Of a stretch of 64,000 bases of DNA, positions 1-64,000 are shown piece by piece. The stretch is taken from NCBI GenBank assembly GCA_020536535.1, contig JAHLWZ010000571.1, positions 1 to 64,000 of the forward strand, written 5' to 3'. Below the pieces are notes generated by a model. The model worked only from the letters and a program-made list of their open reading frames with translations. It was not told the origin of the DNA and ran no database searches. Both the position numbers and the translations under genes were made by a program. Source of the DNA: Pelomyxa schiedti (lineage: Eukaryota > Protista > Evosea). Every line of letters begins with the position of its first letter. The stretch's first letter is position 1.

Positions 1-283
1 AAGTAATTACTGGTGCCTGTTGACCAAGAATGGGTATAAAAGAGAATTCTCCCCCACTTCACTACTTTTTCCCACATCACTTTATTCCAGTCCCAGTGAT
101 GGTGAACCCCCTTTCGTAAAACGGGCCCGCACAGTAAGAAAAAGAAAAAATCTTGTTCTTTCTTTTGGAAATCATCCCTCCTTCTTTTCCTTCTACTACT
201 CACCATCACAGTCTCAGTGGTCCCACTCTCAAGCGCAGTCACAAACTAACTCGCAGGTGTTGCTCAGTGAGCCACCCATGTTG

Positions 284-362
284 TGGAGGTTTTCCCCACG
301 TTAGGCACTACGAGGTCACTGCGTTCACTAAGCTGGTGGCCCATTTGACCCCTGAGGTTTCT
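284..362 (+). pseudogene. Decayed fragment paralogous to the NADAR-like exon at ~18990-19097
   Basis: ggaggttttccccacgtt...aagctggtggcccatttgacccctgaggtttct matches ggaggttttcccgcgtt...aaggtggtggcccatttggcccctgaggtttct (TKLVAHLTPEVS vs TKVVAHLAPEVS), with an internal deletion. Confidence 0.65.
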
Positions 363-590
363 CCTACGAGGAGCCCATTTCTTTCAAGCCGAAGGAGTGT
401 GTCTATCCAATCAGCGAGGGGTGATCAAAGTGCTTCACGACCTCAGTTTCGATCGCTGAGTGCACCATTGGGACTTCAGCCTTCTGGAAAATGACCAACT
501 TGGAAGTAGTTTCTGTAACAAACCCAAGTTACTTGGTTAACCCCCAGTGACAACCAAATTGACACAAAGCAGCACTGTCAACAAACAAAG

Positions 591-1729
591 ATGGACATGC
601 GCACGGTGGACGATTTTCACGCGATTGTTGTCACTTGCCAGTATCACCAACGTCAGGTTTGCTTTGCTCAGCTCACAATTCATTGAGAGTGCCGTGTTTT
701 TCTCGTTTTGTTCAGCTTTTTTCTTTTGGTTGCGTATTCCCACTTTTACTGTAAACACTCTTCGTTGCTTTCTTTGCTGCTCTACCATCACAAAACAGAG
801 AGGCAGATGCACTCTCGAAGGCGTTCGACAGAACTTGGCAGCACTTCGCGTGCCCTACTCGCAAGAGTGGATAACCGAAGTGTTAAATAGGTAAGCGTCA
901 ACAACAGAACGAAAAACTTAGCTTTCTGTTGAGGCAGTACTCTCTGTGCTACAACATATTTTTCACCAACCTAAACGCTGGATGGACCGCTGATGCAATT
1001 GCGAATTCGATGATTGATGGACAAATCAGTGATCCTAATGGTCCCTTTTTCTGCATGGAAACTGTACATGCAGTAAGAAGCCAGGTATTACTTGTAGTTA
1101 TGAAATTATTGCCCTGATAGAACCTTAGTACCAAATGACTACTCAAATTTCTCCACATTCAATATCTCCCCTCTTATTTACACCAGCAGCCTCCATCTCT
1201 TTCCCCTCTACTTACGCGCCAGTTGACCCACTGATGACTGCCATCACTACTCAGATTTCCCAAATATCTATTACACCAAACACCACTATTGTATCGCCGG
1301 TGCTCCCACCAAGTAAGCCATCAACTATAGGACCTCCACGGCCCACGCCTCCTCCCACCAAGAGGCCTTCAACTCCGCCTTCAACTCCTCCTCCAACTCC
1401 TCCAACCACTCCTTCTGTAAAACCAGTTGTAGAAGCATCCCCATCAACCTCACCAGCTCCATCATCCGGAAAGCTACTCCTCTCCGAACCCTCTGGGGAG
1501 TACTTCCCTATTCAACCTAGCCCAGGTGAGTATTTCAGGACTTGTCCTCATCATGAACGCGGATATTGCAGGCTTGTTAGATTTTATTCTTTTACTGAAT
1601 AACGTTCAATTAGATTTGTAAATTTAGGCCATCAACAATGTCCAGAGGGAGGCCATAGCTCAATTTCCACCCAAGTAATGAAAGCCACGTTGACACCTCT
1701 TGTAGAAAATACAGGTTTCACTTTTCTTG
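591..1729 (+). CDS. 5' part of a CCCH-finger PARP-family gene, paralog of 30407-32467, truncated by the assembly gap
   Basis: Spliced product MDMRTVDDFHAIVVTCQYHQRQ|RGRCTLEGVRQNL..., Pro-rich linker, CPHHERGYCR|FVNLGHQQCPEGGH; exons collinear with 30407-31542; ends at the N-run. Confidence 0.8.
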
Positions 1730-1869
1730 NNNNNNNNNNNNNNNNNNNNNNNNNNNNNNNNNNNNNNNNNNNNNNNNNNNNNNNNNNNNNNNNNNNNNNN
1801 NNNNNNNNNNNNNNNNNNNNNNNNNNNNNTTGTTTTGTTTTTGTGTGAATTTAGGAGGTGGGTGTGTGT

Positions 1870-3152
1870 GTGAAGAAAGGAGCAACGAGACAATACCTAA
1901 AGTGAGAGTGAAAGGTGACCCTGAGATGTGCTGCCACACCTTCTCTTTGTTGTTGTCGTTGTTAGAACTGCAACCTTTCTCCACCACACTGCCTGCTTGT
2001 GATGCTGCTCGTGGTGATGAGAATGAACCTTCAACAGCCAAAACCGCGTTGTCCATCACAACCTTTGGTTCCACATCCACAACAACACCCCTCAAATCTC
2101 CTCTTCTTCCTCCTGTTTCTGTGTCTGTTGCAATGTGAGTGAGTTGTGTCCTGTTTGTTTGTTTTGAACCTGCACAAGCAGCAGAATAATCAGAAGAACA
2201 ACCAATTGACACGATTGCAGCAGTTTGTGGTGTGACACTCACACGCCACTCAAGGTGCTGTGAACATGTCTCCAAGTCAACATCTGCAACGGGCTGGCCA
2301 CCAGTGTTCATCAACTGTGGTTGGGTGAGTGAGCGTTGACGTGTAATTCTCACCAACAACAACACTAACTCAAGTTGGCCACACCTTGATTGGGAGAGAA
2401 AGCCTCTGTCCAAGAACCAAAGTGGTTGAGAGATTCTCAATTTTCGATTTGCTGATGTCAACTTGATTTTTCTTTGTTTTAGACAGAGAAGAGAACGAAA
2501 GGCAAAACACACAAACCTTGGGTTGCAGTGACAAGGAAAGGGCAACCAGGGAGGGGAACCCACGATTCCATGTTTGGCCAAACAGCAGCCTCAACAATCA
2601 AGTGATATTTTCCACCATGTTGCAATGTGAACTCCACTTCGTCGGGCCTGTCACACATGGTGAAATTATGGCCGTTGGCTGACACATCACAAGCAGGAGC
2701 ATAGGAAGTGGTGGAGGAGGAGAGATTTGCAGTCGAATCAATGGGTCCATCAGCAGTGGAAACAACCCTGAATCTGGTTTGAATCACCTGTGGTGTGAGA
2801 ACACCAACGCTGCTGCTGGAACCTCGTCTTGTGTCATCGTCAGTGGGTACGATCGTTCCATCTGAAAGATTCATCTGGATTGATTGATTGTGTGTGAGTG
2901 TGCCGGCTCTGTTTTTACAATGGGAATTTGAAAACAAAATACACACAGTGAGGTGTATCTTGAATGGTTTTCCAACGGTGTGAAAGTGATGACTTCCCGA
3001 AAAAGGGAATCAGGGTGTCGGCCGTGAGCGACCCACAGAAGTCTGACAACTTCTGGGAATTCAATGACACGTGATGCTGTGCTGTGGGTCCACTGAATAC
3101 CTGGAATTCGTTGGAAGAACCTGGGCTTATAAGCAACGCACACTTTCACCAC
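1870..3152 (-). CDS. Hypothetical protein with filamin-like Ig repeats
   Basis: Repeat-terminal motifs WVPLPGCPFLVT and WQHISGSPFTLTL, plus GKYHLIV; multi-exon; ends uncertain and the gene may run into the gap. Confidence 0.45.
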
Positions 3153-3199
3153 ACCTCCACCAGATCAACTAAAATAAATAAACACTTTGTTTCCTCTTT

Positions 3200-5953
3200 A
3201 TCTTGCTTCAGTACGAACACATCCGTCACTCCCTGTCAGTATACTCACATCTGGAGGTGCGGTTCTGACAGACCTGAATCATGGTCTGGTGACACAGTTG
3301 CGTGACAAACACCCAAGTAGGAGCTGATACCACCCCTGGCAAGAGACAGGACCGCTGTGGTGGAGGACATAAGCACTACACAGAGTTGCCTGAGGCACTG
3401 GAGGGAACAAGGTGGAAAGCGCCAGCTATCTCCTTTCATGGTCTGACTAAGAAGCTGAGTGGAAACTACCTGCGGAATACAACCAGAATGAAGTTACCTG
3501 CATTGGGACAGGAGAACACCAGCGGCAGTTGGAATGACTGCTGGTTGTAGTTTTTCTTTCAGAAACCTGAGTTTCGGCAAGTATGAACTGTGGAGGGAAT
3601 TCTGCCGGCAATGGTTGCCCACTTTCATTACAAGGAACTGCAAGTTGTTGTTGGTTATCAACACACAATGACCAGCCGATTCTACCACATGTACTTGCAG
3701 TAACCTGCTCAGAGTTTGGCGTGATCCCGCATTGTAAGCGGCACTTGACGAATTACTGTGATGCAAAGCTGATCCTGCCTTGAGATGAGAGGTGCACAGT
3801 TTTGTGGTAGAAATTGCCACGTCAGGATTGATTTCTCTGTACTGGAATAAGTGGTGGAAGAGTGCGGTGGTGATAGCCAGGGCTGCTCCAAGAGAACTGG
3901 AGGTAACAGCCACGAGACTAGGAAAGGTCAAAAGAAGGAGAGGAAATTATCTTTACCTTTGCGAATTCCTAATGGAACCAAATTGTGGGAGTTCTTGGGG
4001 TTCCGGTAATAGAACAAGGACAGGATGAGAACCTAGATGCTGAACCGGTTGGCTGCGCATAGAGAAATGCGGCAAGACAGTGGATATTAGAAAGGATGCC
4101 TTACTATGCGAGCTTCGAGATGGAACAGCTGCGGCTTGGAATTGGAATTACAAGAAGACCAGCTGTAGCAGCACTCCGGCACTCATCCACAACTGCAAAG
4201 GGGATTAACTTGGTACTGGGTAGTTATTACATACATACAAAACCGCAAGTCACTCAAAGCCAACAGCAAATGCTGGGAAGGTAGACTGCCATGAGCAGTT
4301 GGTCCGCAGTGAGTAGTGTGGATGGGCTGTAGAAGTGAGGGAGAACACCCAGCAATGGGAAAAAGCAATGCGTCATGAGAATCTTCAAGTGTGAGCAATG
4401 AAGAAGAACCGGGAAGGACTGCCTGATAGTAAAATAATCAGAGCTCTGAATAAAGGTGACAGCTGGTAACAAGAAAGGCACTGTTGTTGGAGCAACAGCC
4501 AGGACAGCTGTTCACGAGAAAGGCACTGTTGTTGGAGCAACAGCCGGGAAGACTGGTAACAAAGTCAGTCTCCTGGGCCACCACCACTAAAGATTGGCGG
4601 TGGTTTGCAATGCTGGTAACGAAGTGACAGCATAAGCTGGTAACGGATGACAGCAAAGGCTGGTAACGAAGTGACAGCCAATGACTGGTAACAGGACAGT
4701 CAATCAGAGCAGTCCATAATGCAACTGGTAACAGGGCAGTTGCAAAAACCTAAAACTTCATTAGCTCACACAAGAAAACTTCTCTAACATACCCGCTAAT
4801 TAAGATAAAAGTACAAAAGAAGAGACCGTTACAAGGAACAGCATAGACCTAGCAACGAGCCTATATACTGTGACAATGTCACACCAAAACCACGGGAGTT
4901 ACAGCATACACTGCAGCAACTGGTGGCATCAAGATTCGTCTACAGTGAAATGAGTCATTACAGCAAGACGGAAGGAGAAAAAACCTGGAATGCCATGGGA
5001 CTCAGAAAAGCCACCAGAGTAAGTTCAGCAGATGGCAATACAGAAGGCTTGTACAATTACTTGAGAGATGCGGCTGGGAAAGAATGAGTTGACAAACACT
5101 GGCAATGAGGCATACCCATGAGAGTTGCACAAATACAATCAACTCACAAGGCACTGTAAGCATGACCAAATGCAAGGCCAGAGAGCAAAATATCAAGGAA
5201 TCCCAGCGATTAAGTTGCGAAAGTGATGTTCTGCCAAGTCCTTGATATTCAATATCCTGAAGTTGGATCACAGTCAATTGTATTGGTCTGCAATGCAATG
5301 CTTGCCATCTCATGTTTGTGGAAAGGGAATATCCCTGTGGTGCTCTGAGTATCTTATCGCTCGGCTTATGTGTCACGAGTTTTGGTGATTAATCACTTCG
5401 ATCTGCCATCGGGAGTCCCCAGTCCAATCCCCAAGTAGGAGTGGCGGTCTATGTTCCAAAGGATCACCTCAGGAAGGCCAGAACTGAGTACCAGCGATTT
5501 GTGCATCTGGAAGTTGTGTGAAAACTGAACCGGGTGTTAAAGGACACTATCACATGTTTTCCTTCCAAAAAATGCAACATCGATTTACAGTTTTGCCTTG
5601 ACAGAGTGAAAAGGATGAAAAATAGTAATAGCACAAGTCAAACAGCAAAGGGACTGCCTTCAGAAAGAAAAGGTCCAGGAAGCAGCGAAAAGATACAGGG
5701 TTGTGAAACAATGTACTGGCAGACCAAACCCCATGATGGTGAAGATAATTTTGGGGCTCATTCCACTTTGTATCATCTGTTGTGGTGTTTGGTTTCTCTG
5801 CCATAGGAATATAGGGGATCTTGCTTTTGGTGTTAGTCAACCACAAGAGGGTTGTGATGTCAAAATACAATGGCAGCATGGCAGCCCTTGACAAATAACG
5901 CACGCCAATACCATGTCAGTGTAGTGGGAAAAGGATAAAAAAAAAAAAAAAAA
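3200..5953 (+). mobile_element. Possible highly decayed retroelement remnant ending in a poly(A) tract
   Basis: No coherent gene; internal repeats; A-run at ~5937-5953; weak T-x-x-H-L-L-x-C motif (STLYHLLWC) reminiscent of LINE ORF2 C-termini; no RT motif found. Confidence 0.25.
4458..4740 (+). repeat. Degenerate tandem repeats (ctggtaac core; ~45-bp direct repeat)
   Basis: agaaaggcactgttgttggagcaacagcc occurs twice, gctggtaacgaagtgacagc twice, and ctggtaac about 7 times. Confidence 0.75.
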
Positions 5954-8719
5954 GTACAAGGATAAAGGGGTGAAGGGGCACACGGCAGACCCCTAAATCA
6001 ACCCCAAGTTTCTGAATAACTTGCAGCAAGTATCCTGGGAATATCGTCTGAACTATTGGATGTGATGCCACTTGTGGAAACATATGATACAATCGAAATT
6101 CAACTTGTACAATGTAACATCAAACAATGCTTTTGGTATTGCAGAGAAACAATAAGAAAACTGAAACCTGGAGTTAGCGACATTTGACACACGGTCTGTG
6201 CCTATACCGAGCAATTTTGTCGGTTGCAAGAGACTGCAAGGTTTTCCTTGTCTTGGTTTTTCATCAGGGAAAATATGGGCTCTTGTAGAAGCAGATGTTG
6301 CAGCCGCTCACCTGAGCTCATCACCGATTAAGCAGGAGATGGGTGGCATCCGGAGCCACTCGGCCCTCCAAGCGGGACTGAGGCCCCACCCGAGTTAAGC
6401 TGACAACTACGAACACGAGAACGAAGCCGAGGAAGAGGAAGCACAAGGAAGGCGGCCCCGTTTGGGTTACACTAGGCCTCAAATGTTTCAAATGCGACCG
6501 ATCTGCCACCAGCGTCGCGCCACTGTTGTTCGAGTCTGGTAACATGGGAGGAGAAGCGCAGCGAGTGACCACGAAGGGGAGGGAGGATGAACGACGAACC
6601 ACCACTACAGCGCTTGACTATTATGGGATGCCGTTTCAGCCACCACTGGGCACACAGGCACGACAAAAAATCGTTTGATTTTGATTTTTCTGCGCCGAGC
6701 TTTTTTTAGCGTTAATTCACGAAGTTTCAAGTGCTACGAGGTTGTTCGGTAGTCGACGATGACGTGCAGAGGCAAGCACCGAGTGGGTTACCTGCCCCGC
6801 AACGATGTACCGTTCTCTTGGTGTTTCGAAACGCCCACGACAACCTCCAGGGTGGTAATATGCTATGCTGACGGTTGCTGCACTCACCCTTGGGTCTCCA
6901 TATTCAGCCAGTTCTGGACAAGTCACAATGTCTCATGCGAGGAGAACTACCTGAGAACTTGAGAGCCTACATAGATAGCTATTCTCTCCATCTGCCGCCA
7001 CGGACTGCACTAACTCAAGCGGAATTGCAAATTATTCTGGAGGTCATATTGAGGTGTATGCAAGCCGTAATCAGGCTGGACACTCACATAATCCTGAGGA
7101 GGAAACAAGACGGCTCTAACCTTTCTTTTCATGATTAGTAGTTTCTCCATATCGAATTGAAAGGTTACCTGCAGTTGGCCTTCAAACTGACAAACAAGTT
7201 CTTTGTTTCCAGGCAGCAATGCAGTCGATCTTCTTTTTTTGATGCCTGATGCAGATGAATACCAACGCCACACATGGTGAGTCCCAGGAGGAATAGAACC
7301 CAATGCAGATATAAGGAAATTTTTCAGGAGGGCTGATTCTGAAAATGGAGTCAGGAAACTATGTGGAAATCGCACTCTAATTGTAGATGAACCTTCACTT
7401 CCTTCAAACTCAATGAGTAATAACAGTAGTAAATTCGCACTTACCACTCATATCGGTTCCAGAAATAATCTCAGTGATCTTCGCCATGTAAGGAATCATC
7501 TTACAGCAAGTGGAGAAAGAGATAAATAACGCAGTCCAAGCTTAGCATTCAGTCAAGCTGTAAGGAGAATACCCAGATGAGCTGCTATGATGAGACTGTT
7601 TCTAATAATTCCAAGCAAATTTGTAAGAGTTTATTCCTATTGGGCCAAGTAAGATGCATGAAGGGCAACCACTCAGCACATACTTCTAGTTTTTTTTTTT
7701 TACAAGCACAGAGATCAGGGCAGTATCCTGAAGCCATCATTACCAGGAGCGTTCTGTAATCTCAGAAGTGCTGAAGCAACGATGTGGGAGCCCGGCACCA
7801 CAGGATTCCCCCTATAACGACGTATTCTCTTGGTTAAGGAAGCAGTGCACCCATAAGTACAACTCAAAGTAATTTATGAAGTACTTATGGTCACCAATTA
7901 GGGCAATCCACGGGTCAAACCCCAAAAAAGGTTGCAAAGAACATTGCATTGAAGTGATGTAAGTCCACAACTATGGCTTTCAATCAGTGTCTCAATGACT
8001 CTTTACCTTTATTTGGCTTCGTTGCACAATGGCAAGAAACCAGGTTTTTGTTGGGGGGTGTTTTTCCCAACAAAACCCCGATTTTTCTCCCACCAACTCT
8101 GTTCCCACACTACCCACAGGCACCTTTCCCACTGTTGTGCATGGGAGAACGTTGTGTTCTTCAGTTCTCCCCATTTGTGCTTACTATAGTCTGAGGTGTT
8201 TCCTTGTGGCACGGATCGTGTTAGTGAAACAAACTGTGTTGTTTCCAGCCAGTAAAAAACTCCGTCACCCAACTTGGTATCCCCAGTAAAACACAACACA
8301 AAGCCACAACAGTTGCCACAAACGACCAGTGACTGATGGTGCCGCGCATATCTGTAGGCCAGGGGCAGTCATTTTACATAGAGGAAAAACCACATGATGT
8401 AATTTAGGGTCATGCGACACTTTGTATCCTGCAGTCAAAAACACCAACCATAGGTCCCACATAGTGTTTAAACAGCCCAAAAAAGTGTTTCCCCGCAGTT
8501 TCCATGCTACATTGCGCACTACAAGCCCCTCAGACCCAGCGGGCATCAGTTCTCAGAAAAAAACTCCTAGACAGAGGGTGGAGGCAGGGGTGCAGCGGGC
8601 GGGCGAGGGCCGCAACCCGCGGGTTGTCGCTGGGAAGCTGAGGAACAACCTGGGCAACACCGCCACGCAGGGCAAGGGGCTCCGGCGCGGACCGAATCGA
8701 AACCAATGACACAGCAACA

Positions 8720-9475
8720 GCCAGGGAGGGTCGCCATAGACGTCCTCCCACCACATCCCGTCGATTGCATCGCTGATAAGCTGCAACATGTGGTTTTCGT
8801 TAACGGACAGCGACATTACAGCGCTTTTTGCGCCGCACCTAACGTGTGTCCCGCGTACAAAAGCAAACAGTCTCTCGCGGTTCCGCACTTTGTAACCTTT
8901 CTTTAGCGTGACCGTTGGTTGTTGTGGTTGTTGTGGCGGTGGTGGTTGAGGTGTGGGTCGTCATGTTGCCCATTTCATTGAAACACTGTAAGTGAGAACA
9001 CCGGTGTATTGAGAATCACCAAGAATACTTCTTTGGTTTGATAAGCCTCTCGTTCCCATTTGAGGTGTGTGTGTGATAGTGTCTGTGGTACAACGGCGGG
9101 GGATTCAAGGAAAGGCCGTTCCTGATGATTCTCGGAACTTGCTCTCTGACAGGTTGGGGCCAGTCTGGAGTCTCTGTTGAGTTTACTTGACACCTTCTGT
9201 GCCAATGACAAACTGAGTTAGATCAGGAAGTGGATGTGTTGTGGTGCCACACAAGAGATATATTTCTACCAAATCCTTCATCATCAACCAGCAACCTTCC
9301 GTAGGTCACCGTGCACATCCTCATTCCACATGGCATCGAGCACCTCGCCAATATTCACAATGATGTCGTTGAGTCGACAGCCAAGAGGCATCACCGCGCC
9401 GTTGGCACCACATCTGACGTGTGTCCCGCAAACAAAAACAAACAACGGTGCACGAACTTGGTACAGCCTCCGCAC
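8720..9475 (-). repeat. Tandemly duplicated short coding segment
   Basis: LFAFVRGTHVRCGAKSAVM...DAIDGMWWEDVYGD (8720-8888) vs LFVFVCGTHVRCGANGAVM...VLDAMWNEDVHGD (9284-9475). Confidence 0.7.
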
Positions 9476-9569
9476 AACTACAGTGGTATTTGCTGGTCTT
9501 CGTCACTTGTGATGCTCCTTGAAAAAAACTTTTCCGAGATTAATTTTGCTTAGTCTTGTGCACACTTTC

Positions 9570-11599
9570 ATGTTTGTGGTTGTTACTACAGTACTTGCTA
9601 TTGGTGGTCTGGTTTGCTGGTGTTGGTTACGCGGTACAAGGAGGAAATGTGGTTGTGGCACTAGGGTTGTCGGGAAGTGGTCCGTGATGCCGTCATGGTC
9701 GTCCCTGAATAATAATACCGCTGGAATAAGCTGCCAAGATGGAAGAAGTGGTGAGGAGGTTGTTGTTGGACAAGACGTTGTGATGGCGAGCGAACAGGGG
9801 TCGCTCATGCGGCTGTGTTTCAGGTTCAATGGGATCGCGTGTGGTGAGAGCATGGCATCGTCACTTCAGGCTCTGGTTGACAGACACCCTCAGATGTGTG
9901 GCTCCTTCACGTGGTCAAAAAGAGGTATTGTGTTTATTGTACTTTCTTTTTCTACCCCGTGAACACTACTATGAAGCGCTTGACGATTACTAAATGTCAT
10001 TATGGGTTATAACCAGGTTTTCCCTTTTTTCAAATCGCACAGACAACAAGAAGGTTCTTGAATTGGTGTGGGGAGGCAAGGACTTCAAGTGGTCTCCCGT
10101 CATGTTTACTGTTTCAGAATCACCAAATAAATGCCCACCTTGCACCCGTCACCATGTGTGGCAGCATGTGCCATCATTTCCCCGAGGGTGTTTCATGGCT
10201 GTCCACCTGGTGAACTTCACTGGTTCCAAATGTTCCCTCATGCTGGTTGTGATCAGCCATACCTTCACCGACGCTGCTGGCGTGCGTATTCCCCCTTCTC
10301 TCTCAAGCCGTTCCCACAATACAACAGTGGATGAACTTATTTGCCGAGTGGTCTGGATTGTGCCAGGGCAGTGAACATGTTCCTGGCCGCCAATTGACAT
10401 TCACTCGATTCCCAAATATTCTTCTCAGTGAAATTGAATGCACGGAGGTGGAAAAACGCGCTGGGTACAGTAAACCCCATACACAAAAAGACCTCAAGGC
10501 TTTATGGTCACACTGGATGAATTGGTCTCCTCTCTCCTCAATTTTTGCTCACCTGTTATGGTAATGTTCCCTCTGCAGTACCAATTTTAAGTACTCCTCA
10601 TCAAAAGCGCTGCCCCAAAGATGATCTACGAGTATGTATTTTCACAGGAAACAGTTTTCCGATTCAACAGTGACTCTTTGGAAGGTAGTATGTTCTATCC
10701 ATTTAATAGGCTAACGTTGAGTCTCTTCCTTTCATCAAGAATTGACGACGAAGTGTGACAACAACAAGTGTACGAAAAATAGCGTGCTCTACGCTCTGAT
10801 TATTAGCTCGCTTCATCTTCTCTCCCCACACATCTCACGAAAACGCGGAGGGACTGGTGTGGTTATGCTGTTCGATTTACGTGGAGACAGGTTGTCAATG
10901 ACTTTTCATTTGGTGTCACTAATTTGATGAAAGGTGTGGAACGTCAGTTCCAAAGGAATTTGTGGGTAATTCTCACCTGAATCTGCGCATGTGGATTCCA
11001 ATCGAAACTCTGGACTGTGCTGCAGATGCACTGAAAACGGAAGGCCCTCGGGGGTGTGTGGGAGTCCTTGCACCTCTATTTCAGTCTTGGCTGCAGAAAC
11101 AAATGGTTGGAACAACCGGTGTTGAGCAACTCTGTTGGTTCAGCCGGTAAAGTACTCAAATTTATTTAAATATTAAAAATTAAAACAGAGTGCACCACCT
11201 CGGACTGGATGACAAGCTTGGGATTGGTGCTGCTGGTGTTATGTGAGTTTACTCTCCTTTCTCCCTTTTTCTCACATGGCTTTCAGTTTAGATGGTGATG
11301 CCTTTCTTGACAGTGTGAGCACTTGGGATTTTTTCCACTGTGGATTTAAGGGAACTAACCTGGCCAATTCTGCTCATGCACTGGACACAACACCACCACT
11401 TCTTCAAGACAACAGCCACCAACAACCATCAGTTGTTACACCCATTGAAGTGTGCCTTCCCATGACTAGAATTGGGCTTTCATTCTTCATCCTTCCAGCC
11501 AATCCAAAAGGTGACAGGGATGTTTACTTGACACGGCCCAAGGTGCATATTAACTCTCTTACAACGTTGTGGTCTGCATTTGCATCGAAACTATACTAA
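9570..11599 (+). CDS. CoA-dependent acyltransferase (HxxxD, BAHD/condensation-like) with N-terminal membrane anchor
   Basis: Hydrophobic N-terminus; ISHTFTDAAG HxxxD motif; C-terminal STWDFFHCGF resembling the DFGWG region; multiple GT-AG introns. Confidence 0.6.
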
Positions 11600-11703
11600 A
11601 CAAAATAGAAACTGTACCGAGATTTATTCAGATTGTTGCATAAAGTTCAGCACTGTGTGGTGCATTGTGCGGAAGTAATCTTCAAAGTAGCCCACTGCAT
11701 GTA

Positions 11704-12135
11704 TTACGAGGAGGTGCTGAGTTGTATGTCATCCTTCCTTCCATGGTCAGGTGGTAATGTGGGTTGACGCAACAGCCAAATTCCTGTGACGGCGTCACAC
11801 AAGTCAATGTAGTGCTTGTGCTGGATGGCAACGCACCCATTTGCAGCACAGAGGTTCAAGTTGAAGCCCGGGAATACACGCACAGGGTGAGCCAAGTCCT
11901 CCGTCGAGAACACGAGGCACTCAGTTACATGCCTGTGTGGATCGTACCACCGTTGGTACGAGGGCCTGACAAGCTCAGCGAAATGAGTGGCATCAATCTT
12001 GCGGAACTGTGAGTTTCGGCGTTCTGATGTGTGCAGCAGCACTCTGTTTGGCCTCAGTGCCCAGACGGTCTCCTCGTTGTTACAATGGTCAGCATGCAGT
12101 ACAATCAGTGTATGCTCTGACGAGCGTAGAACCAT
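11704..12135 (-). pseudogene. C-terminal half of a lineage-specific family protein, inverted relative to its N-terminal half
   Basis: VFSTEDLAHPVRVF...LCDAVTGIWLL matches the C-termini of paralogs at 54462-55341 (VFSTDDLAHPCNVI...IIDAATG) and 42318-43670 (IDAMSG). Confidence 0.55.
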
Positions 12136-12690
12136 GTTTTCAGGGTGGCCTCGTCTCAGTCCCCCAGCCCACATCATCAGAGCACAACACCAGATCTGCG
12201 CCCTGCTCACGTGCCACTATGTTCCCCGTCGCCGTTGTGGTCCATCCAGCCTCGTGAGCCTCGTGCCCGCACAAGTGATACGGGACGAAATTGGAGCACA
12301 GTGGGTGATGCGCGTGGAGAGGCGAGTCGTGATTGAGGGCAGAGATCTGGTGACGGTCGCCGAATTGTGGGACGCCGAGCTGTATCGGGACAAGGAATGC
12401 GAGCTGCAGCAGATGATGTTTGTTGGGATTTCCGCGACGCTGGGCGTTGTAGAGCTCTGGGGCCGCGGGAGGGTGAACTCTGCATTCATATCTGGCGCGA
12501 TGATCCGCGACAGCGGGTGGGTCGCCAAGGGCTGGGCGGCGGGGTCGCCGATTGGCTGGGGAGTTGCGATCCCATTCGCGGACTTTGTGAACATGAGGGT
12601 GTATGAGGCAAGGGCAGAGGGCTGGGGGGGCTCCGAGGTGGTCGTGTGCAAAGGCGGGAAGTGGGTAACTGTGTGGAAGAGCCCTCCCTC
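12134..12690 (+). pseudogene. N-terminal half of a lineage-specific family protein
   Basis: RAQHQICALL...RCGPSS...VGISATLGVV...GKWV matches the N-terminus of the 42318 paralog (RNQFAALL..RCGAAS..VTLGVV..SKWV). Confidence 0.55.
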
Positions 12691-13527
12691 GCACGTTACT
12701 TTTTTTTTGGGGTTGAGCTCTTTCCTGTTCACTCGCCGTTACTGGGGAAATCACTGTTGTTTTCTTTTCCTCCGCCTGCTAATATGCTTAAATTCAGCGG
12801 GTAGCCTCGTTCATTTCTCTCAGAAATTATGATAGCAGTACTAATGGCCGGTCTGATTGATTCCTTTCTTTCACTCTGTCCACACGATCTTATAAACAAT
12901 TCAGTCAGGGCAATGCTGTCAAAGTGGCCGGTTTCCAGTTTGCCAACACAAAATTGTCTTCATAACACAGAATAGCAACAATTTCAAAGTTTGGGGTAGG
13001 TGGAATCTCATGAGCTTTGCACGAAAAAAAAGCCTTTATCCCTGGTTTGCCACTGCCACACACCCAGTCACCAGACACAGCACTTCTCCTCCTTCAGGTC
13101 CCACGAACACCCCCGAGCGGTTCGCAACGCCGAAACATACAATTGTGCCTCCCGTGGATGACTACCCTCCTCTCCGTGCGATATCTTGCGCGACGAAGGG
13201 CGGGAGGACCCTCGCGGGGCAGCGCCGCGAGCTGGCCGCGGGCAGAGAGAATGTGCTCGGGGGGCAACAGGGGCACGACGCACGCCAATCGGGGGGTCCC
13301 TGCGTCGAAGTGATGCTTGTTGTTGTCGATCCTCACACACCTTTTCATTGACTCCTAACGCGAAATTAATCTGAAACGAACAAGTAGATGGGATTAGTTG
13401 TGGTAGTACCCCTCCAGGTTCGGAGTCAGTACTCAGTCCCGTTTGAACAAGTCAAGTTGTGCTTTTTCACCCAATTTGGCTGCAGAAACCCAAGTATAAA
13501 ACCACAAGCAACACACAAACTTCAGAA

Positions 13528-15404
13528 ATGAACCCGTACAACCCGATGTATTCGGTCGTGGACCCATTCCAGCTCGGCCAACAACAACCACAGGCGCGTC
13601 CCAATTACACGTGCCCTCCCACAATGCCGCAACCGCAGCAGCCCCAGATGATGTGGTCCTCGCCCATGTACACCAACAACATCTACGGCACGAACCCCAA
13701 CAACGGTTTCGTTCAACCCTCGTATGTCGTACAACAACAACCACCGACACCAAATTATGGGTCCTACGCCCCCATGGCTTCCAATGTAAACGTTGATCCC
13801 TTGTCCTCGTACTTGAATCAACAGCAGCAGCAACAACAACAACAGCAACAACCACAACAGCAACAATATCAATATTCACAAGGAGGTGTATATATGTGTC
13901 AAAACAACACACAGTACAGTGGAGGAACTTGTATGCAACAAAACCTGACTGGGAGCTACACTTTGTCATCTCCTTTTAATACTTACGTAATGCCGGCCAC
14001 TACGGCGCAAGTGGCTACTCCCACACCCACAAGTGAGCCTGGTGCCGAAATGCCGACTACTAGCACTGCAACAACAACGGCGGCAGCAACTGAACTGGTC
14101 GAACCACCTGAACCTACTGCTGTGACTCTGCCGAACCCGCATCCATTGGATCAGGCAACTAATAACAAGCAAATTTGCCCGCTCCTGTTACAGGTTGGGT
14201 TTCTTTACACCCTCTTTTATGGAAATAGACTTTGAGATAACCGTAATGCAAAAGGGTTGGTGCCACTCATATCGCCATTTAACGAATCAATCTACCTATA
14301 TTCATCCTAGGGCTATGACTCGGTGCAAAAATGTTGACAAGGTTGAAGGTTCTTATTTCAGTGCCCACATATGGTAGCCTAAAGACATACAAAAAAAAAA
14401 AAGGAGGAAAATACATTGGCTGTACAAATCCATCATGCAAATACATGCACCCAAACCCCAAAAATAGAGATCATATTACTCAAATGGAGTCTATTATTCC
14501 AACACTTGGCACAACATATACCCCAGAAGTGATTGAAAAGAAGGTAAAATTTTCATCTGTCTGTTTTTTTTGTAATGCATAGCCAGAAACGCAACTGCAA
14601 ATTCGGAGTACTTTTGAAGATGAAAAGCCAAAGTATCACCATTGCTACATTTTATTCCTAAAGAAACTGTTGTCTCAGGATGCGATCCGTTTGCGCAAAA
14701 TCCAGCCAGTGGATGCTCTGATCCAAACTGTCTTTTACAACATGTTACTTGCCAACTCCTCGCCAATCGTCCGGCAACACCACCATCACCAACAGCAACA
14801 GCCACCCCTGCAAAACCGGCAGTACCACAGGCACCAATTCCCATGAGTATCGCTCCTGGAACGGCCAGTGATCTAGACTACGTACAACACCTCGTAGCAA
14901 GCCACTGCCCAGCAAACAACCAACTTAAAGTCACGGCTGTTCGCATCATCCAGGGGACTGTTCTATTTCAACGATACACAGCCCGCAAGAAGGCATTGCA
15001 AGCACAAGGAGGTACCTTCTAACCTTTGTCCAGTCAATTAATTAACTGTGTTCAGATGTACATGAGATATGGGGATTCCACGGAACAGGGGATGATGCAA
15101 TAACCGTACCTCCCCATCTTATTATCTCAACTCTCAAGACAAATTTCTAACATTATGAAAGGCAATTGCAACTACCGGCTTTTCCGTGGCACACCAAATA
15201 CACAACGCCTATGGCAAAGGAACCTACTTTGCCAACGACCCTACAGTAGCCCTGGGATACTGCAAAAGCAACCGCAACATCATTGTCACGAGGCTTCTCC
15301 TTGGAGGGAGTGCCAATGTAGACTACATATGGGCCAATTCAGTCAACTACTTCATCATTCCTGATCCCCAAGGATGCTTGCCTCTGTGGATCATGACCGT
15401 ATGA
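13528..15404 (+). CDS. PARP-family mono-ADP-ribosyltransferase with Q/P-rich N-terminus and CCCH-like zinc fingers (PARP-A)
   Basis: Fingers CTNPSCKYMHP and CDPFAQNPASGCSDPNCLLQH; ART motifs WGFHGT, AYGKGTYFA and VNYFIIPDPQGCLPLWIM (H-Y-Y triad). Confidence 0.88.
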
Positions 15405-15590
15405 AATCCGAATAAGGTCCAAAAACACCCAAGCACAGTCATTGTGTACAACCACCGGCGCCAATGTGACAACGTTTTTCCAAGACAAACTTTTTTCCCC
15501 AAGTAGTGATACGAGAAACCAACTTGCTTCAAACCCCAACCAAAAAAACAAAAAAAAAAAACTGCCTGTAGTGTTGACAACCAAGCTACA

Positions 15591-18278
15591 ATGAGTACGA
15601 TTGAAGCACACAGACAGCGCATCAATGATTTCGTTCCAGGGGCCAATGCTAATGATTTCCCTCATTGCGCCGAGGTTTTTGATTTCTTTTTGTTGTTGTT
15701 TTGCAAGACGGACAACAGTAAAAATTAAAACCCAACAGGCGTTTAGTGGCCAACCAGAACAGAAAAAACGTCTAAGAGTTGCTGTGGTGGGTAAGACTGG
15801 GACTGGGAAGACTTCGTTGGTCAACACAATTGTCCGAGTTCTTGCAGGTAGCTCACTTGTACATACTTGCACACTGCTGTTTCCACTCCGTCGTTTATTA
15901 ATAACAAAAAATCAAAAGGAACTGGACCAGGGACTCAACCTCGGTGCCCTGTGCAGAACAGTGGTTCTGAAGGAACTGTGCTTATCGAAGATGTTCGCAT
16001 CTCCAAGGGCATCACTTTGGTTGACACAAGGGGATTCTTCACTTTAAGTTCTGCTGAAGGAATGGCTTTTGTGAGAATTATCGAGGGAATGTACCAGCAC
16101 GGTCACAAAGTGGAATGGGACCCTCAAGATGAATCTGTTGCAGATTATGTTAAAGCTAAACAAGTGATTGATGAACAGCGTCCTGCATTTAATAACGTAA
16201 GTTTGTGGTTTCATCACCTCCTGTTTACCTCGACAAGGGAGAAGAAATTCCGTACGTGGATCGCGTACATGCAGTAATATGGGTGCTGAATGCAAGTGAT
16301 CCGAGGCTGGCCAGCAACCAATACGTCAAGCCACTGGAAATTCCTCGAAACTGGTGCCGGATGTTGGGAATAGCTCCAGTTGTTGTGATCACTCATGAGG
16401 ACTCGATTACAACACCGCAACAACGAGATACTATCGCATCATGTGCTTCTTCTGCCTGCAGCTGTGCTCCTTCTGACATCTTTTTCATATCGAACTACAC
16501 TGCTGTTCAGGCGCGCACAAATAACAATACAGACCTCACAGTAATGCAAATACTAAATGCCACGATACATGCGGGACAGCGCTATATCAATTTGCATCCT
16601 CCTCCTCCCCCAGTAGTTCTCACTCTAGTGACCGTGACCGGGCCAGCACAGGAGAAACTAAAATTTAGAGTCCGACCCACTATGACTCTCAAAGAATTGA
16701 AAGTTAACATTGGCAGGCGGATCAAGGCAGATCCAACCACCTTTGCGCTTATGGAGCCTGATGTCTGTTCTCCATTTCTAAACTTGCTGATTTATTAGCT
16801 GTAGTTTGACGATGAACTCGTGGATTCAGAGAAAGTTCTTAAATGGGGAACTGAATTTAGAGTGATGGAAGGGTTTACTTACTCCAGGACCCCCCAGTAC
16901 TGGGGTGCAGATCCGTGGGGACCAACAGGTACAGAAATGCTATGCCTTCCTGAATTTTGCAGTAATTTTTTCAACAGGACACAGAGAAGTGGAGGTGGCT
17001 CAAGAATCGGATGAATTCAAGTTCATCAACTCATTGGTATACTCTTCTTACGAAAAGAACTCATCATCAAGTAACCCTGTTTCTATTTCACTATAATAAA
17101 TAATTGCCATTAATTAATACAACCTGCCTTTCCAACCCCATCATAGAAATTGGGTGCGTGAGGGGAAAATGGCCTGGTGGATTGAAAGTGAGAAGAGTGA
17201 TACGTATTCAAGACAGACTTCAGTGGGAATCATATACCAATTATAAAAAAATTCTGAGAGAAAGAGTGTCTGGAAATGCGGCAGCAAAGCCTTCATCCAT
17301 TTATCTCAGTAACAAACCAATGCAAACCCCACTCCTGGATCCATCAGTCAATGAATATCTTCTTTTCCATGGGTGCTCAAGTGAAGTTCTGTCACAACTA
17401 ACGCGAGAGGGAGCAGACTTCCGCGTGTCAAACGTCACAGGCATGTTTGGAGCAGGATTCTACCTCGCCGAAAATTCTTCCAAGTCGAACTGGTATATCC
17501 CCTGCTCCAGATGCCACCTCCCCTGCCGCCGTGAAGAAGAACACCCAACAAACACAACAACCCCAACCCCAACACCAACACCAACACCAACACCAACAGC
17601 AACAGCAACACCAAAAACAGGCTCCCCACCAACCACTTCACCTGCAACCAACCAAACACAGCAACAACAACCACCACCCCAGCCGGCAACAACTTCAACA
17701 TCGACTTCTGCTGCCACTTCCACCACTTCTTCCAGTGCCACTGATCCATCATCATCGTCCACCCCTTTTGAATACTTCGCCACAGCAAACCAAAACCAAG
17801 AAGCCGAGTTCGAAATGCACTCTCCCACCCATTATTGCCACTGCGCAGCCCCGGAAGCCGTGGAATGCAGCATGCTTATTTTCCGCGCGGCCCTCGGCGA
17901 CGCTCACATCTGTGATGCGGTATGCCTCACACCCAAAATCCCGTCAACTCTCACTCTAACTAACATCCCATCCCACAATCGCAGTACACAGCGGCGAAAT
18001 ACCGCGGGACCATGGCGGACCCGGTGCGCAAGCCGCCCACCAACGACGCGACGGGGCTGTCGTACGACTCCGTGGTCGCGGAGAGGTGCGACCAGTGCGA
18101 CGCGGCGAAGCAGGCCGCCGTGGCCCCAGAGAGGAACCCAAAGGCACGCGAGATTGTGCTGTACGCGAAGCACCAGGCGTACTCCGAGTACGTTGTAGTG
18201 TTCACCCGCAGCCCAGACGCCCTGCCGCAGCCTCTCCCTGCCCAACCGTCTTTCCTCACCAGGCTCTCAACATTCTAG
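15591..18278 (+). CDS. IFI44-like P-loop GTPase + ubiquitin-like domain + tankyrase-like PARP catalytic domain (PARP-B)
   Basis: GKTGTGKTS, LVDTRG, DRVHAVIWVL, PVVVITHED, DIFFISNY; Ubl KFRVRPTMTLKELK; ART LFHG, GMFGAGFYLAENSSKSNWY, AREIVLY...QAYSEYVV; splice phases checked as continuous from Ubl to PARP. Confidence 0.85.
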
Positions 18279-18458
18279 CTGTGCCCAATGTCCATTCAGT
18301 ACCTTGGTGCCCCTCAAAGAAGGTAACAATGGTTCCCCTTTGTAACTAAGCTTTGGCTTCTTGTTGCAACAGAATGATTTCTTGTAAAACAAACATCCAA
18401 GTTAGTCCTTCGCAAAACCAACCAAAAACCAACAGCGGCGTAATTATCAAAAGAGCAA

Positions 18459-20855
18459 ATGAGGAGTACGAACGGCAGTACGCTAAAGCCACCGACGCCG
18501 TCGACGCGCCAAAGATCGGCGTCCTTCGACTCGCATTCCAAGCACGTGGGGTTGCCTCCCCCGTCTACGGGAGCAACGGCGGCGAGGAATTATGGGACGC
18601 CTCCATCGAGCGCAGTCCTTCCAAGCATAGCTCCCGGCTCCATTCGGCACTCACGTTCGCCGTCATCGATGACAGCTTCGACGAACACCACGGCCGCTCA
18701 TCCTCCTCGACCTCAGCCTCAGCCTCAGCAGTATCAGTCTCAACAGTATCAATCATCTCAGTCGCCCCACTCCAAAGCGCCATCACCAACAACGAGCTCG
18801 GCAAAGTGTACCACTGCAGTGAGCAGCTCCGGCGGGGAGAATTATGGGAGGCAGCAGCCCTCGTCGTTTGAGTTCACGTCGCAGAGCCACCCGTCCCTGG
18901 TGCCGTGGCTGCGGCCGCGGGCTCCCATAATGGACCCGGCGGGCGGGTCGCTGTCCTGGCCCACCGCGTGGCACTTTGCCGTGTCGCGGAGGTTTTCCCG
19001 CGTTCCGCACGTGGCCGAGGTGTTTTCGATGATGCGCAGCGTGGATGACGTCACCACGCTCACCAAGGTGGTGGCCCATTTGGCCCCTGAGGTTTCTGGG
19101 GAGGATTTCAGGGAGTCTTTGTACCAAGGGATGGTGGCACAGGCAAATTCAGATGGCCTGATGAGAGATATTCTCTTAGAGACGCTCGGTGCAAGGGACA
19201 TTATCTTCAAGGAAAGCCATGGAATTTGGGGAGTGGGAGAGGGAACCAATGAACTGGGAAAATTGGTCCTCAGGCTGAGGGACAAGTTCTACCCCAAGCG
19301 AAAGGCACTCCTGTGCAATTTCGATAACACTGTAAACCTCCAGTCTGTCGTCGATCTACTTCGTGCAGGAGCAAGGCAATCTCACTTGTCAATTGACGCA
19401 GTCTGCCAGTATCTCCATTTGTCAAGCTACAAGAGGTATATTATGAAATGAAGTTTATTCAACTTCTGAATCACTTTAGCATTCTTTCATCCGAGTTCTC
19501 GGGTGGCCCATATGACCTGGCAACTCTTTGTCTTAATGCTAATGAAACCAGGCTATCGATTAATGAGCCTGATAGCAGTGGGATTGGGTTTGGCCCGTTC
19601 TATCGCAAACTGCGAAGGTTGACAAATAATCAAGTGGCAGTGATTATTTCTGGGGACAGCACGCCAACACCTCCTGGCGCTGAGGTGCCACTTTCCCTGT
19701 GGGTATGGGAGAAAATAATGTCTCAATTTCCCGGGACTGAAATAGCACAAGTTGATGGAAGACAAGGCATTGTGATGTCATGGGGATCGCAGTACCGGAG
19801 TGTGCATATTCACACAGTGGCTCAGTGGCTAGCTTTGCCAAGTGAGCCTGTGGCATCTTTCCAGCAGCTATTTGCAATGAGCATCAATGCCAAGCATCGA
19901 AGCAGCGTGCCAAGTGCTTCAAATGAGTCTCACATCACACAGCTGACAAGAGAAATCACAAGCTACATCGCTGGCAATACTACTATATCAACTGTAAATA
20001 TTGCATTTATTGGCACGCATAGACTCTTCCTCTCAATGTTATATAGACTTATACCCATGTATTGATTTTTTCGCTATCAGAAGCCCCACAAACATTTGTA
20101 CAGGTTCCCCACACAATATTCACGTTCCAATTTACCAAAAGATGTTGCAAGATTCCAACTTACGGAGGCAATTAGTCTGGTTACACTGGCAATGTGCCCA
20201 ACCAATTTCCATGCTGCTGTAACAATAATGCCTTGCAAGGAGGCCGAAACCTCCAATTTGCAAAAATGGGCTAGTGCCAAGCGTATAATCAAAATATTGC
20301 TCTGTGAGCATGACAATACAGATATTCATTCACTCCCAGACACATTTCTGGTCAAACAAGTTCATTGGAATACAGAAAATTCATCTGCTGCAGTGATTTG
20401 CCTTTTGCGGGTACTGTACCCTTTTTCAGCAAATCGACCATTACACTGATTTGTTTTCTAGGCCCTCCGAGCGGCACTCTTTCACGCCAAGAATTTTCTT
20501 CACCAACCCCAGAACCAACAACACCCAGCATCACCACCCCAACAGCAGCAATCACCGCAAACCGTTACACAACAAGCAGCACAAACCATGGTACAACAAC
20601 CCAAAATCCAAGTTGTATATCAACAGCAAATCCACACAATCCCAATTCACTCATCAGACTCGATTCTCAAAGTGAAGGAATCCGTTTGTGCCAGGCTATC
20701 CTTGGACCCCTTGCAGTATTACCTTGGTGACTCTGTGTGTACCTTCAGTCAAAAAAACCCAAACAATTTACATTCTCCAGAATGCTGCTGAGTTCTGTGG
20801 AGAGGACTCTGTGCAATCAACAGGCACCAAAAACTTTATTTTGTATCAATACTAA
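18459..20855 (+). CDS. Multidomain protein: degenerate NADAR (YbiA-like) + alpha/beta domain + degenerate IFI44-like domain + ubiquitin-like domain
   Basis: WPTAWHF...DILLETLG...IWGVGEGTNELGKLVLRLRDKF follows the NADAR consensus; C-terminal IQVVYQQQIHTIPIHSSDSILKVKESVC is Ubl-like; central exon joins uncertain. Confidence 0.7.
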
Positions 20856-20904
20856 ATGGATAGAACAACAAAATTTCCTTTTCTTTTAAAAAAGCTTTTG
20901 TGCT

Positions 20905-23900
20905 TCAAGAGACCTGGAAATTGAAGAACGACGCACAGTGACCCATGGAAGCCACAGTCACGAATTGCAATCCACTAATAGCGAACTTATCATGCAATGA
21001 TACACTGAAGTGATTTGCACAGTTCTCCAGAGTCACAATGCCTTTGTGCCCATTGTATGTTATCCTGTAGCCAACGGGACCCTATCATTTGGTTATTGGT
21101 TAGTGCTGGGAAAAAACAAGGGGAATTTTTCAGTGTACATACAGACATAAGAACATTCTGGAACATTTCAGAGAACGGTGCGTGAACAATGAGGGGTGAT
21201 CCATGCGGAGACAGTCCCTTGCATACCCAAGATGACCTGTCTCTGCCAGTGAGCAAGCCAACTGTATAACAGGAGTTGGGTCCCATGTGGTTTTTGCTGG
21301 AATGGGTTTTCTCAGGGCTTTTGGTGATGCAAATTCTGAATGACATTACATTGGTTTTTGTGAGGTGATTATTGTGCTACCTGATATCGGACCCTACTGC
21401 TTCGAAGAAAATTGTTCCTTGCCCCTTATGTTTCATTCTAAGAGGTATCACAGTCTCCTTCTTTCCCTAGATTTCTGTTGGAAGAAACTTTGGGTATAAA
21501 TTAGACAGACAGCGTACCACAAGGGCAAATTCAAACCCAGTCCGTTGAACATGTGGTGTGACCACCGCCGAAGTCCGCTTTGGGAGCATGAACTTCATGG
21601 CCTCTGGAAGTACCTCTGCTTCAGTAGGCACAACCAAAATAGTTTCCCCTGGTCTGTCACGAAAGGCGTGGCGGAGACGAGTACTGACGGTGTGCCCAGG
21701 ATCGCCAGCATCCAGCGCATCCAGGTCTTTTTGGCAGATAACAATTTTTTCCACATAGGAAAGTGGAACAGTACTGGGCAGGTGCCCCTCGACACAGATA
21801 TGTGGGTCCTTTAAAAGTTGCACTGGGTTATTTTTGATGGTCTAGTATCTTGAAAGTACTTGGTGTGTATAGGAATGTTTAATCTGTTCAATACTATGTC
21901 CTTTAAAGCGTTCTTGAATTGTTGCAGCAATAAGTTCATCCCATCCCTGAAGATGGTTAATTGATTTTCAATGCCTGGAGAAGATACATCAATAGCAGCA
22001 GTTGTTTTCGCTCTATGGTAGGTTTCTACCTCCCCCGGCTTTGGAGGATAGTCTATGTATCCCGTTGCTGCATCGACATTTAATTTCCGGTAGGTTTACA
22101 GGTAGGCTCATTTGAAACCTGCATGTGGAGACATATTGAAATCTGGGTGATACATAATATCTTGAGAGAAAACAAGCACAATATTCCCATATCCATAGGG
22201 CCTACACAAGAAATTAGTAAAAATTGCAAAACACTTTAAACCTCAGTGTTGGCCCAACAACAGTGAAAACTTGATCATCTGTGCCCTGCTTCCATGAGCA
22301 ATACTTATAAGTTGATTTTAAAAAAATACCAAAAGGGTATCTTTACAGTAGCCAATTCCCTGAGTCATGTTAGATGCAACAGTAGGATACAAATAAACCT
22401 TTGTTTGATGGGTTTTTACGGTTTCTGCAACAGAGAGTACCATTTGTTTGAGTTGTGCACTCTAATAAATTTGAGAACAACAAACAAGGTAATCAAAAAC
22501 TTACTGAATCACGTCCAATTAGTGTGTCTACTTTCGATCTTGTCACCTTGGTATCCTTCTTACTCACGTGAATCCCTTTGAGAAGCACCGATTTCAGCAG
22601 TAACTTAGCCCATGAACTCACTGGTTTATGGGTGTCAAATCCAGCTGCGTGTCTGGCTAAGAAATTTCTGATTGCGGCATGTTGGTACACCTAAGGGAGA
22701 TTTTTATTTAGTTTGTGCTAATAGTAGCTCCTACCTCCTGTAAGGCAGCATAATATGGATTTTTCTGAAGGTATTCTTGGAATTTTAAGCTTACAACCAC
22801 CCCATGTTTCACTATCAATTTCATGACATCAGGCTTGCAACGGTGCATTGGTCTAAATTTCCGTACCCAGGAAAGAATTTTTGGATTGACAGTTACTCGG
22901 CCACCTTTCGCAAGGTAAGAATTTGTATTTACAAATTTCAGTAGCAATCCTTACCATTAGCTTGATTAAGGGAACTGAACATTGTCTCTTTATTCCCATA
23001 GAAGTCAATGCTCTTATTCAACATTCGTATTTCACAGATAGGTATATTGGATGCGGGGTGGTCATACTCCATTCGATGGTGCACAGACTGAGGCATATGT
23101 ATATTAAGACTACATAATGGAATAACATACCTTATCAAGACAAAAGATGCCATATTTGCATTGCCTCCGCAAATCACGCATGTGTGGGTGAGAAAATTGT
23201 TGCATGTGAATTCCATCAGCCATTTTGGTGCAATGGGTACCAAATCTGCACTAGAAAAGGTTAAATAGGGCTTGGCACAGTGGTAACCCTTACCATCTCT
23301 CGTTCAGCATGTGTGAATAAGTTACAGTGCCTTCCATCCCCAAGTTTGTTGCACTGGGCGCCATACCAGCAATGGTGACTGAACATGGTAGTATGATTGT
23401 CATCAGCAACCTGATGATATTTGATTTTAGTTTAACTTGATCAGTTGCAAAACGTTAGACCTTGGTACAATTTGGCTGAAACGTGCATGGAGGTAGGAAT
23501 GGGTGTCTAAAATTCCGAAGGTGCAATATAATTTCTGCAGGAGTCAAGGCTATATTCCCAGGAATGTAGGCGCATGTCTTTCCAAACTTGCAATCAGTTT
23601 GTGCATGGCGATACTCCCTGCAATGTGTTTCTCCAGTTTCTCGGCAGTCGGGGCCATATCGACATGGGGGTGGATGGGAGTATTTCTCAGCATGGGAAGG
23701 TGAATAAATAGTACAAGCCCCGGCATAGACACAAGGAGGAGGGTGTAAAAACTGTGAGCAATGGTGCGGATTGTTTATATCATCACATAGTCCTGCATAT
23801 CTGCAAGCTGGGGGATGGCAAAAAGAAACCATATGCTCTCTGGGGATAGGAAATGAGAAGAGGTGGGCAAATTCAACACGCACTTGCTGTTTAGATTCCT

Positions 23901-25578
23901 GCAATTAGCACCAAAATCACACATTTTCGGGTGTTCGAATTCTCTGCAGTGTGTTGGATCTGTCATTAGCTTGCACAAACCCCCAAATCGACATTGAACT
24001 GGGTGAAAACCCAGAATATTTATAGGGTTAATGACAAAGCTATTTAAGACAGGGCTTGTAGGCATTGCAACGTTACTGGCAATAAAGAGGTCTGGTGAAC
24101 GTCTGGAGGCAACTAAATAGGCTTGATTCAGTTGCAATTCAGGGATCTATGCAAGTTAGGCTCTATCAGTTAGAGTTTGGGTGAATCCTCACAATAGTCG
24201 GAGGGCACTGAAATACATCACAAAAAACTTGAAGGTTCCCACCCTGAGGGGCATTAATGTCATCGTAAATGCCAAAGCATATTCTTTTGAAGTATTTTGC
24301 GTAGGCTCTGATTGCTTCACAAAAGAGCAAAGCAATATGGCGAGGTGGATTTCTTTAGGTGGCATTAGGACTGACAAAATAGAAGGAAGTAGTAAAACTT
24401 GAAGGCGCCGCATCCAAAACTACCAAGCACTAACTCAGTGAAGCCAGAAGCTGCAGCTATATGGAAAATCGAGCATATCTTGGCATAGGTTTCACTTGCT
24501 TCAGGCTCTGCAATAGTGCCTGGTGCACTAAGAGCAGGCCCTTTAATTGCCGCAACAGCAATGAAGTCCAGAAGAAGAGGTCTGTTTCCAGTCAGGTGAA
24601 AGAATATGATGGGAAGAAGAACGTGGCCAAGAATGGATATCCTAATCTTTCAGAACCCCTGAATACAACAACATTTTGGGATATGGTTGTTCCAGTGCTG
24701 GGGATCGGATACTGGACTGATGGCGGAGGGGCACCAAAATCAGAATCAATAGCTAACCAGTAGTTGGATCTTCTCATCAAACTTTCTTCTTGTGCCCCTT
24801 TGATCTCTTAAGTGCATGCCAATACAACATGAAAACTTACAGTGTCCCCGTTTGAAACCCCCTCCAGGGCTTGTGCTTGAGGCCATATTAAGAACCAGGG
24901 GCCTAGACCCAGGGTTATCTAATATCATTTGGACAGCCACTTCAACTGAATCGGCGTTGAAAATCTGAACAACTAAAGTTCATTAAACCTTGATTAATCA
25001 TAGTTCGAACTCAATAAATACCGGGAGATACGCCTAAAGGTGGAGGGGGTAAGGGTGACAACTGCCAATTAGGGCACATTGCGGTATTTAACTAATTAAC
25101 AAGTGAGAACAGGAGAAATTGGAGAGTTTTACCGGCGAAGTGCAAGAACGAAGCGTAGCTTTATTCAATTGGATTAAAGTGGAGGGAGCAACAAAGTAGG
25201 ATCCATTATTAACAGCGCTCATAGTCTGTAACATGATGGATACCAGCATACGATGGCAGGTATTCTTATCCCCAGAAGCTAAAGCAAAGAAATGAGAAAT
25301 AAGACCTTCCCTCTTTATGGCTTTCTACAAAAGGAAGGTCGGAATACCGCGAGCTTGGGCAGAATGAAACTGGAAATAGGGAAGCCAACACTCAGGTACA
25401 TGTGGCATCCCCATTTGTACATAGGGGTGTTGCTTCTTGAACTTCCACACATTCAAGCAGTTGAAGTCTATCTCCTCATACCTTAAACGCTTCGATGTCA
25501 AAAACGAAAAACGAAAAAAACACAAAAGAACAAAGGTAAGCCATCGGCGCACCAGAGTTGCTCGGACGTTGGCTGCAT
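20905..25578 (-). CDS. Bacterial-type PARG (DUF2263 macrodomain) + ~10 PBZ zinc fingers + putative DarT-like ADP-ribosyltransferase domain
   Basis: Spliced LNMASSTSPGGGFKRGHW-AQEESLMRRS, VVVFRG, LVLGSFGCGAF..NPPRHIA; repeated Cx[FY]GxxC..H...[FY]xH at ~23050-24000; C-terminal MHRC...VVS, DDQVFTVVGP, YGNIVLVF, VEGHLPSTVPLSYVEKIVI. Confidence 0.85.
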
Positions 25579-25847
25579 GGTTTCTTGTTTAATTCAAGTT
25601 GTTTTTTTTTTGTTGTGCCGCCGTCGGACGCCGTGACAGTGGGGCTTTAAAACTTGTTCTGTTGTTGGCTGCACGCCCAACTTCGGGGGAACTTCCCTCC
25701 AAGTTGTTGTTTTCCGGTAAAACGAAACGCGTTGGTCCAGAAGCAGGAAAACACACAACAAAGAAACACACCACACCGACAAGGTGTTCAGCGTTTTATT
25801 ATTGGCGAGGGGTCCACGCCTCATCAAGTTTGTCTTCAAAACAAGCA

Positions 25848-27114
25848 TGTACGGCAACGTGTCTCCGCTATTTGGCGCCCCTGATCCTCGGTCCACCCCC
25901 AACACAAACATCACAATAAGCAACACAATAAGCAACACAAACCAACAACTTTACACAACCCCACAAGTTCCATCGCAGCCACAGCAACAGCAGTCTCAAT
26001 GGATGGCTCCTCTGCAACAAGTCCCAGTGCTGCCACAACAACAGCAGCAGCAGCAACAAATACCATTGTTCCCACAACAGCAGCAATACCAACAACAACA
26101 GATGTATCCCCCAACCCAGCAATTGTCACAGATACAACCTTTGGGACTTCCGAACTCTCAACAACAGCAGCAGCAATGGGTCTGCACTGCTCAACAAATA
26201 CCTGGCGGAACCTCTTTCCTGCCTCAAGTTTCGCAGCACAGTTACGCAGTACAGCCACAGCAGCCCCTTATTAGCACGGCCTTTCAGCAGCAGCAATATC
26301 CTGTACAACAATCACAGCAGCTTCTGTCCGGCCCCGTGTCTGTATCTCTGCCCCCTCAGGCTCAACAGCAGCAGCTTTCAAGTTTCACTGCTTGCTCTGC
26401 GTGTTCCAGTCACCAGTTGGATCCTTTGGCTCAGTTTACAAACTCACAAAGTGCAAACGCACACACAGGCACAAATACAAACACTTCTCCGCAATCTCAA
26501 GAGTATGATCCACAAGACCACTTTCAGCACCGCCTAGACCCCAGTACTACAAGGTTTTTATAACTCACCATTTCTGAAAAACTGGCTTACTATGTATCAC
26601 AGAGGAGTTGCTACACAAACCGCTGCCCCAACTCCAACCCCTCTAAGTACTGGAAAGTCTGTATATGCAAGCCAGAGCTCTTCTAATATTCTTCCGAGAG
26701 ATATCTCTGAGTGTGCATTTTTTTTACGTGAAGCTTTACCTCCTAATAGTACTCAACAGCTTGATAAATCACAAAGCTAGTTTTAAATTGCTCAATTTCT
26801 CATCCCGTAAGTCGGCCACACGCCATCCACACCAAGATTATGTGCTTCTGTCCAAGACAGGAATCAAAAATGTGTTTATGAACAAGGTTTTCATCCTTTT
26901 TCTCTTGTACCAAACTGACCCAACTACAAAGGAAAACAGACAATTCCTCCAGTCACACGTGAAAGGTGGCAAGTTACCAGAGACAATCACTGGAACCATT
27001 AAAAATATTCACATGACAAACGCAAACCCAAGTAATAGATATGGCTTGTTGGCAGGCACACCCATGTATATAGCCGAAGTCCACATTGATGTCCATTCAC
27101 ACAGCCACCACTAG
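25848..27114 (+). CDS. Hypothetical protein with long Q-rich N-terminus and small C-terminal domain; divergent from the PARG gene
   Basis: MYGNVSPLF... poly-Q exon, GT-AG introns, last exon ...LLAGTPMYIAEVHIDVHSHSHH*. Confidence 0.6.
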
Positions 27115-27999
27115 ACAACCACACCCCACAAAAACAACACAACAGGGATAATTTTTTTTCCGCAAAAAGAAGAGGGTATTTTGCACAGTTTTACGTTCCA
27201 GAAAGGAGGTGCTACGCCGTTCCGCTAGCGGCGCATCAGGCACGGTGGTGGTGCATGTCCGGTGTTGTCACCGGTACCCAGCCCTGCCCTCTGCGCCTGG
27301 TCCCCTCGGCGACTCTCCTTGTCGCTTGCTGGTGCCGCCCCCGCCGATGTGCGTCGCCTCCGCCACACGCCGGGGGCCAAAGCCCCCCGCGGGCGCCTTG
27401 CGCCGCTGCCACTGGTGCTGGTAGGCTTTGCTCTGGCGTAATGATCGAATTATTGTGTAATTTATTTGTAAGATACGAAATTTTTGTAGGCAAAAAGATA
27501 CATTTTACTGATTAAAAACCTTCGCTCCTTTTTACTTGTTTTGGGAAGCCAAATAAGGTCAAGAGTAATTGAGACATTATTAGAATGCCAAGAATGTGGT
27601 CTTACATCACAACAATGCAATGTTCGTTGCAACCCCTTTGGGCTCTGTGAGCATTGAATTCTCTTCATCCAGCCGAAAACTTGGCAGGAAATTTTGCTGA
27701 AAACTACTTGTGGGTTGTATGTGGTGTATTGGTGGATGTAGCCTTGTGTTGTATGATTTTGGTTGTTGTATTGGTTGTGCATTTGGTTGTTGGTGTGTTT
27801 CAGTTATTTCGTATTGGAGGAAAAGCTTGGTATTTATTACGGGTGTCATGTTATGGATGGAGGTACAGCCTTGCAGCCTTTGAACAAGACAGAATCCACA
27901 TCTGCATCTGTTAAATACCTATGTTCAGAGACCGCTTTCATCAACCATTCAGGTTATGTTACACACTTGTGAGAGAAATCATTCACCAAGGTCAGGCAA

Positions 28000-29930
28000 T
28001 GATTTGTAGGAGTTACCGGAAACTATGCAATCATATCACTGGGAAGAACATTGATCAGAAAGGACCATCAAAGAAGCTTTTGATGAATTTGAAAAACTAA
28101 CTGTACACCATCTTGAAGGTCAACAGTTACATCACCTGGCAAATATAGACAAGAACGCGGCAAGAAGATTGTATACTTTGTAAGTAAATTTCGAAGGAGA
28201 CATCTTACATTCTTGTTTAATTACAAAAATTTGTTTAGATGGCAAGGTGGGAATAAAGTACGTTGCTTATGAAGAATAACAATCCCACCTGGGACTACAA
28301 TGAGATTGAAGTCAATCTACCAGTCTGATAACATCCTGGAGAATTATTACTTGCTGAGAAGTCCAAAGAAGGAATCATACATGGCATCTGCGCACAATCT
28401 GCTCTGTGTTTCATACCGGAGACTACAAGTGCGGCAATTGGAGTTACTAATACAAGGGAAGCTCCTATTCGACTGTACAAGGGCCAAGCTGAGCACAGAT
28501 CGGAAAGGATGCATGTAGCCCTCAAATGGAAATCCCAGCTAAGAGGTAATGGAAGCTAGAAACGAGTAGGATCACTTGCAGTCAATGAGATTAACATTAA
28601 CAAGATAGATGATAATTCAGTACCAAGAGAAATTGGAAGATCAGATTACGTTTGAATGAGTACCAGAAATATCAGCTATTGAAACTCCTCAATACTGCAA
28701 AGTTTTCGTGGTAACAGCACAAGAACTCAGAGAAATAAAGGGAGTCGAACACGTAATGTACCCATCAATGTGAAAAGACATACAGTGAACCCTGGAAAAC
28801 GTAAAAAAGAGAAGGAAGAAGCACAGAAAAAAACTACTTGATACAGGTGTGTGGCTAGATACAGCAATAGCCCATACTCAGCACCTGTTGTTCTTGTAAA
28901 GAAGAAAGACGGTTCAATTCGCTTATGTGTTGCGTATCGACACCTCAACACAATCACAGTTAAGGACAGATTTCCTATGCTCAATGTCATGAGTACAACA
29001 CATCTATTCTCCTGAACCTAGAAATGTGAAAGAGTTACAAAGATTTCTTGGTATAACTGGATACCACAGGCTGTTCATCAAAGACTACACCATCAGCACC
29101 AACACTCTGGTCAAGAAAATGTCTGGAGACTGGAAATGGGGTAGAAAAGAAAGAATTGTATTCAACGACTTGAAGCAAACACTGTGCCAGAATTGATGTT
29201 AGGACATCCGAATTGGAATTTACCATTTAACCTAGAAACTGACATCTCCAAAGCTGGAATCGCTGCTATATTATCACAGGGAGTTCCAAAGACCAAAGAA
29301 TACAGAATCATTGGATGCTGGAGCAGAAAGTTGAAGAAGTACGAACAGAATTACCCTATTACAGAATTGAAAGCCTTAGTTGTTGTTTGTGGAATTGTTC
29401 CATTCAAAGGATACTTGGAAAATCACCCATGGCTACTTCATTGTGATCATGCAGCATTGGTAAGACTGGATGATACCACTGATAGTCATTATTGATTATC
29501 TGCAGCAAGATAAAGTTAAACCCTCAGAAGATATTCTGTGGAAACTACCTTGGTATTTCATGGAAGATAATTTGTTGAAATATGTACACATAGAGGAAGT
29601 GATATAGGTTTGAAGTCAGACTGCTGTTGTTCCACATGAGCGGAGATATCATATATTCTCTTACTACCATAACCAGAACTACATGGATTTATGAATACTA
29701 TAGAAAACGTCAATGCGCCGTCACTCACAGACCATTGGAAGAGTTGAGCAAGTCAACAGTAATCTACGAAGAGCTCTGAAGAAAAGGGATGAACGCAGCA
29801 CTATTTGGGATAAGCTGACACCTGCAATTGTCTACGCACACAATACAGCTCCGAACACAACTACTGGTCTAACATCTTATTCTACGGTATTCAGAATGGA
29901 AATTTGAACCTATTGCAGGGTTTATGAAAG
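28000..29930 (+). mobile_element. Degenerate Ty3/gypsy LTR-retrotransposon pol remnant
   Basis: RT N-terminus [27 protein letters not shown]; RNase H FNLETDISKAGIAAILSQ...YPITELKAL...CDHAAL; integrase QTIGRVEQVN...YAHNTAPNTTTG; order RT-RH-IN; stops, frameshifts and deletions; no LTRs recognised. Confidence 0.88.
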
Positions 29931-30406
29931 TGGAAAGAGAGATGCTCATACGTTTATGAAGCAAGTGCCAACGGAGTTGGGAAATCGCCAATGAGAATTT
30001 CATCGGGGAGTTTGTTTGTGCGCCTCTGCGTGCCATCGCCGGTATCAAGTAAGATACCGTTCATTGGGACCGCAAATACAACGGCCCACGTCACGACCCA
30101 CAGTTTGGTGTAGGGGTGTCTGACCCCCTCGGGTTTCCACAGAAATAATGCAAGCAATGAGTGATGGCGAATCCTGTCAAGTTTCACTGTGGACTGCCGG
30201 CACACCCATGTACATAGCTGAACTCCAAATTGAAGTCCACTCAGACAACCAAAACAACAAGCGGTACCCATGTGCTATTTTCAACATCTTGGGTAAGTGA
30301 CTTCTGGAAAAAGACGAACTTGGAAGTTGTTCTGCAAACACACCAAGCAAGTAAAACCTCGGGTGTAAACCAACTAGACTCAAAGCGGCGCTCGCAACGA
30401 ACAAAG

Positions 30407-32467
30407 ATGATGAACGTGCGTACAGTGGACGAATTCCACGCCGTTGTTGTCTCGTGTCAGTGCCATCAACGTCAGGTTTTGTATCGTCATATTGTTCAAC
30501 TCACAATTTGCTGAGGTTTTTGTTTTGTTTCTGCTTGTTCGGTTTCCCACTTCGTTGCGAGTTGGCTGTTCTAACAATAAATAACACCGCAACAAAACAG
30601 AGAGGCAGATGCACTCTTGAGGGTGTTCGACAGAACTTGACTGCACTTGGCGTGCCCTACCCGCAAGAGTGGCTGACCGAAGTGCTAAATAGGTAAGTGT
30701 AAGCAACAACAGAACGAAAAACTTAGCTTTCTTTGAGGCAGTACCGCGAGTGCAACAACATATTTTTAACCAACCTGCACGCTGGATGGACTGCTGATTC
30801 AATTGCCAATCGGATGATCGATGGTCCAATCAGTGATCCTAATGGTCCCTTTTTCTGCATGGAAACTATCACTGCAGTAAAAAGCCAGGTATTACTTGTA
30901 GTTATGAAATTCTTCTTGCCCTGATAGAACCTTAGTACCAAATGGCTACTCAAATTTCTCCACCTTCAACAGCTCCCATTTTATTTCCACCTGTAACCTC
31001 CAATTCTTTCCCCCCTACTTACGCGCCAGTTAACCCACTGATGACTGCCATCACTGCTCAGGTTGCCCAAATGACTATTACACCAAACACCACCGTAGTA
31101 TCGCCGGTGCTCCCACCACCAAGTAAACCATCAACTATAGCACCCCCACGGGCCACGCCTCCTCCCACCAAGAGGCCTTCAACTCCCCCTTCAAATCCTC
31201 ATCCAGCAACTCCTCCAATCACTCCTTCTGTAAAACCAGTTGTAGAAGCCTCCCCATCACTTTCAGCGGCTCCATCATCTGGAAAGCTGCCCCCCTCTGA
31301 GCCCCCTGGTGAGTACTTTGCTGTTCAACCTAGCCCAGGTGAGTATTTCAAGACTTGTCCTCATCACGAACGCGGATATTGCAGGCTTGTTAGATTTTAT
31401 TCTTTTACTGAATAACCTTCTATTAGATTTGTAAATTTAGGCCATCAACAATGTCCAGAGGGAGGCCATAGCTCAATTTCCACCCAAGTAATGAAAGCCA
31501 CGTTGACACCTCTTGTAGAAAATACAGGTTTCACTTTTCTTGGAAGTTGCTTGGGTTTCTTACTCACCCTTCACCAAAGCGCACTTCAATCAGATCAGAG
31601 AAAGTTTTATAAATGGAATGAAAAAAAAGTTTGCAGCAGTGAAGGTCTGTAATCACCTTTTTTGACACCAAACTAAAATGAAACAGGTCGTTAAAATTGT
31701 GTCGGTAGAAAACAAGAATTTGCGGTCTGCATTTGAGGCAAGATGTGAATATCTTGCCCAAAAGCGTGGTGGTCCTCCACGGATCGCGCAAATGTAAACC
31801 TGAATTTGCCTGATTCCCAACTCTGAACTCTTTTCAGGTTCCACGGCACTGCTGATGCATGTGTCTCGATTATTTGCGATCAGGGCTTCAGTCCTCCTTC
31901 TGACCGAGCCATGACCAAATCTTGCAGGTTCCCAAGAATTCCCTTCATCCAATCTGCAGCGAAAAATACTGACTTCTCTCAGAGCCTTCACAGGAGGCAA
32001 ACTCTCATCGACGTGCCTAAGCGATTCAACGTGTCCTGGGTGCACTGTGAAGCACTCATGGAACACGTGCCACATGTATGGCCTCGGATCCTATTTCGCC
32101 GACATCGCAGGCAAGAGTCACGCATATGTCAGCGGGGCCAGCGGCCCCGAGATGAAGATGCTGCTGTGTGAGGTGGCACTGGGAAGATCCTTTGAGATAA
32201 CGACCAACCTTACAACGGGGAGCCAGTATCACGACTTGGTTCTCCCGCCACCGCTCCCAAATTCCACCCAGACAACGGACAGCATTTGGGTGCCGGGAAG
32301 AAGCGACGCAACGAGTGGTTTGGGAGTGTTCACCTCAGAATGTGTGTTCCCCTTTTTTTTTCCCCTTCCTTCATTTCGTTGAAGTGAAACTCACCTCGAA
32401 ATTAGGTATCATTTTTCATCGATACCAAGCCTTACCTCGCTACGTGATACACTACGTTATCTCTTGA
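30407..32467 (+). CDS. PARP-family ADP-ribosyltransferase with N-terminal domain, Pro-rich linker and CCCH finger (PARP-C)
   Basis: FHGTAD, HMYGLGSYFADIAGKSHAY, MLLCEVALG, spliced FTSECIIFHRYQALPRYVIHY (H-Y-E triad). Confidence 0.88.
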
Positions 32468-32584
32468 TTGGCACCACAACATTGTGATTAACTTTTTAAT
32501 GCCCCCTTATGATGAAGAATAAAAAAGAAACTTCAATTTTATTGACTTTTGTGGGGAACTCAAGTCTTACCATGTTGGTATTTT

Positions 32585-33247
32585 CAGACAACTTCTTGGG
32601 AGGACCACTTTGAGATGCTCCAGGGAAAACAGCACTGATAAAATCAGTGGAGTGGAATGAACTTGACTCTACAGGTCCAAATAACTAAAACTCTTCCTGA
32701 GTTACCTTGCAACGCACTATCTTTTATCAAAAATTCCAGTGGAATTGAAATGACAAAAGCAAATGGTTTTTTCTTCCATCAGGAAATTTTGATAACAAAG
32801 AAGGGTTTGCCAGAGGGAATTCGAAACCTGTTGTTGTCATTGGCCACAATACGGTTAATCTCAGCACACTTCCCAGAAATGAAGTGTGGCCCACTTGGTG
32901 GCTCATCACTCGTCAAAGTGTGACAAATATCCTGTAGTTTTCATTTGTGAGGCAAAGGAAAAGTACATGGGGCAGTGGTAGTGTTGTACCTTGTCAAGGA
33001 AAAGAGGTGGGTCAGAATCTCCCTTCACAAGCAATTGGTAGGCGTAAAAGAACCCGTGATGATGTCCCCCAGCAGTATATTTTTTGGAAACAAAGCACAC
33101 ATCCTTTCCAATCAAGCTTAATATTGCGTGAGTAGAAAGCAAGATAGGAAATAAAGTACTCACTTTTGTTCAGACCCCTGTAAGATCTGCCGGTCCAGGT
33201 ACGAGGGTGAGGATACTTTCAGTCTATCAGCCAGTGTAGCAGGAGGC
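32585..33247. repeat. Diverged duplicate of ~36240-36792 (3' ends of the ARH gene and the convergent metzincin-fusion gene)
   Basis: ctgataaaatcagtggagtggaa and the exon LIGKDVCFVSKKYTAGGHHHGFFYAYQLLVKGDSDPPLFLDK nearly match the 36.3-36.8 kb copy. Confidence 0.85.
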
Positions 33248-33379
33248 TTGGTATCGATGAAAAATGATACCTAAGTTTCNNNNNNNNNNNNNNNNNNNNN
33301 NNNNNNNNNNNNNNNNNNNNNNNNNNNNNNNNNNNNNNNNNNNNNNNNNNNNNNNNNNNNNNNNNNNNNNNNNNNNNNN

Positions 33380-33718
33380 TCAGCGGGGCCAGCGGCCCCG
33401 AGATGAAGATGCTGCTGTGTGAGGTGGCACTGGGAAGATCCTTTGAGATAACGACCAACCTTACAACGGGGAGCCAGTATCACGACTTGGTTCTCCCGCC
33501 GCCGCTCCCAAATTCCACCCAGACAACGGACAGCATTTGGGTGCCGGGAAGAAGCGACGCAACGAGTGGTTTGGGAGTGTTCACCTCAGAATGTGTGTTC
33601 CCCTTTTTTTTTCCCTTCCTTCATTTCGTTGAAGTGAAACTCACCTTTACATTTAGGTATCATTTTTCATCGATACCAAGCCTTACCTCGCTACGTGATA
33701 CACTATGTTATCTCTTAA
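33380..33718 (+). CDS. 3' exons of a second PARP-C copy, beginning at the assembly gap
   Basis: Near-identical to 32129-32467 (MKMLLCEVALG...YVIS*), with a different stop codon and 3' flank. Confidence 0.8.
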
Positions 33719-34010
33719 CCGTCAAAACGACCTGTTCTTAGACCCCATACAGAACAAAAACTTCAATTTTATTTGTGGTCTTGTTTACTTCAGCGCTAGA
33801 GTCCTTGTCCCCAACTAACACCAACATCCAATTATCTGACCCACCAAGTTGGTCAATAAGGGTTCCTTAGGCATAATTGGAACAAACGATCAACGAAATT
33901 TTAACAAGCGAAAATGCAGGCCATAGCTACCAGTGTGGGTAGTGCTCTTAAGGGCTTCTGGTCCTCCGACGCTGGTGCCCACCTCTTTATTTATTTTTTC
34001 GTAACCGTTT

Positions 34011-36309
34011 ATGTCATTAGGTGCGCTGCCCGAATGTGGGATGGAACGAAGGGTGTCAGCGAATGACGGTGACACTTCGTGCACGGAATTTCCGGGTTTG
34101 TTTTATGCGTTGGTTGGAATGGCGCTCGGTGACAGTCTCGGGGCACCTTTTGAAAACAAGGACCCGCGAAACATCGCGGCGATGTGGCCGACGGGCTCAC
34201 CGTACCCATCATCGTTGCACCCGTGCGGTCTCATTTGGACTGATGACACTCAGATGTCACTGAGCTTCATGGAGGTTTACATGACGTATGTGCTTTAATG
34301 ACCCTCACTGTGGCTTTACCTTTCTTTTTTTTGGGTTTGGGAATCACCATCATTTCTAAATTGGCGTGAAGACATAAGAAAATGGATATCGTCGCTATAT
34401 GGAAGATATGGGCTGAGGCCTCCAGAATCAAATTATTTGAGCAGAACGGACAGCCGCTTGCTAGGCAACAATTTGGACTTTTCCGAGGGACTGGGAAAAA
34501 TTTTAGGCAGTCTGTTGATACAGCAATAGCATCCAATTTTTCAAGTAATTGTTCCTCCCCCTCGTAAGTGCTTCACCTCAATCCTTTCACTTTCAATAAT
34601 TCTTTTTTTATCTTTGGAAGAGCTGGAAATGGTGCAGCAATGCGAGTGACACCCTTGAGTGTTATTGCATTTCTAAAAAGAGATGAAGGCTGCCTTGCAG
34701 AAATGATTTTCGTTACTTCAACGATGACACACCAATCTGTAATGGGCATTGCTCCAGCATTCTCGTTTGGTTACACTTTGTATACACTTATGGACAATCC
34801 TTCACAATCAGCTCAAGAAGCATTCCAAAAAATTGTTGCTGCAACAAGGAAGTTTGAAGACTATCTTGAATCAATCTTCAGAGCAAAGTACTGACTTCTT
34901 TCCATTTGGAGTTTTTTTGATGACTATATAGAGATACCTCTTATTCTACCTTTTTGGGATCTCTGCTTGACGGTATGTTTGGAGAAACATCCCCAACAAG
35001 TCCCAAGGACAAGTTTTCTCTTGCACAAAGGCGTATAGTAAATTTTGCTTCAATGGTTACACAGAAACCAGTAAGTGCCTTTCTTTCTTTGGCTCGTTTT
35101 CTGATGACAGAAGATTCAATCTCCAAATGATGGTCTGGCCGTTGCTTCAGTTACCACCGCCATCGTTGCTGGCCTATTATTCAAGCATCAACCATTTCTT
35201 GGCACCTTACAACTTGTGTACCAGCTGGGTGGGGATACTGACACTGTGGGTGCCATGTTAGGTATATTGTCACTAAGTAGGTAACATTTTTAAATTTTTT
35301 TTTACAAGGTGCAATTCTCGGGTGTTCACACTCAAATATATCTTCTTTTATCACCAATCAACTTATCTGCTCCACTGAACTACTCAAGTTCTTTAAATCC
35401 TTTATTTCTGTGGTTTCTTCCAATCGTCCCCTCCACCATTTACCATGGATTGACCTTGAAAAAAAAGTGGTACAAGAAATCCTTTCATTTCCCAATGGTA
35501 TGAGAAACAACCACTATAATAGTACAAGTTCTGGTGGCAGGTATGAAGTGAAAACAAAAAGATATGACTTCTCATTATCATAAGGAGATACAATGACAAC
35601 AGCTGTGAGTACTTCAGTGAGTCAACACCCACATACTTCTCAAATTCCGGCAATAGCTATTTTGACACAACCTCACCATGTTCAAATCCTGCACAACAGA
35701 ATTTAAGCACCACCACTTCACTGAGTACACAAACGGCCCTAACAACACAACAACTAGGCGCGCCAGGTCAGACACTTCTCACCCCACAGGGTAACACAGG
35801 GCAATGCATTATCTCCAACACCCAAAACACCCCAGCACCGGGAACTCCTATCAGCCACTTTAACTCACAGCCACAAACTCCTCCTCCAAATGGCTCACAA
35901 ACACAAACAAGCAGTTTATACCCATCAACAAGTGTTTTCACATCTCGTGATGATGCAATGGATGGGAGCAGCAGAACCTCAGAAGTAAACGTCGCCTTTC
36001 AGATACATTACATTGACTGCAAAGGTACCAAAAGCCCAGCACCCTCCACAGCAGTAATTCACAACAATACCAGAAATGTACATTTGGATACACAGTGAGA
36101 AGTGTCCTCGCCCTATGTCAGATGATCCAGAAAAACCCCATTACTGGGCCACTATGGTACAGATACCCGCGGCGACTGATGTGCTGTACCATTTTATAGT
36201 TCGCAAATCCGACGGCTCTCAATTGTGTGAGGACGGTGCTCACTCCTTGAGAGTTGCTCCCGGGAAAACAATACTGATAAAATCAGTGGAGTGGAACAAA
36301 TTCAGCTGA
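34011..36309 (+). CDS. ADP-ribosylglycohydrolase (ARH/DraG family) with C-terminal CBM20-like domain
   Basis: LVGMALGDSLGAPFE, WTDDTQM, AGNGAAMRVTP, LGGDTDTVGAMLGAILG; last exons VNVAFQIHY...YWATMVQIP...YHFIV. Confidence 0.9.
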
Positions 36310-36349
36310 ATTGAATGTTTACAAAAGACTCTTGTTTTTTCTTCTTCCT

Positions 36350-38831
36350 TCAAGAAATTTTGATGACAAAGAAGGGTTTGCCAGTGGCAATTCCAAACCT
36401 GTTCTTGTCCTGCGCCACCATACGATTAATCTCAGTGCATTTCCCAGAAATGAAGTGTGGCCCACTTGGTGGCTCATCACTCGTCAAAGTGTGACAAATA
36501 TCCTGCAGTTTTCAAAGGTGAGGAAAAGTACATGGGGCAGTAGTAGTGTTGTACCTTGTCCAGGAAAAGAGGTGGGTCAGAATCTCCCTTCACAAGCAAT
36601 TGGTAGGCGTAAAAGAACCCGTGATGATGTCCCCCAGCAGTATATTTTTTGGAAACAAAGCACATATCCTTTCCAATCAAACTGAATATTTCGTGAGTAG
36701 AAAGCAAGCTCGAAATAAAGTACTCACTTTTGCTCAGACCCCTTTAAGAGCTGCTGGTCCAGGTACGAGGGTGAGGATACTTTCAGTCTATCAGCCAGTG
36801 TAGCAGGAGGCTGCACTTGTGGGGTGGGTTTCGGGGCTGTTGGGGTCGGGCCTGGCGGGGTGGCTACGGCTGGTTGTTGGGGTTGCATGGATGGTACTTG
36901 TAATGACTGTTTGAAGTTGATGACACCCTGGTACATCTGCATGTGCTTTGTTGACTTCATCTTAGTGGAAACGTCATTCAGAATAGTGCTTGGATCGAGA
37001 TCTGAGAGTCGGTGTAAGTGTTCTGGGGAAGGGAATGGATGACTCTACTTGGAAACCGAGACTTCAGCATGGCAATTAGTTCGTGAGGTAACAAGCCGGC
37101 AAGGAGGCCAATCACACAAAACATAGACCCGGACATAACCTCATTATTCACAATGTTTGGGAACGCCCCCATTCTATTGAGCTCAGTGGCTTTTGCAATA
37201 ACCGCTAGTAATATGAAATTGTGTGAGAGGGTAAGGAATCAAAAGATTTATAGTAAACGAAGGGATACCTTGATCAGGGGACGCATTTACACCCATTGCC
37301 AAAAGGGAAGCCTCGGCCAACTCAGCAAGCACAACAGCACTTGTTATCGACCCTCCCATAGCCTGTGTTGCTTGCAATTGGGGGGGTTGGCTGCCCATCA
37401 TCGGTGGCATTGTGAGACCTTGTTTACTGTGGGTTAGATAAAAATTATATTGCTGAGTCCTTACCACCCTGGTAGCTTTGTGCGCAGGGCATGCCAGAAC
37501 ATGCAAGTGGTTGTACCTGTGGAATTGGGAACAGCAAAGGGGGTTGATTTTGCTGTTGCATTTGAAACTGTTGCATCTGAGGAATCTGGTAAGTTGGTTG
37601 TTGCTGCTGCGGCTGGGTTTGGCCTTGCACCTGAGAGTTTTGGAAAGCCTGTTGCTGTTGCGGGTGGGCTTGCATTGGAGCACCCTGAAAAGGCTGCTGC
37701 TGCTGTGGCGGCGTTCCCTGGATATTTTGGTATGTCATCGGCGTTCCTCCCATCATTTGTTGCTGTGGTGGCTGCGAAGGCGGGTATGGGAGGGCCTGTG
37801 TTGGAATGCCGCCGGTCGTTTGGTTGGTCTGTGTCTGCGGCAGTGTTTGCTGCAGTTGAACGGCTGAGTACTGCGGAGAAAAAAACGTTGTTGCACTGGG
37901 AACGCCTGCTGGTGGTTAGAAAAACGATCCAGTGCCAACAAAAATATAATAAAAAGAGGAAAAAACCGTCTCTCAAGGTATTGGGAGTAGCGGGACTAGT
38001 AAGGCCATTGTAGGACCAAGGTGAGTACTCTGATTTTGGGTACATCATGGAGCTGCCTAGTTTATCGTTCTCGCTGAGGTCAGTGACAATTCCAGCCCGT
38101 TGATCCTCCCATATCTTCAGATAGTTCATGATCGACTGCCTATCGTACACTGTCAGCTGGCGGCAATTCGCGTCAGGTAGCTCGCGAATCCAATTCCCTT
38201 GCGAGTCAGGGAAGTATCTATTTAGGGTTTTGTGAGTAAACTAAAACAGTGAATTGCCACACAGGTACAAAAAAACCACCAATCGATCGACATCAAAACG
38301 GGAAAAGCTCGCTCACAGAGAACGTGATTCCGGAGACTGGTCCCACATGTGCTCGTGCCTCCATCCCAGCACGTGGCCCAGCTCGTGCCTCAGCACCGCG
38401 ATCGCGATGTTTCGCGTCCCCTCCCTCTGCATCACCGCGAAGCACACGACGTGGTGGGGCGGCGCCTGCCTCGGGAAGAACGCCATCGCGATGACGTTGG
38501 CCAGCCGCGGGTCGCTCTCCTGCTCGTACGTCGCGTCCACGACGTCGAAGAGCGCCTTGCTGGGGTCGAACACCTGGACGAACGTGGCGCCGCACGCGGC
38601 CTCCCACGACGACGCGGCCAGGCGGAACGCCTCGGCGCTGCAGTTCTTGGAGTTGTGGTACCACGTCAGGTTCCGCGCCTGCTGCTGCGTCCACACGCCC
38701 ATGTCGACCGACATGGTCAGAGCTACGGTGCCGGAGCCGAGCACGGAGCGCGGCGGCCCGAAGTACTTCTCCTCGGTCACGCACCTTGACATCCCCGACG
38801 GGGTTGCTGGTGGGCCTTCGGCTGTTGCCAT
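36350..38831 (-). CDS. Metzincin zinc metalloprotease fused to a Q-rich linker and uncharacterised C-terminal domains
   Basis: HELGHVLGWRHEH zinc motif; YDRQSIMNY Met-turn; LSENDK..MMYP; a phase-1 intron at ~37912-37967 joins in frame to AGVPSATTFFSPQYSAVQLQQ... Confidence 0.75.
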
Positions 38832-39737
38832 TGTTGGTTGGTTTTTTCGAAAGGTGTTCTCGAAACGGCAAGACGTTTTTCTGGAGAGTTCAAATCACTT
38901 GGGAAGGCCAAGTTGGTTTTGAAGGGAAGAAGTTGTGGGCACACCATGGGTGTTAGTTTGGGTCTTTTCTTTCTCCATCTGCTAATTGCTCATTGAAAAA
39001 GGGGTTCGAAATTGGTTTTTTGGTTCAAACCCAAAGCTTCTACAATGGAGCCCTCTAATTGTAAATTTTTAAGCTCCAAATGAGAGAAAAGGAAAGATTG
39101 TATTGGATACTTACTTGACTATACATAAATCAACAGGAGCACCAACAGAACTCACGGGTTCATTTGTCAACAGCCTCATCTCTGTGCTGGATGACAAGGA
39201 GTTTGAACCCCCAATTGGGCCTGTAGAACCCCAAAGGCCTTCTGGTGGGACAAACTCTACACCAGCATCATCGACAACACTGCGGCTCACCTCCGCAGAG
39301 TCACCACCAACACTGCACCCTAGGGGATGATGGATTCAGGCATCATCCTTTAGATTATTGTAACTCACCTGTGAACCAATTAATAAATATTGTTTGATGT
39401 AAAAATGGAAAGCTATTTTTCCTTTTTGACAAAACAAATGAGAGGTGTGTAAGAGTGGTGGTCTAGGAGAGGGACGTTGTGGACTGAATAGTGTTGCTGT
39501 TCTCATATGTTTGTGTTTGCTTATATAACAACTTTGTCTTAACTATTTACACGATACAGAGGGGGTTTATAAGGTGGGTCGGTTGGCTGGTGCCTGTTAG
39601 CTTGAACGCACTCGTTCCCGTGAATGACCATAATTAGTTGGCCAACTTGGCGCCCAATCACCGCGGCGAGATTCCCTGAATCCATCGGCCATCACTCCTC
39701 ACAGGTGCATTAACACGAAGGTCTATTGACAGCACAA

Positions 39738-40502
39738 TTACAGGTTGTGATGGATTCCCCTGAGACAAAACTCACAGTCCTCTTTTTTGTGTGCTGAAGC
39801 TGGGTTTGACTGAGGTTGTTTTCTTGCTGAGTGACCGTTAGAGGGGAAAACTGAGTGTGGGTATGAGGTGACCTGGTCTTACTGTGAGAGGATTACAGAG
39901 CTTCAATATGAAGTCTGTAAGTCTGCTCTCCTCCACATCGTAAAGGTGTGGTATAGCCCAAGCGTCTTTGCATCTGAGGCACCTTTGTTGTGCCAGTTCA
40001 ACCCAAAATTCCTGCCGTTGTCTTGATCTGGTATTTTTGGTGAATTGTGTGAGAATACATACACACACTAGTAGTATGAATACATACTACATACACATAA
40101 ATAAGTGCGTGAGTCTCTATTGATGTCCACGTATTTGGACATTTGCGACAGTAGAACTTTGCCTTGTAGTTTTGAATTACCTTTGTGACCCTATTGTCAT
40201 AGGATGCACACTGACACGTGGCATCAAAACCGGTCTGTTCCACAACAGTGTTAAACACACCCTCCAGCATCTATTTGCAGTTTCATACAAGCAAACAGAA
40301 ATAAAAGGAAGGTGGGTACCTCTTCCCATGCAACCTGCCACGGTTGTACTGACGGTTGTTGTTGTATTTGCCGTGGTGCTGGCCGCGGCTGTGGTTGTGC
40401 CTGTGGCAGTGGCTGTGGTGCAGGTGGAGGAGATAGAACTCGAGGGGGTGGCAATGTCTCCTTCTGTTGGAGAGGGACCGCCTTAAACAACCATAGACCC
40501 AT
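39738..40502 (-). CDS. 3CxxC-type zinc-binding protein (RTP/ZAR1-like)
   Basis: KFYCRKCPNTWTS, QQRCLRC, HKKEDCEFC: three CxxC pairs with the WxS and HxxxxCxxC motifs. Confidence 0.8.
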
Positions 40503-40536
40503 CTGGCCCCACCCGGCAAAAGCGTTTGGCGAATTG

Positions 40537-42109
40537 ATGCACCGACACTTGGTGGCACTGTCGACGCTGCTGTTTGTTGCTGTGTCATTGTGTGATGACC
40601 GCGGTGGTAGAGGCGGAAGAAGTGCGGCACCGGTGATAGGATGGGAGTTCCTTGAGGAGGAGGGAACCATGTGGTACCGGTACTCCCCGACGTGCGTGCA
40701 TGTAGGGCCCGGCGGCGGCGATGGTGCGTGGACCAATAGTGCGCGGGGGCGGGACGCAGTGCGGTACATGTACTATTGCGCAAACGTGGTCGATGGCGAC
40801 GTAACTGACCGTACCTTGTTGACTGTGTGTTGTGTCTGTGTGGCTGTGCGACTCTGGGTGTCATCGCACATGGTATCATGCCGTTTATGCTCCTCCTGTT
40901 GTTCGCGCGTTGTTGATGATGATGGGCTCCCTTGGGGATTTTAATCACTGCCAGATATTGTGGCACGACAGGCTGACCTAGTGGATGGTATTTTCGTTTA
41001 CCAGCCAAGTGAAACTGTGATGCTAGCCCCAGGCATGGTTCTTTTTGTTCTTACGTCACTTAGTTACTAAAGTAGGAGGTTCATCCAGGCGGCATGTGTG
41101 CGATCCAGGTATGTGAACGAATCCCACTTTGGTTGGCAAACTAAGATCGTGAACCAGCTATCCTTGCTGGGAAGTTCACTTTTACTGGAGAAGCGTTCGT
41201 GTATGTCATGTTTTTCACGGGTGAAGATATTGAGGGTGGCCCTAACTCTGTCGGGGCAGCTCTGGTAAATGTGTTAAGCCTGTAATTTTTACAACCACAT
41301 AGGCAAATGACCTCATGGGACCTTGGACTATGCTCCCAACTCCAATTATTTCAGCCCCAGGGAATAGTGCCTGGGGTGTGGGCCAACCAAGTGCCACGAG
41401 TGTGGATGGTCAAGGTAAACTCTTGCTCTTCTATAGTAGGGGCACCACAAATGAGACATCAACAAGATATCAATATGTACGGTTCCTTTCTGCAGGTTTT
41501 TTATGTAACACGAACATTGCAGATGGATTTGAGCGTCGTGGATTCTCCAATCGTTTTCAATGATTCAGCAGTCCCGCTGGGCGGGCTTGTCACCAGTGAT
41601 GGAACTGTTGATAGCACAAACCATGACAACTCAATCACGTATGATGCACCGACTGATACCTTTTGGATGGCAAGGTTTGAAATCACCTTTCCCCACCAAT
41701 TCTCAATTCAGCCAGGGTAGCACATCCATTTCCAGCCAGTTGCCCAGACTTCATCTCGAGTTCTTTGCAACTCTACTCTATACCAGTGCGTCTTCACTAT
41801 ACACCACTCCACTAAATCATAAACTTCAAGGGATCTGGAATGTGGGAGGGCACTGGAAAGTGGACATTACATGCACAGTACACACAGCCACCACTGCCAT
41901 GGGACCGATTATTTGACCCTGGTCTTATACAAGGAGTCTATGGTACAAGTGTATTTGATTCTCCCAGCAGCATACTGGCCAGTGTCTCTTGGGAATGTGA
42001 TCCAAACTCTCCTGACCCTCTCAATTGGCTATGGAACTACAGAATACAAGAGGTTACCGGCACCATGAATCGTATGCTACATTATGATAGTAAACAGAAA
42101 ATTAAATAA
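40537..42109 (+). CDS. Secreted five-bladed beta-propeller glycoside-hydrolase-like protein
   Basis: Signal peptide MHRHLVALSTLLFVAVSLC; YRYSPT, YYCAN..GDVTD, HVCDP, GPW, WGVGQPS, LLLFYSRG. Confidence 0.6.
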
Positions 42110-42317
42110 ATTTCAATTACCGAAATTAAATTTCAATTACAGTGAGTGCGGGGTGATGGCAAGTATAACGTCTCAGTTGTAACCTTCAACTTCGCGTCAC
42201 GCTGCTGAATAACCAGGAGACCCTTGCACACCCATAATCCCGCATGCACCTACTAGGGAAGAATAGAAAGATGACACATTCGCCCCTTTTCGTGGAAGAA
42301 GAACTCGTGAGCGCTCA

Positions 42318-43670
42318 ATGAGGAAGCACAGCACCAGCACCGCCGGCCACATCACACACACTTCCGCCGGGACAGGCACGTGCCGGAACCAGTTCGCGGC
42401 GCTACTGGCGTCGTCGCTGCCGCGCTGCGGGGCCGCCAGCCCGGCGCGCCTCGCCGCGTCCAACTCGCCCCTGATGCTCTCCATGTGGCGCGAGCTCTTC
42501 GCCGCGCCGTCCGCGGCGGAGGCCTTCGTCGTCTCGGCCAGGCTCGGGCCGCACCGCGGCGGGCGGGGCTCGCTCGTCGCCATCTCGCTGTGCGTGTCTA
42601 CCGTGACCCTGGGCGTGGTGCGAGGCCCCGCCGTCGTGCACAGCCTCGACCGCGGGCAGCAGGCTGAAAAGTGGATCGGCCCCAACGAGTACCTATGGCA
42701 GGTGTATAGCCCGTCTATGTATTCCCCGAGGAAGCCAGTTCCATCCGGTGTGTATGCTTTTTGTTGCCCAAGTTCAGGAGCAGCAGCAACAGAAGAAGAA
42801 GAAGCAGAAGGAAGTGTTGCTGCTACTCCAAAAAGTGGTGATTCTGGAGGTGGTGGTGATTGTTTGTCGATTCAAGGAGGAGGAGGTGGTGGTGGGGTGC
42901 TCCAAACTTTTTGTCGGTTGGATGCTGGCATCACCAACAGCAAGTGGGTTGTGACTTGGCCGTGGGAGAGTGGATATTTCTTGTTGATTCACAGGGTCCA
43001 TCACAGTCAAGATAATGACACGAGTGGGAGTGGTACATTGGAAGGCGTCCGTGATATGATACCGCTGGGTATAGATGCCAGGGGAGCCATTCGCGTTGCC
43101 CTGAGCTGGTCAAACCCAGATGAGGCATTGATCTTGAGCTGTAAAAACGATAAGGCGCAGTTCACCTTGCTTGACTTGCCAATGACATACAGCACTGGCA
43201 GACCAGTGGTGTTGGTATCAACAACAACTCAGTGGCCGGGGGAAGATGGCGTGGAGTTTGTTGTTGGTCTTCTCATCATGAAGAATGGTGCTGGGCAACC
43301 TGTGTTTATTTACACAAACCGCCGAGTGGTCTACCATCTGGATCCTTGCACTGGGGTAAAGACTCAACTCACAAAGCTGAAAGAAGGGCGCTGTTGCTTC
43401 TCTCAAGTGAGTTCATCAGTGTTCTGCATCGGGTTGGAAGAAACATACGAACTGTGGGACTGCAACAATGTGGTGGCACAGCCGTTGCTGAGGGCAGTTC
43501 ACAGCGACAAGAGGTTCAGGCAAGTTGTTGGTGGGAGAGGGTTCTTGTTTGCAGTCACAGATAACAAGAACGAGATTCTAGTGATAGATGCAATGTCTGG
43601 TGTCATTGTTCTCACAATTGTGGTCTCGTCGCCAATCAACATGATCCACCCAGAGACTTCCTTTTTGTGA
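42318..43670 (+). CDS. Lineage-specific family hypothetical protein (intronless)
   Basis: 450-aa ORF sharing motifs with paralogs at 11.7-12.7 kb and 54.5-55.3 kb. Confidence 0.75.
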   Translation: MRKHSTSTAGHITHTSAGTGTCRNQFAALLASSLPRCGAASPARLAASNSPLMLSMWRELFAAPSAAEAFVVSARLGPHRGGRGSLVAISLCVSTVTLGVVRGPAVVHSLDRGQQAEKWIGPNEYLWQVYSPSMYSPRKPVPSGVYAFCCPSSGAAATEEEEAEGSVAATPKSGDSGGGGDCLSIQGGGGGGGVLQTFCRLDAGITNSKWVVTWPWESGYFLLIHRVHHSQDNDTSGSGTLEGVRDMIPLGIDARGAIRVALSWSNPDEALILSCKNDKAQFTLLDLPMTYSTGRPVVLVSTTTQWPGEDGVEFVVGLLIMKNGAGQPVFIYTNRRVVYHLDPCTGVKTQLTKLKEGRCCFSQVSSSVFCIGLEETYELWDCNNVVAQPLLRAVHSDKRFRQVVGGRGFLFAVTDNKNEILVIDAMSGVIVLTIVVSSPINMIHPETSFL

Positions 43671-43764
43671 AAAGTTGAAAAACTGTTTTTATTTTTCAAC
43701 TTCAGTTGCCTTCTTTGTCATTACTGTGCTAAGATAACATCTGTTTGTGGAAAACGCATACTTA

Positions 43765-46308
43765 TCAGAACCAGTGGACAGGGGAAAGAAAGGAGAGGAT
43801 GAGGTGGACAGTGTTTCTAGGTAGCCTCCCAATACAATGGCCTGATGAGGTTGCAGATTCCAGACATAGGTTTGTTGTGTTGCGGAGCCAACAGAGGAGT
43901 ACAGTCCTGAGGATGCGAACCTTGAACCACCACGGGAACAGATCGTGTTTCCGTGGGTCCCACGTTGGTGCTGCATTGAAGAACCGGGCCACACTCGGGT
44001 GGCGCGCATCAACAAGCTCTCTGTCCACCTCCAGTAAACCTGCAGAGTCGACAGCGTATGCAGGAAGTGAAACACCATGGCACAGAAGCAAATCAGCAAT
44101 GTCGGCACAGTTTCTCTCAAAAGCACGAACAAGGACATCACAGGGAATATGACCTGGTTCACAGAGGGGGAGAAGTTGCTTAACTGACCCCGAATATCCA
44201 CAGATAACACACCACTCCAGAACTGTACCACTAAAGGTTCCACCAAAGGTGGCCAGAGCTGGGTCTGCTTGGCACAGAATCATCAGGTTCCTCACTTGTT
44301 CGGTGTGCTCATTGAGGTGGAGTCTACGCATCAGCCACTTCAATACTATCTCAATGCTCCGAGTAATTTCGGAGCTTTGCAGCACTTTGTGGTCGTTTCC
44401 ACTGTCTGGCTCAGAAGACAGACCCCGAGGCAACTTCCTTGGCTCTGAAGGAACCAATGGCTGCAGTACAATTTTCAGCAGTGCCTTCAACAGTGGTGCT
44501 GACCTTCGTTGTTTTTCAGGCTGTGGATAGTTCAGAATGTTCTGCAGGAGCGCTCTTCTGTCTGTCACATCGACGTTGGCCAGCAGGGAAACCACAGCTT
44601 CCTCGTTGGTCTCAACCATGTTCGGGGATATGAGGCAGTATTCCGCAAGTGTGGAGAGACAGTGTGAGGAAGCGCAAGGCTCGGCTTGAGTTGTTTGCAG
44701 AATCAACATATAACGGGCAAAGATACAGCGTTGATCCAAACGAATAGTACTGACATACATCTGGTGCCGTAATGCCCCCCGGCAGTAAAACCCAACTGCG
44801 TACAGGAAAGTGCCTGACGAGTCAATTCGTTTGAGAGATGCCTCCCTGTGTTCTTCATGTATCACATCTGTACGGAGAGGAAAGCCTCTGATTTTTGCAG
44901 CACAAAACTTCAACATGTGAAACAGAAGTCCATCCCTCCCTTGGTTGTGACTCTCCAATGCCATTTCAAACAAACGTTCAATGGAGGTCGCGGAACGCAA
45001 CATGTCAAACACCCTTCTCAATGAGAATAGAACCTCGAGGCTTGGTGGTGAGTCCTCATCACAAGCAAGCATGAGGGCCTTCATCACAAGGTTTTCATTG
45101 ACGGTCCCTCCTGTCACAATCACAGGTATGATCATCAAGGCGGAAACTACCTCAAGGAACATGTTGCTTCCTTCAATGTGCTCCTCCGCGAACTGAAGAA
45201 CAGCCTTGTGCCCATTCAGCGGATCAACATAGCACAGCATGTTAAACGTGGAAAGTACGTCCTCAATGAACCACACGAGGTCATCAACGCTGGATTCCAG
45301 CTGTGAAAACCTGTAACAAAATCGGAGGAGGCCACTGATGATGAGAGTTGTGACATTGCTCTGCATGAGCAACACAACAGCGTCCTTTGGTGCATAGAGC
45401 AACAAAAGGTCCCATCCATAAACAAAGCTAAGAAGAGGGTTCAAAAAGCTGGATTCTGTGATTCCAGAGAGCTTCGACAGGAAGGAATCACAGGCATTTT
45501 GGACAAAATGTGGAAGCACTGGCCACAAGTTCACACAGCACGTGAGAATCCCTTCCCGCCAACTAAGTGGTCCCCTGCTCACTACCAATTGCAATTGGTT
45601 TTCAAATGGAACGAAGAAGTGCCTGCAGTTGGCACTCCACATCAGCTTCTCGAGCAACTGTGTGGATTCGTACACCGCAGTCAAGTTTGGCCCCTGGCAA
45701 TGGTCCCTCGATGCCATCTCGAACAACCGGCCAATGAATGGCCCAATGCACACAGGCAACAGTTCGTTGACAGCTTCAAACCCCGATATGAGCGAATTCG
45801 CTATCTCATCAGCGCAGGAACAAGCCAGCAAGTCAAAGTGCCGCCGGAGCTCGTCGCCCATGCCGTCGGTGGCGCCAACTCCCACAATCTCCCTTACGGA
45901 GTGCAACAGCTGCCACATCTCGCGCGGCCCGCGGCCGAGCCGCCGCATGCGACGGTGGAAGTCCTCCACGAAGGAATCGAGGCCCCCCGACGGCGGCCCT
46001 AGGGCCCAGCGGACGCGGCGCGGATCCTGGAGCTGGGCCACCGCCTTGGCCTCTATTCTCCCGCGCTCCGCCGCCAGATCGCCCTCGGCGCCGCCGTCGG
46101 CCATGTCGCACCACGCGCTTATTTCCGGGGTAATCGAGCCTGGCTCGTCCGCGTCCGCGTCGAACACGCACTCGTCGTTGTACTTGTCGCACCGGGGGTG
46201 GGCACTGTAGATCCGCTCCTGCCTCACACAATCTTCTTCTGGGGTGTCGCTTTGGCTATCGCTGTCGCTGTCGCTCTCGCCGCAGTGCGTCTCCCTGATG
46301 AAAATCAT
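43765..46308 (-). CDS. Large intronless helical hypothetical protein with a C-terminal F-box-like motif
   Basis: ~850-aa ORF, Leu-rich and helical; ends RLPRNTVHLILSFL. Confidence 0.7.
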   Translation of the reverse strand: MIFIRETHCGESDSDSDSQSDTPEEDCVRQERIYSAHPRCDKYNDECVFDADADEPGSITPEISAWCDMADGGAEGDLAAERGRIEAKAVAQLQDPRRVRWALGPPSGGLDSFVEDFHRRMRRLGRGPREMWQLLHSVREIVGVGATDGMGDELRRHFDLLACSCADEIANSLISGFEAVNELLPVCIGPFIGRLFEMASRDHCQGPNLTAVYESTQLLEKLMWSANCRHFFVPFENQLQLVVSRGPLSWREGILTCCVNLWPVLPHFVQNACDSFLSKLSGITESSFLNPLLSFVYGWDLLLLYAPKDAVVLLMQSNVTTLIISGLLRFCYRFSQLESSVDDLVWFIEDVLSTFNMLCYVDPLNGHKAVLQFAEEHIEGSNMFLEVVSALMIIPVIVTGGTVNENLVMKALMLACDEDSPPSLEVLFSLRRVFDMLRSATSIERLFEMALESHNQGRDGLLFHMLKFCAAKIRGFPLRTDVIHEEHREASLKRIDSSGTFLYAVGFYCRGALRHQMYVSTIRLDQRCIFARYMLILQTTQAEPCASSHCLSTLAEYCLISPNMVETNEEAVVSLLANVDVTDRRALLQNILNYPQPEKQRRSAPLLKALLKIVLQPLVPSEPRKLPRGLSSEPDSGNDHKVLQSSEITRSIEIVLKWLMRRLHLNEHTEQVRNLMILCQADPALATFGGTFSGTVLEWCVICGYSGSVKQLLPLCEPGHIPCDVLVRAFERNCADIADLLLCHGVSLPAYAVDSAGLLEVDRELVDARHPSVARFFNAAPTWDPRKHDLFPWWFKVRILRTVLLCWLRNTTNLCLESATSSGHCIGRLPRNTVHLILSFLSPVHWF

Positions 46309-46629
46309 TAATTTTTCAAACGGTTTCCGCACAGGAAGTCCGATCTTTTTCCGTTGATCAAGCTTTCCGAATCGCAGGCCTGGAGTGTGGAGAACTGAGC
46401 TCTCAAGTCAAAGTGAAAGCATCAACAATGAGAACCCGATCATCTCTCTCCAAGAACACAATCAATCCGGAATCACCTGGGTGCGCCCGATCTCCTCTGC
46501 CAACGCGCGAACTCTGCCAACGCACGAAGGCTCATGATGGGAGGCGAGCTGCCACCAAACCCCGCCATCTTTGATTTGTGGCACTTCGAGATCGTTAAAT
46601 ATCCTGGCATCGCACCCAATTTGTTTCCT

Positions 46630-49600
46630 TCACAGTTTCATAGGAGGTACTTGTGGTGGGTCAGTTGATGCAGTGGTACTAGTTTCACTTTGTGTTGGTG
46701 TGGGTATTGTTGGCTCCGGGGTTGTGGCGACGACGACACTGGTGCCAGTGTGCAAGTGTGATTCCATTATTGGGGAGGACCCAGCAGCCAAACTCTCAAG
46801 GGTGGGTCTTTCTCTTTCAAAGGACCTCCTTGGGCTTGAAACCCCTCTCCTGCCAAAGCTCCCGCTCCTCGTCAAATGCGGGGAGCCAGTGCTCGTTGCT
46901 GTTGCCGCAGTGTCCTCCGTTTTGACACAAGCCACGAGCCACAGGTCACCACGCTTGACCATGCCGTGGATTTCGCCCTCAAAGCCGGGGTATTGCTCCC
47001 AGAGGTTGGCGTAGTGCTTCATGAGGGTGCAGTGCATTTCCTCAAATACTTCCCCAGGCATCACAATGGGAATCCCGGGTGGGTATGGCACAATAAGCAC
47101 GGCGGATATTTTGCCGAGGAGCATGCTGATTGGGATGTACTGAACTGTGTGATTCACAAATGCACTGTAGGCCTGCAGGCAAACAATTAGCCATATTGAC
47201 CTTGAAAAAAGTGACTAACCTTGTACGGAGATAGCGACCTTGAAGGCAAGTGACATGCTACCTTGTTGCTCAGTGCTTCCCCTTCAACGAATCTATCTGC
47301 CATGTCTTCACATAGTTCCCGCAGTGAGGTATTCTTATTTTGGCATTGAGTAATTCACTCATTGTTTTCATAAAGAATACCTGGTATTCTGTATGGGTTG
47401 CCAAGTCTGGGAAGACCTCACCGACACTTGCATCAGAATCAAAGAACTGAAAAAGGCAATGTAAATGTATTTCAGTGTTGTTGACGGTGTGCACACCCTC
47501 TTGAAATTATGAAGCTCGGCAATGAGAGTTCCGGATTTGCCTCTGGAGAACAATTTAGTAAACCGTGGTGAAAGCAGACACTGACCTTGTTACACCAATG
47601 GTAAACAGAATCAAGAGAGTGAAGAATCCAGTTTTCTCCACAACGATGCCTCTTTGGCAAAGGAATCGAGAAACTACTGCAGCGGGGATATTAAGTGTCC
47701 TATCGGACCCGAGATGTTTTGTGAGAATAGTGACCTAAAATTGTCAGCTGGTTACATTTAGTGAGGGTTATTTGCCTTCAATGGATCCAACATGTATTCA
47801 CCGGCTCCAATGTTGTCAAAACCATGCCACGCCGGACTCTTTTTTTGTTTGATACGGTTATTGGTTTAATAGGGGCCAACAAGGAGTGGGCATGCCTGCG
47901 GTAAAATCCAAAAGGCTGGATCTTTTGTATTTGCGCGGAGAATGCCTTCAGGTTGCCATAATGAGAACCACCATGCATATTCAGGGTGATGGGTACTTCT
48001 GATGACCAATTCCTTGTAGGATGAATGGGTGTTATTTGTGGGCTAGCTAATATTGGCTTTTAAAAATACTTCAGATATTTGTGCCATCCTTTTCCTGAAA
48101 GCCACTGCCTCTTTTATGGTGTCGTGGAGCACTGATCTTCCTGAGAGCTCCATCATTGAGGCCTGCAGAGAATAGAGGAAGAATTCGTTAGTATCTTTTC
48201 ATTGAAAATATTACTGCCATTACGGAAAGTAAACAAACATACAGCGACATCAAGCGATGCTATGATGGTGTATTGTGGCGAAGTGCTTGTTCCCATCATG
48301 AAGGAGTTGTTGAAGTGGCTATGCATAAAATCGGCTGTATCAGACGCAGCCTGGTCAGGGCAGAAATTCAAAAAGCCTTGACTCTCTGCGTTTCTGATGT
48401 GCACCATTGAGGCTGGACGCAACACAACGTTGAGCAACGCAACCAAGTGAATGGAATGAAAGGGAAACCTTGTGAAAGTGCAGCCAAAACTTTGTGAGTA
48501 GACTGCGTTGCAAAAATGAGAATATCCTTTTCGCTCTCTGTGTCACTCTCCCCTTCATACACTGCAAACTGTTTCATAAAAAAGTTAACAAAGATGGCGC
48601 ATACAAATGTCTGACATGGCATGCCATCCATCATACAGGTGGTAGAAGTGGGCATACCCATACCATGCCTCATCAAACAATATGGACGATATCTGATCAG
48701 GATTGGCAACCTTGAGTTGAGTGTAAGAAAGTCGGAAATGAAGAGTACTAAATCAGTTTACCTGCATAATTTTTCGGACATTATAGCATATGCCATCATA
48801 TGTGGAATTTGTCAGGACACACAATTTCACTTTTTGATGCATTTGCATCTCTTTAAACCGACAAATTGGCACTGGCCCAATTATTCCAAACTCGTTTCTC
48901 TCTGGCTTTTTTCTTGTGTTAGATGGCTCCATAACACTTGGATTAGGCCATACCAACAAATAAACAGGGTTGGCATCAGACAATTGAATACTTTGCATAG
49001 AACTCTTATGGCTATTTCGATCCAATAGAACAACATCCCCACTGACCACTTCAGATTGGAAAACCATTTTATTTGCACTGCTTGTTCCATTGGTTACAAA
49101 GAATGTATGGTCTGCACCAAACACTTTTGCGGCATGTCGCTCCGCCTAGGGAATGCTCAGCACCCCAAACGAAATGTAGGGACGGAAAACAAACCGCCCC
49201 AACTGGATCTGTATGGTCCAACAGTGATCCAAGTTCAGGAACACTCACAGAGACATCAGCACTGAGAAAAGCAAGGGTCATTCAGATGATACAGAGGAAG
49301 AGAGATACAACTCACCGTAAAATATTTTCTCCCATGAAATCATAAAAGATTTTACCTAATTGATTGAGAGAGGTATGAAGAAATCAAGATAAAAAACCAA
49401 CAGGAGACCGCAAAAAAGCAACTCCACCCATGTGCCCTGGGGTATGCCATGAGTACTTGCAGGATCTGTTGTTAAAATGAATGCTGAGATAGTTTCTGAC
49501 GAAGTTTGCATACTTCGAATATTTGAGCAGTGCTTTAAAGAAAGGTGGAATTATGTCACTGATGTAATCTTTGGCATTGTTGAGAATTCTATTTGCAATG

Positions 49601-50645
49601 AAAATAGGTGTGTCCTCATTTTTCCAAATATAACCTCTGATCTTCGCCAACACCTTTTTTAGAACGGTAAAAATTCAGTTTTATTGGCTTTAGAATACTT
49701 TCAATGGGATACGGTCAACATGCATCCTATCAGTGCAGACGAAAATTGGCAGCTTCTTATTGCGTTTCCGCAATCTGGTTATGACATGTGTTGCAGATGG
49801 CACAATGGAGAGATTATGTTTTCGAAGAACAGCGGCCATTGGCTCATTGGCAGTGTGATCACGAAGAAGCGTTTCTATAGCAGCGTGAAAGGAGAAAAAC
49901 AAGACAGTCAAGCCTACCAACATTCTTCTGGAAGTTCAAGGGTACCACTACGTTGAATCCCTTTCGTTCAAGGGCTTGTAAAAAGGATCTTTTTTGGTGT
50001 GCCTTGCGCTTTTTTGGCATCACAATTCGATGTGCCCTATTGTCAAGGATCAAGGTTATTACAGATGTACCGATGGGGTGATTTACGTGAAATCTTTTGC
50101 AAGTAAGTCGTGCTCATCAGCGCCAATGACACCAGAGTGTGCCTCCCAATCAAGCAAAACTAGCTCTAAGGTAAGGCTGCGCCCAAAACAAAATAGAGTT
50201 TCCTCACCTGCACTAACATCAACATTTGCACGTAAATCTTCCACAGCATCTGTAAGTGTCTCTGAAACAAGAACTTCTGCTCCCAGCTTCAATGACAAGT
50301 TAGTTTCAAGGAAGAAATGCAAGTTACTCAAACCTTTTCAAGTTCGAACATGATTCCTCTCATAAACCTTATCGAAGCCTGTGAGTTATGAACACCACCA
50401 TAACTGATGTTACTGGAAGACTGAGGATTATGAATAGATGAAGACGACGAAGAAGAAGAGGAGGAGGAGGAGGAGGAAGAAGAGTGATGCCTGCCACCAA
50501 CTGACCCAATTCCCAATTGTTGCCGCTGGTGTGACAGTGGTGTCAGGCTGTGGTTACCGTGCGTAATTGTGGGAGGCGACGACGCCGTAGTTGGCGCCCC
50601 TCCGAGCCCCGATTCTGGGAAAGCAACGGTATCAGGGGTGCACAC
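46630..50645 (-). CDS. Bacterial-type PLP-dependent Orn/Lys/Arg decarboxylase (AdiA/LdcI family), with introns
   Basis: YSWHTPGHMGG, ELGSLLDH, FVTNGTSSANK, DRNSHKS, TNSTYDG, FDEAW, TQSTHK (PLP lysine), TSTSPQY, PYPPGIP. Confidence 0.93.
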
Positions 50646-50881
50646 AATGACCTATTCAACCAAAAAAAAAAGAGATTGTATGTACGGGCACAAACGAAAA
50701 CCCAACTCGAAATTGTGGGTTGCAGTGGTGGGAAAATGGGGGAGTTTTTACCTTGACGCGTATGTCGAGGTTAGTGCTCATCGTAGTTTGATTGGTTGGT
50801 GTTGTGACTTTCCGTGAAAAATCAAACTCGGAGGTGCACCCACGAACTTCCCAAAAGAAAAGCAAAATAAAAAAAGTTACG

Positions 50882-51792
50882 ATGAGTTCCTGGTTTCGTA
50901 GCATATTGTTGCGGCTGGGAATAACGAAGCAGCATTTCCAGATCTTGATTATCGGTCTCGATGCCAGTGGCAAAACTACGATAATAAACCACATCAATCC
51001 AAAAAGCTCCACCGTGTGTCAAGCACTTTTTTTGTTTTCTATTCGATATAAAACTTTTAAATTCAACATACGCGTTATGGGGCTTTTTTAGCAACTAATA
51101 CTATGCAAACATTTGTTTGTAAATTTTCTACACCATGCTTATTTTAATAAGTCGCCAGACGACATTGTGCCTACAGTGGGGTTTGAACCTCAATCATTCT
51201 CCAAAAATAATGTAAATTTTACTGTGTTTGATATGGGTGGTGCAGCGAGGTAACCTCTCTTTTTGTTTCACACAAATTCGTTTGAGTCACTAAGTAGAGA
51301 ATAGGTACCGAAGTATGTGGTCACATTACTACGAATCATCCAGTGCCATCGTTTTCGTCGTTGACTCTACTGATAGACTTCGGTTGTGTGTTGCCAAAGA
51401 CGAGCTCTCTGAAGTGCTGAAACACAAAAGTGAATTCTTTACCCAAATAACACTAAGCTAAAACAACCCAACAGGTATTGCGAGGAGGCCTCTTCCTCTA
51501 CTTGTACTCGCAAATAAAAACGATGTAAAAACCGCCCTCAGCGGACCTGAAGTGGCCCAGGCCCTCAGCCTTGACCTCATCAGAGACAAATCGTGGACCA
51601 TCGTGTGTGTACTTCCACTACCTCTTTCAATCGGGAATTCCACAACATTCTTCACCCAATAATCACCCGTTTTTCTAACACCAAACCACACATAACAATT
51701 CTTAACACAATAACAGCTCCACCTGTGCACTCACCGGTGCCGGTCTAGAGGAAGGATTCAGGTGGCTCACAGACAGACTCACCAGTGGTTAG
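50882..51792 (+). CDS. ARL6: ADP-ribosylation factor-like GTPase 6 (BBS3)
   Basis: GLDASGKTTIIN, PTVGF, FTVFDMGG, YRSMWSHYY, VVDSTDRLRLCVAKDEL, ANKND, DKSWTI. Confidence 0.8.
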
Positions 51793-51908
51793 TACTTTGC
51801 CCCTATTCCCTTTGTAAAAAGCAAGAAAGATGTTTTCACCTCACCTCAAAGGTTTCGTTTTTTTCCGTTTATTCGTTTTTCATCAAACAAAACAGTTCTG
51901 GTGTGGTG

Positions 51909-52698
51909 ATGTGGGGAACGAGGCGCTACGTTTTGGGGGTAGTGGCTGTGGCTGCTGTTGGGATTGTGGCCTTTGCTTGGTTCCACCAGTGAGTAATGTA
52001 GTTTTGTTGTCCGTTCTTGTTGATTGTTGTTCATTTGTTGCTGCATGTGCACACAAAACAAACGAACAGCAATCAACATAGTCAAACAAGAAAACAACCT
52101 CCCAAAATTGAATGTAGAAAGAGAGCTCAACCAAACAATGCTGCAGACAACGCAAAAAACCTGTGAGGAAAGTGAGTCTTGGTGTTGTTGGGCTATCATC
52201 TAGACCAATTGCCACGGAATTAGTGAGTCATTCCTTTTCAGCTTCATAAGTGAAAAGCTGAAGTTTGCAAAGGCAAGACTCAACCTGCGACGATTCTTGA
52301 TGAACCCACCAGAGGGCACAGAATTTAGTTCCGTTGTTTCTGGCCTTACTGCCATGGGAATTCCACTTGTGGCATACGAGTATGCTCCAAAGCCATTCCG
52401 CGGAATTCTTAATTTATGATTAGGGAGGCGACAAAACTTGGAATTCCCACCGTCGGGATTGCTTGTTCCAAGGCAAACAATATGCCCTGCTTTCCTTGTC
52501 AGAAACGCGTAATTGTTGGTGTGTACATTCTCTTTGGACTATGCATCTGAACATTTTAAACAAGGGGATAACTGGGGAGATGAGAGCCACACGTTTCTTA
52601 CAAGTATCGACATGCTTGTTCTTGTTGGGGAAGGCGGCAAACAGAGCAATGCGGAGTTCCAAGCCTTCACTGGCCCCAAGTTTCATCTGACACTGTGA
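51909..52698 (+). CDS. Membrane-anchored SLOG-superfamily (LOG/DprA-like) protein
   Basis: N-terminal TM; LGVVGLS, VVSGLTAMGIPLVAYE, LGIPTVGIACSKA, GDNWGDESHTFL..IDMLVLVGEGGKQSNAE. Confidence 0.6.
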
Positions 52699-52730
52699 AT
52701 TTCTGCTAAACATCCAAAACGGAACGGAAA

Positions 52731-54317
52731 ATGAAGGTGACGGTTTTGTTTGCCCTTGTAGTTTTGAGTTGGAACCTTGTCTGTTGTGGGGCGGAGAGGC
52801 TTGTTTTGACAGTAGCATATTGCCCAACTTACTTCACCGGCGAAGGCGCGGTGGTTGATGTGGATCCGTATACAGGCAACTGGACCATAACTGGGTGAGC
52901 ACTTGTTGTTGAGTTCTGTCAATAACTGCGGTTGCAGGAAGTTTTCACTCCCGGCTTCTTTCGAGTGTCCAATACTTATGGATCCCACTGTAACAATTTC
53001 TTCCAAAGATAACCTCTACATGGACTTCAGTAAGCATCATCCCTCTTTCCAATGTTACTCACTCATTGCTACTGCTCTGTAGTCGATGAATTCGGTATTT
53101 TCTTTTGGTGGGCATACTTGGGGTGTGACAAAATTATCACCAGGGCTGCTGCTTGAATTGAACATTCCAGAAATATCTATTGGTAGATCCATCAAGCCCA
53201 TTGGTTCGGACTTGTTTACTGGCTACGAGAATATGGGGTAGGTTCCTTTCTTTTTTGAATTGAGGGATACTTATATACTTCAATAATAGCTACAGTGAGG
53301 AGGAGGATATGATCAAAGGCCTCTCTGTCACTGTGGTAACTTTTCAACCATAGAAGGAAAATAAATCTGGATTACAATTAAAAAACATAATTATTATCAA
53401 GCAATTTACCAGTGCATAAAAGAGAAGAGCTGGAATGTGCTCCAATGGTTGCTTTACTTTTGGTACTCTAAATCCCAATTCAGGTTTGTCAAGACATTTT
53501 AATTACTTATTGACCTCCCTGACCTTACTAGGTGCGTACACTGACCTCCAAGACATTCCATTCAAGGCACTAATGGATGATTCCCATCTGTATGACAGTG
53601 CCAACAATCTGTATTACGTTCAGGTATCAAAATTCAATATAAATTAAAATTGAATTAAAATTGAATTAAAATTTAAAATGTATCACCTTATAGGGTTCGT
53701 ATGACTTACGTGACGCCTCTGAACAATGTGCCCCAGGCTCTGCAGATTTGTGCCTCCTAAAAATCAATGCTGCTGATGGTATTTCTCCCCAGTTTTCCAT
53801 AGAAATCCAGCCACTGAAATTGGCACATCACAGGGTCATTGATGGCGTCAACATACACAAACTACACAGTCGAGAAGTTCCAATCCTCGCACAGCACTTC
53901 CAGCGAAAACACCGCGATTGCATTTGTTGAAGGCTTCTCGAATATATGCCATCATCCATACAACAACTACGCGTTTGCCACAATAGATCTCGAGACTGCG
54001 CAGGCCACATTTTCCGCGTGCATGGATGAGAGTGTCAGTATTGACATGGACCCTTGGATCTCGTCGTTTTCCACAGATCTCACGCTCTTCGCCACTGGTT
54101 CAGGAGATGCCGAAGCCGGCGAAGCGCAGGTGCGCACCCTCTCACCCCCCCAAGTTACTAGTCGTGAGATCTCACCCCAGATCCTCACAACAAACAGGTT
54201 GTAGTGCTTGACGTAGGTACCGGTAAGGCCATTACGAACACTAAACTGGATGGACTGGGCCAGGCACTGCGCGCTGTGTCCGGCCTCTACGATGTTTGGA
54301 GCGTCGACTTTATTTAA
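52731..54317 (+). CDS. Secreted hypothetical protein (multi-exon)
   Basis: Signal peptide MKVTVLFALVVLSWNLVCC; beta-rich exons; many short GT-AG introns. Confidence 0.6.
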
Positions 54318-54461
54318 AAAAAAATGTTTTTTTTTTTTTTGGGAACCGGCCATTACTGTGAGTAGTGGCGGCAATTACTACGAGAAACAATGCAAATGCA
54401 AAAAGAGGGGGCGGTGTTTGCAAAAAGATGGCGGGGTTCGCAATCGAGAGTCTTCTTGACG

Positions 54462-55341
54462 ATGCTCCCGCAACCATTGATGGGTGTGGGGCCGTGGCGT
54501 GTCAGTGACCAGATGAGACAGTGTGAAGGGTGGATCTCTGATCACCTGGTTGTTCGGGTTCGCAGGAGGCGCGAGGGTGGTTGTGTGGCGGTTGGCTGCA
54601 GCGACCCAGCCGGCCTGAGGGTTGCCTTCAAGTTACCTCGGCTAGTGGGGCGCTTTGTCTTCAACAACAAGTGGGCCACCGTCTGTTGATTTGTTCCTTG
54701 GACAAACGGACTGCCACACGTGGTGCACAGATGAGCACTGGAGATATGGGACCCTGTGTGACTGTGGACGTGACTTTGGGCAGTGATTGTTCCCTCTCGC
54801 GGGTGGAATTTACAGAGAGGGGGGAGATTGGGATGAGGCTGCCCGTTGGGTGTCCAAGGTGGGAGAAACATGCCTGCTGTTTTTTGACATCAAAGAAAGC
54901 TATTCGAGTGGTACGCTGTGCATCAAGGAACGTTTGAGGTGCTTCACCCGTGCGGATGGGTTGATGTTCTCCAACACGCACAGGGCCATTGTTAAGATGT
55001 ACCATCCACCAGGCACATCACCAACGTATGACATCCGGAGCCTGGGAGTAAAATCGCACGAGGTTCTGAGGAAGTGCCAGTCTGAACCACAGAAAGTCGA
55101 TGCAAGGCACTTTGTGGAGTATACACATAGAAAGAGGCTGAAGGTTTTCTCAACAGATGACCTTGCTCACCCGTGCAATGTGATCCACAATGATACCAGG
55201 AGGTACTTCCGGTGTGGTGCTGGATTCATTGTGCTACGGGAGCTGGATGGCCGGTTCCTCATCATTGATGCTGCCACTGGCACCGTGCCTATTTCCCCTG
55301 GGTTTGAAAACTATGGCTTGGAAGTTTGGTTCTCACAGTAG
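54462..55341 (+). CDS. Lineage-specific family protein, possibly frameshifted
   Basis: FNNKWATV and VFSTDDLAHP...IIDAATG family motifs; reading frame broken near 54690-54790. Confidence 0.5.
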
Positions 55342-55752
55342 CACAACTAGTGGACTGTCAAGATCAACAAGAGTAACATGAAATCGCCAAAAAAGGGTGC
55401 TGCTTTTTGCCAAAAGAGTTGTGACCAAGAGCAGATGGGAAAGCCGCGCGACTATCAAACAGCACAGGATGGTATTCGAAAACTGAATATTCGGCCAAAA
55501 AACCTTAATCGATGTTCGGATGGCTTGGGTTGCGCCACATGCTTGCTTGTTATGCGAGTACGCACTTTTCATGAAACTAACTTGGTGTTCCCTGCACGCC
55601 GCCTGAACCCTAATTGGGCTTCCAAGTGCTCGTAGAGAGTGTGTATTTCCCTCTGGCTTATCTCTGTTGTTGAACCACCCAGTGGGAACGAACCCATCAC
55701 TCTTTCTACGAAGAGGCAACAACAACAAAAAATAAATTACAGCGGGAGGGAG

Positions 55753-57716
55753 ATGATGCAAGTCGACAGTGCGGCTCCCGAGACGAGATCCGGACCATGT
55801 GGGCCGACGGCCGGGGATGTTCTGGCCAAGGTAACCGGGAGACCCAGGGCGGACGTAGAGGCGGTTTTGGCGGCCCAAGTCACGGAGGAGTCCCTGAGGC
55901 AGCTGCGGCCCGATTGGTCCTCCGTGACCGTGGCACAGCTCGAGGCCGACGTCGCCACGCTCCCGCCGGACGTGGCTGCTGCAGTTTTCTTCTGTGTTAT
56001 TTCTGCCCCTCGTGCGTATCTCATCCCTGCTCCGCTCCCCTCTTTTTTTTTTTTTTTTTTGGTTGTTGTGCGCGAGAGGAGAAGGTTCCTAAGTGTGCTT
56101 TTAGTGTCAGATGTCAACGGACAATTGGAAGCAAAGGAGCACAGCATCTACCAACTTGCCGAAATGTATTCCAAGACGGGGTATGAGCAGCGCACTGAAT
56201 GACTATTTCTAATTAGCTTTGTTTTAGGCGTGGAACCGAGTTGATTGGACTCCTTCAAAAGACCATTCCAGTCTTTGCCTCAATATCAAAGGCCAAGACA
56301 GCAAAAATTGGTATTCTTCTCTTTCCTTCCCCATTGGGAACTCCACATTTATTCCCTGCAAAGTTAGAACAATGTTGGACAAGGTTGCCGGTGTGCAAGG
56401 TTCGGAGCACCTACAGATTATGTTGTGCAAAGAGTGCATTGCATGGACCAATGAAACAAAGCGGACATACCTGCGCCAGAGGCTGCAATTATCACTTTAC
56501 TCCTTGTAAGTATCACAGAAACAATTAATTTTGTTTCCTAAAACCTTGTAGGTATCTGGCAACCAAGGACTATCACGCTGCCCTGACTGGTCTTCAATCT
56601 CTTTTGAAGGAGGTGAAGAGGTTGGACGACAAACCCCTTCTTATGGAGATCCAGCTCCTGGAAAGCCGAATTCACAGAGCTTTAAGAAACATCCCGAAAG
56701 CAAAGGTGATGTTTTAATTCGAGTTTCTCCATTGATTTAACCCATTCAACAAACACAGGCAGCACTGACATCAGCTCGAACCAATGCAAATGCCATTTAT
56801 TGCCCTCCAAAACTTCAAATTGAACTTGACATACAAACTGGAACCATCAATGCAGACGAACGCGACTACAATACAGCGTACGTCTTCTTTTTTTCCTGTA
56901 CTTTATGCCATTTGTTACCTCGAATCCAGTTTCTCATATTTCTTTGAGGCCTTTGAGGGCTATCTCTCTGTCAACGAAAGAGAAAAGGCAACTTTCCCTC
57001 TCAAGTACATGCTTCTGTGCAAAGTCATGACAGCATCGGTATGGAACAAATCAGAAATATACTTTGGTTTAACATTCATGCAAAGCTTGAAGACGTTCAT
57101 GGAATCATCAACAGCAAGTCTGCACAAGCATTCCTCGGGCACCCTGTTGTAAATGCCATGCAAACAATAGCCAAGGCGAGAGCTGAAAGAAAATTACACG
57201 ATTTTACAGCTGCCCGGGCAACATTTAAGAGGGGTATGGGAGAAACCAGTAGATTTTAATCTTAATCCTTAACTTCGTAAAAACAGAATTGGATGATGAC
57301 CCAATTGTGTGCCCTCACCTGGATGAACTTTACAAACGATTGCTTGAGCAAAATTTGTGCCGTATTATTGAGCCGTTTTCTTGTGTAGAAATCGCGCATG
57401 TTGCACATCTCATTAACTTGCCCCTCGAAGTTGTGGAGAAACGGTATTCTTTCTCACTTCCTTTTCTTCACACTAAACCAAAACAGCTTGTCACAAATGA
57501 TTCTGGACAAAAAAATCGAGGGCATTTTGGATCAAGGAGCCGGGACACTCATCTTGTTTGACGATCCCCCAACCGATGTACGTACTCCATTATTCTCGGC
57601 ACACCTTTCGTAACCTTTCACCTCAGAAAACTTACCCAATTGCTCTTGAAGCAATGCAGAGCCTCGGGCACATTGTTGACAGTCTGTATGAGAAGTCCAC
57701 CAAGTTGATGAGTTGA
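55753..57716 (+). CDS. RPN6: 26S proteasome lid subunit Rpn6 (PSMD11)
   Basis: [57 protein letters not shown] domain [14 protein letters not shown]...LSQMILDKK. Confidence 0.95.
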
Positions 57717-58044
57717 ACCAGTTAAATACATCCCCAGCACACCATCACCTCCAACACAAAAGCACATAAATTCTCACAAAAAGAACGAAGAACAAATTTG
57801 ATGATGAGCATTTGAACATTGCGGGTCTTTTTCTTATTAACATTGGGTATGGGTTGTTTTTGTGTGACTGGTGCAGTGTGAGGTTGTGATTTGGTGGGTG
57901 TATCTGTGCAATGGTGGGTGTTTTCTGTGTTGAGTGTGTGGTGTTAGTTCTACAAAATTGTGCCCGTTTTGGGGCCAGGGAGGATTCCAAACCCGGTGCT
58001 AAAATTGACTTGGGAATCCTCCTAGGTCACGTTGGGTTCCGGTA

Positions 58045-61000
58045 TCAGGGTGGCTGTTGCTGGTCATGTTTCTGTCTCTGCTCCTGTGGTTGCTCTACAG
58101 CCGGAGATGTGGAACGCTGAACGCGGTATGTGAAAAGAAGCACTTCAGTGGCCCAGAGCGGTCCTTGTTGTGGGTGGAGGTTGGCTACATTCACTCTCAC
58201 GGGCATGTCACGGATCAGCTGTCTGTTGAGTGATTGTGAGAAAAGAAAGGGAAGTTGAGCAGAGTGATTATGGAGAGAGGACTGTGCAACTTCGGTGGAA
58301 TATGTTATGTTTCTGTAATAACACATAACGAGGAAGGGGGAAGGGATGGGAAAATGTACTGAGCGGGGACAGTGCACTCGAGGTGATTGGTTCCGACGGA
58401 TTTTATGGTAGCTTCTTGGCTTCCAAACAGTACTTTCATGCAATTTTTGTCACCGAGCTTGGAGCCCCATATGCAAACTGGTACATCCTGGGAGGCATAA
58501 CCTTCTGCTGGGTCGAGCTGCCACACTTTCGGTCGTTCTATACGAAGTAAGTGGAAAGACAGAAGGTGGGTGGTGTACTAGTACCCAATGGACATTTCTT
58601 CCTGTTTGATTCCACTCTGTAACAAGTCGAAACTAGTCTTTCCGTCAAATCCCCAGCTCCAAGGTTGTACTTGACCTTGAACAGCAGTCTAAATTTCAAA
58701 TCTCCGGAGGTAGCAAGCATCCTAAGTGCAAAGCTTGCCCTTTTATCCTCGTCCAGAGGTTTGCATTTTGCGGGCGTGTCTAAAATCTCTTGCCACTCTG
58801 GTGACATCTCCTCTCCAGTTTCTGTAGCGAGGTAGACCTCAACAGTACCAGTAACTGTATCCTATAAAGGTACTTAGTCGGGAGTAAAACTTAGAAGGTG
58901 CACACTTCAGTTGAACCAGCCCAGGCAACAATTATGGGATTTGGTAGAATGTATCTGTTTTCATTTTTGTAGGATTTACGTTGAATATCATAGGGCTCTT
59001 GAATGATTCTGAACCGTGCTGGCTGAATAGAAGGCGGAGCCTGTGCACTGTTAGTTACACTTGTCATTACTGTTTTTGATACATTGTTGCTAACCGCTGA
59101 TTTGGTTGGTTTACGAACGTTGCTTACAGGGGATGTAGTCTTAGGAGCAGGATGAGGAACAACAGGAGGGGCGAATGCTAAAAAGGTCCTTTGTAACTTT
59201 CCTACTTCGTCTCTGGCCTGAGGACACGGAGGAAGCACAACCCTTTCAGTTTTGTAATCTGGACTGTCCACAGAGAGTTCCTCCGTATCCGTGTCATCGG
59301 CGTCACCGTTGGACATAGCATCACTCTTGGGGTCACTGCTTTCATTGCTACTTGTCCCCATATTTTCACTTGTCAGTAACTGCCTTACTGGTGTCATTGG
59401 TTTGGGAGCACAGACGAGATTTGATATATCGGCCCGGGATTTCTTCCTGGTAGAGTGTGCCTCAGATATAGCTTCATCCTCAGAATCGATGCCACTGGAA
59501 TTCAGAAGGGGTGTCTGGGGAGATAGGATTTTCTGTTTACGATGGGTGTGAGTTTGCAGAGGATGAAGATGAGGATGAGGATGACGAGAAGCCGGGGGAG
59601 TTTTCTCTTCATTGGTTCTCTGCTTTCGAGTTCTATGTTTGACTTTACGCTTTCCAATAGGGAGTGTCACCAGTTCTCGTTGAGAGAAAGGATAGGGGTA
59701 ACAAGAGTACATGACGGGAACCCCACATAATAAGGGATACTGAGAAAGAAATGAAAGCTGTGATGCATCTGTAAGAGGAAACGCCCCCTGCGCAAGAGAG
59801 ATAGCTTGCATTTGGGGAGGCACTGGGGAGCTTGGGTGTGAGGAATCTGATGCTGATTGGTAATCCTTTGTATCTAATCTTGGAGGCTGCTCTAGGAGTG
59901 GGTGGGAGTCGTCACTTTCTTCAGAAGAATTTGAACCCTGGTCACACGGTATCCCCTCCTGCGCTATGCTCGAAGTATAGGTGCAGTCACTGTGACAAAG
60001 TGGTGAAGAGGGAAGATTGAAAATATCTTGTTCCGATTCAGTCAGCACAAGGGGCAAAGCGTGTTGCTGGAAGAGGCTCTTTTCTGAATCTGTCAATTCT
60101 CTAGGTAATGATCTTGCAGGAGCTTTGTGGTGTTGGCAGTTCGACATTTGGCTGAGGCATGTACAAGGAAGGAGTTTCAGTGCAACCAATTCCGGGTTTG
60201 GTGGGACTAGCATGCGTACAGTCGGGAACGCAGATGCCGCTGCGGTGAATTTAGATGAATAACAAAGATGAAAATACAAACATGAAAGTTGTGCTGGATC
60301 GTTTTGCTGGTCAACAGAGTTGGATGGTATACCTTGGGACTTGGGACCTGGCTTTTCACTTGGGGTTCGCGAGTCCGTCTGGACTGTACCTGAGCGCTGT
60401 AGTTGCGGAATCGGCGCCGTTTCTTGTGAATTTGTTGTACGCCCTCGAGTTGGTGAAGCCTTTTCCATCACTGGTGGTAGAGACCAGCCGGATGGTGAAA
60501 GCAGTGGGTAAGGTGGAATGAAAGCTTTTCCTTGTCGGGCCTGATTAACCAAGCGATTCAAATCGTCTTGTGCTGCTGGAGAGCAACGGTTGCTCAAAGG
60601 TGAAGGAGACGACGAAGAGGCAGAACCGGACTTTGGCGAGTCGTTCGACGACGCCTGTGGGTGCTGGTGCACTGCTCCTGTGCCGCCGAACCAACAACTA
60701 GTAGGATGTTCCACATTAGACAGTGCAGGAATTCCATCAGAATCAACACCGTGGGCGGCCGCGGTCCCGCCGCCACTCCCAGTCCCACTCCCACCTGCAG
60801 TTGCAACTAGGAACGGGTGGGCCTGCGATGACGTCATCATCTGGAGCAACTGCGGCGACGTCATCACCAAGGGCATCGGCATAGACACAGGCATCGGCAT
60901 CGGCACGGAGCCGCCCGAGCACGCGCGGAGGTACTCCTCCACCATCGCCGGCGACGCCACGAAGACGGGCGCCTGGGGGGCGTGTTGCTGAGACTTTTGC

Positions 61001-61506
61001 TTCCTGCGCTTTTTCGCCGGCGTGGCGTTGGCGTGCTCGCCCGTGGAGGGCGCGCCGTTGGAGTTGGTCGCGGCGGCGGCGGTCGACGCGGTGGCGATCG
61101 CGGTAGCCGGCGACGACGCGGAGGAGGGCGAGGCGGCGGCCGAGGAGGAACTAGAAACGGCGGTCGCGGCGGGGGACGCCGACGTCGTGGTCGTAGTGGA
61201 CGTCGTGGTGGTGACCTCCGCGGAGCCGACGAGCTCGGTCGTGTGCGGCAGCACCGGGAGGTGTCGCGGGCGCGCGTCGCGCGGCGGCGCGTCGTCCGCG
61301 CACGCCGACGGCGACGAGGAGGACGGGGACGACGAGCAGGGGAGTGACGTCACCGCTTGCTGTTGGTGCTCTTTTATCGGGGGTATCGGGGGTTCCGGGA
61401 CAAGTTGCATGGCGAAAGCGTCGTTTCGCTTAGGTTGGTGTTCCTCCTCCACGGAAGCAAACCCACTTGGAAGTTTTTTTTTTGTTTTCGCAAAGGGAGA
61501 ATACAA
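58045..61506 (-). CDS. Transcription factor with long low-complexity N-terminus, Rel-homology-like domain and IPT/TIG domain
   Basis: RIIQEPYDIQRKSYKNENRYILPNP followed by IPT-like PKVWQLDPAEG...VCIWG...VLFG...LECTVP...FTY; NLS-like PAKKRRK. Confidence 0.7.
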
Positions 61507-61812
61507 CCTGGTACGGCCCCAGTGGGGTGTTGTGTTCCACGTCCCTTTTGCTTGATTTGTTTGGTTATTGCTGTTTTCGTTGCATTTTGGTATTTTACTG
61601 CTCCGCTTAATTTGGGAGTTTTCCCACCAGATCTACGCAACTCAAAAACCCCGCGACTTCAATTTGTCGAAGGGAGGGAATCAACACCAACTTAGGGTGC
61701 AACCATGTTGCCCTGTGCCCTTGCCTGCAAACGCTTTGTTTGTGTGCGGCACTCTTTTGTTTGGAACTGAACAAAAAATGAGTTGGGTAGGATGCGGTCC
61801 ATCAAATGTGAT

Positions 61813-61894
61813 AAGCTCTCCCAACTGAGCTACCAGCCCCCTCGAGGGGAGCTGACTTGGACTCGAACCAAGGACCCTAAGATCTTCAGTCTTA
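61813..61894 (-). tRNA. Circularly permuted tRNA-Phe(GAA) gene (3' half upstream of 5' half)
   Basis: Minus strand reads TAAGA-CT-GAA-GA-TCTTA GGGTC CTTGG-TTCGAGT-CCAAG TCAGCTC C, spacer cctcgagg, then GGGCTGG TA GCTC-AGTTGGGA-GAGC; all four stems pair. Confidence 0.85.
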
Positions 61895-62866
61895 AAATCG
61901 AAGTATGATGGCACCAATGGCCGCCCAACAAGAATCCGGCATGTAGGCGATGTTTTCTGGCAGGGATTACAGCCCCAAAACTAATTGTGGGTTTTTTAAG
62001 TACCCGTTGGTTTTTCCTAAGATGTATGTAAGATTGCTTAGCCCCATAGCCGTAGCTACTTGTGAACTAATTAGGGGATTAATGTAGGTAAACTGTGTTC
62101 ACCGTTTCATTCCCATTTTCACATTAAACTCCTGCTTAGTAGTAAGCTAAAGACTACATAAATTTAGCAATCTTCTGGGAGAGAGTGCGGAAATGGTTTC
62201 AAAGTTCCAGCCTTTTGTGAAAATTAGTGTTTTTACAATTCCACTATCATACTCCAAACTGGCACTCTCCCACAAATCCCGCGCCTTTGGTTTGGTATGA
62301 GCCATGTGAGTACCAGGTTAGTCATTGAAACTGAAGGTGTGAGGCGCGGAGGTGCTTAAAATAAAATACAGCATCAATCTCAGGGAATCTGCACAGAAGT
62401 ATCTTCTACTGCTGTGGACACGTGGAAGACAATGGGTACCAGTGTGCCATTTGCCCTATCTTTTTTTTGTGGAGTAAACTTTGTGAGAACTTCAAATAAA
62501 TATTTCAAGACACACCTCCTTCAGGGTCACATGAAACTTGGTGCATTAGCCACACAGCACAACTTAGCTTGTTTGTTACAATCAATGAGCCAGCACTTCG
62601 TTGCGGTCAAGCCTTACCTGCAAGCTGCCATGAAGTGTGGAGTTGGGGCACATGCCCATTTTTTTGGCCACCTCAGCCCGCTCCATGCCTCATACCCACT
62701 TGAAGCCAGTTCCTGGACACTTTGGTATTCATTAGTGGTGCATGAGCGGCCGGTATCTAGACGTGACCTGTGCAGGATTGGCCACCTGAACCCAATTGCA
62801 GTTGGTTGCTGTTGTGCTCCCCATCACTGAAACCGGTACGGACGGCGCGTTTTCCGACCATACAGA

Positions 62867-64000
62867 ATGCGAAAAGGCACAACTTTTCGAAATCTTCGCG
62901 TGATGAACGAGGGTGACGGGTCGTGTGCGAGTGGCACTGACGTCGGGGGATTGCTGACCCCAGAAGCCCCGCTTTCTCCCTCCCATAATAATTGCAGTGA
63001 CGGAGGCTTGCTCTTGTCAAATCCCGACGGTACTTGGACTCCTTCTCCGCCGGGTGTTGTTCCTGCGTACATCCCATCCAACAGCAACGACAATCAAAAG
63101 GCGGCAGCCCCAACAGGTGAACTCAATTTGGTGAATGCGAGTGAGAATCTGAATGAGAGCGTGAGTGACGAGGGCAACGGGCTCCTGGGGTTTGTGGCAT
63201 CAAAAAAAGCGGGGACATTGGAGGCCCTTGTTAGGTACAGCTCTCATTTGGCTGATGATATTGAATCGGTATGTACTTATGGGTGCGTGAGCTTTATGAC
63301 GAATTATCCCTAGAGCACAAAGAATATCTTAAAAGAAATCGAAAAGGTGGATGTTTTGCAAGCTGAAATTAACAAATTTTTTTTTGAGACTCGACGCAGA
63401 CTGGTGCATTCTGCACTAGAGCATCAAGATGTAAAAACTGTTCACTTCCTTCCTAAATGGTGTAGATATCTTAAATCTAAATGACCAAACAGAGATCGTT
63501 CCAGCATTTGCAATGTTTGAATATGGCACAATTGTCAGTGAAACAGAGGGTATCTACCAAAAGGGTCTTGAGTCTCTTTTAATTTACCTCAAGCTTCTTT
63601 TTCCAAATGACCGCATAATATCCATATTAAAAGCTGCCGTCAGTCAAATATCAGTTCACTATGGTTCATGGTTTCCCTGTCCTAATACTCACTCAAAATA
63701 ACAGGCTCACATATCTGTGGAAATACCTGTTTACCCAAAGTATTTTCTTTTCTTGAAAAAGAGTCTTTGATGTCCTGTCGCACTGTATGCCGGAGTTTCA
63801 GGGATGCCATTACAGAAGGTACATGTTCTCCACACGCCCGGCGTCATTCTTACATTCTTTCAATAGTTTGCTCAATTCCCTGCACCCTCACTTCCCATGT
63901 CATTCCAACACCCACTTTTTTCTTGAGTGAAGAAAGCCGCTTTTCACTTGAGCACAAAACTCTTGTCACGCCCTCAATGGATTTTATGCTGTCTTTGTCA
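62867..64000 (+). CDS. Probable RhoGEF (DH-domain) gene, running off the window
   Basis: IVSETEGIYQKGLESL resembles the first DH helix; multi-exon. Confidence 0.4.

Follow-up and report, generated by a model that had tools for sequence, protein, structure and literature searches.

Results

The 64,000-nucleotide window analyzed here, from a contig of Pelomyxa schiedti, contains at 13,528–40,502 what an earlier note had described as a cluster of ADP-ribosylation genes. Profile searches, run exon by exon on stop-to-stop ORF pieces, bear out that the cluster is real and that it brings together enzymes that write ADP-ribose, a protein that reads it, and structurally unrelated enzymes that erase it, but they correct several domain and fusion details. 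Three divergent PARPs and three eraser-type enzymes of unrelated fold (a PARG, an ARH, and a NADAR-like protein) fall within ∼22 kb, into which at least six separate genes with introns are packed. The PARP, PARG, PBZ, ARH, and metzincin calls were recovered, whereas the NADAR and 3CxxC matches fell below curated thresholds, and an extra ART-like domain proposed for the PARG gene was not found in Pfam or PDB searches of that gene's pieces. By strand, the gene order is + + + − + + + − −; because genes lie on both strands, each with its own introns, and show no sign of a polycistronic transcript, the operon-like organization first proposed has to be abandoned. About 40% of the interval is without a recognizable domain. 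The protist host, an archamoeba, was confirmed by an ORF at 43768–46308 (minus strand) that matches P. schiedti proteins only and by a GTPase exon (see below) that matches P. schiedti and Mastigella. No housekeeping family was detectable at 13–41 kb, as the earlier note had said; the first housekeeping genes appear at about 47 kb, the right flank containing OKR decarboxylase, RPN6/PCI, Arf, and F-box families, and the left flank (1–13 kb) gave no profile matches at all. A retroposed rRNA fragment was observed at 12.7 kb.

Gene A (13528–15401, plus strand) encodes a Q-rich N-terminus, two zinc fingers, and a PARP catalytic domain. The fingers, of C-x5-C-x3-H type, lie at 14319–14579 and 14624–15019 and were recovered as CCCH fingers only weakly (E 0.0025–0.005, below cut-off), the matches including zf-CCCH_10, a ZAP-like model (E 0.0049), zf-CCCH_2 (E 0.0025), and a Nab2-like CCCH model; for the interval as a whole, CCCH matches had E values of 0.002–0.006. 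Zn_ribbon_Top1 matched the same finger piece as the CCCH models at E 1.7e-5, also below cut-off, and a Nab2-type or C4-ribbon fit is about equal to a ZAP-type one. The PARP piece at 15159–15401 scored 24.6 bits when taken alone (cut-off 26.7; PF00644) and contains the Y of the catalytic motifs, the H being read in 15046–15147; its nearest PDB chains are those of ZAP and PARP12 (E 0.024). WWE gave no match in 261 ORF pieces at E≤0.01, although a WWE domain divided among several short exons might escape such a search.

Gene B (15591–18278, plus strand) encodes an IFI44-like P-loop GTPase followed by a ubiquitin-like segment and a PARP. Several IFI44-like GTPase domains had been claimed; only one was found, and colinearity with P. 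schiedti KAH3744315.1 over residues 1–698 puts it in the same gene as the second PARP, at 17.1 kb, and not with the first. Frame-compatible GT-AG introns are present at each junction, and the stop lies at 18276–18278. Identity to KAH3744315.1 is mosaic, rising from 44% in the N-terminal part through 67% in the central part to ∼90% in the PARP, and the GTPase exon is 70% identical. The PARP retains H, Y, and E (read in 17104–18195 and 17964–18275), contains a T/P-rich insert, and scored 36.1 bits on piece 17104–18195 (cut-off 26.7; PF00644). It matched tankyrase at 1e-8 by sequence, and a structure model of KAH3744315.1, whose PARP is the one ∼90% identical to that of gene B, superimposed on tankyrase with a TM score of 0.72–0.77.

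The GTPase matched an amphioxus “interferon-induced protein 44-like” sequence (2.6e-11) and, in P. schiedti, two proteins that bear the name IFI44, all of these names being automated annotation; further matches were to proteins of Nematostella (a G-domain protein), Ptychodera, and Branchiostoma (E down to 8.7e-17) and to Mastigella. The GTPase plus ubiquitin-like module also occurs in Mastigella and in an environmental transcript, and in the paralogue KAH3766473.1 it is joined to a kinase-like domain, which indicates that effectors have been swapped on a common module. Vertebrate IFI44 proteins carry an N-terminal TLDc-type domain, and TLDc gave no match in the window pieces or in KAH3744315.1. 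With neither WWE nor TLDc detected, these genes cannot be assigned to the ZAP/PARP12 or IFI44 families of animals in the strict sense.

Gene N (18459–19451, plus strand) is a single 330-aa ORF in which an N-terminus rich in S, T, and P is followed by a NADAR-like domain; it was recognized as a gene separate from gene B. The match of piece 18444–19448 to PF08719 is weak (23.7 bits against a cut-off of 35.1; E 6.6e-5), although it spans profile positions 31–161 of 163, and comparison with YbiA (2b3w; E 0.13) aligned the end motif W-G...G-x-N-x-L-G. A homologue search found none and hence gave no basis for a profile, and a single-sequence structure model (pLDDT 48) was too low in confidence to use. 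We thus treat gene N as a candidate NADAR, a lead rather than a member of the family. Reversal of ADP-ribosylation on nucleobases is a known activity of NADARs (PMC11125620). The ORF pieces that follow (19448–20788, plus strand), with no Pfam match below E 0.005, may either extend gene N or belong to a gene of their own.

Gene C (20993–25324, minus strand) encodes a microbial-type PARG, seven PBZ-pattern fingers, and C-terminal exons. Its PARG macrodomain (24169–24979) was confirmed as microbial-type by PARG_cat_microb (PF10021) on 24749–24979 (33.5 bits; cut-off 23.5), and, with the continuation piece 24595–24807, the two pieces span profile positions 55–145; the signature GGG-X6-8-QEE is readable across the intron in two adjacent exon pieces. 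The PBZ array, at 23113–24146 on the minus strand, likewise stood up to scrutiny, with seven matches to the pattern C-x-[FY]-G-x2-C...H-x3-[FY]-x-H, the best single finger scoring 20.5 against the PF10283 cut-off of 22.7. The C-terminal exons (20993–22950) had no Pfam or PDB match.

Gene D (30196–32382, plus strand) encodes a P-rich linker and a PARP catalytic domain of PARP1-like type, together with a CCCH-like motif, interrupted by an intron, that was identified solely by eye. Piece 31915–32379 scored 32.8 bits (cut-off 26.7; PF00644) and matched PARP1 chains at 1.3e-4; the H lies in 31827–32168, and Y and a probable E in 31915–32379, the Glu being provisional because the 3′ end could be a stop or a splice site. 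Q-rich ORF pieces without a recognizable domain at 25847–27111 (plus strand) may represent what was once the 5′ portion of gene D, and their last 56 nt (27052–27107) are repeated at 30196–30251. The 3.1-kb stretch flanked by this direct repeat contains the RNase H piece of a retroelement pol (29145–29492, plus strand; RT_RNaseH E 1.5e-19). Because no reverse transcriptase, integrase, protease, or gag piece passed the profile test and no LTR pair was found, it is a remnant and not a complete LTR retrotransposon.

Gene E (33914–36306, plus strand) encodes the ARH hydrolase and a linker rich in S, T, and Q, and its end weakly resembles CBM20 (CBM_20, E 8e-4). ADP_ribosyl_GH (PF03747) matched three exon pieces, 34005–34295, 34568–34891, and 35108–35281, at E values of 7.3e-10, 5.8e-7, and 1.1e-4; together these span profile positions 2–274 of 287, two scoring above the 26.2-bit cut-off (39.4 and 29.9) and the third 22.4. 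Gene F (37464–38894, minus strand) is the metzincin metalloprotease that had been described, with HExxHxxGxxH in 38316–38894 followed by an SxMxY Met-turn in 37464–38240; Peptidase_M57 scored 21.7 bits (cut-off 21; E 1.8e-4) and Peptidase_M10 E 0.0057. Gene G (39741–40270, minus strand) is a candidate 3CxxC zinc-binding protein with, by eye, three CxxC motifs over three successive ORF pieces, the first of which matched Zn_ribbon_3CxxC (PF13695) weakly (E 0.052; 14.5 bits against 23).

Duplicated sequence is common in and around the interval. A duplication junction at 32129–33716 surrounds an assembly gap (33280–33379): the PARP 3′ exon at 32129–32465 recurs with 98% identity at 33380–33716, 1.25 kb downstream of its source and beginning exactly at the gap edge, and to the left of the gap, 32731–33248 is a 90% copy of 36298–36812, which lies downstream of the ARH. 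These copies indicate that the two sides of the gap are neither continuous nor in frame. Outside the main interval, a decayed mini-locus (138–1729, plus strand) combines a NADAR-like fragment within 138–491 with an 83% nucleotide paralogue of the 5′ half of gene D (481–1729), ended by a second gap at 1730–1829. The segmental duplications and the retroelement remnant show ongoing turnover, and the remnant together with the paralogue fragments marks the interval as prone to duplication.

Such gap edges raise the question of an assembly artefact, in which scaffolding, haplotype redundancy, or amplification chimeras would have joined separate loci and inflated the cluster. The only published Pelomyxa genome was obtained by amplification from single cells (PMC8887013), which leaves room for chimeras; both edges of the central gap carry near copies of neighboring sequence, and the second gap cuts a paralogue at 1730. 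However, genes A, B, N, C, and D, and with them all three PARPs, the PARG-PBZ gene, and the NADAR-like gene, lie on one gap-free stretch (13.5–33.3 kb). Genes E, F, and G (ARH, metzincin, and 3CxxC candidate) are on the far side of the gap, but the right-hand contig itself opens with a PARP exon of the gene D type, shortly before the ARH, which therefore adjoins such a PARP whatever the scaffolding, and nucleotide composition is uniform over the whole window. We consider an artefactual cluster very unlikely.

Discussion

The reading that we favor, with about an even chance of being correct, is that of a lineage-specific archamoeba neighborhood, prone to duplication and to domain shuffling, with a complete ADP-ribosylation toolkit, of a conflict or innate-immunity type and not an operon. 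Matches to ADP-ribosylation families were found in 9 of 261 ORF pieces within the interval and in none of 209 outside it. Under random gene placement, the expected number of such windows per genome stays below 0.02 even if 400 genes of these families are assumed, an estimate for which family sizes were assumed and not counted genome-wide; on these assumed sizes, random placement cannot account for the density at any plausible family size.

Local duplication accounts for some of this density. The three PARPs best match three different PDB clades (ZAP/PARP12-like for gene A, tankyrase-like for gene B, and PARP1-like for gene D) and did not cross-match one another at 1e-4, yet they are homologous genes, and with the many duplications in the interval, part of the density is thus simple local expansion. 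A neutral account goes further and holds that fast-evolving, lineage-specific genes pile up in a stretch prone to duplication and insertion, the genes being neither functionally coupled nor co-regulated and their linkage not selected for. The recent segmental duplications (98%, 90%, and 83% identity), the paralogue fragments at 138–1729, the 3.1-kb insertion bracketed by the 56-nt repeat with its retroelement remnant, the retroposed rRNA fragment, and the large domain-less fraction all speak for this account. They also qualify the earlier argument that tandem duplication alone is insufficient, which nevertheless holds in that the PARG, ARH, NADAR-like, and PARP genes have unrelated folds and serve one modification. 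Because the chance meeting of four such families among ∼12 genes is improbable at plausible family sizes, we regard a purely neutral origin as possible but rather unlikely.

The microbial type of the PARG, the metzincin's best match to bacterial M57, and the bacterial-type OKR decarboxylase in the flank would fit a horizontally acquired island, i.e., a bacterial or giant-virus operon of PARP-PARG, DarT-NADAR, or ARH type that gained introns after transfer. The PARP core of gene B is also nearer to ∼200-aa metagenomic PARPs (58–68% identity) than to that of any named eukaryote. However, searches for these short PARPs in the genomes of 185,579 prokaryotic species and in IMG/VR found no relative, and among 39 metagenomic PARP loci, most of them short, there was no comparable neighborhood and no PARG, ARH, or NADAR neighbor. 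Spliceosomal introns and host-like composition in all genes, together with relatives in Mastigella and animals, argue further against transfer, which we consider extremely improbable.

Toolkits of this kind may also serve genome maintenance. Were the PARPs, the PBZ-PARG, and the ARH devoted to stress or DNA-damage PAR signaling, as are the PBZ proteins of Dictyostelium, their role would not be defense against viruses or symbionts. In amoebozoans, PBZ has been reported mainly in DNA-damage-response proteins, and the combination of PBZ, PARG, and PARP is also a signature of amoebozoan DNA-damage signaling; PARGs with PBZ repeats in Adineta vaga and with zinc fingers in Entamoeba come from the same survey (PMC4245714). 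The catalytic domain of gene D fits best to PARP1/2, and the full H-Y-E triad of gene B, as read from its sequence, would be compatible with poly(ADP-ribose) synthesis. Against this, the profile search of the ORF pieces detected no WGR, BRCT, PARP_reg, or zf-PARP domain; the IFI44-like GTPase, RNA-type CCCH fingers, and candidate 3CxxC protein are typical of antiviral and not of repair proteins; and paralogues as numerous and mosaic as these are unusual for core repair genes. We therefore think a dedicated repair function quite unlikely.

If the neighborhood is instead of the conflict type that we favor, the zinc fingers of genes A and D, putatively nucleic-acid-binding, and the GTPase of gene B would be sensor-type modules that steer or activate the PARP effectors. 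The latter would ADP-ribosylate foreign or host targets, and the PBZ-PARG, the ARH, and the NADAR-like protein would read and reset ADP-ribose on protein or nucleic acid, a logic comparable to that of the animal ZAP/PARP12, PARP9/14/15, and IFI44 genes. Proximity would be held by local duplication and possibly also by selection, either for joint inheritance or for a common chromatin regulation. As far back as cnidarians, whose homologues respond to poly(I:C), the IFI44-type GTPases belong to the antiviral response (PMC13319465), and it is only by analogy of this kind that an immune or anti-symbiont role of the cluster may be proposed. A stronger claim, that the locus is the eukaryotic counterpart of a defense island (a co-inherited and co-regulated supergene in which zinc-finger-PARP and IFI44-like-GTPase-PARP sensor fusions are linked to three unrelated eraser folds and a PAR reader, and which is directed against viruses or keeps prokaryotic endosymbionts in check), we judge unlikely.

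The consequences differ accordingly. Should the neighborhood prove conserved and co-expressed, ADP-ribosylation conflict systems of Amoebozoa, comprising a writer, a reader, and three eraser folds, would exist as linked units, and the IFI44-type GTPase would be an old modular switch for different effectors (PARP or kinase-like). The GTPase-PARP fusion would suggest in concrete terms what IFI44-type GTPases may do biochemically; the word GTPase is absent from the text of the 2014 pan-eukaryote PARP survey (PMC4245714). If the defense-island reading is true, antiviral logic of the animal IFI44/ZAP type would be placed in Amoebozoa; if the locus is no more than a hotspot of duplication, the expansion is of an ordinary, lineage-specific kind.

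Among known proteins, KAH3744315.1 (“Interferon-induced protein 44”, 699 aa) shares with gene B the order GTPase, ubiquitin-like segment, and PARP over its full length (Pfam: PARP, an MMR_HSR1-type GTPase, and, weakly, ubiquitin). Its GTPase half is only 44–67% identical, however, and the T/P-rich PARP insert of gene B is longer, so the two are paralogues, or else orthologues from sister species. Homology of the G domain extends to those of vertebrate IFI44/IFI44L and invertebrate IFI44-like GTPases, which differ from gene B in that the latter lacks a detected TLDc-type domain and has its GTPase joined to a PARP (to a kinase-like domain in the paralogue). Animal CCCH-PARPs (ZAP/PARP13, PARP12, and PARP7) resemble genes A and D in having zinc fingers N-terminal to the PARP domain, but in genes A and D no WWE was detected, the finger matches are weak, and the catalytic domain of gene D is closest to PARP1; we see no evidence in these sequences that the whole architecture would be shared by common descent. 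By layout, gene C resembles the PARGs of Adineta vaga (with PBZ repeats) and Entamoeba dispar (with zinc fingers), in each of which a single protein unites a PARG macrodomain with tandem zinc fingers (Perina et al. 2014, PMC4245714). It differs from them in having seven fingers C-terminal to a microbial-type PARG, and in its extra exons.

At the level of the locus, human 3q21 (PARP9-DTX3L-PARP14-PARP15) is a physical cluster of interferon-regulated writers with reader/eraser macrodomains that arose largely through tandem duplication of macro-PARPs, whereas here the unrelated eraser folds (PARG, ARH, and NADAR-like) are separate, adjoining genes. Clusters of unrelated immune genes are a bacterial hallmark, with a few in animals, and to our knowledge have hardly been described in free-living protists. 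Unlike prokaryotic defense islands and ART/eraser operons (DarT-NADAR, DarTG, and bacterial PARP-PARG), the Pelomyxa locus has no operon and no common strand, and its genes are eukaryotic, with introns; the likeness, drawn from the genes alone, is that in both a writer stands beside an eraser and conflict genes lie near the remnants of mobile elements.

Results

The window is intron-bearing eukaryotic DNA (64 kb, GC ~0.46) with two 100-N gaps, at 1730-1829 and 33280-33379. To the right of the ADP-ribosylation cluster lies an 847-aa intronless ORF without a Pfam domain (43768-46308, minus strand), whose sole matches were six P. schiedti proteins sharing 40-60% identity; by these matches it is a member of a Pelomyxa-specific multigene family. 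The GTPase exon of gene B was 70% identical to P. schiedti KAH3744315.1, next in rank came an environmental sequence and one from Mastigella eilhardi, and after these proteins of amphioxus, hemichordates and cnidarians. From the relatives of these two sequences we conclude that the host is an archamoeba, P. schiedti or a close relative, and the earlier note was thus right in calling it a protist. Searches with window proteins returned no 100% match to an annotated protein. The exon-rich, gapped sequence fits the published P. schiedti genome, which was obtained from amplified single cells and comprises 52.4 Mb and 19,876 proteins, with 7.4 introns per gene and a scaffold N50 of 51.5 kb (PMC8887013).

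Stop-to-stop ORF pieces of at least 55 aa (261 from 13-41.2 kb, 209 from the flanks) were translated and compared with Pfam, initially in bulk and afterwards one at a time. For spliced models each exon was searched separately, and joined proteins were neither built nor searched; because of this, domains split over short exons score below whole-domain scores. Two sub-threshold herpesvirus matches were judged to be compositional or due to chance: UL135 on a P/T-rich piece (14624-15019, plus strand) and Herpes_UL56 on a piece assumed to be of low complexity.

Gene A (13528-15401, plus strand) was identified by profile and PDB sequence matches and encodes a Q-rich N-terminus, two zinc fingers and a PARP domain whose closest solved structures are those of ZAP and PARP12. 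The profile matches of its fingers were weak and ambiguous between a Nab2/ZAP-type CCCH finger and a C4 ribbon. Located 0.7 kb upstream of gene A is an 80-nt copy of the extreme 5′ end of eukaryotic LSU rRNA followed by an A-run (12712-12801, minus strand; Rfam 86.8 bits, model positions 24-103), which was not reported in a re-run at an E-value threshold and is either a retroposed rRNA piece or an amplification chimera.

Gene B (15591-18278, plus strand) comprises an IFI44-like P-loop GTPase, a ubiquitin-like segment and a PARP domain bearing H, Y and E. It is colinear with residues 1-698 of its 699-aa paralogue KAH3744315.1 (P0033), has GT-AG introns in compatible frame at each junction, and reaches a stop exactly at the paralogue's end; this assigns the GTPase to the second PARP and not to the CCCH gene. 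A PARP-NADAR fusion, which we considered first, was ruled out by this stop (18276-18278). The PARP domain is tankyrase-like by sequence (1e-8), and the AlphaFold model of KAH3744315.1 (mean pLDDT 80) superimposed on tankyrase catalytic domains with TM scores of 0.72-0.77; in a fold search with this model, the best 50 matches listed were to the PARP domain only.

Identity between gene B and its paralogue forms a mosaic, rising from 44% across residues 1-143 to 67% in the central part and ~90% in the PARP domain; either gene conversion of the PARP half or rapid divergence of the GTPase half could produce such a pattern. The GTPase family falls into at least four clusters at 50% identity in P. 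schiedti, and in one member, KAH3766473.1 (P0050), the IFI44-like GTPase and ubiquitin-like module are fused to a protein-kinase-like C-terminus rather than to a PARP. The IFI44-like GTPase and ubiquitin-like module thus seems, as far as sequence comparison goes, to be combined with various effectors. Another protein with a G domain related to that of gene B, KAH3764495.1 (P0039), is annotated as TRIM56.

The PARP core of gene B shares 58-68% identity with ~200-aa stand-alone PARPs of metagenomes (P0010-P0026; loci L001-L003 and L006), as compared to only 45-51% with bdelloid rotifer PARP-PBZ proteins. These short PARPs are known from metagenomes only, with none in GTDB species genomes and none in IMG/VR, which led us to reject bacteria or viruses as the source of the tankyrase-like PARP. 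No match emerged when metagenomes were scanned with the GTPase-PARP alignment, and a scan with the short PARPs yielded 39 loci, mostly short, without a comparable neighbourhood. Horizontal acquisition as the source of the cluster is thus disfavoured, both by these loci and by the lack of GTDB and IMG/VR relatives.

Gene N (18459-19451, plus strand) consists of one ORF, the C-terminal half of which is a candidate NADAR domain, with a Pfam match of 23.7 bits against a cut-off of 35.1 and a YbiA match at E 0.13. No homologues were found within the length range searched, and its single-sequence structure model had a pLDDT of 48. Gene C (~25.3-21.0 kb, minus strand), identified by Pfam and by pattern, encodes a microbial-type PARG with the GGG...QEE signature, then seven PBZ-pattern fingers, then exons matching nothing. 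An additional ART-like domain proposed for this gene could not be confirmed, as its C-terminal pieces had no Pfam match and, in three sequence searches of the PDB, no match better than E 0.25. A DNA-damage PAR module, for which there are PBZ and PARG precedents (PMC4245714), is a rival explanation for the cluster.

Gene D (30196-32382, plus strand) combines a P-rich linker with a PARP1-like catalytic domain and with a CCCH-like motif that an intron interrupts and that was recognized only by visual inspection. The PARP domains of genes A, B and D did not match one another at 1e-4 and each was nearest to a different clade; the claim of three structurally different PARPs therefore holds. Gene E (33914-36306, plus strand) was identified by profile searches as an ARH with a weak CBM20-like tail, and gene F (38894-37464, minus strand) by its HExxHxxGxxH motif and Met-turn as a metzincin. 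Gene G (40270-39741, minus strand) is a candidate 3CxxC protein with three CxxC motifs in three successive pieces (Pfam 3CxxC, E 0.052). A match to STING_TM on the middle of these pieces (39841-40086, minus strand; E 0.006) was below the cut-off and judged to be chance.

Genes D and E are separated by the gap at 33280-33379, the two sides of which are not continuous. Beginning exactly at its right edge, 337 bases (33380-33716) repeat 32129-32465 at 98% identity; the repeated stretch covers the 3′ part of the gene D PARP exon and non-coding DNA, and the copies diverge past it. On the other side, the last 0.5 kb before the gap (32731-33248) shares 90% identity with 36298-36812, a segment downstream of the ARH gene. 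This gives a layout of PARP exon, 0.27 kb and repeat B on the left, and PARP exon copy, ARH gene and repeat B′ on the right (B and B′ denoting the 90% repeat and not gene B). Either this is a true tandem duplication in which the ARH is missing from one copy, or the assembly has set two haplotypes or two paralogous contigs one behind the other. An assembly artefact is among the rival explanations for the cluster. No reading frame is to be carried over the gap. Under either reading, the contig that carries the ARH also has a gene-D-type PARP exon 0.3 kb upstream of it.

A second, decayed mini-locus was found at the left end of the window (138-1729, plus strand), 12 kb outside the cluster. It consists of a NADAR-like fragment that matches gene N at 44% identity across 52 aa, directly followed by an 83% nucleotide copy of the gene D 5′ half that is ended by the gap at 1730-1829. 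Within the cluster, an RNase H piece (29145-29492, plus strand; E 1.5e-19) is, judging by its profile match, a retroelement remnant; profile and repeat searches of the interval found no other pol or gag pieces and no LTR pair. The 3.1-kb stretch containing it is flanked by a 56-nt coding direct repeat (27052-27107 and 30196-30251, plus strand; 84% identity). Together with Q-rich ORFs at 25.8-27.1 kb, this repeat might mark a displaced 5′ part of gene D, which would then have had the Q-rich, finger and PARP layout of gene A, a suggestion we offer as a hypothesis only. A neutral duplication hotspot is a further rival explanation for the cluster.

The right flank holds ordinary genes by Pfam (OKR decarboxylase, RPN6/PCI, Arf, F-box and TIG). 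Several exon pieces in 41200-64000 match a bacterial-type Orn/Lys/Arg decarboxylase (OKR_DC_1 at E 3e-33, plus N and C domains), with the RPN6/PCI, Arf and F-box genes nearby. The OKR_DC_1 family is unusual in eukaryotes, so this gene is a possible old horizontal acquisition. A low-complexity ORF of 913 aa (58894-61632, minus strand) is unrelated to the cluster; a TIG/IPT match on one right-flank ORF piece, whose position was not fixed, may be part of this gene, which would then possibly encode a transcription factor.

Of the 261 ORF pieces from the interval, 9 matched ADP-ribosylation families, as against none of the 209 from outside it (Fisher p = 0.005, post hoc). With random placement among 19,876 genes, a 10-12-gene window with five or six such genes would be expected less than 0.02 times per genome even if there were 400 such genes, an estimate that uses assumed family sizes. 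Taking the four unrelated families as independent events, the expectation would still be small at plausible family sizes.

Discussion

The most likely explanation of these findings is a turnover-prone neighbourhood holding a full ADP-ribosylation toolkit, with PARPs as writers, PARG, ARH and a NADAR-like protein as erasers, and PBZ fingers as readers. Our literature searches found no paper on ADP-ribosylation in Archamoebae and none on IFI44-PARP fusions. The toolkit is probably used in conflict or innate immunity, all functional steps of which we infer; sensor-type modules are fused to PARP effectors. This reading draws on the fusion of the GTPase and ubiquitin-like module to a kinase-like domain, on the mosaic identity of gene B and its paralogue, and on precedents for IFI44 and NADAR: NADARs are described as reversing nucleobase ADP-ribosylation (PMC11125620), and in cnidarians homologues of IFI44 belong to the antiviral response (PMC13319465).

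Follow-up and report, generated by a model that had tools for sequence, protein, structure and literature searches.

SopF, OspC and DarT are mono-ADP-ribosyltransferases (mono-ARTs); SopF and OspC/CopC modify proteins, and the known antitoxins of DarT are DarG and NADAR, not PARG. The residues described as required for SopF activity are Y224, Y240 and E325 (PMC11937434). CopC is reported to use an H137-F183-E325 triad together with D172, F207 and H327, and to need D230 for riboxanation (PMC9239266), whereas DarT is reported to need R51 and to use H119 (PMC9967889). Among proteins that act on poly(ADP-ribose) (PAR), bacterial-type PARGs are described as carrying a GGG-X6-8-QEE signature (PMC4245714), and the PARG of this class named DrPARG is reported to leave Glu- and Ser-linked mono-ADP-ribose in place (PMC6445106). 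PARG with several PBZ repeats is already on record from Adineta vaga (PMC4245714, citing its ref. 18), in an account whose passages on this protein do not mention a transferase or lectin-fold domain after the PBZ array. Here we describe a gene of Pelomyxa schiedti in which a PARG domain and a PBZ array are followed by a predicted ART-fold domain, and we compare that domain with SopF, OspC/CopC and DarT.

The gene lies on the minus strand (25578..20905) of a 64,000-nucleotide stretch of DNA (the window) and comprises 25 exons, which join into 3528 nt encoding 1175 residues with a single terminal stop. Its features, and those of a neighbouring gene, are as follows.

20905..25578, minus strand: whole gene, encoding in order PARG, ten PBZ fingers, an ART-fold domain and a lectin-fold domain (spliced model, RNA contigs, identity to database protein P0001)
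24229..25237, minus strand: bacterial-type PARG macrodomain, residues ~68-330 (TIGR02452/PF10021 profiles, signature, RNA-supported intron)
23058..23993, minus strand: ten PBZ-type (zf-CCHH) fingers, residues 394-645 (motif scan, Pfam, shuffles)
21590..23045, minus strand: unannotated, predicted ART-fold domain, residues ~650-1000 (conservation, AF2 model, fold and profile comparison)
22845, 22341, 22267 and 22191, minus strand: ART-domain residues H700, D826, F836 and Y848
22122, 21802, 21790 and 21784, minus strand: ART-domain residues A871, H930, E934 and H936
20908..21538, minus strand: predicted lectin/galectin-type beta-sandwich (Methyltransf_FA-like), residues ~1018-1175 (fold comparison)
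18930..19286, plus strand: degenerate NADAR-like segment in a convergent gene (Pfam 23.7 bits against a cut-off of 35.1; YbiA comparison)

Single-cell RNA contigs, from four runs of one sample in one study, confirmed 19 of the 24 introns as GT-AG joints; the remaining five are placed by their GT-AG ends and the reading frame, and their lengths are in no case a multiple of 3. The spliced model equals P0001 (1175 residues, titled 'TIGR02452 family protein [Pelomyxa schiedti]') letter for letter, an agreement to be read with the fact that the P0001 annotation is not independent of the DNA analysed. Among the RNA pieces listed, no single contig spans PARG to ART, exon 1 is without cover, and ~24346-24557, 24146-24196, 23634-23690, 23221-23480 and 22556-22569 are unbridged, gaps that in themselves prove nothing. 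A candidate short poly(A) form lies at 24888. The original prediction that a single polypeptide joins a PARG to about ten PBZ fingers and a domain of ART fold is borne out by the spliced model, the RNA joints, the domain matches and the predicted fold, and the four C-terminal motifs that it quoted all lie in frame within the spliced protein.

The PARG domain scores 97.3 bits against TIGR02452 (cut-off 50) and 63 bits against PF10021 (E 5e-17; cut-off 23.5). Its signature, GGG-FKRGHWA-QEE (residues 162-174), is interrupted in the DNA by the RNA-supported intron 24798-24840, with E173-E174 ending at 24784; it is intact and rebuilt across the intron, as had been proposed, with a spacing of GGG-x7-QEE rather than the proposed x6, which conforms to the published signature. 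Signature and fold family are common to this domain, TcPARG (3sig) and DrPARG (5zda), and it is likely to hydrolyse PAR. The PBZ pattern C-x-[FY]-G-x2-C...H-x3-[FY]-x-H occurs seven times with a strict G and ten times, in keeping with the roughly ten originally predicted, once that third position is relaxed; shuffled versions of the protein, 1000 in all, had no more than one match each (mean 0.005), and Pfam zf-CCHH matched four stretches (31.1 bits, cut-off 22.7). PDB sequence searches, whether started from the protein or from the family profile, matched only PARG and APLF, the latter through its tandem PBZ sequence (E 0.002). APLF has two fingers, whereas the Pelomyxa protein has ten, some of which carry A or Q in place of G and may be degenerate.

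Residues 650-1175 match nothing in Pfam or NCBIfam; PF14487 (DarT) and PF12294 (SopF) matched neither P0001 nor any of 39 alignment members, and PF00644 (PARP) found no match in the ART-fold domain. An AF2 model of residues 650-1175 (pLDDT 88, pTM 0.90) matched SopF (Z 10.9, 216 aligned, 4.3 Å) and DarT (Z 10.1, 175, 3.4 Å) in its ART part. Because Foldseek searches of PDB and BFVD with this two-domain model were filled by lectins, a single-domain model of the ~30% identical relative P0043 (pLDDT 93) stood in for the Pelomyxa domain. NAD-using ART-fold chains fill the best nine of its 48,161 rows: SopF (Z 11.2, 204 aligned, 4.2 Å), DarT (10.6, 172, 3.4 Å), Mtb DarT (10.3, 173, 3.8 Å), CopC (9.9, 203, 4.4 Å), Tpt1 (9.9, 108, 3.0 Å), T. 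africanus DarT (9.8, 168, 3.5 Å), DarT1 (9.7, 179, 3.9 Å) and OspC3 twice (9.7 and 9.1, each 187, 4.0 Å). Taken by group, the ranges are Z 11.2-11.3, 200-204 aligned and 4.0-4.2 Å for the Salmonella effector SopF (DUF3626/PF12294; 7dn8, 7dn9), Z 9.7-10.6, 168-179 and 3.4-3.9 Å for the DNA ADP-ribosyltransferases DarT2/DarT1 (7omv, 7yk3, 8baq), and Z 9.1-9.9, 187-203 and 4.0-4.4 Å for the arginine ADP-riboxanases OspC3 and CopC (7wr5, 7xn4). In Foldseek, SopF was the sole match below E 0.001 (E 4e-4), and DarT reached E 0.4 or worse; PARPs were absent among the best 50 VIA rows and reached Foldseek E 2.4 or worse, a result that does not exclude PARP kinship. The check originally proposed for the C-terminal region, structure prediction with Foldseek and profile comparison, thus predicts an ART fold with a conserved His...aromatic...Glu site. 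By Z, SopF and DarT share first place with less than 1 between them, and CopC and OspC3 follow closely; the fold by itself therefore does not tell which class of substrate the domain uses.

Behind the ART-fold domain, residues ~1018-1175 are predicted to adopt a lectin fold (Z up to 13.8, 129 aligned, 2.4 Å; Atlas 0.96), a fourth domain overlooked in the original prediction. PF12248 matches six of 39 relatives but not Pelomyxa's own C-terminal domain. Its place in the chain is the one that the substrate-binding ankyrin domain takes in OspC/CopC, and it may accordingly act as a selector of substrate or location.

Against 17 SopF-like DUF3626 proteins the family profile gave an HHalign score of 36.9 over 143 columns, at a pairwise E of 3e-4 and a probability of only 40%, compared with a maximum of 26.4 in 50 block-shuffled controls and with 23.2 over 23 columns, within the shuffle range, for ten DarT genes; the OspC profile, four near-identical sequences and too shallow for a fair comparison, gave no significant match. 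By profile, SopF/DUF3626 is the closest. In that alignment F836, Y848 and E934 fall on SopF Y224, Y240 and E325, an aromatic-aromatic-Glu NAD site in register, and the two also have in common an S/T-P ahead of the acceptor position and an E-[AG]-H. They differ in the first strand (His in the family, Asn in SopF) and after the SP (Ala in the family, Asp in SopF), and identity is 11-14%. SopF is a secreted effector, whereas the Pelomyxa protein is encoded by an intron-rich eukaryotic gene and has its ART domain fused to PARG, PBZ and a lectin fold.

CopC H137, F183, E325, D172, F207 and H327 are paralleled by H700, F836, E934, D826, Y848 and H936, which are kept in 64, 61, 61, 65, 58 and 60 of 65 members, respectively; these equivalences are drawn from motif register and one profile alignment. 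The catalytic-position Glu that had been singled out earlier is E934. Such near-invariance of Glu, His, Asp and the aromatic pair at ~30% identity across lineages, and the existence of members without PARG, make it very unlikely that the domain is a non-catalytic NAD+ or ADP-ribose binder and the protein a targeted PARG, a reading to which the loss of the Glu in 4 of 65 members and the Leu at residue 719 of P0001 (Arg in 43 of 65) would lend themselves.

With OspC3 and CopC the family has in common the H-F-E triad, the first Asp, [YF]G, E-x-H-[IL]-P and a separate domain C-terminal of the catalytic one, and D826 stands 10 residues before the Phe, compared with 11 in CopC. These likenesses could point to non-canonical NAD+ chemistry, either arginine ADP-riboxanation of the OspC type or NAD+ hydrolysis, yielding an ADP-ribose messenger or depleting NAD+ in defence. 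We regard this as quite improbable: at the position that corresponds by spacing to the second essential Asp, CopC D230 (23 residues after F207/Y848; Asp in SopF, His119 in DarT), 60 of the 65 members carry Ala, and the ankyrin domain is absent, its place taken by the lectin fold. Together with invariant residues of the family's own (T831, H862-P-D864, T873 and H930), the Ala suggests that the acceptor chemistry may differ from that of SopF, OspC/CopC and DarT alike.

The same register bears on the original view of the domain as a DarT-like enzyme acting on nucleic acid, gated by PAR or restrained by the macrodomain as a fused toxin-antitoxin unit. DarT, while tied with SopF by Z, superposes with the lower rmsd (3.4 against 4.2 Å); it also has the first-strand His and the catalytic-position Glu, the G-I-G-Y segment resembles DarT genes, and PBZ proteins are described as often acting at DNA damage (PMC4245714). 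In motif register, however, the catalytic Arg of DarT, R51, and its thymine-locking His, H119, fall on L829/G830 (Arg at 830 in 3 of 65) and A871, leaving them without counterparts, and a large helical insertion further separates the two. The likeness to DarT therefore stands for the ART fold and the conserved Glu and not for DarT specifically, since Foldseek and profile favour SopF, and a nucleic-acid target is not supported as first put forward. The predicted NADAR-like neighbour does exist at 18930-19286, but it scores below the Pfam cut-off, and W, R and I replace the E, K and E that are conserved in YbiA; it is probably not a partner. DarT pairs with DarG or a working NADAR, and the macrodomain fused here is of the PARG class, which is not known to serve as a DarT antitoxin. 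Members with an intact ART and a dead or absent PARG further weaken the toxin-antitoxin idea, and we hold the DarT-like reading as a whole to be unlikely. A complex prediction for the PARG and ART domains, run without alignments, scored 0.00, which has no bearing either way.

Architecture and NAD-site residues are conserved across distant eukaryotes. Clustered at 50%, relatives of the ART domain number 242; named ones are found in amoebozoans, discobans, a fornicate, a malawimonad, a CRuMs flagellate and bdelloid rotifers, and the family is expanded in bdelloids and Diphylleia. A PARG-like domain occurs in 39 of 151 ART proteins, Pelomyxa included (38 of the 39 with PBZ), and in 35 of the 38 with at least 500 residues ahead of the ART domain; an independent Pfam check found PARG in 19 of 33 chosen long matches. 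The PARG motif could be aligned in 34 of the 39, all with EE, and the ART Glu is kept in 30 of the 32 PARG-motif proteins with a complete ART domain. In two Diphylleia paralogues every ART motif residue is present and the PARG signature is lost, one Naegleria member has ART without PARG, and P0041 fuses WWE to the ART domain; fusions to LRR-Roco, RING, WWE, PARP or a second ART suggest roles in signalling or defence. A FastTree tree of the ART domain (65 of 151 sequences, midpoint root) is weakly supported at its deep nodes, and no conclusion on origin or on the direction of transfer was drawn from it. In tblastn with P0043, plasmids gave chance-level matches only (E 5-9) and phages none; the ART profile reached at best E 0.25 against 7989 frames in 160 prokaryotic and viral PARG loci, and an ancestral PARG-ART operon was thus not seen there. 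PF06128 (OspC) matched in 0 of 401 sampled genomes, where the control was silent as well. A literature search found no paper on the ART domain, and the recurrence of the same fusion across distant protists and rotifers points to a likely unstudied family of eukaryotic writers.

The reading that we tentatively favour, at a little short of an even chance, is that of a mono-ART which is recruited by PAR and acts on protein: the enzyme would trim PAR and write a mark of another kind. The PBZ fingers would tether the protein to poly(ADP-ribose) from the cell's PARPs, the PARG domain would trim these chains, and the predicted SopF/OspC/DarT-type transferase domain would place a single ADP-ribose on a nearby protein, converting one ADP-ribose signal into another. 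NAD+ would be bound through H700, F836, Y848 and E934, the acceptor would be protein rather than nucleic acid, the product mono rather than poly, and the role possibly one in stress or defence. The mono mark would be unlikely to be undone by the PARG domain, because DrPARG failed on Glu- and Ser-linked mono-ADP-ribose.

Against this, a PAR-specific reader and eraser on a writer fit a PAR-making writer equally easily. The ART would then be a non-PARP poly(ADP-ribose) polymerase in a self-contained cycle, its product bound by the PBZ array and limited or reset by PARG, as the PAR-directed nature of the recurring partners (PARG and PBZ; WWE in P0041), the catalytic-position Glu in 61 of 65 members and its frequent co-retention with the PARG EE might suggest. 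We nevertheless consider it doubtful: the closest solved relatives are mono-transferases, the domain has no Pfam PARP match, the two Diphylleia paralogues retain ART despite a dead PARG, and three PARP catalytic fragments within the 64-kb window indicate other sources of PAR. In its boldest form, and with a similarly low probability, this reading would make the protein the first representative of an ancient eukaryotic family of PAR polymerases that are not PARPs but come from the SopF/OspC/DarT branch. Each member would carry its own reader and eraser, and protists and bdelloid rotifers would thereby possess a second PAR cycle of independent evolutionary origin.

With writer, reader and eraser in one chain, the wiring is directly testable by single point mutants (PARG E174, ART E934). 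The closest solved structures belong to bacterial toxins and injected effectors, whereas the Pelomyxa family is native, intron-bearing and present in several deep eukaryotic lineages. Because residues at the likely acceptor side are invariant and peculiar to the family, its chemistry may be new. A family of this type would bring to eukaryotic ADP-ribosylation a further class of writer, invisible to Pfam, and would explain what the long tail of bacterial-type PARGs in eukaryotes, so far unaccounted for, is doing.

The studied gene lies on the minus strand, where six-frame reading showed short exons across 20800–25700. One sample supplied four single-cell RNA runs, whose contigs, mapped to this stretch, gave 19 distinct GT-AG joints of 39–69 nt, which together with five predicted introns yield 25 exons, running from 25578 to 20905 and encoding 1,175 residues without an internal stop. 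A one-exon query returned a single protein, 'TIGR02452 family protein [Pelomyxa schiedti]' (hereafter P0001), whose sequence is identical to our model; it is an annotation of the same DNA, and hence no independent proof. In two runs, cDNA 5′ termini fall at 25412–25413, with a template-switch oligo in RNA contig X1, so translation may in fact begin at Met34 (25408) and the annotated first exon may be wrong; the domains are the same either way. At 24888 (minus strand), inside a PARG exon and 26 nt short of the GGG motif, X1 ends in a 23-nt poly(A) tail for which the genomic sequence offers no A-run; this is either premature polyadenylation or an artefact.

Domain and sequence searches identified residues ~68–330 as a bacterial-type PARG. 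Residues 394–645 contain ten PBZ-type (ADP-ribose-binding) zinc fingers, seven with a strict pattern and ten with a relaxed one, and 1,000 shuffles gave at most one match. The original prediction of an intact PARG signature rebuilt across an intron (RNA-supported) and about ten fingers stands, except that the spacer is x7 (GGG-FKRGHWA-QEE) rather than x6, within the X6–8 spacing defined in the available text of PMC4245714. That text states that several PBZ repeats had earlier been recognised on a PARG of Adineta vaga, and the PARG–PBZ half of the architecture was therefore already known.

Residues 650–1175 have no Pfam or NCBIfam match. A phmmer search of 1.84 billion representatives found 242 relatives with E values no higher than 0.001; P0001 and the 150 listed among them (151 proteins) formed the family set, in which many short matches are probably fragments. 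The AlphaFold2 model of this region (39 sequences) has pLDDT 88 and pTM 0.90. Its last ~155 residues, overlooked in the original prediction, form a predicted lectin/galectin-type sandwich (best Z 13.8, 129 aligned, 2.4 Å), near Methyltransf_FA clusters in language-model features (0.96), and the preceding region, as modelled, resembles the structures of SopF (Z 10.9) and of DarT (Z 10.1). Because lectins crowded the structure-match lists, P0043, a single-domain relative, was folded on its own (pLDDT 93). Of 48,161 chains compared with it, the nine top-ranking rows all have the ADP-ribosyltransferase (ART) fold, with unrelated helical rows from Z 8.2, and a second structure comparison gave similar results:

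SopF: Z 11.2, 204 aligned, 4.2 Å
Thermus DarT: Z 10.6, 172 aligned, 3.4 Å
Mtb DarT: Z 10.3, 173 aligned, 3.8 Å
CopC: Z 9.9, 203 aligned, 4.4 Å
Tpt1: Z 9.9, 108 aligned, 3.0 Å
T. africanus DarT: Z 9.8, 168 aligned, 3.5 Å
DarT1: Z 9.7, 179 aligned, 3.9 Å
OspC3, two rows: Z 9.7 and 9.1, 187 aligned, 4.0 Å

Conservation was counted in the 65 of 151 listed proteins spanning the whole ART domain (overall identity about 30%). Kept residues are H700 (64 of 65), R701 (59), S718 (60), D826 (65), T831 (63), F836 (61), G840 (64), Y848 (58), G849 (63), H862-P863-D864 (61, 61 and 57), A871 (60), H930 (62), E934 (61), H936 (60) and P938 (64). A non-catalytic binder seems very improbable.

By Z, SopF and DarT come out level in these predicted structures, whereas Foldseek with the P0043 model separates SopF (E 4e-4) from the best DarT (0.4). 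HHalign scored the ART family at 36.9 over 143 columns against 17 SopF-like DUF3626 proteins, 23.2 over 23 columns against ten DarT genes (a set of similar depth) and 20.3 over 33 columns against four OspC copies, a set too shallow for this purpose. When the SopF-like set was block-shuffled fifty times, scores reached at most 26.4 (mean 16.3), and known ART pairs score 12–14 against each other. SopF contains DUF3626 (available text of PMC6682159), and the seed of the SopF-like set matches SopF at E 8e-47. The profile alignment places F836, Y848 and E934 on their putative counterparts SopF Y224, Y240 and E325, which are needed for activity (accessible part of PMC11937434). The CopC site (H137-F183-E325, D172, F207 and H327, as given in the accessible part of PMC9239266) appears to be paralleled in motif and spacing by H700-F836-E934, D826, Y848 and H936. 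CopC D230, 23 residues after F207, would correspond to A871, 23 after Y848; here SopF has Asp and DarT, judged by motif analogy, H119. An Atlas feature search returned unnamed bacterial clusters (0.92) and DUF3626 and OspC (0.90), a result of value only as a lead. Despite the CopC-like motif, we regard riboxanation or NADase chemistry as distinctly improbable. DarT R51 (available text of PMC9967889) would fall on L829/G830 in motif register, where Arg is rare. The DarT-like writer originally proposed survives in its predicted ART fold and the tie by Z, but Foldseek and HHalign favour SopF and R51 has no counterpart in motif register; a DarT-like nucleic-acid ART is unlikely. The domain is ART-like in the predicted SopF/OspC/DarT manner, yet a member of none of these three.

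Profiles built from the family proteins themselves detected a PARG-like domain in 39 of the 151 (the best 150 of 242 plus P0001), 38 of these also with PBZ fingers, and the lectin fold in 46 of the same set. Among listed proteins with at least 500 residues before the ART, 35 of 38 bear the PARG-like domain, and Pfam finds PARG in 19 of 33 chosen long matches. The organism was named for 12 of 30 relatives looked up, all 12 eukaryotes (Pharyngomonas, Naegleria, Euglena, Kipferlia, Gefionella, Diphylleia (four), Mastigamoeba, Copromyxa and Rotaria). Several relatives are single transcriptome-assembly ORFs holding PARG and ART together, which is the strongest evidence for a genuine fusion at the mRNA level. 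PARG-bearing members are scattered through the ART tree, in which deep support is weak, and the PARG and ART sites are usually kept together (30 of 32 members). A strict need for both is argued against by Diphylleia P0005 and P0013, in which the PARG signature is lost but every ART motif residue retained, and by Naegleria P0010, where PBZ and ART occur with no PARG; paralogues could act in trans. Other ART fusion partners are LRR-Roco, RING, WWE, EF-hand/PARP and a second ART; P0024, P0062, P0015 and P0114 join the ART to LRR-Roc-COR, EF-hand plus PARP, a second ART and a protein kinase (the last by eye), respectively. Five viral contigs (L083–L085, L087 and L157; 1.8–2.5 Mb) encode a bacterial-type PARG with 35–38% identity to that of the window, and no ART of this family lies within 5 kb of it.

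The window also contains the following features:

541–1602 and 30355–31415, plus strand: similar gene starts with shared motifs and a CCCH-like finger, about 30 kb apart
14624–15404, plus strand: PARP catalytic-domain fragment (Pfam E 2e-5)
15595–16798, plus strand: P-loop GTPase-like gene (weak Pfam P-loop matches only)
17104–18278, plus strand: PARP catalytic-domain fragment (Pfam E 6e-9)
18350–20791, plus strand: convergent gene holding a degenerate NADAR-like segment, catalytic residues replaced
18930–19286, plus strand: the NADAR-like segment, scoring under the Pfam cut-off
28700–29950, plus strand: decayed LTR-retrotransposon remnant, RT-RNase H (Pfam E 1e-19)
31915–32382, plus strand: PARP catalytic-domain fragment (Pfam E 7e-8)
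34005–34894, plus strand: ADP-ribosylglycohydrolase (ARH) gene exons (Pfam E 7e-10 and 6e-7)
38313–38894, minus strand: matrixin/M57-like zinc-metallopeptidase (HELGH motif; GC-rich, intronless)

The similar gene starts appear to be a local paralogue pair, and the GTPase-like gene resembles IFI44-type GTPases. The PARP fragment at 31915–32382 has a near-duplicate at about 33268–33741, adjoining an N gap, and the ARH gene is a further ADP-ribose gene of the window. The NADAR-like neighbour noted in the original prediction is present, but in an alignment to YbiA the conserved E, K and E are replaced by W, R and I, so that a working antitoxin seems unlikely; its gene is possibly a pseudo-enzyme. 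Residues of this kind are needed in NADARs (accessible part of PMC11543638).

Going further than the gene, the order of its domains, the conserved motifs and the predicted folds, we infer a scheme that we hold tentatively, at slightly under an even chance: the PBZ fingers would bring the protein to PAR, the PARG would trim it, and the predicted ART would write mono-ADP-ribose on a protein, perhaps selected by the lectin-fold domain. DrPARG fails to remove Glu- or Ser-linked mono-ADP-ribose (available text of PMC6445106), which argues that the PARG is not an antidote to this mark. That the protein is instead a PAR polymerase outside the PARP family, carrying its own reader and eraser, is rather improbable. 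In the mostly open-access literature covered, including the accessible main text of PMC8883491 and PMC9503650, no paper describes the eukaryotic ART domain of P0001, and the PARG–PBZ part alone of the fusion was previously noted; the domain could already be listed in supplements to comparative-genomics work on ART families. We rate the domain as a eukaryotic family new to the ART superfamily and part of a conserved eraser–reader–writer fusion.
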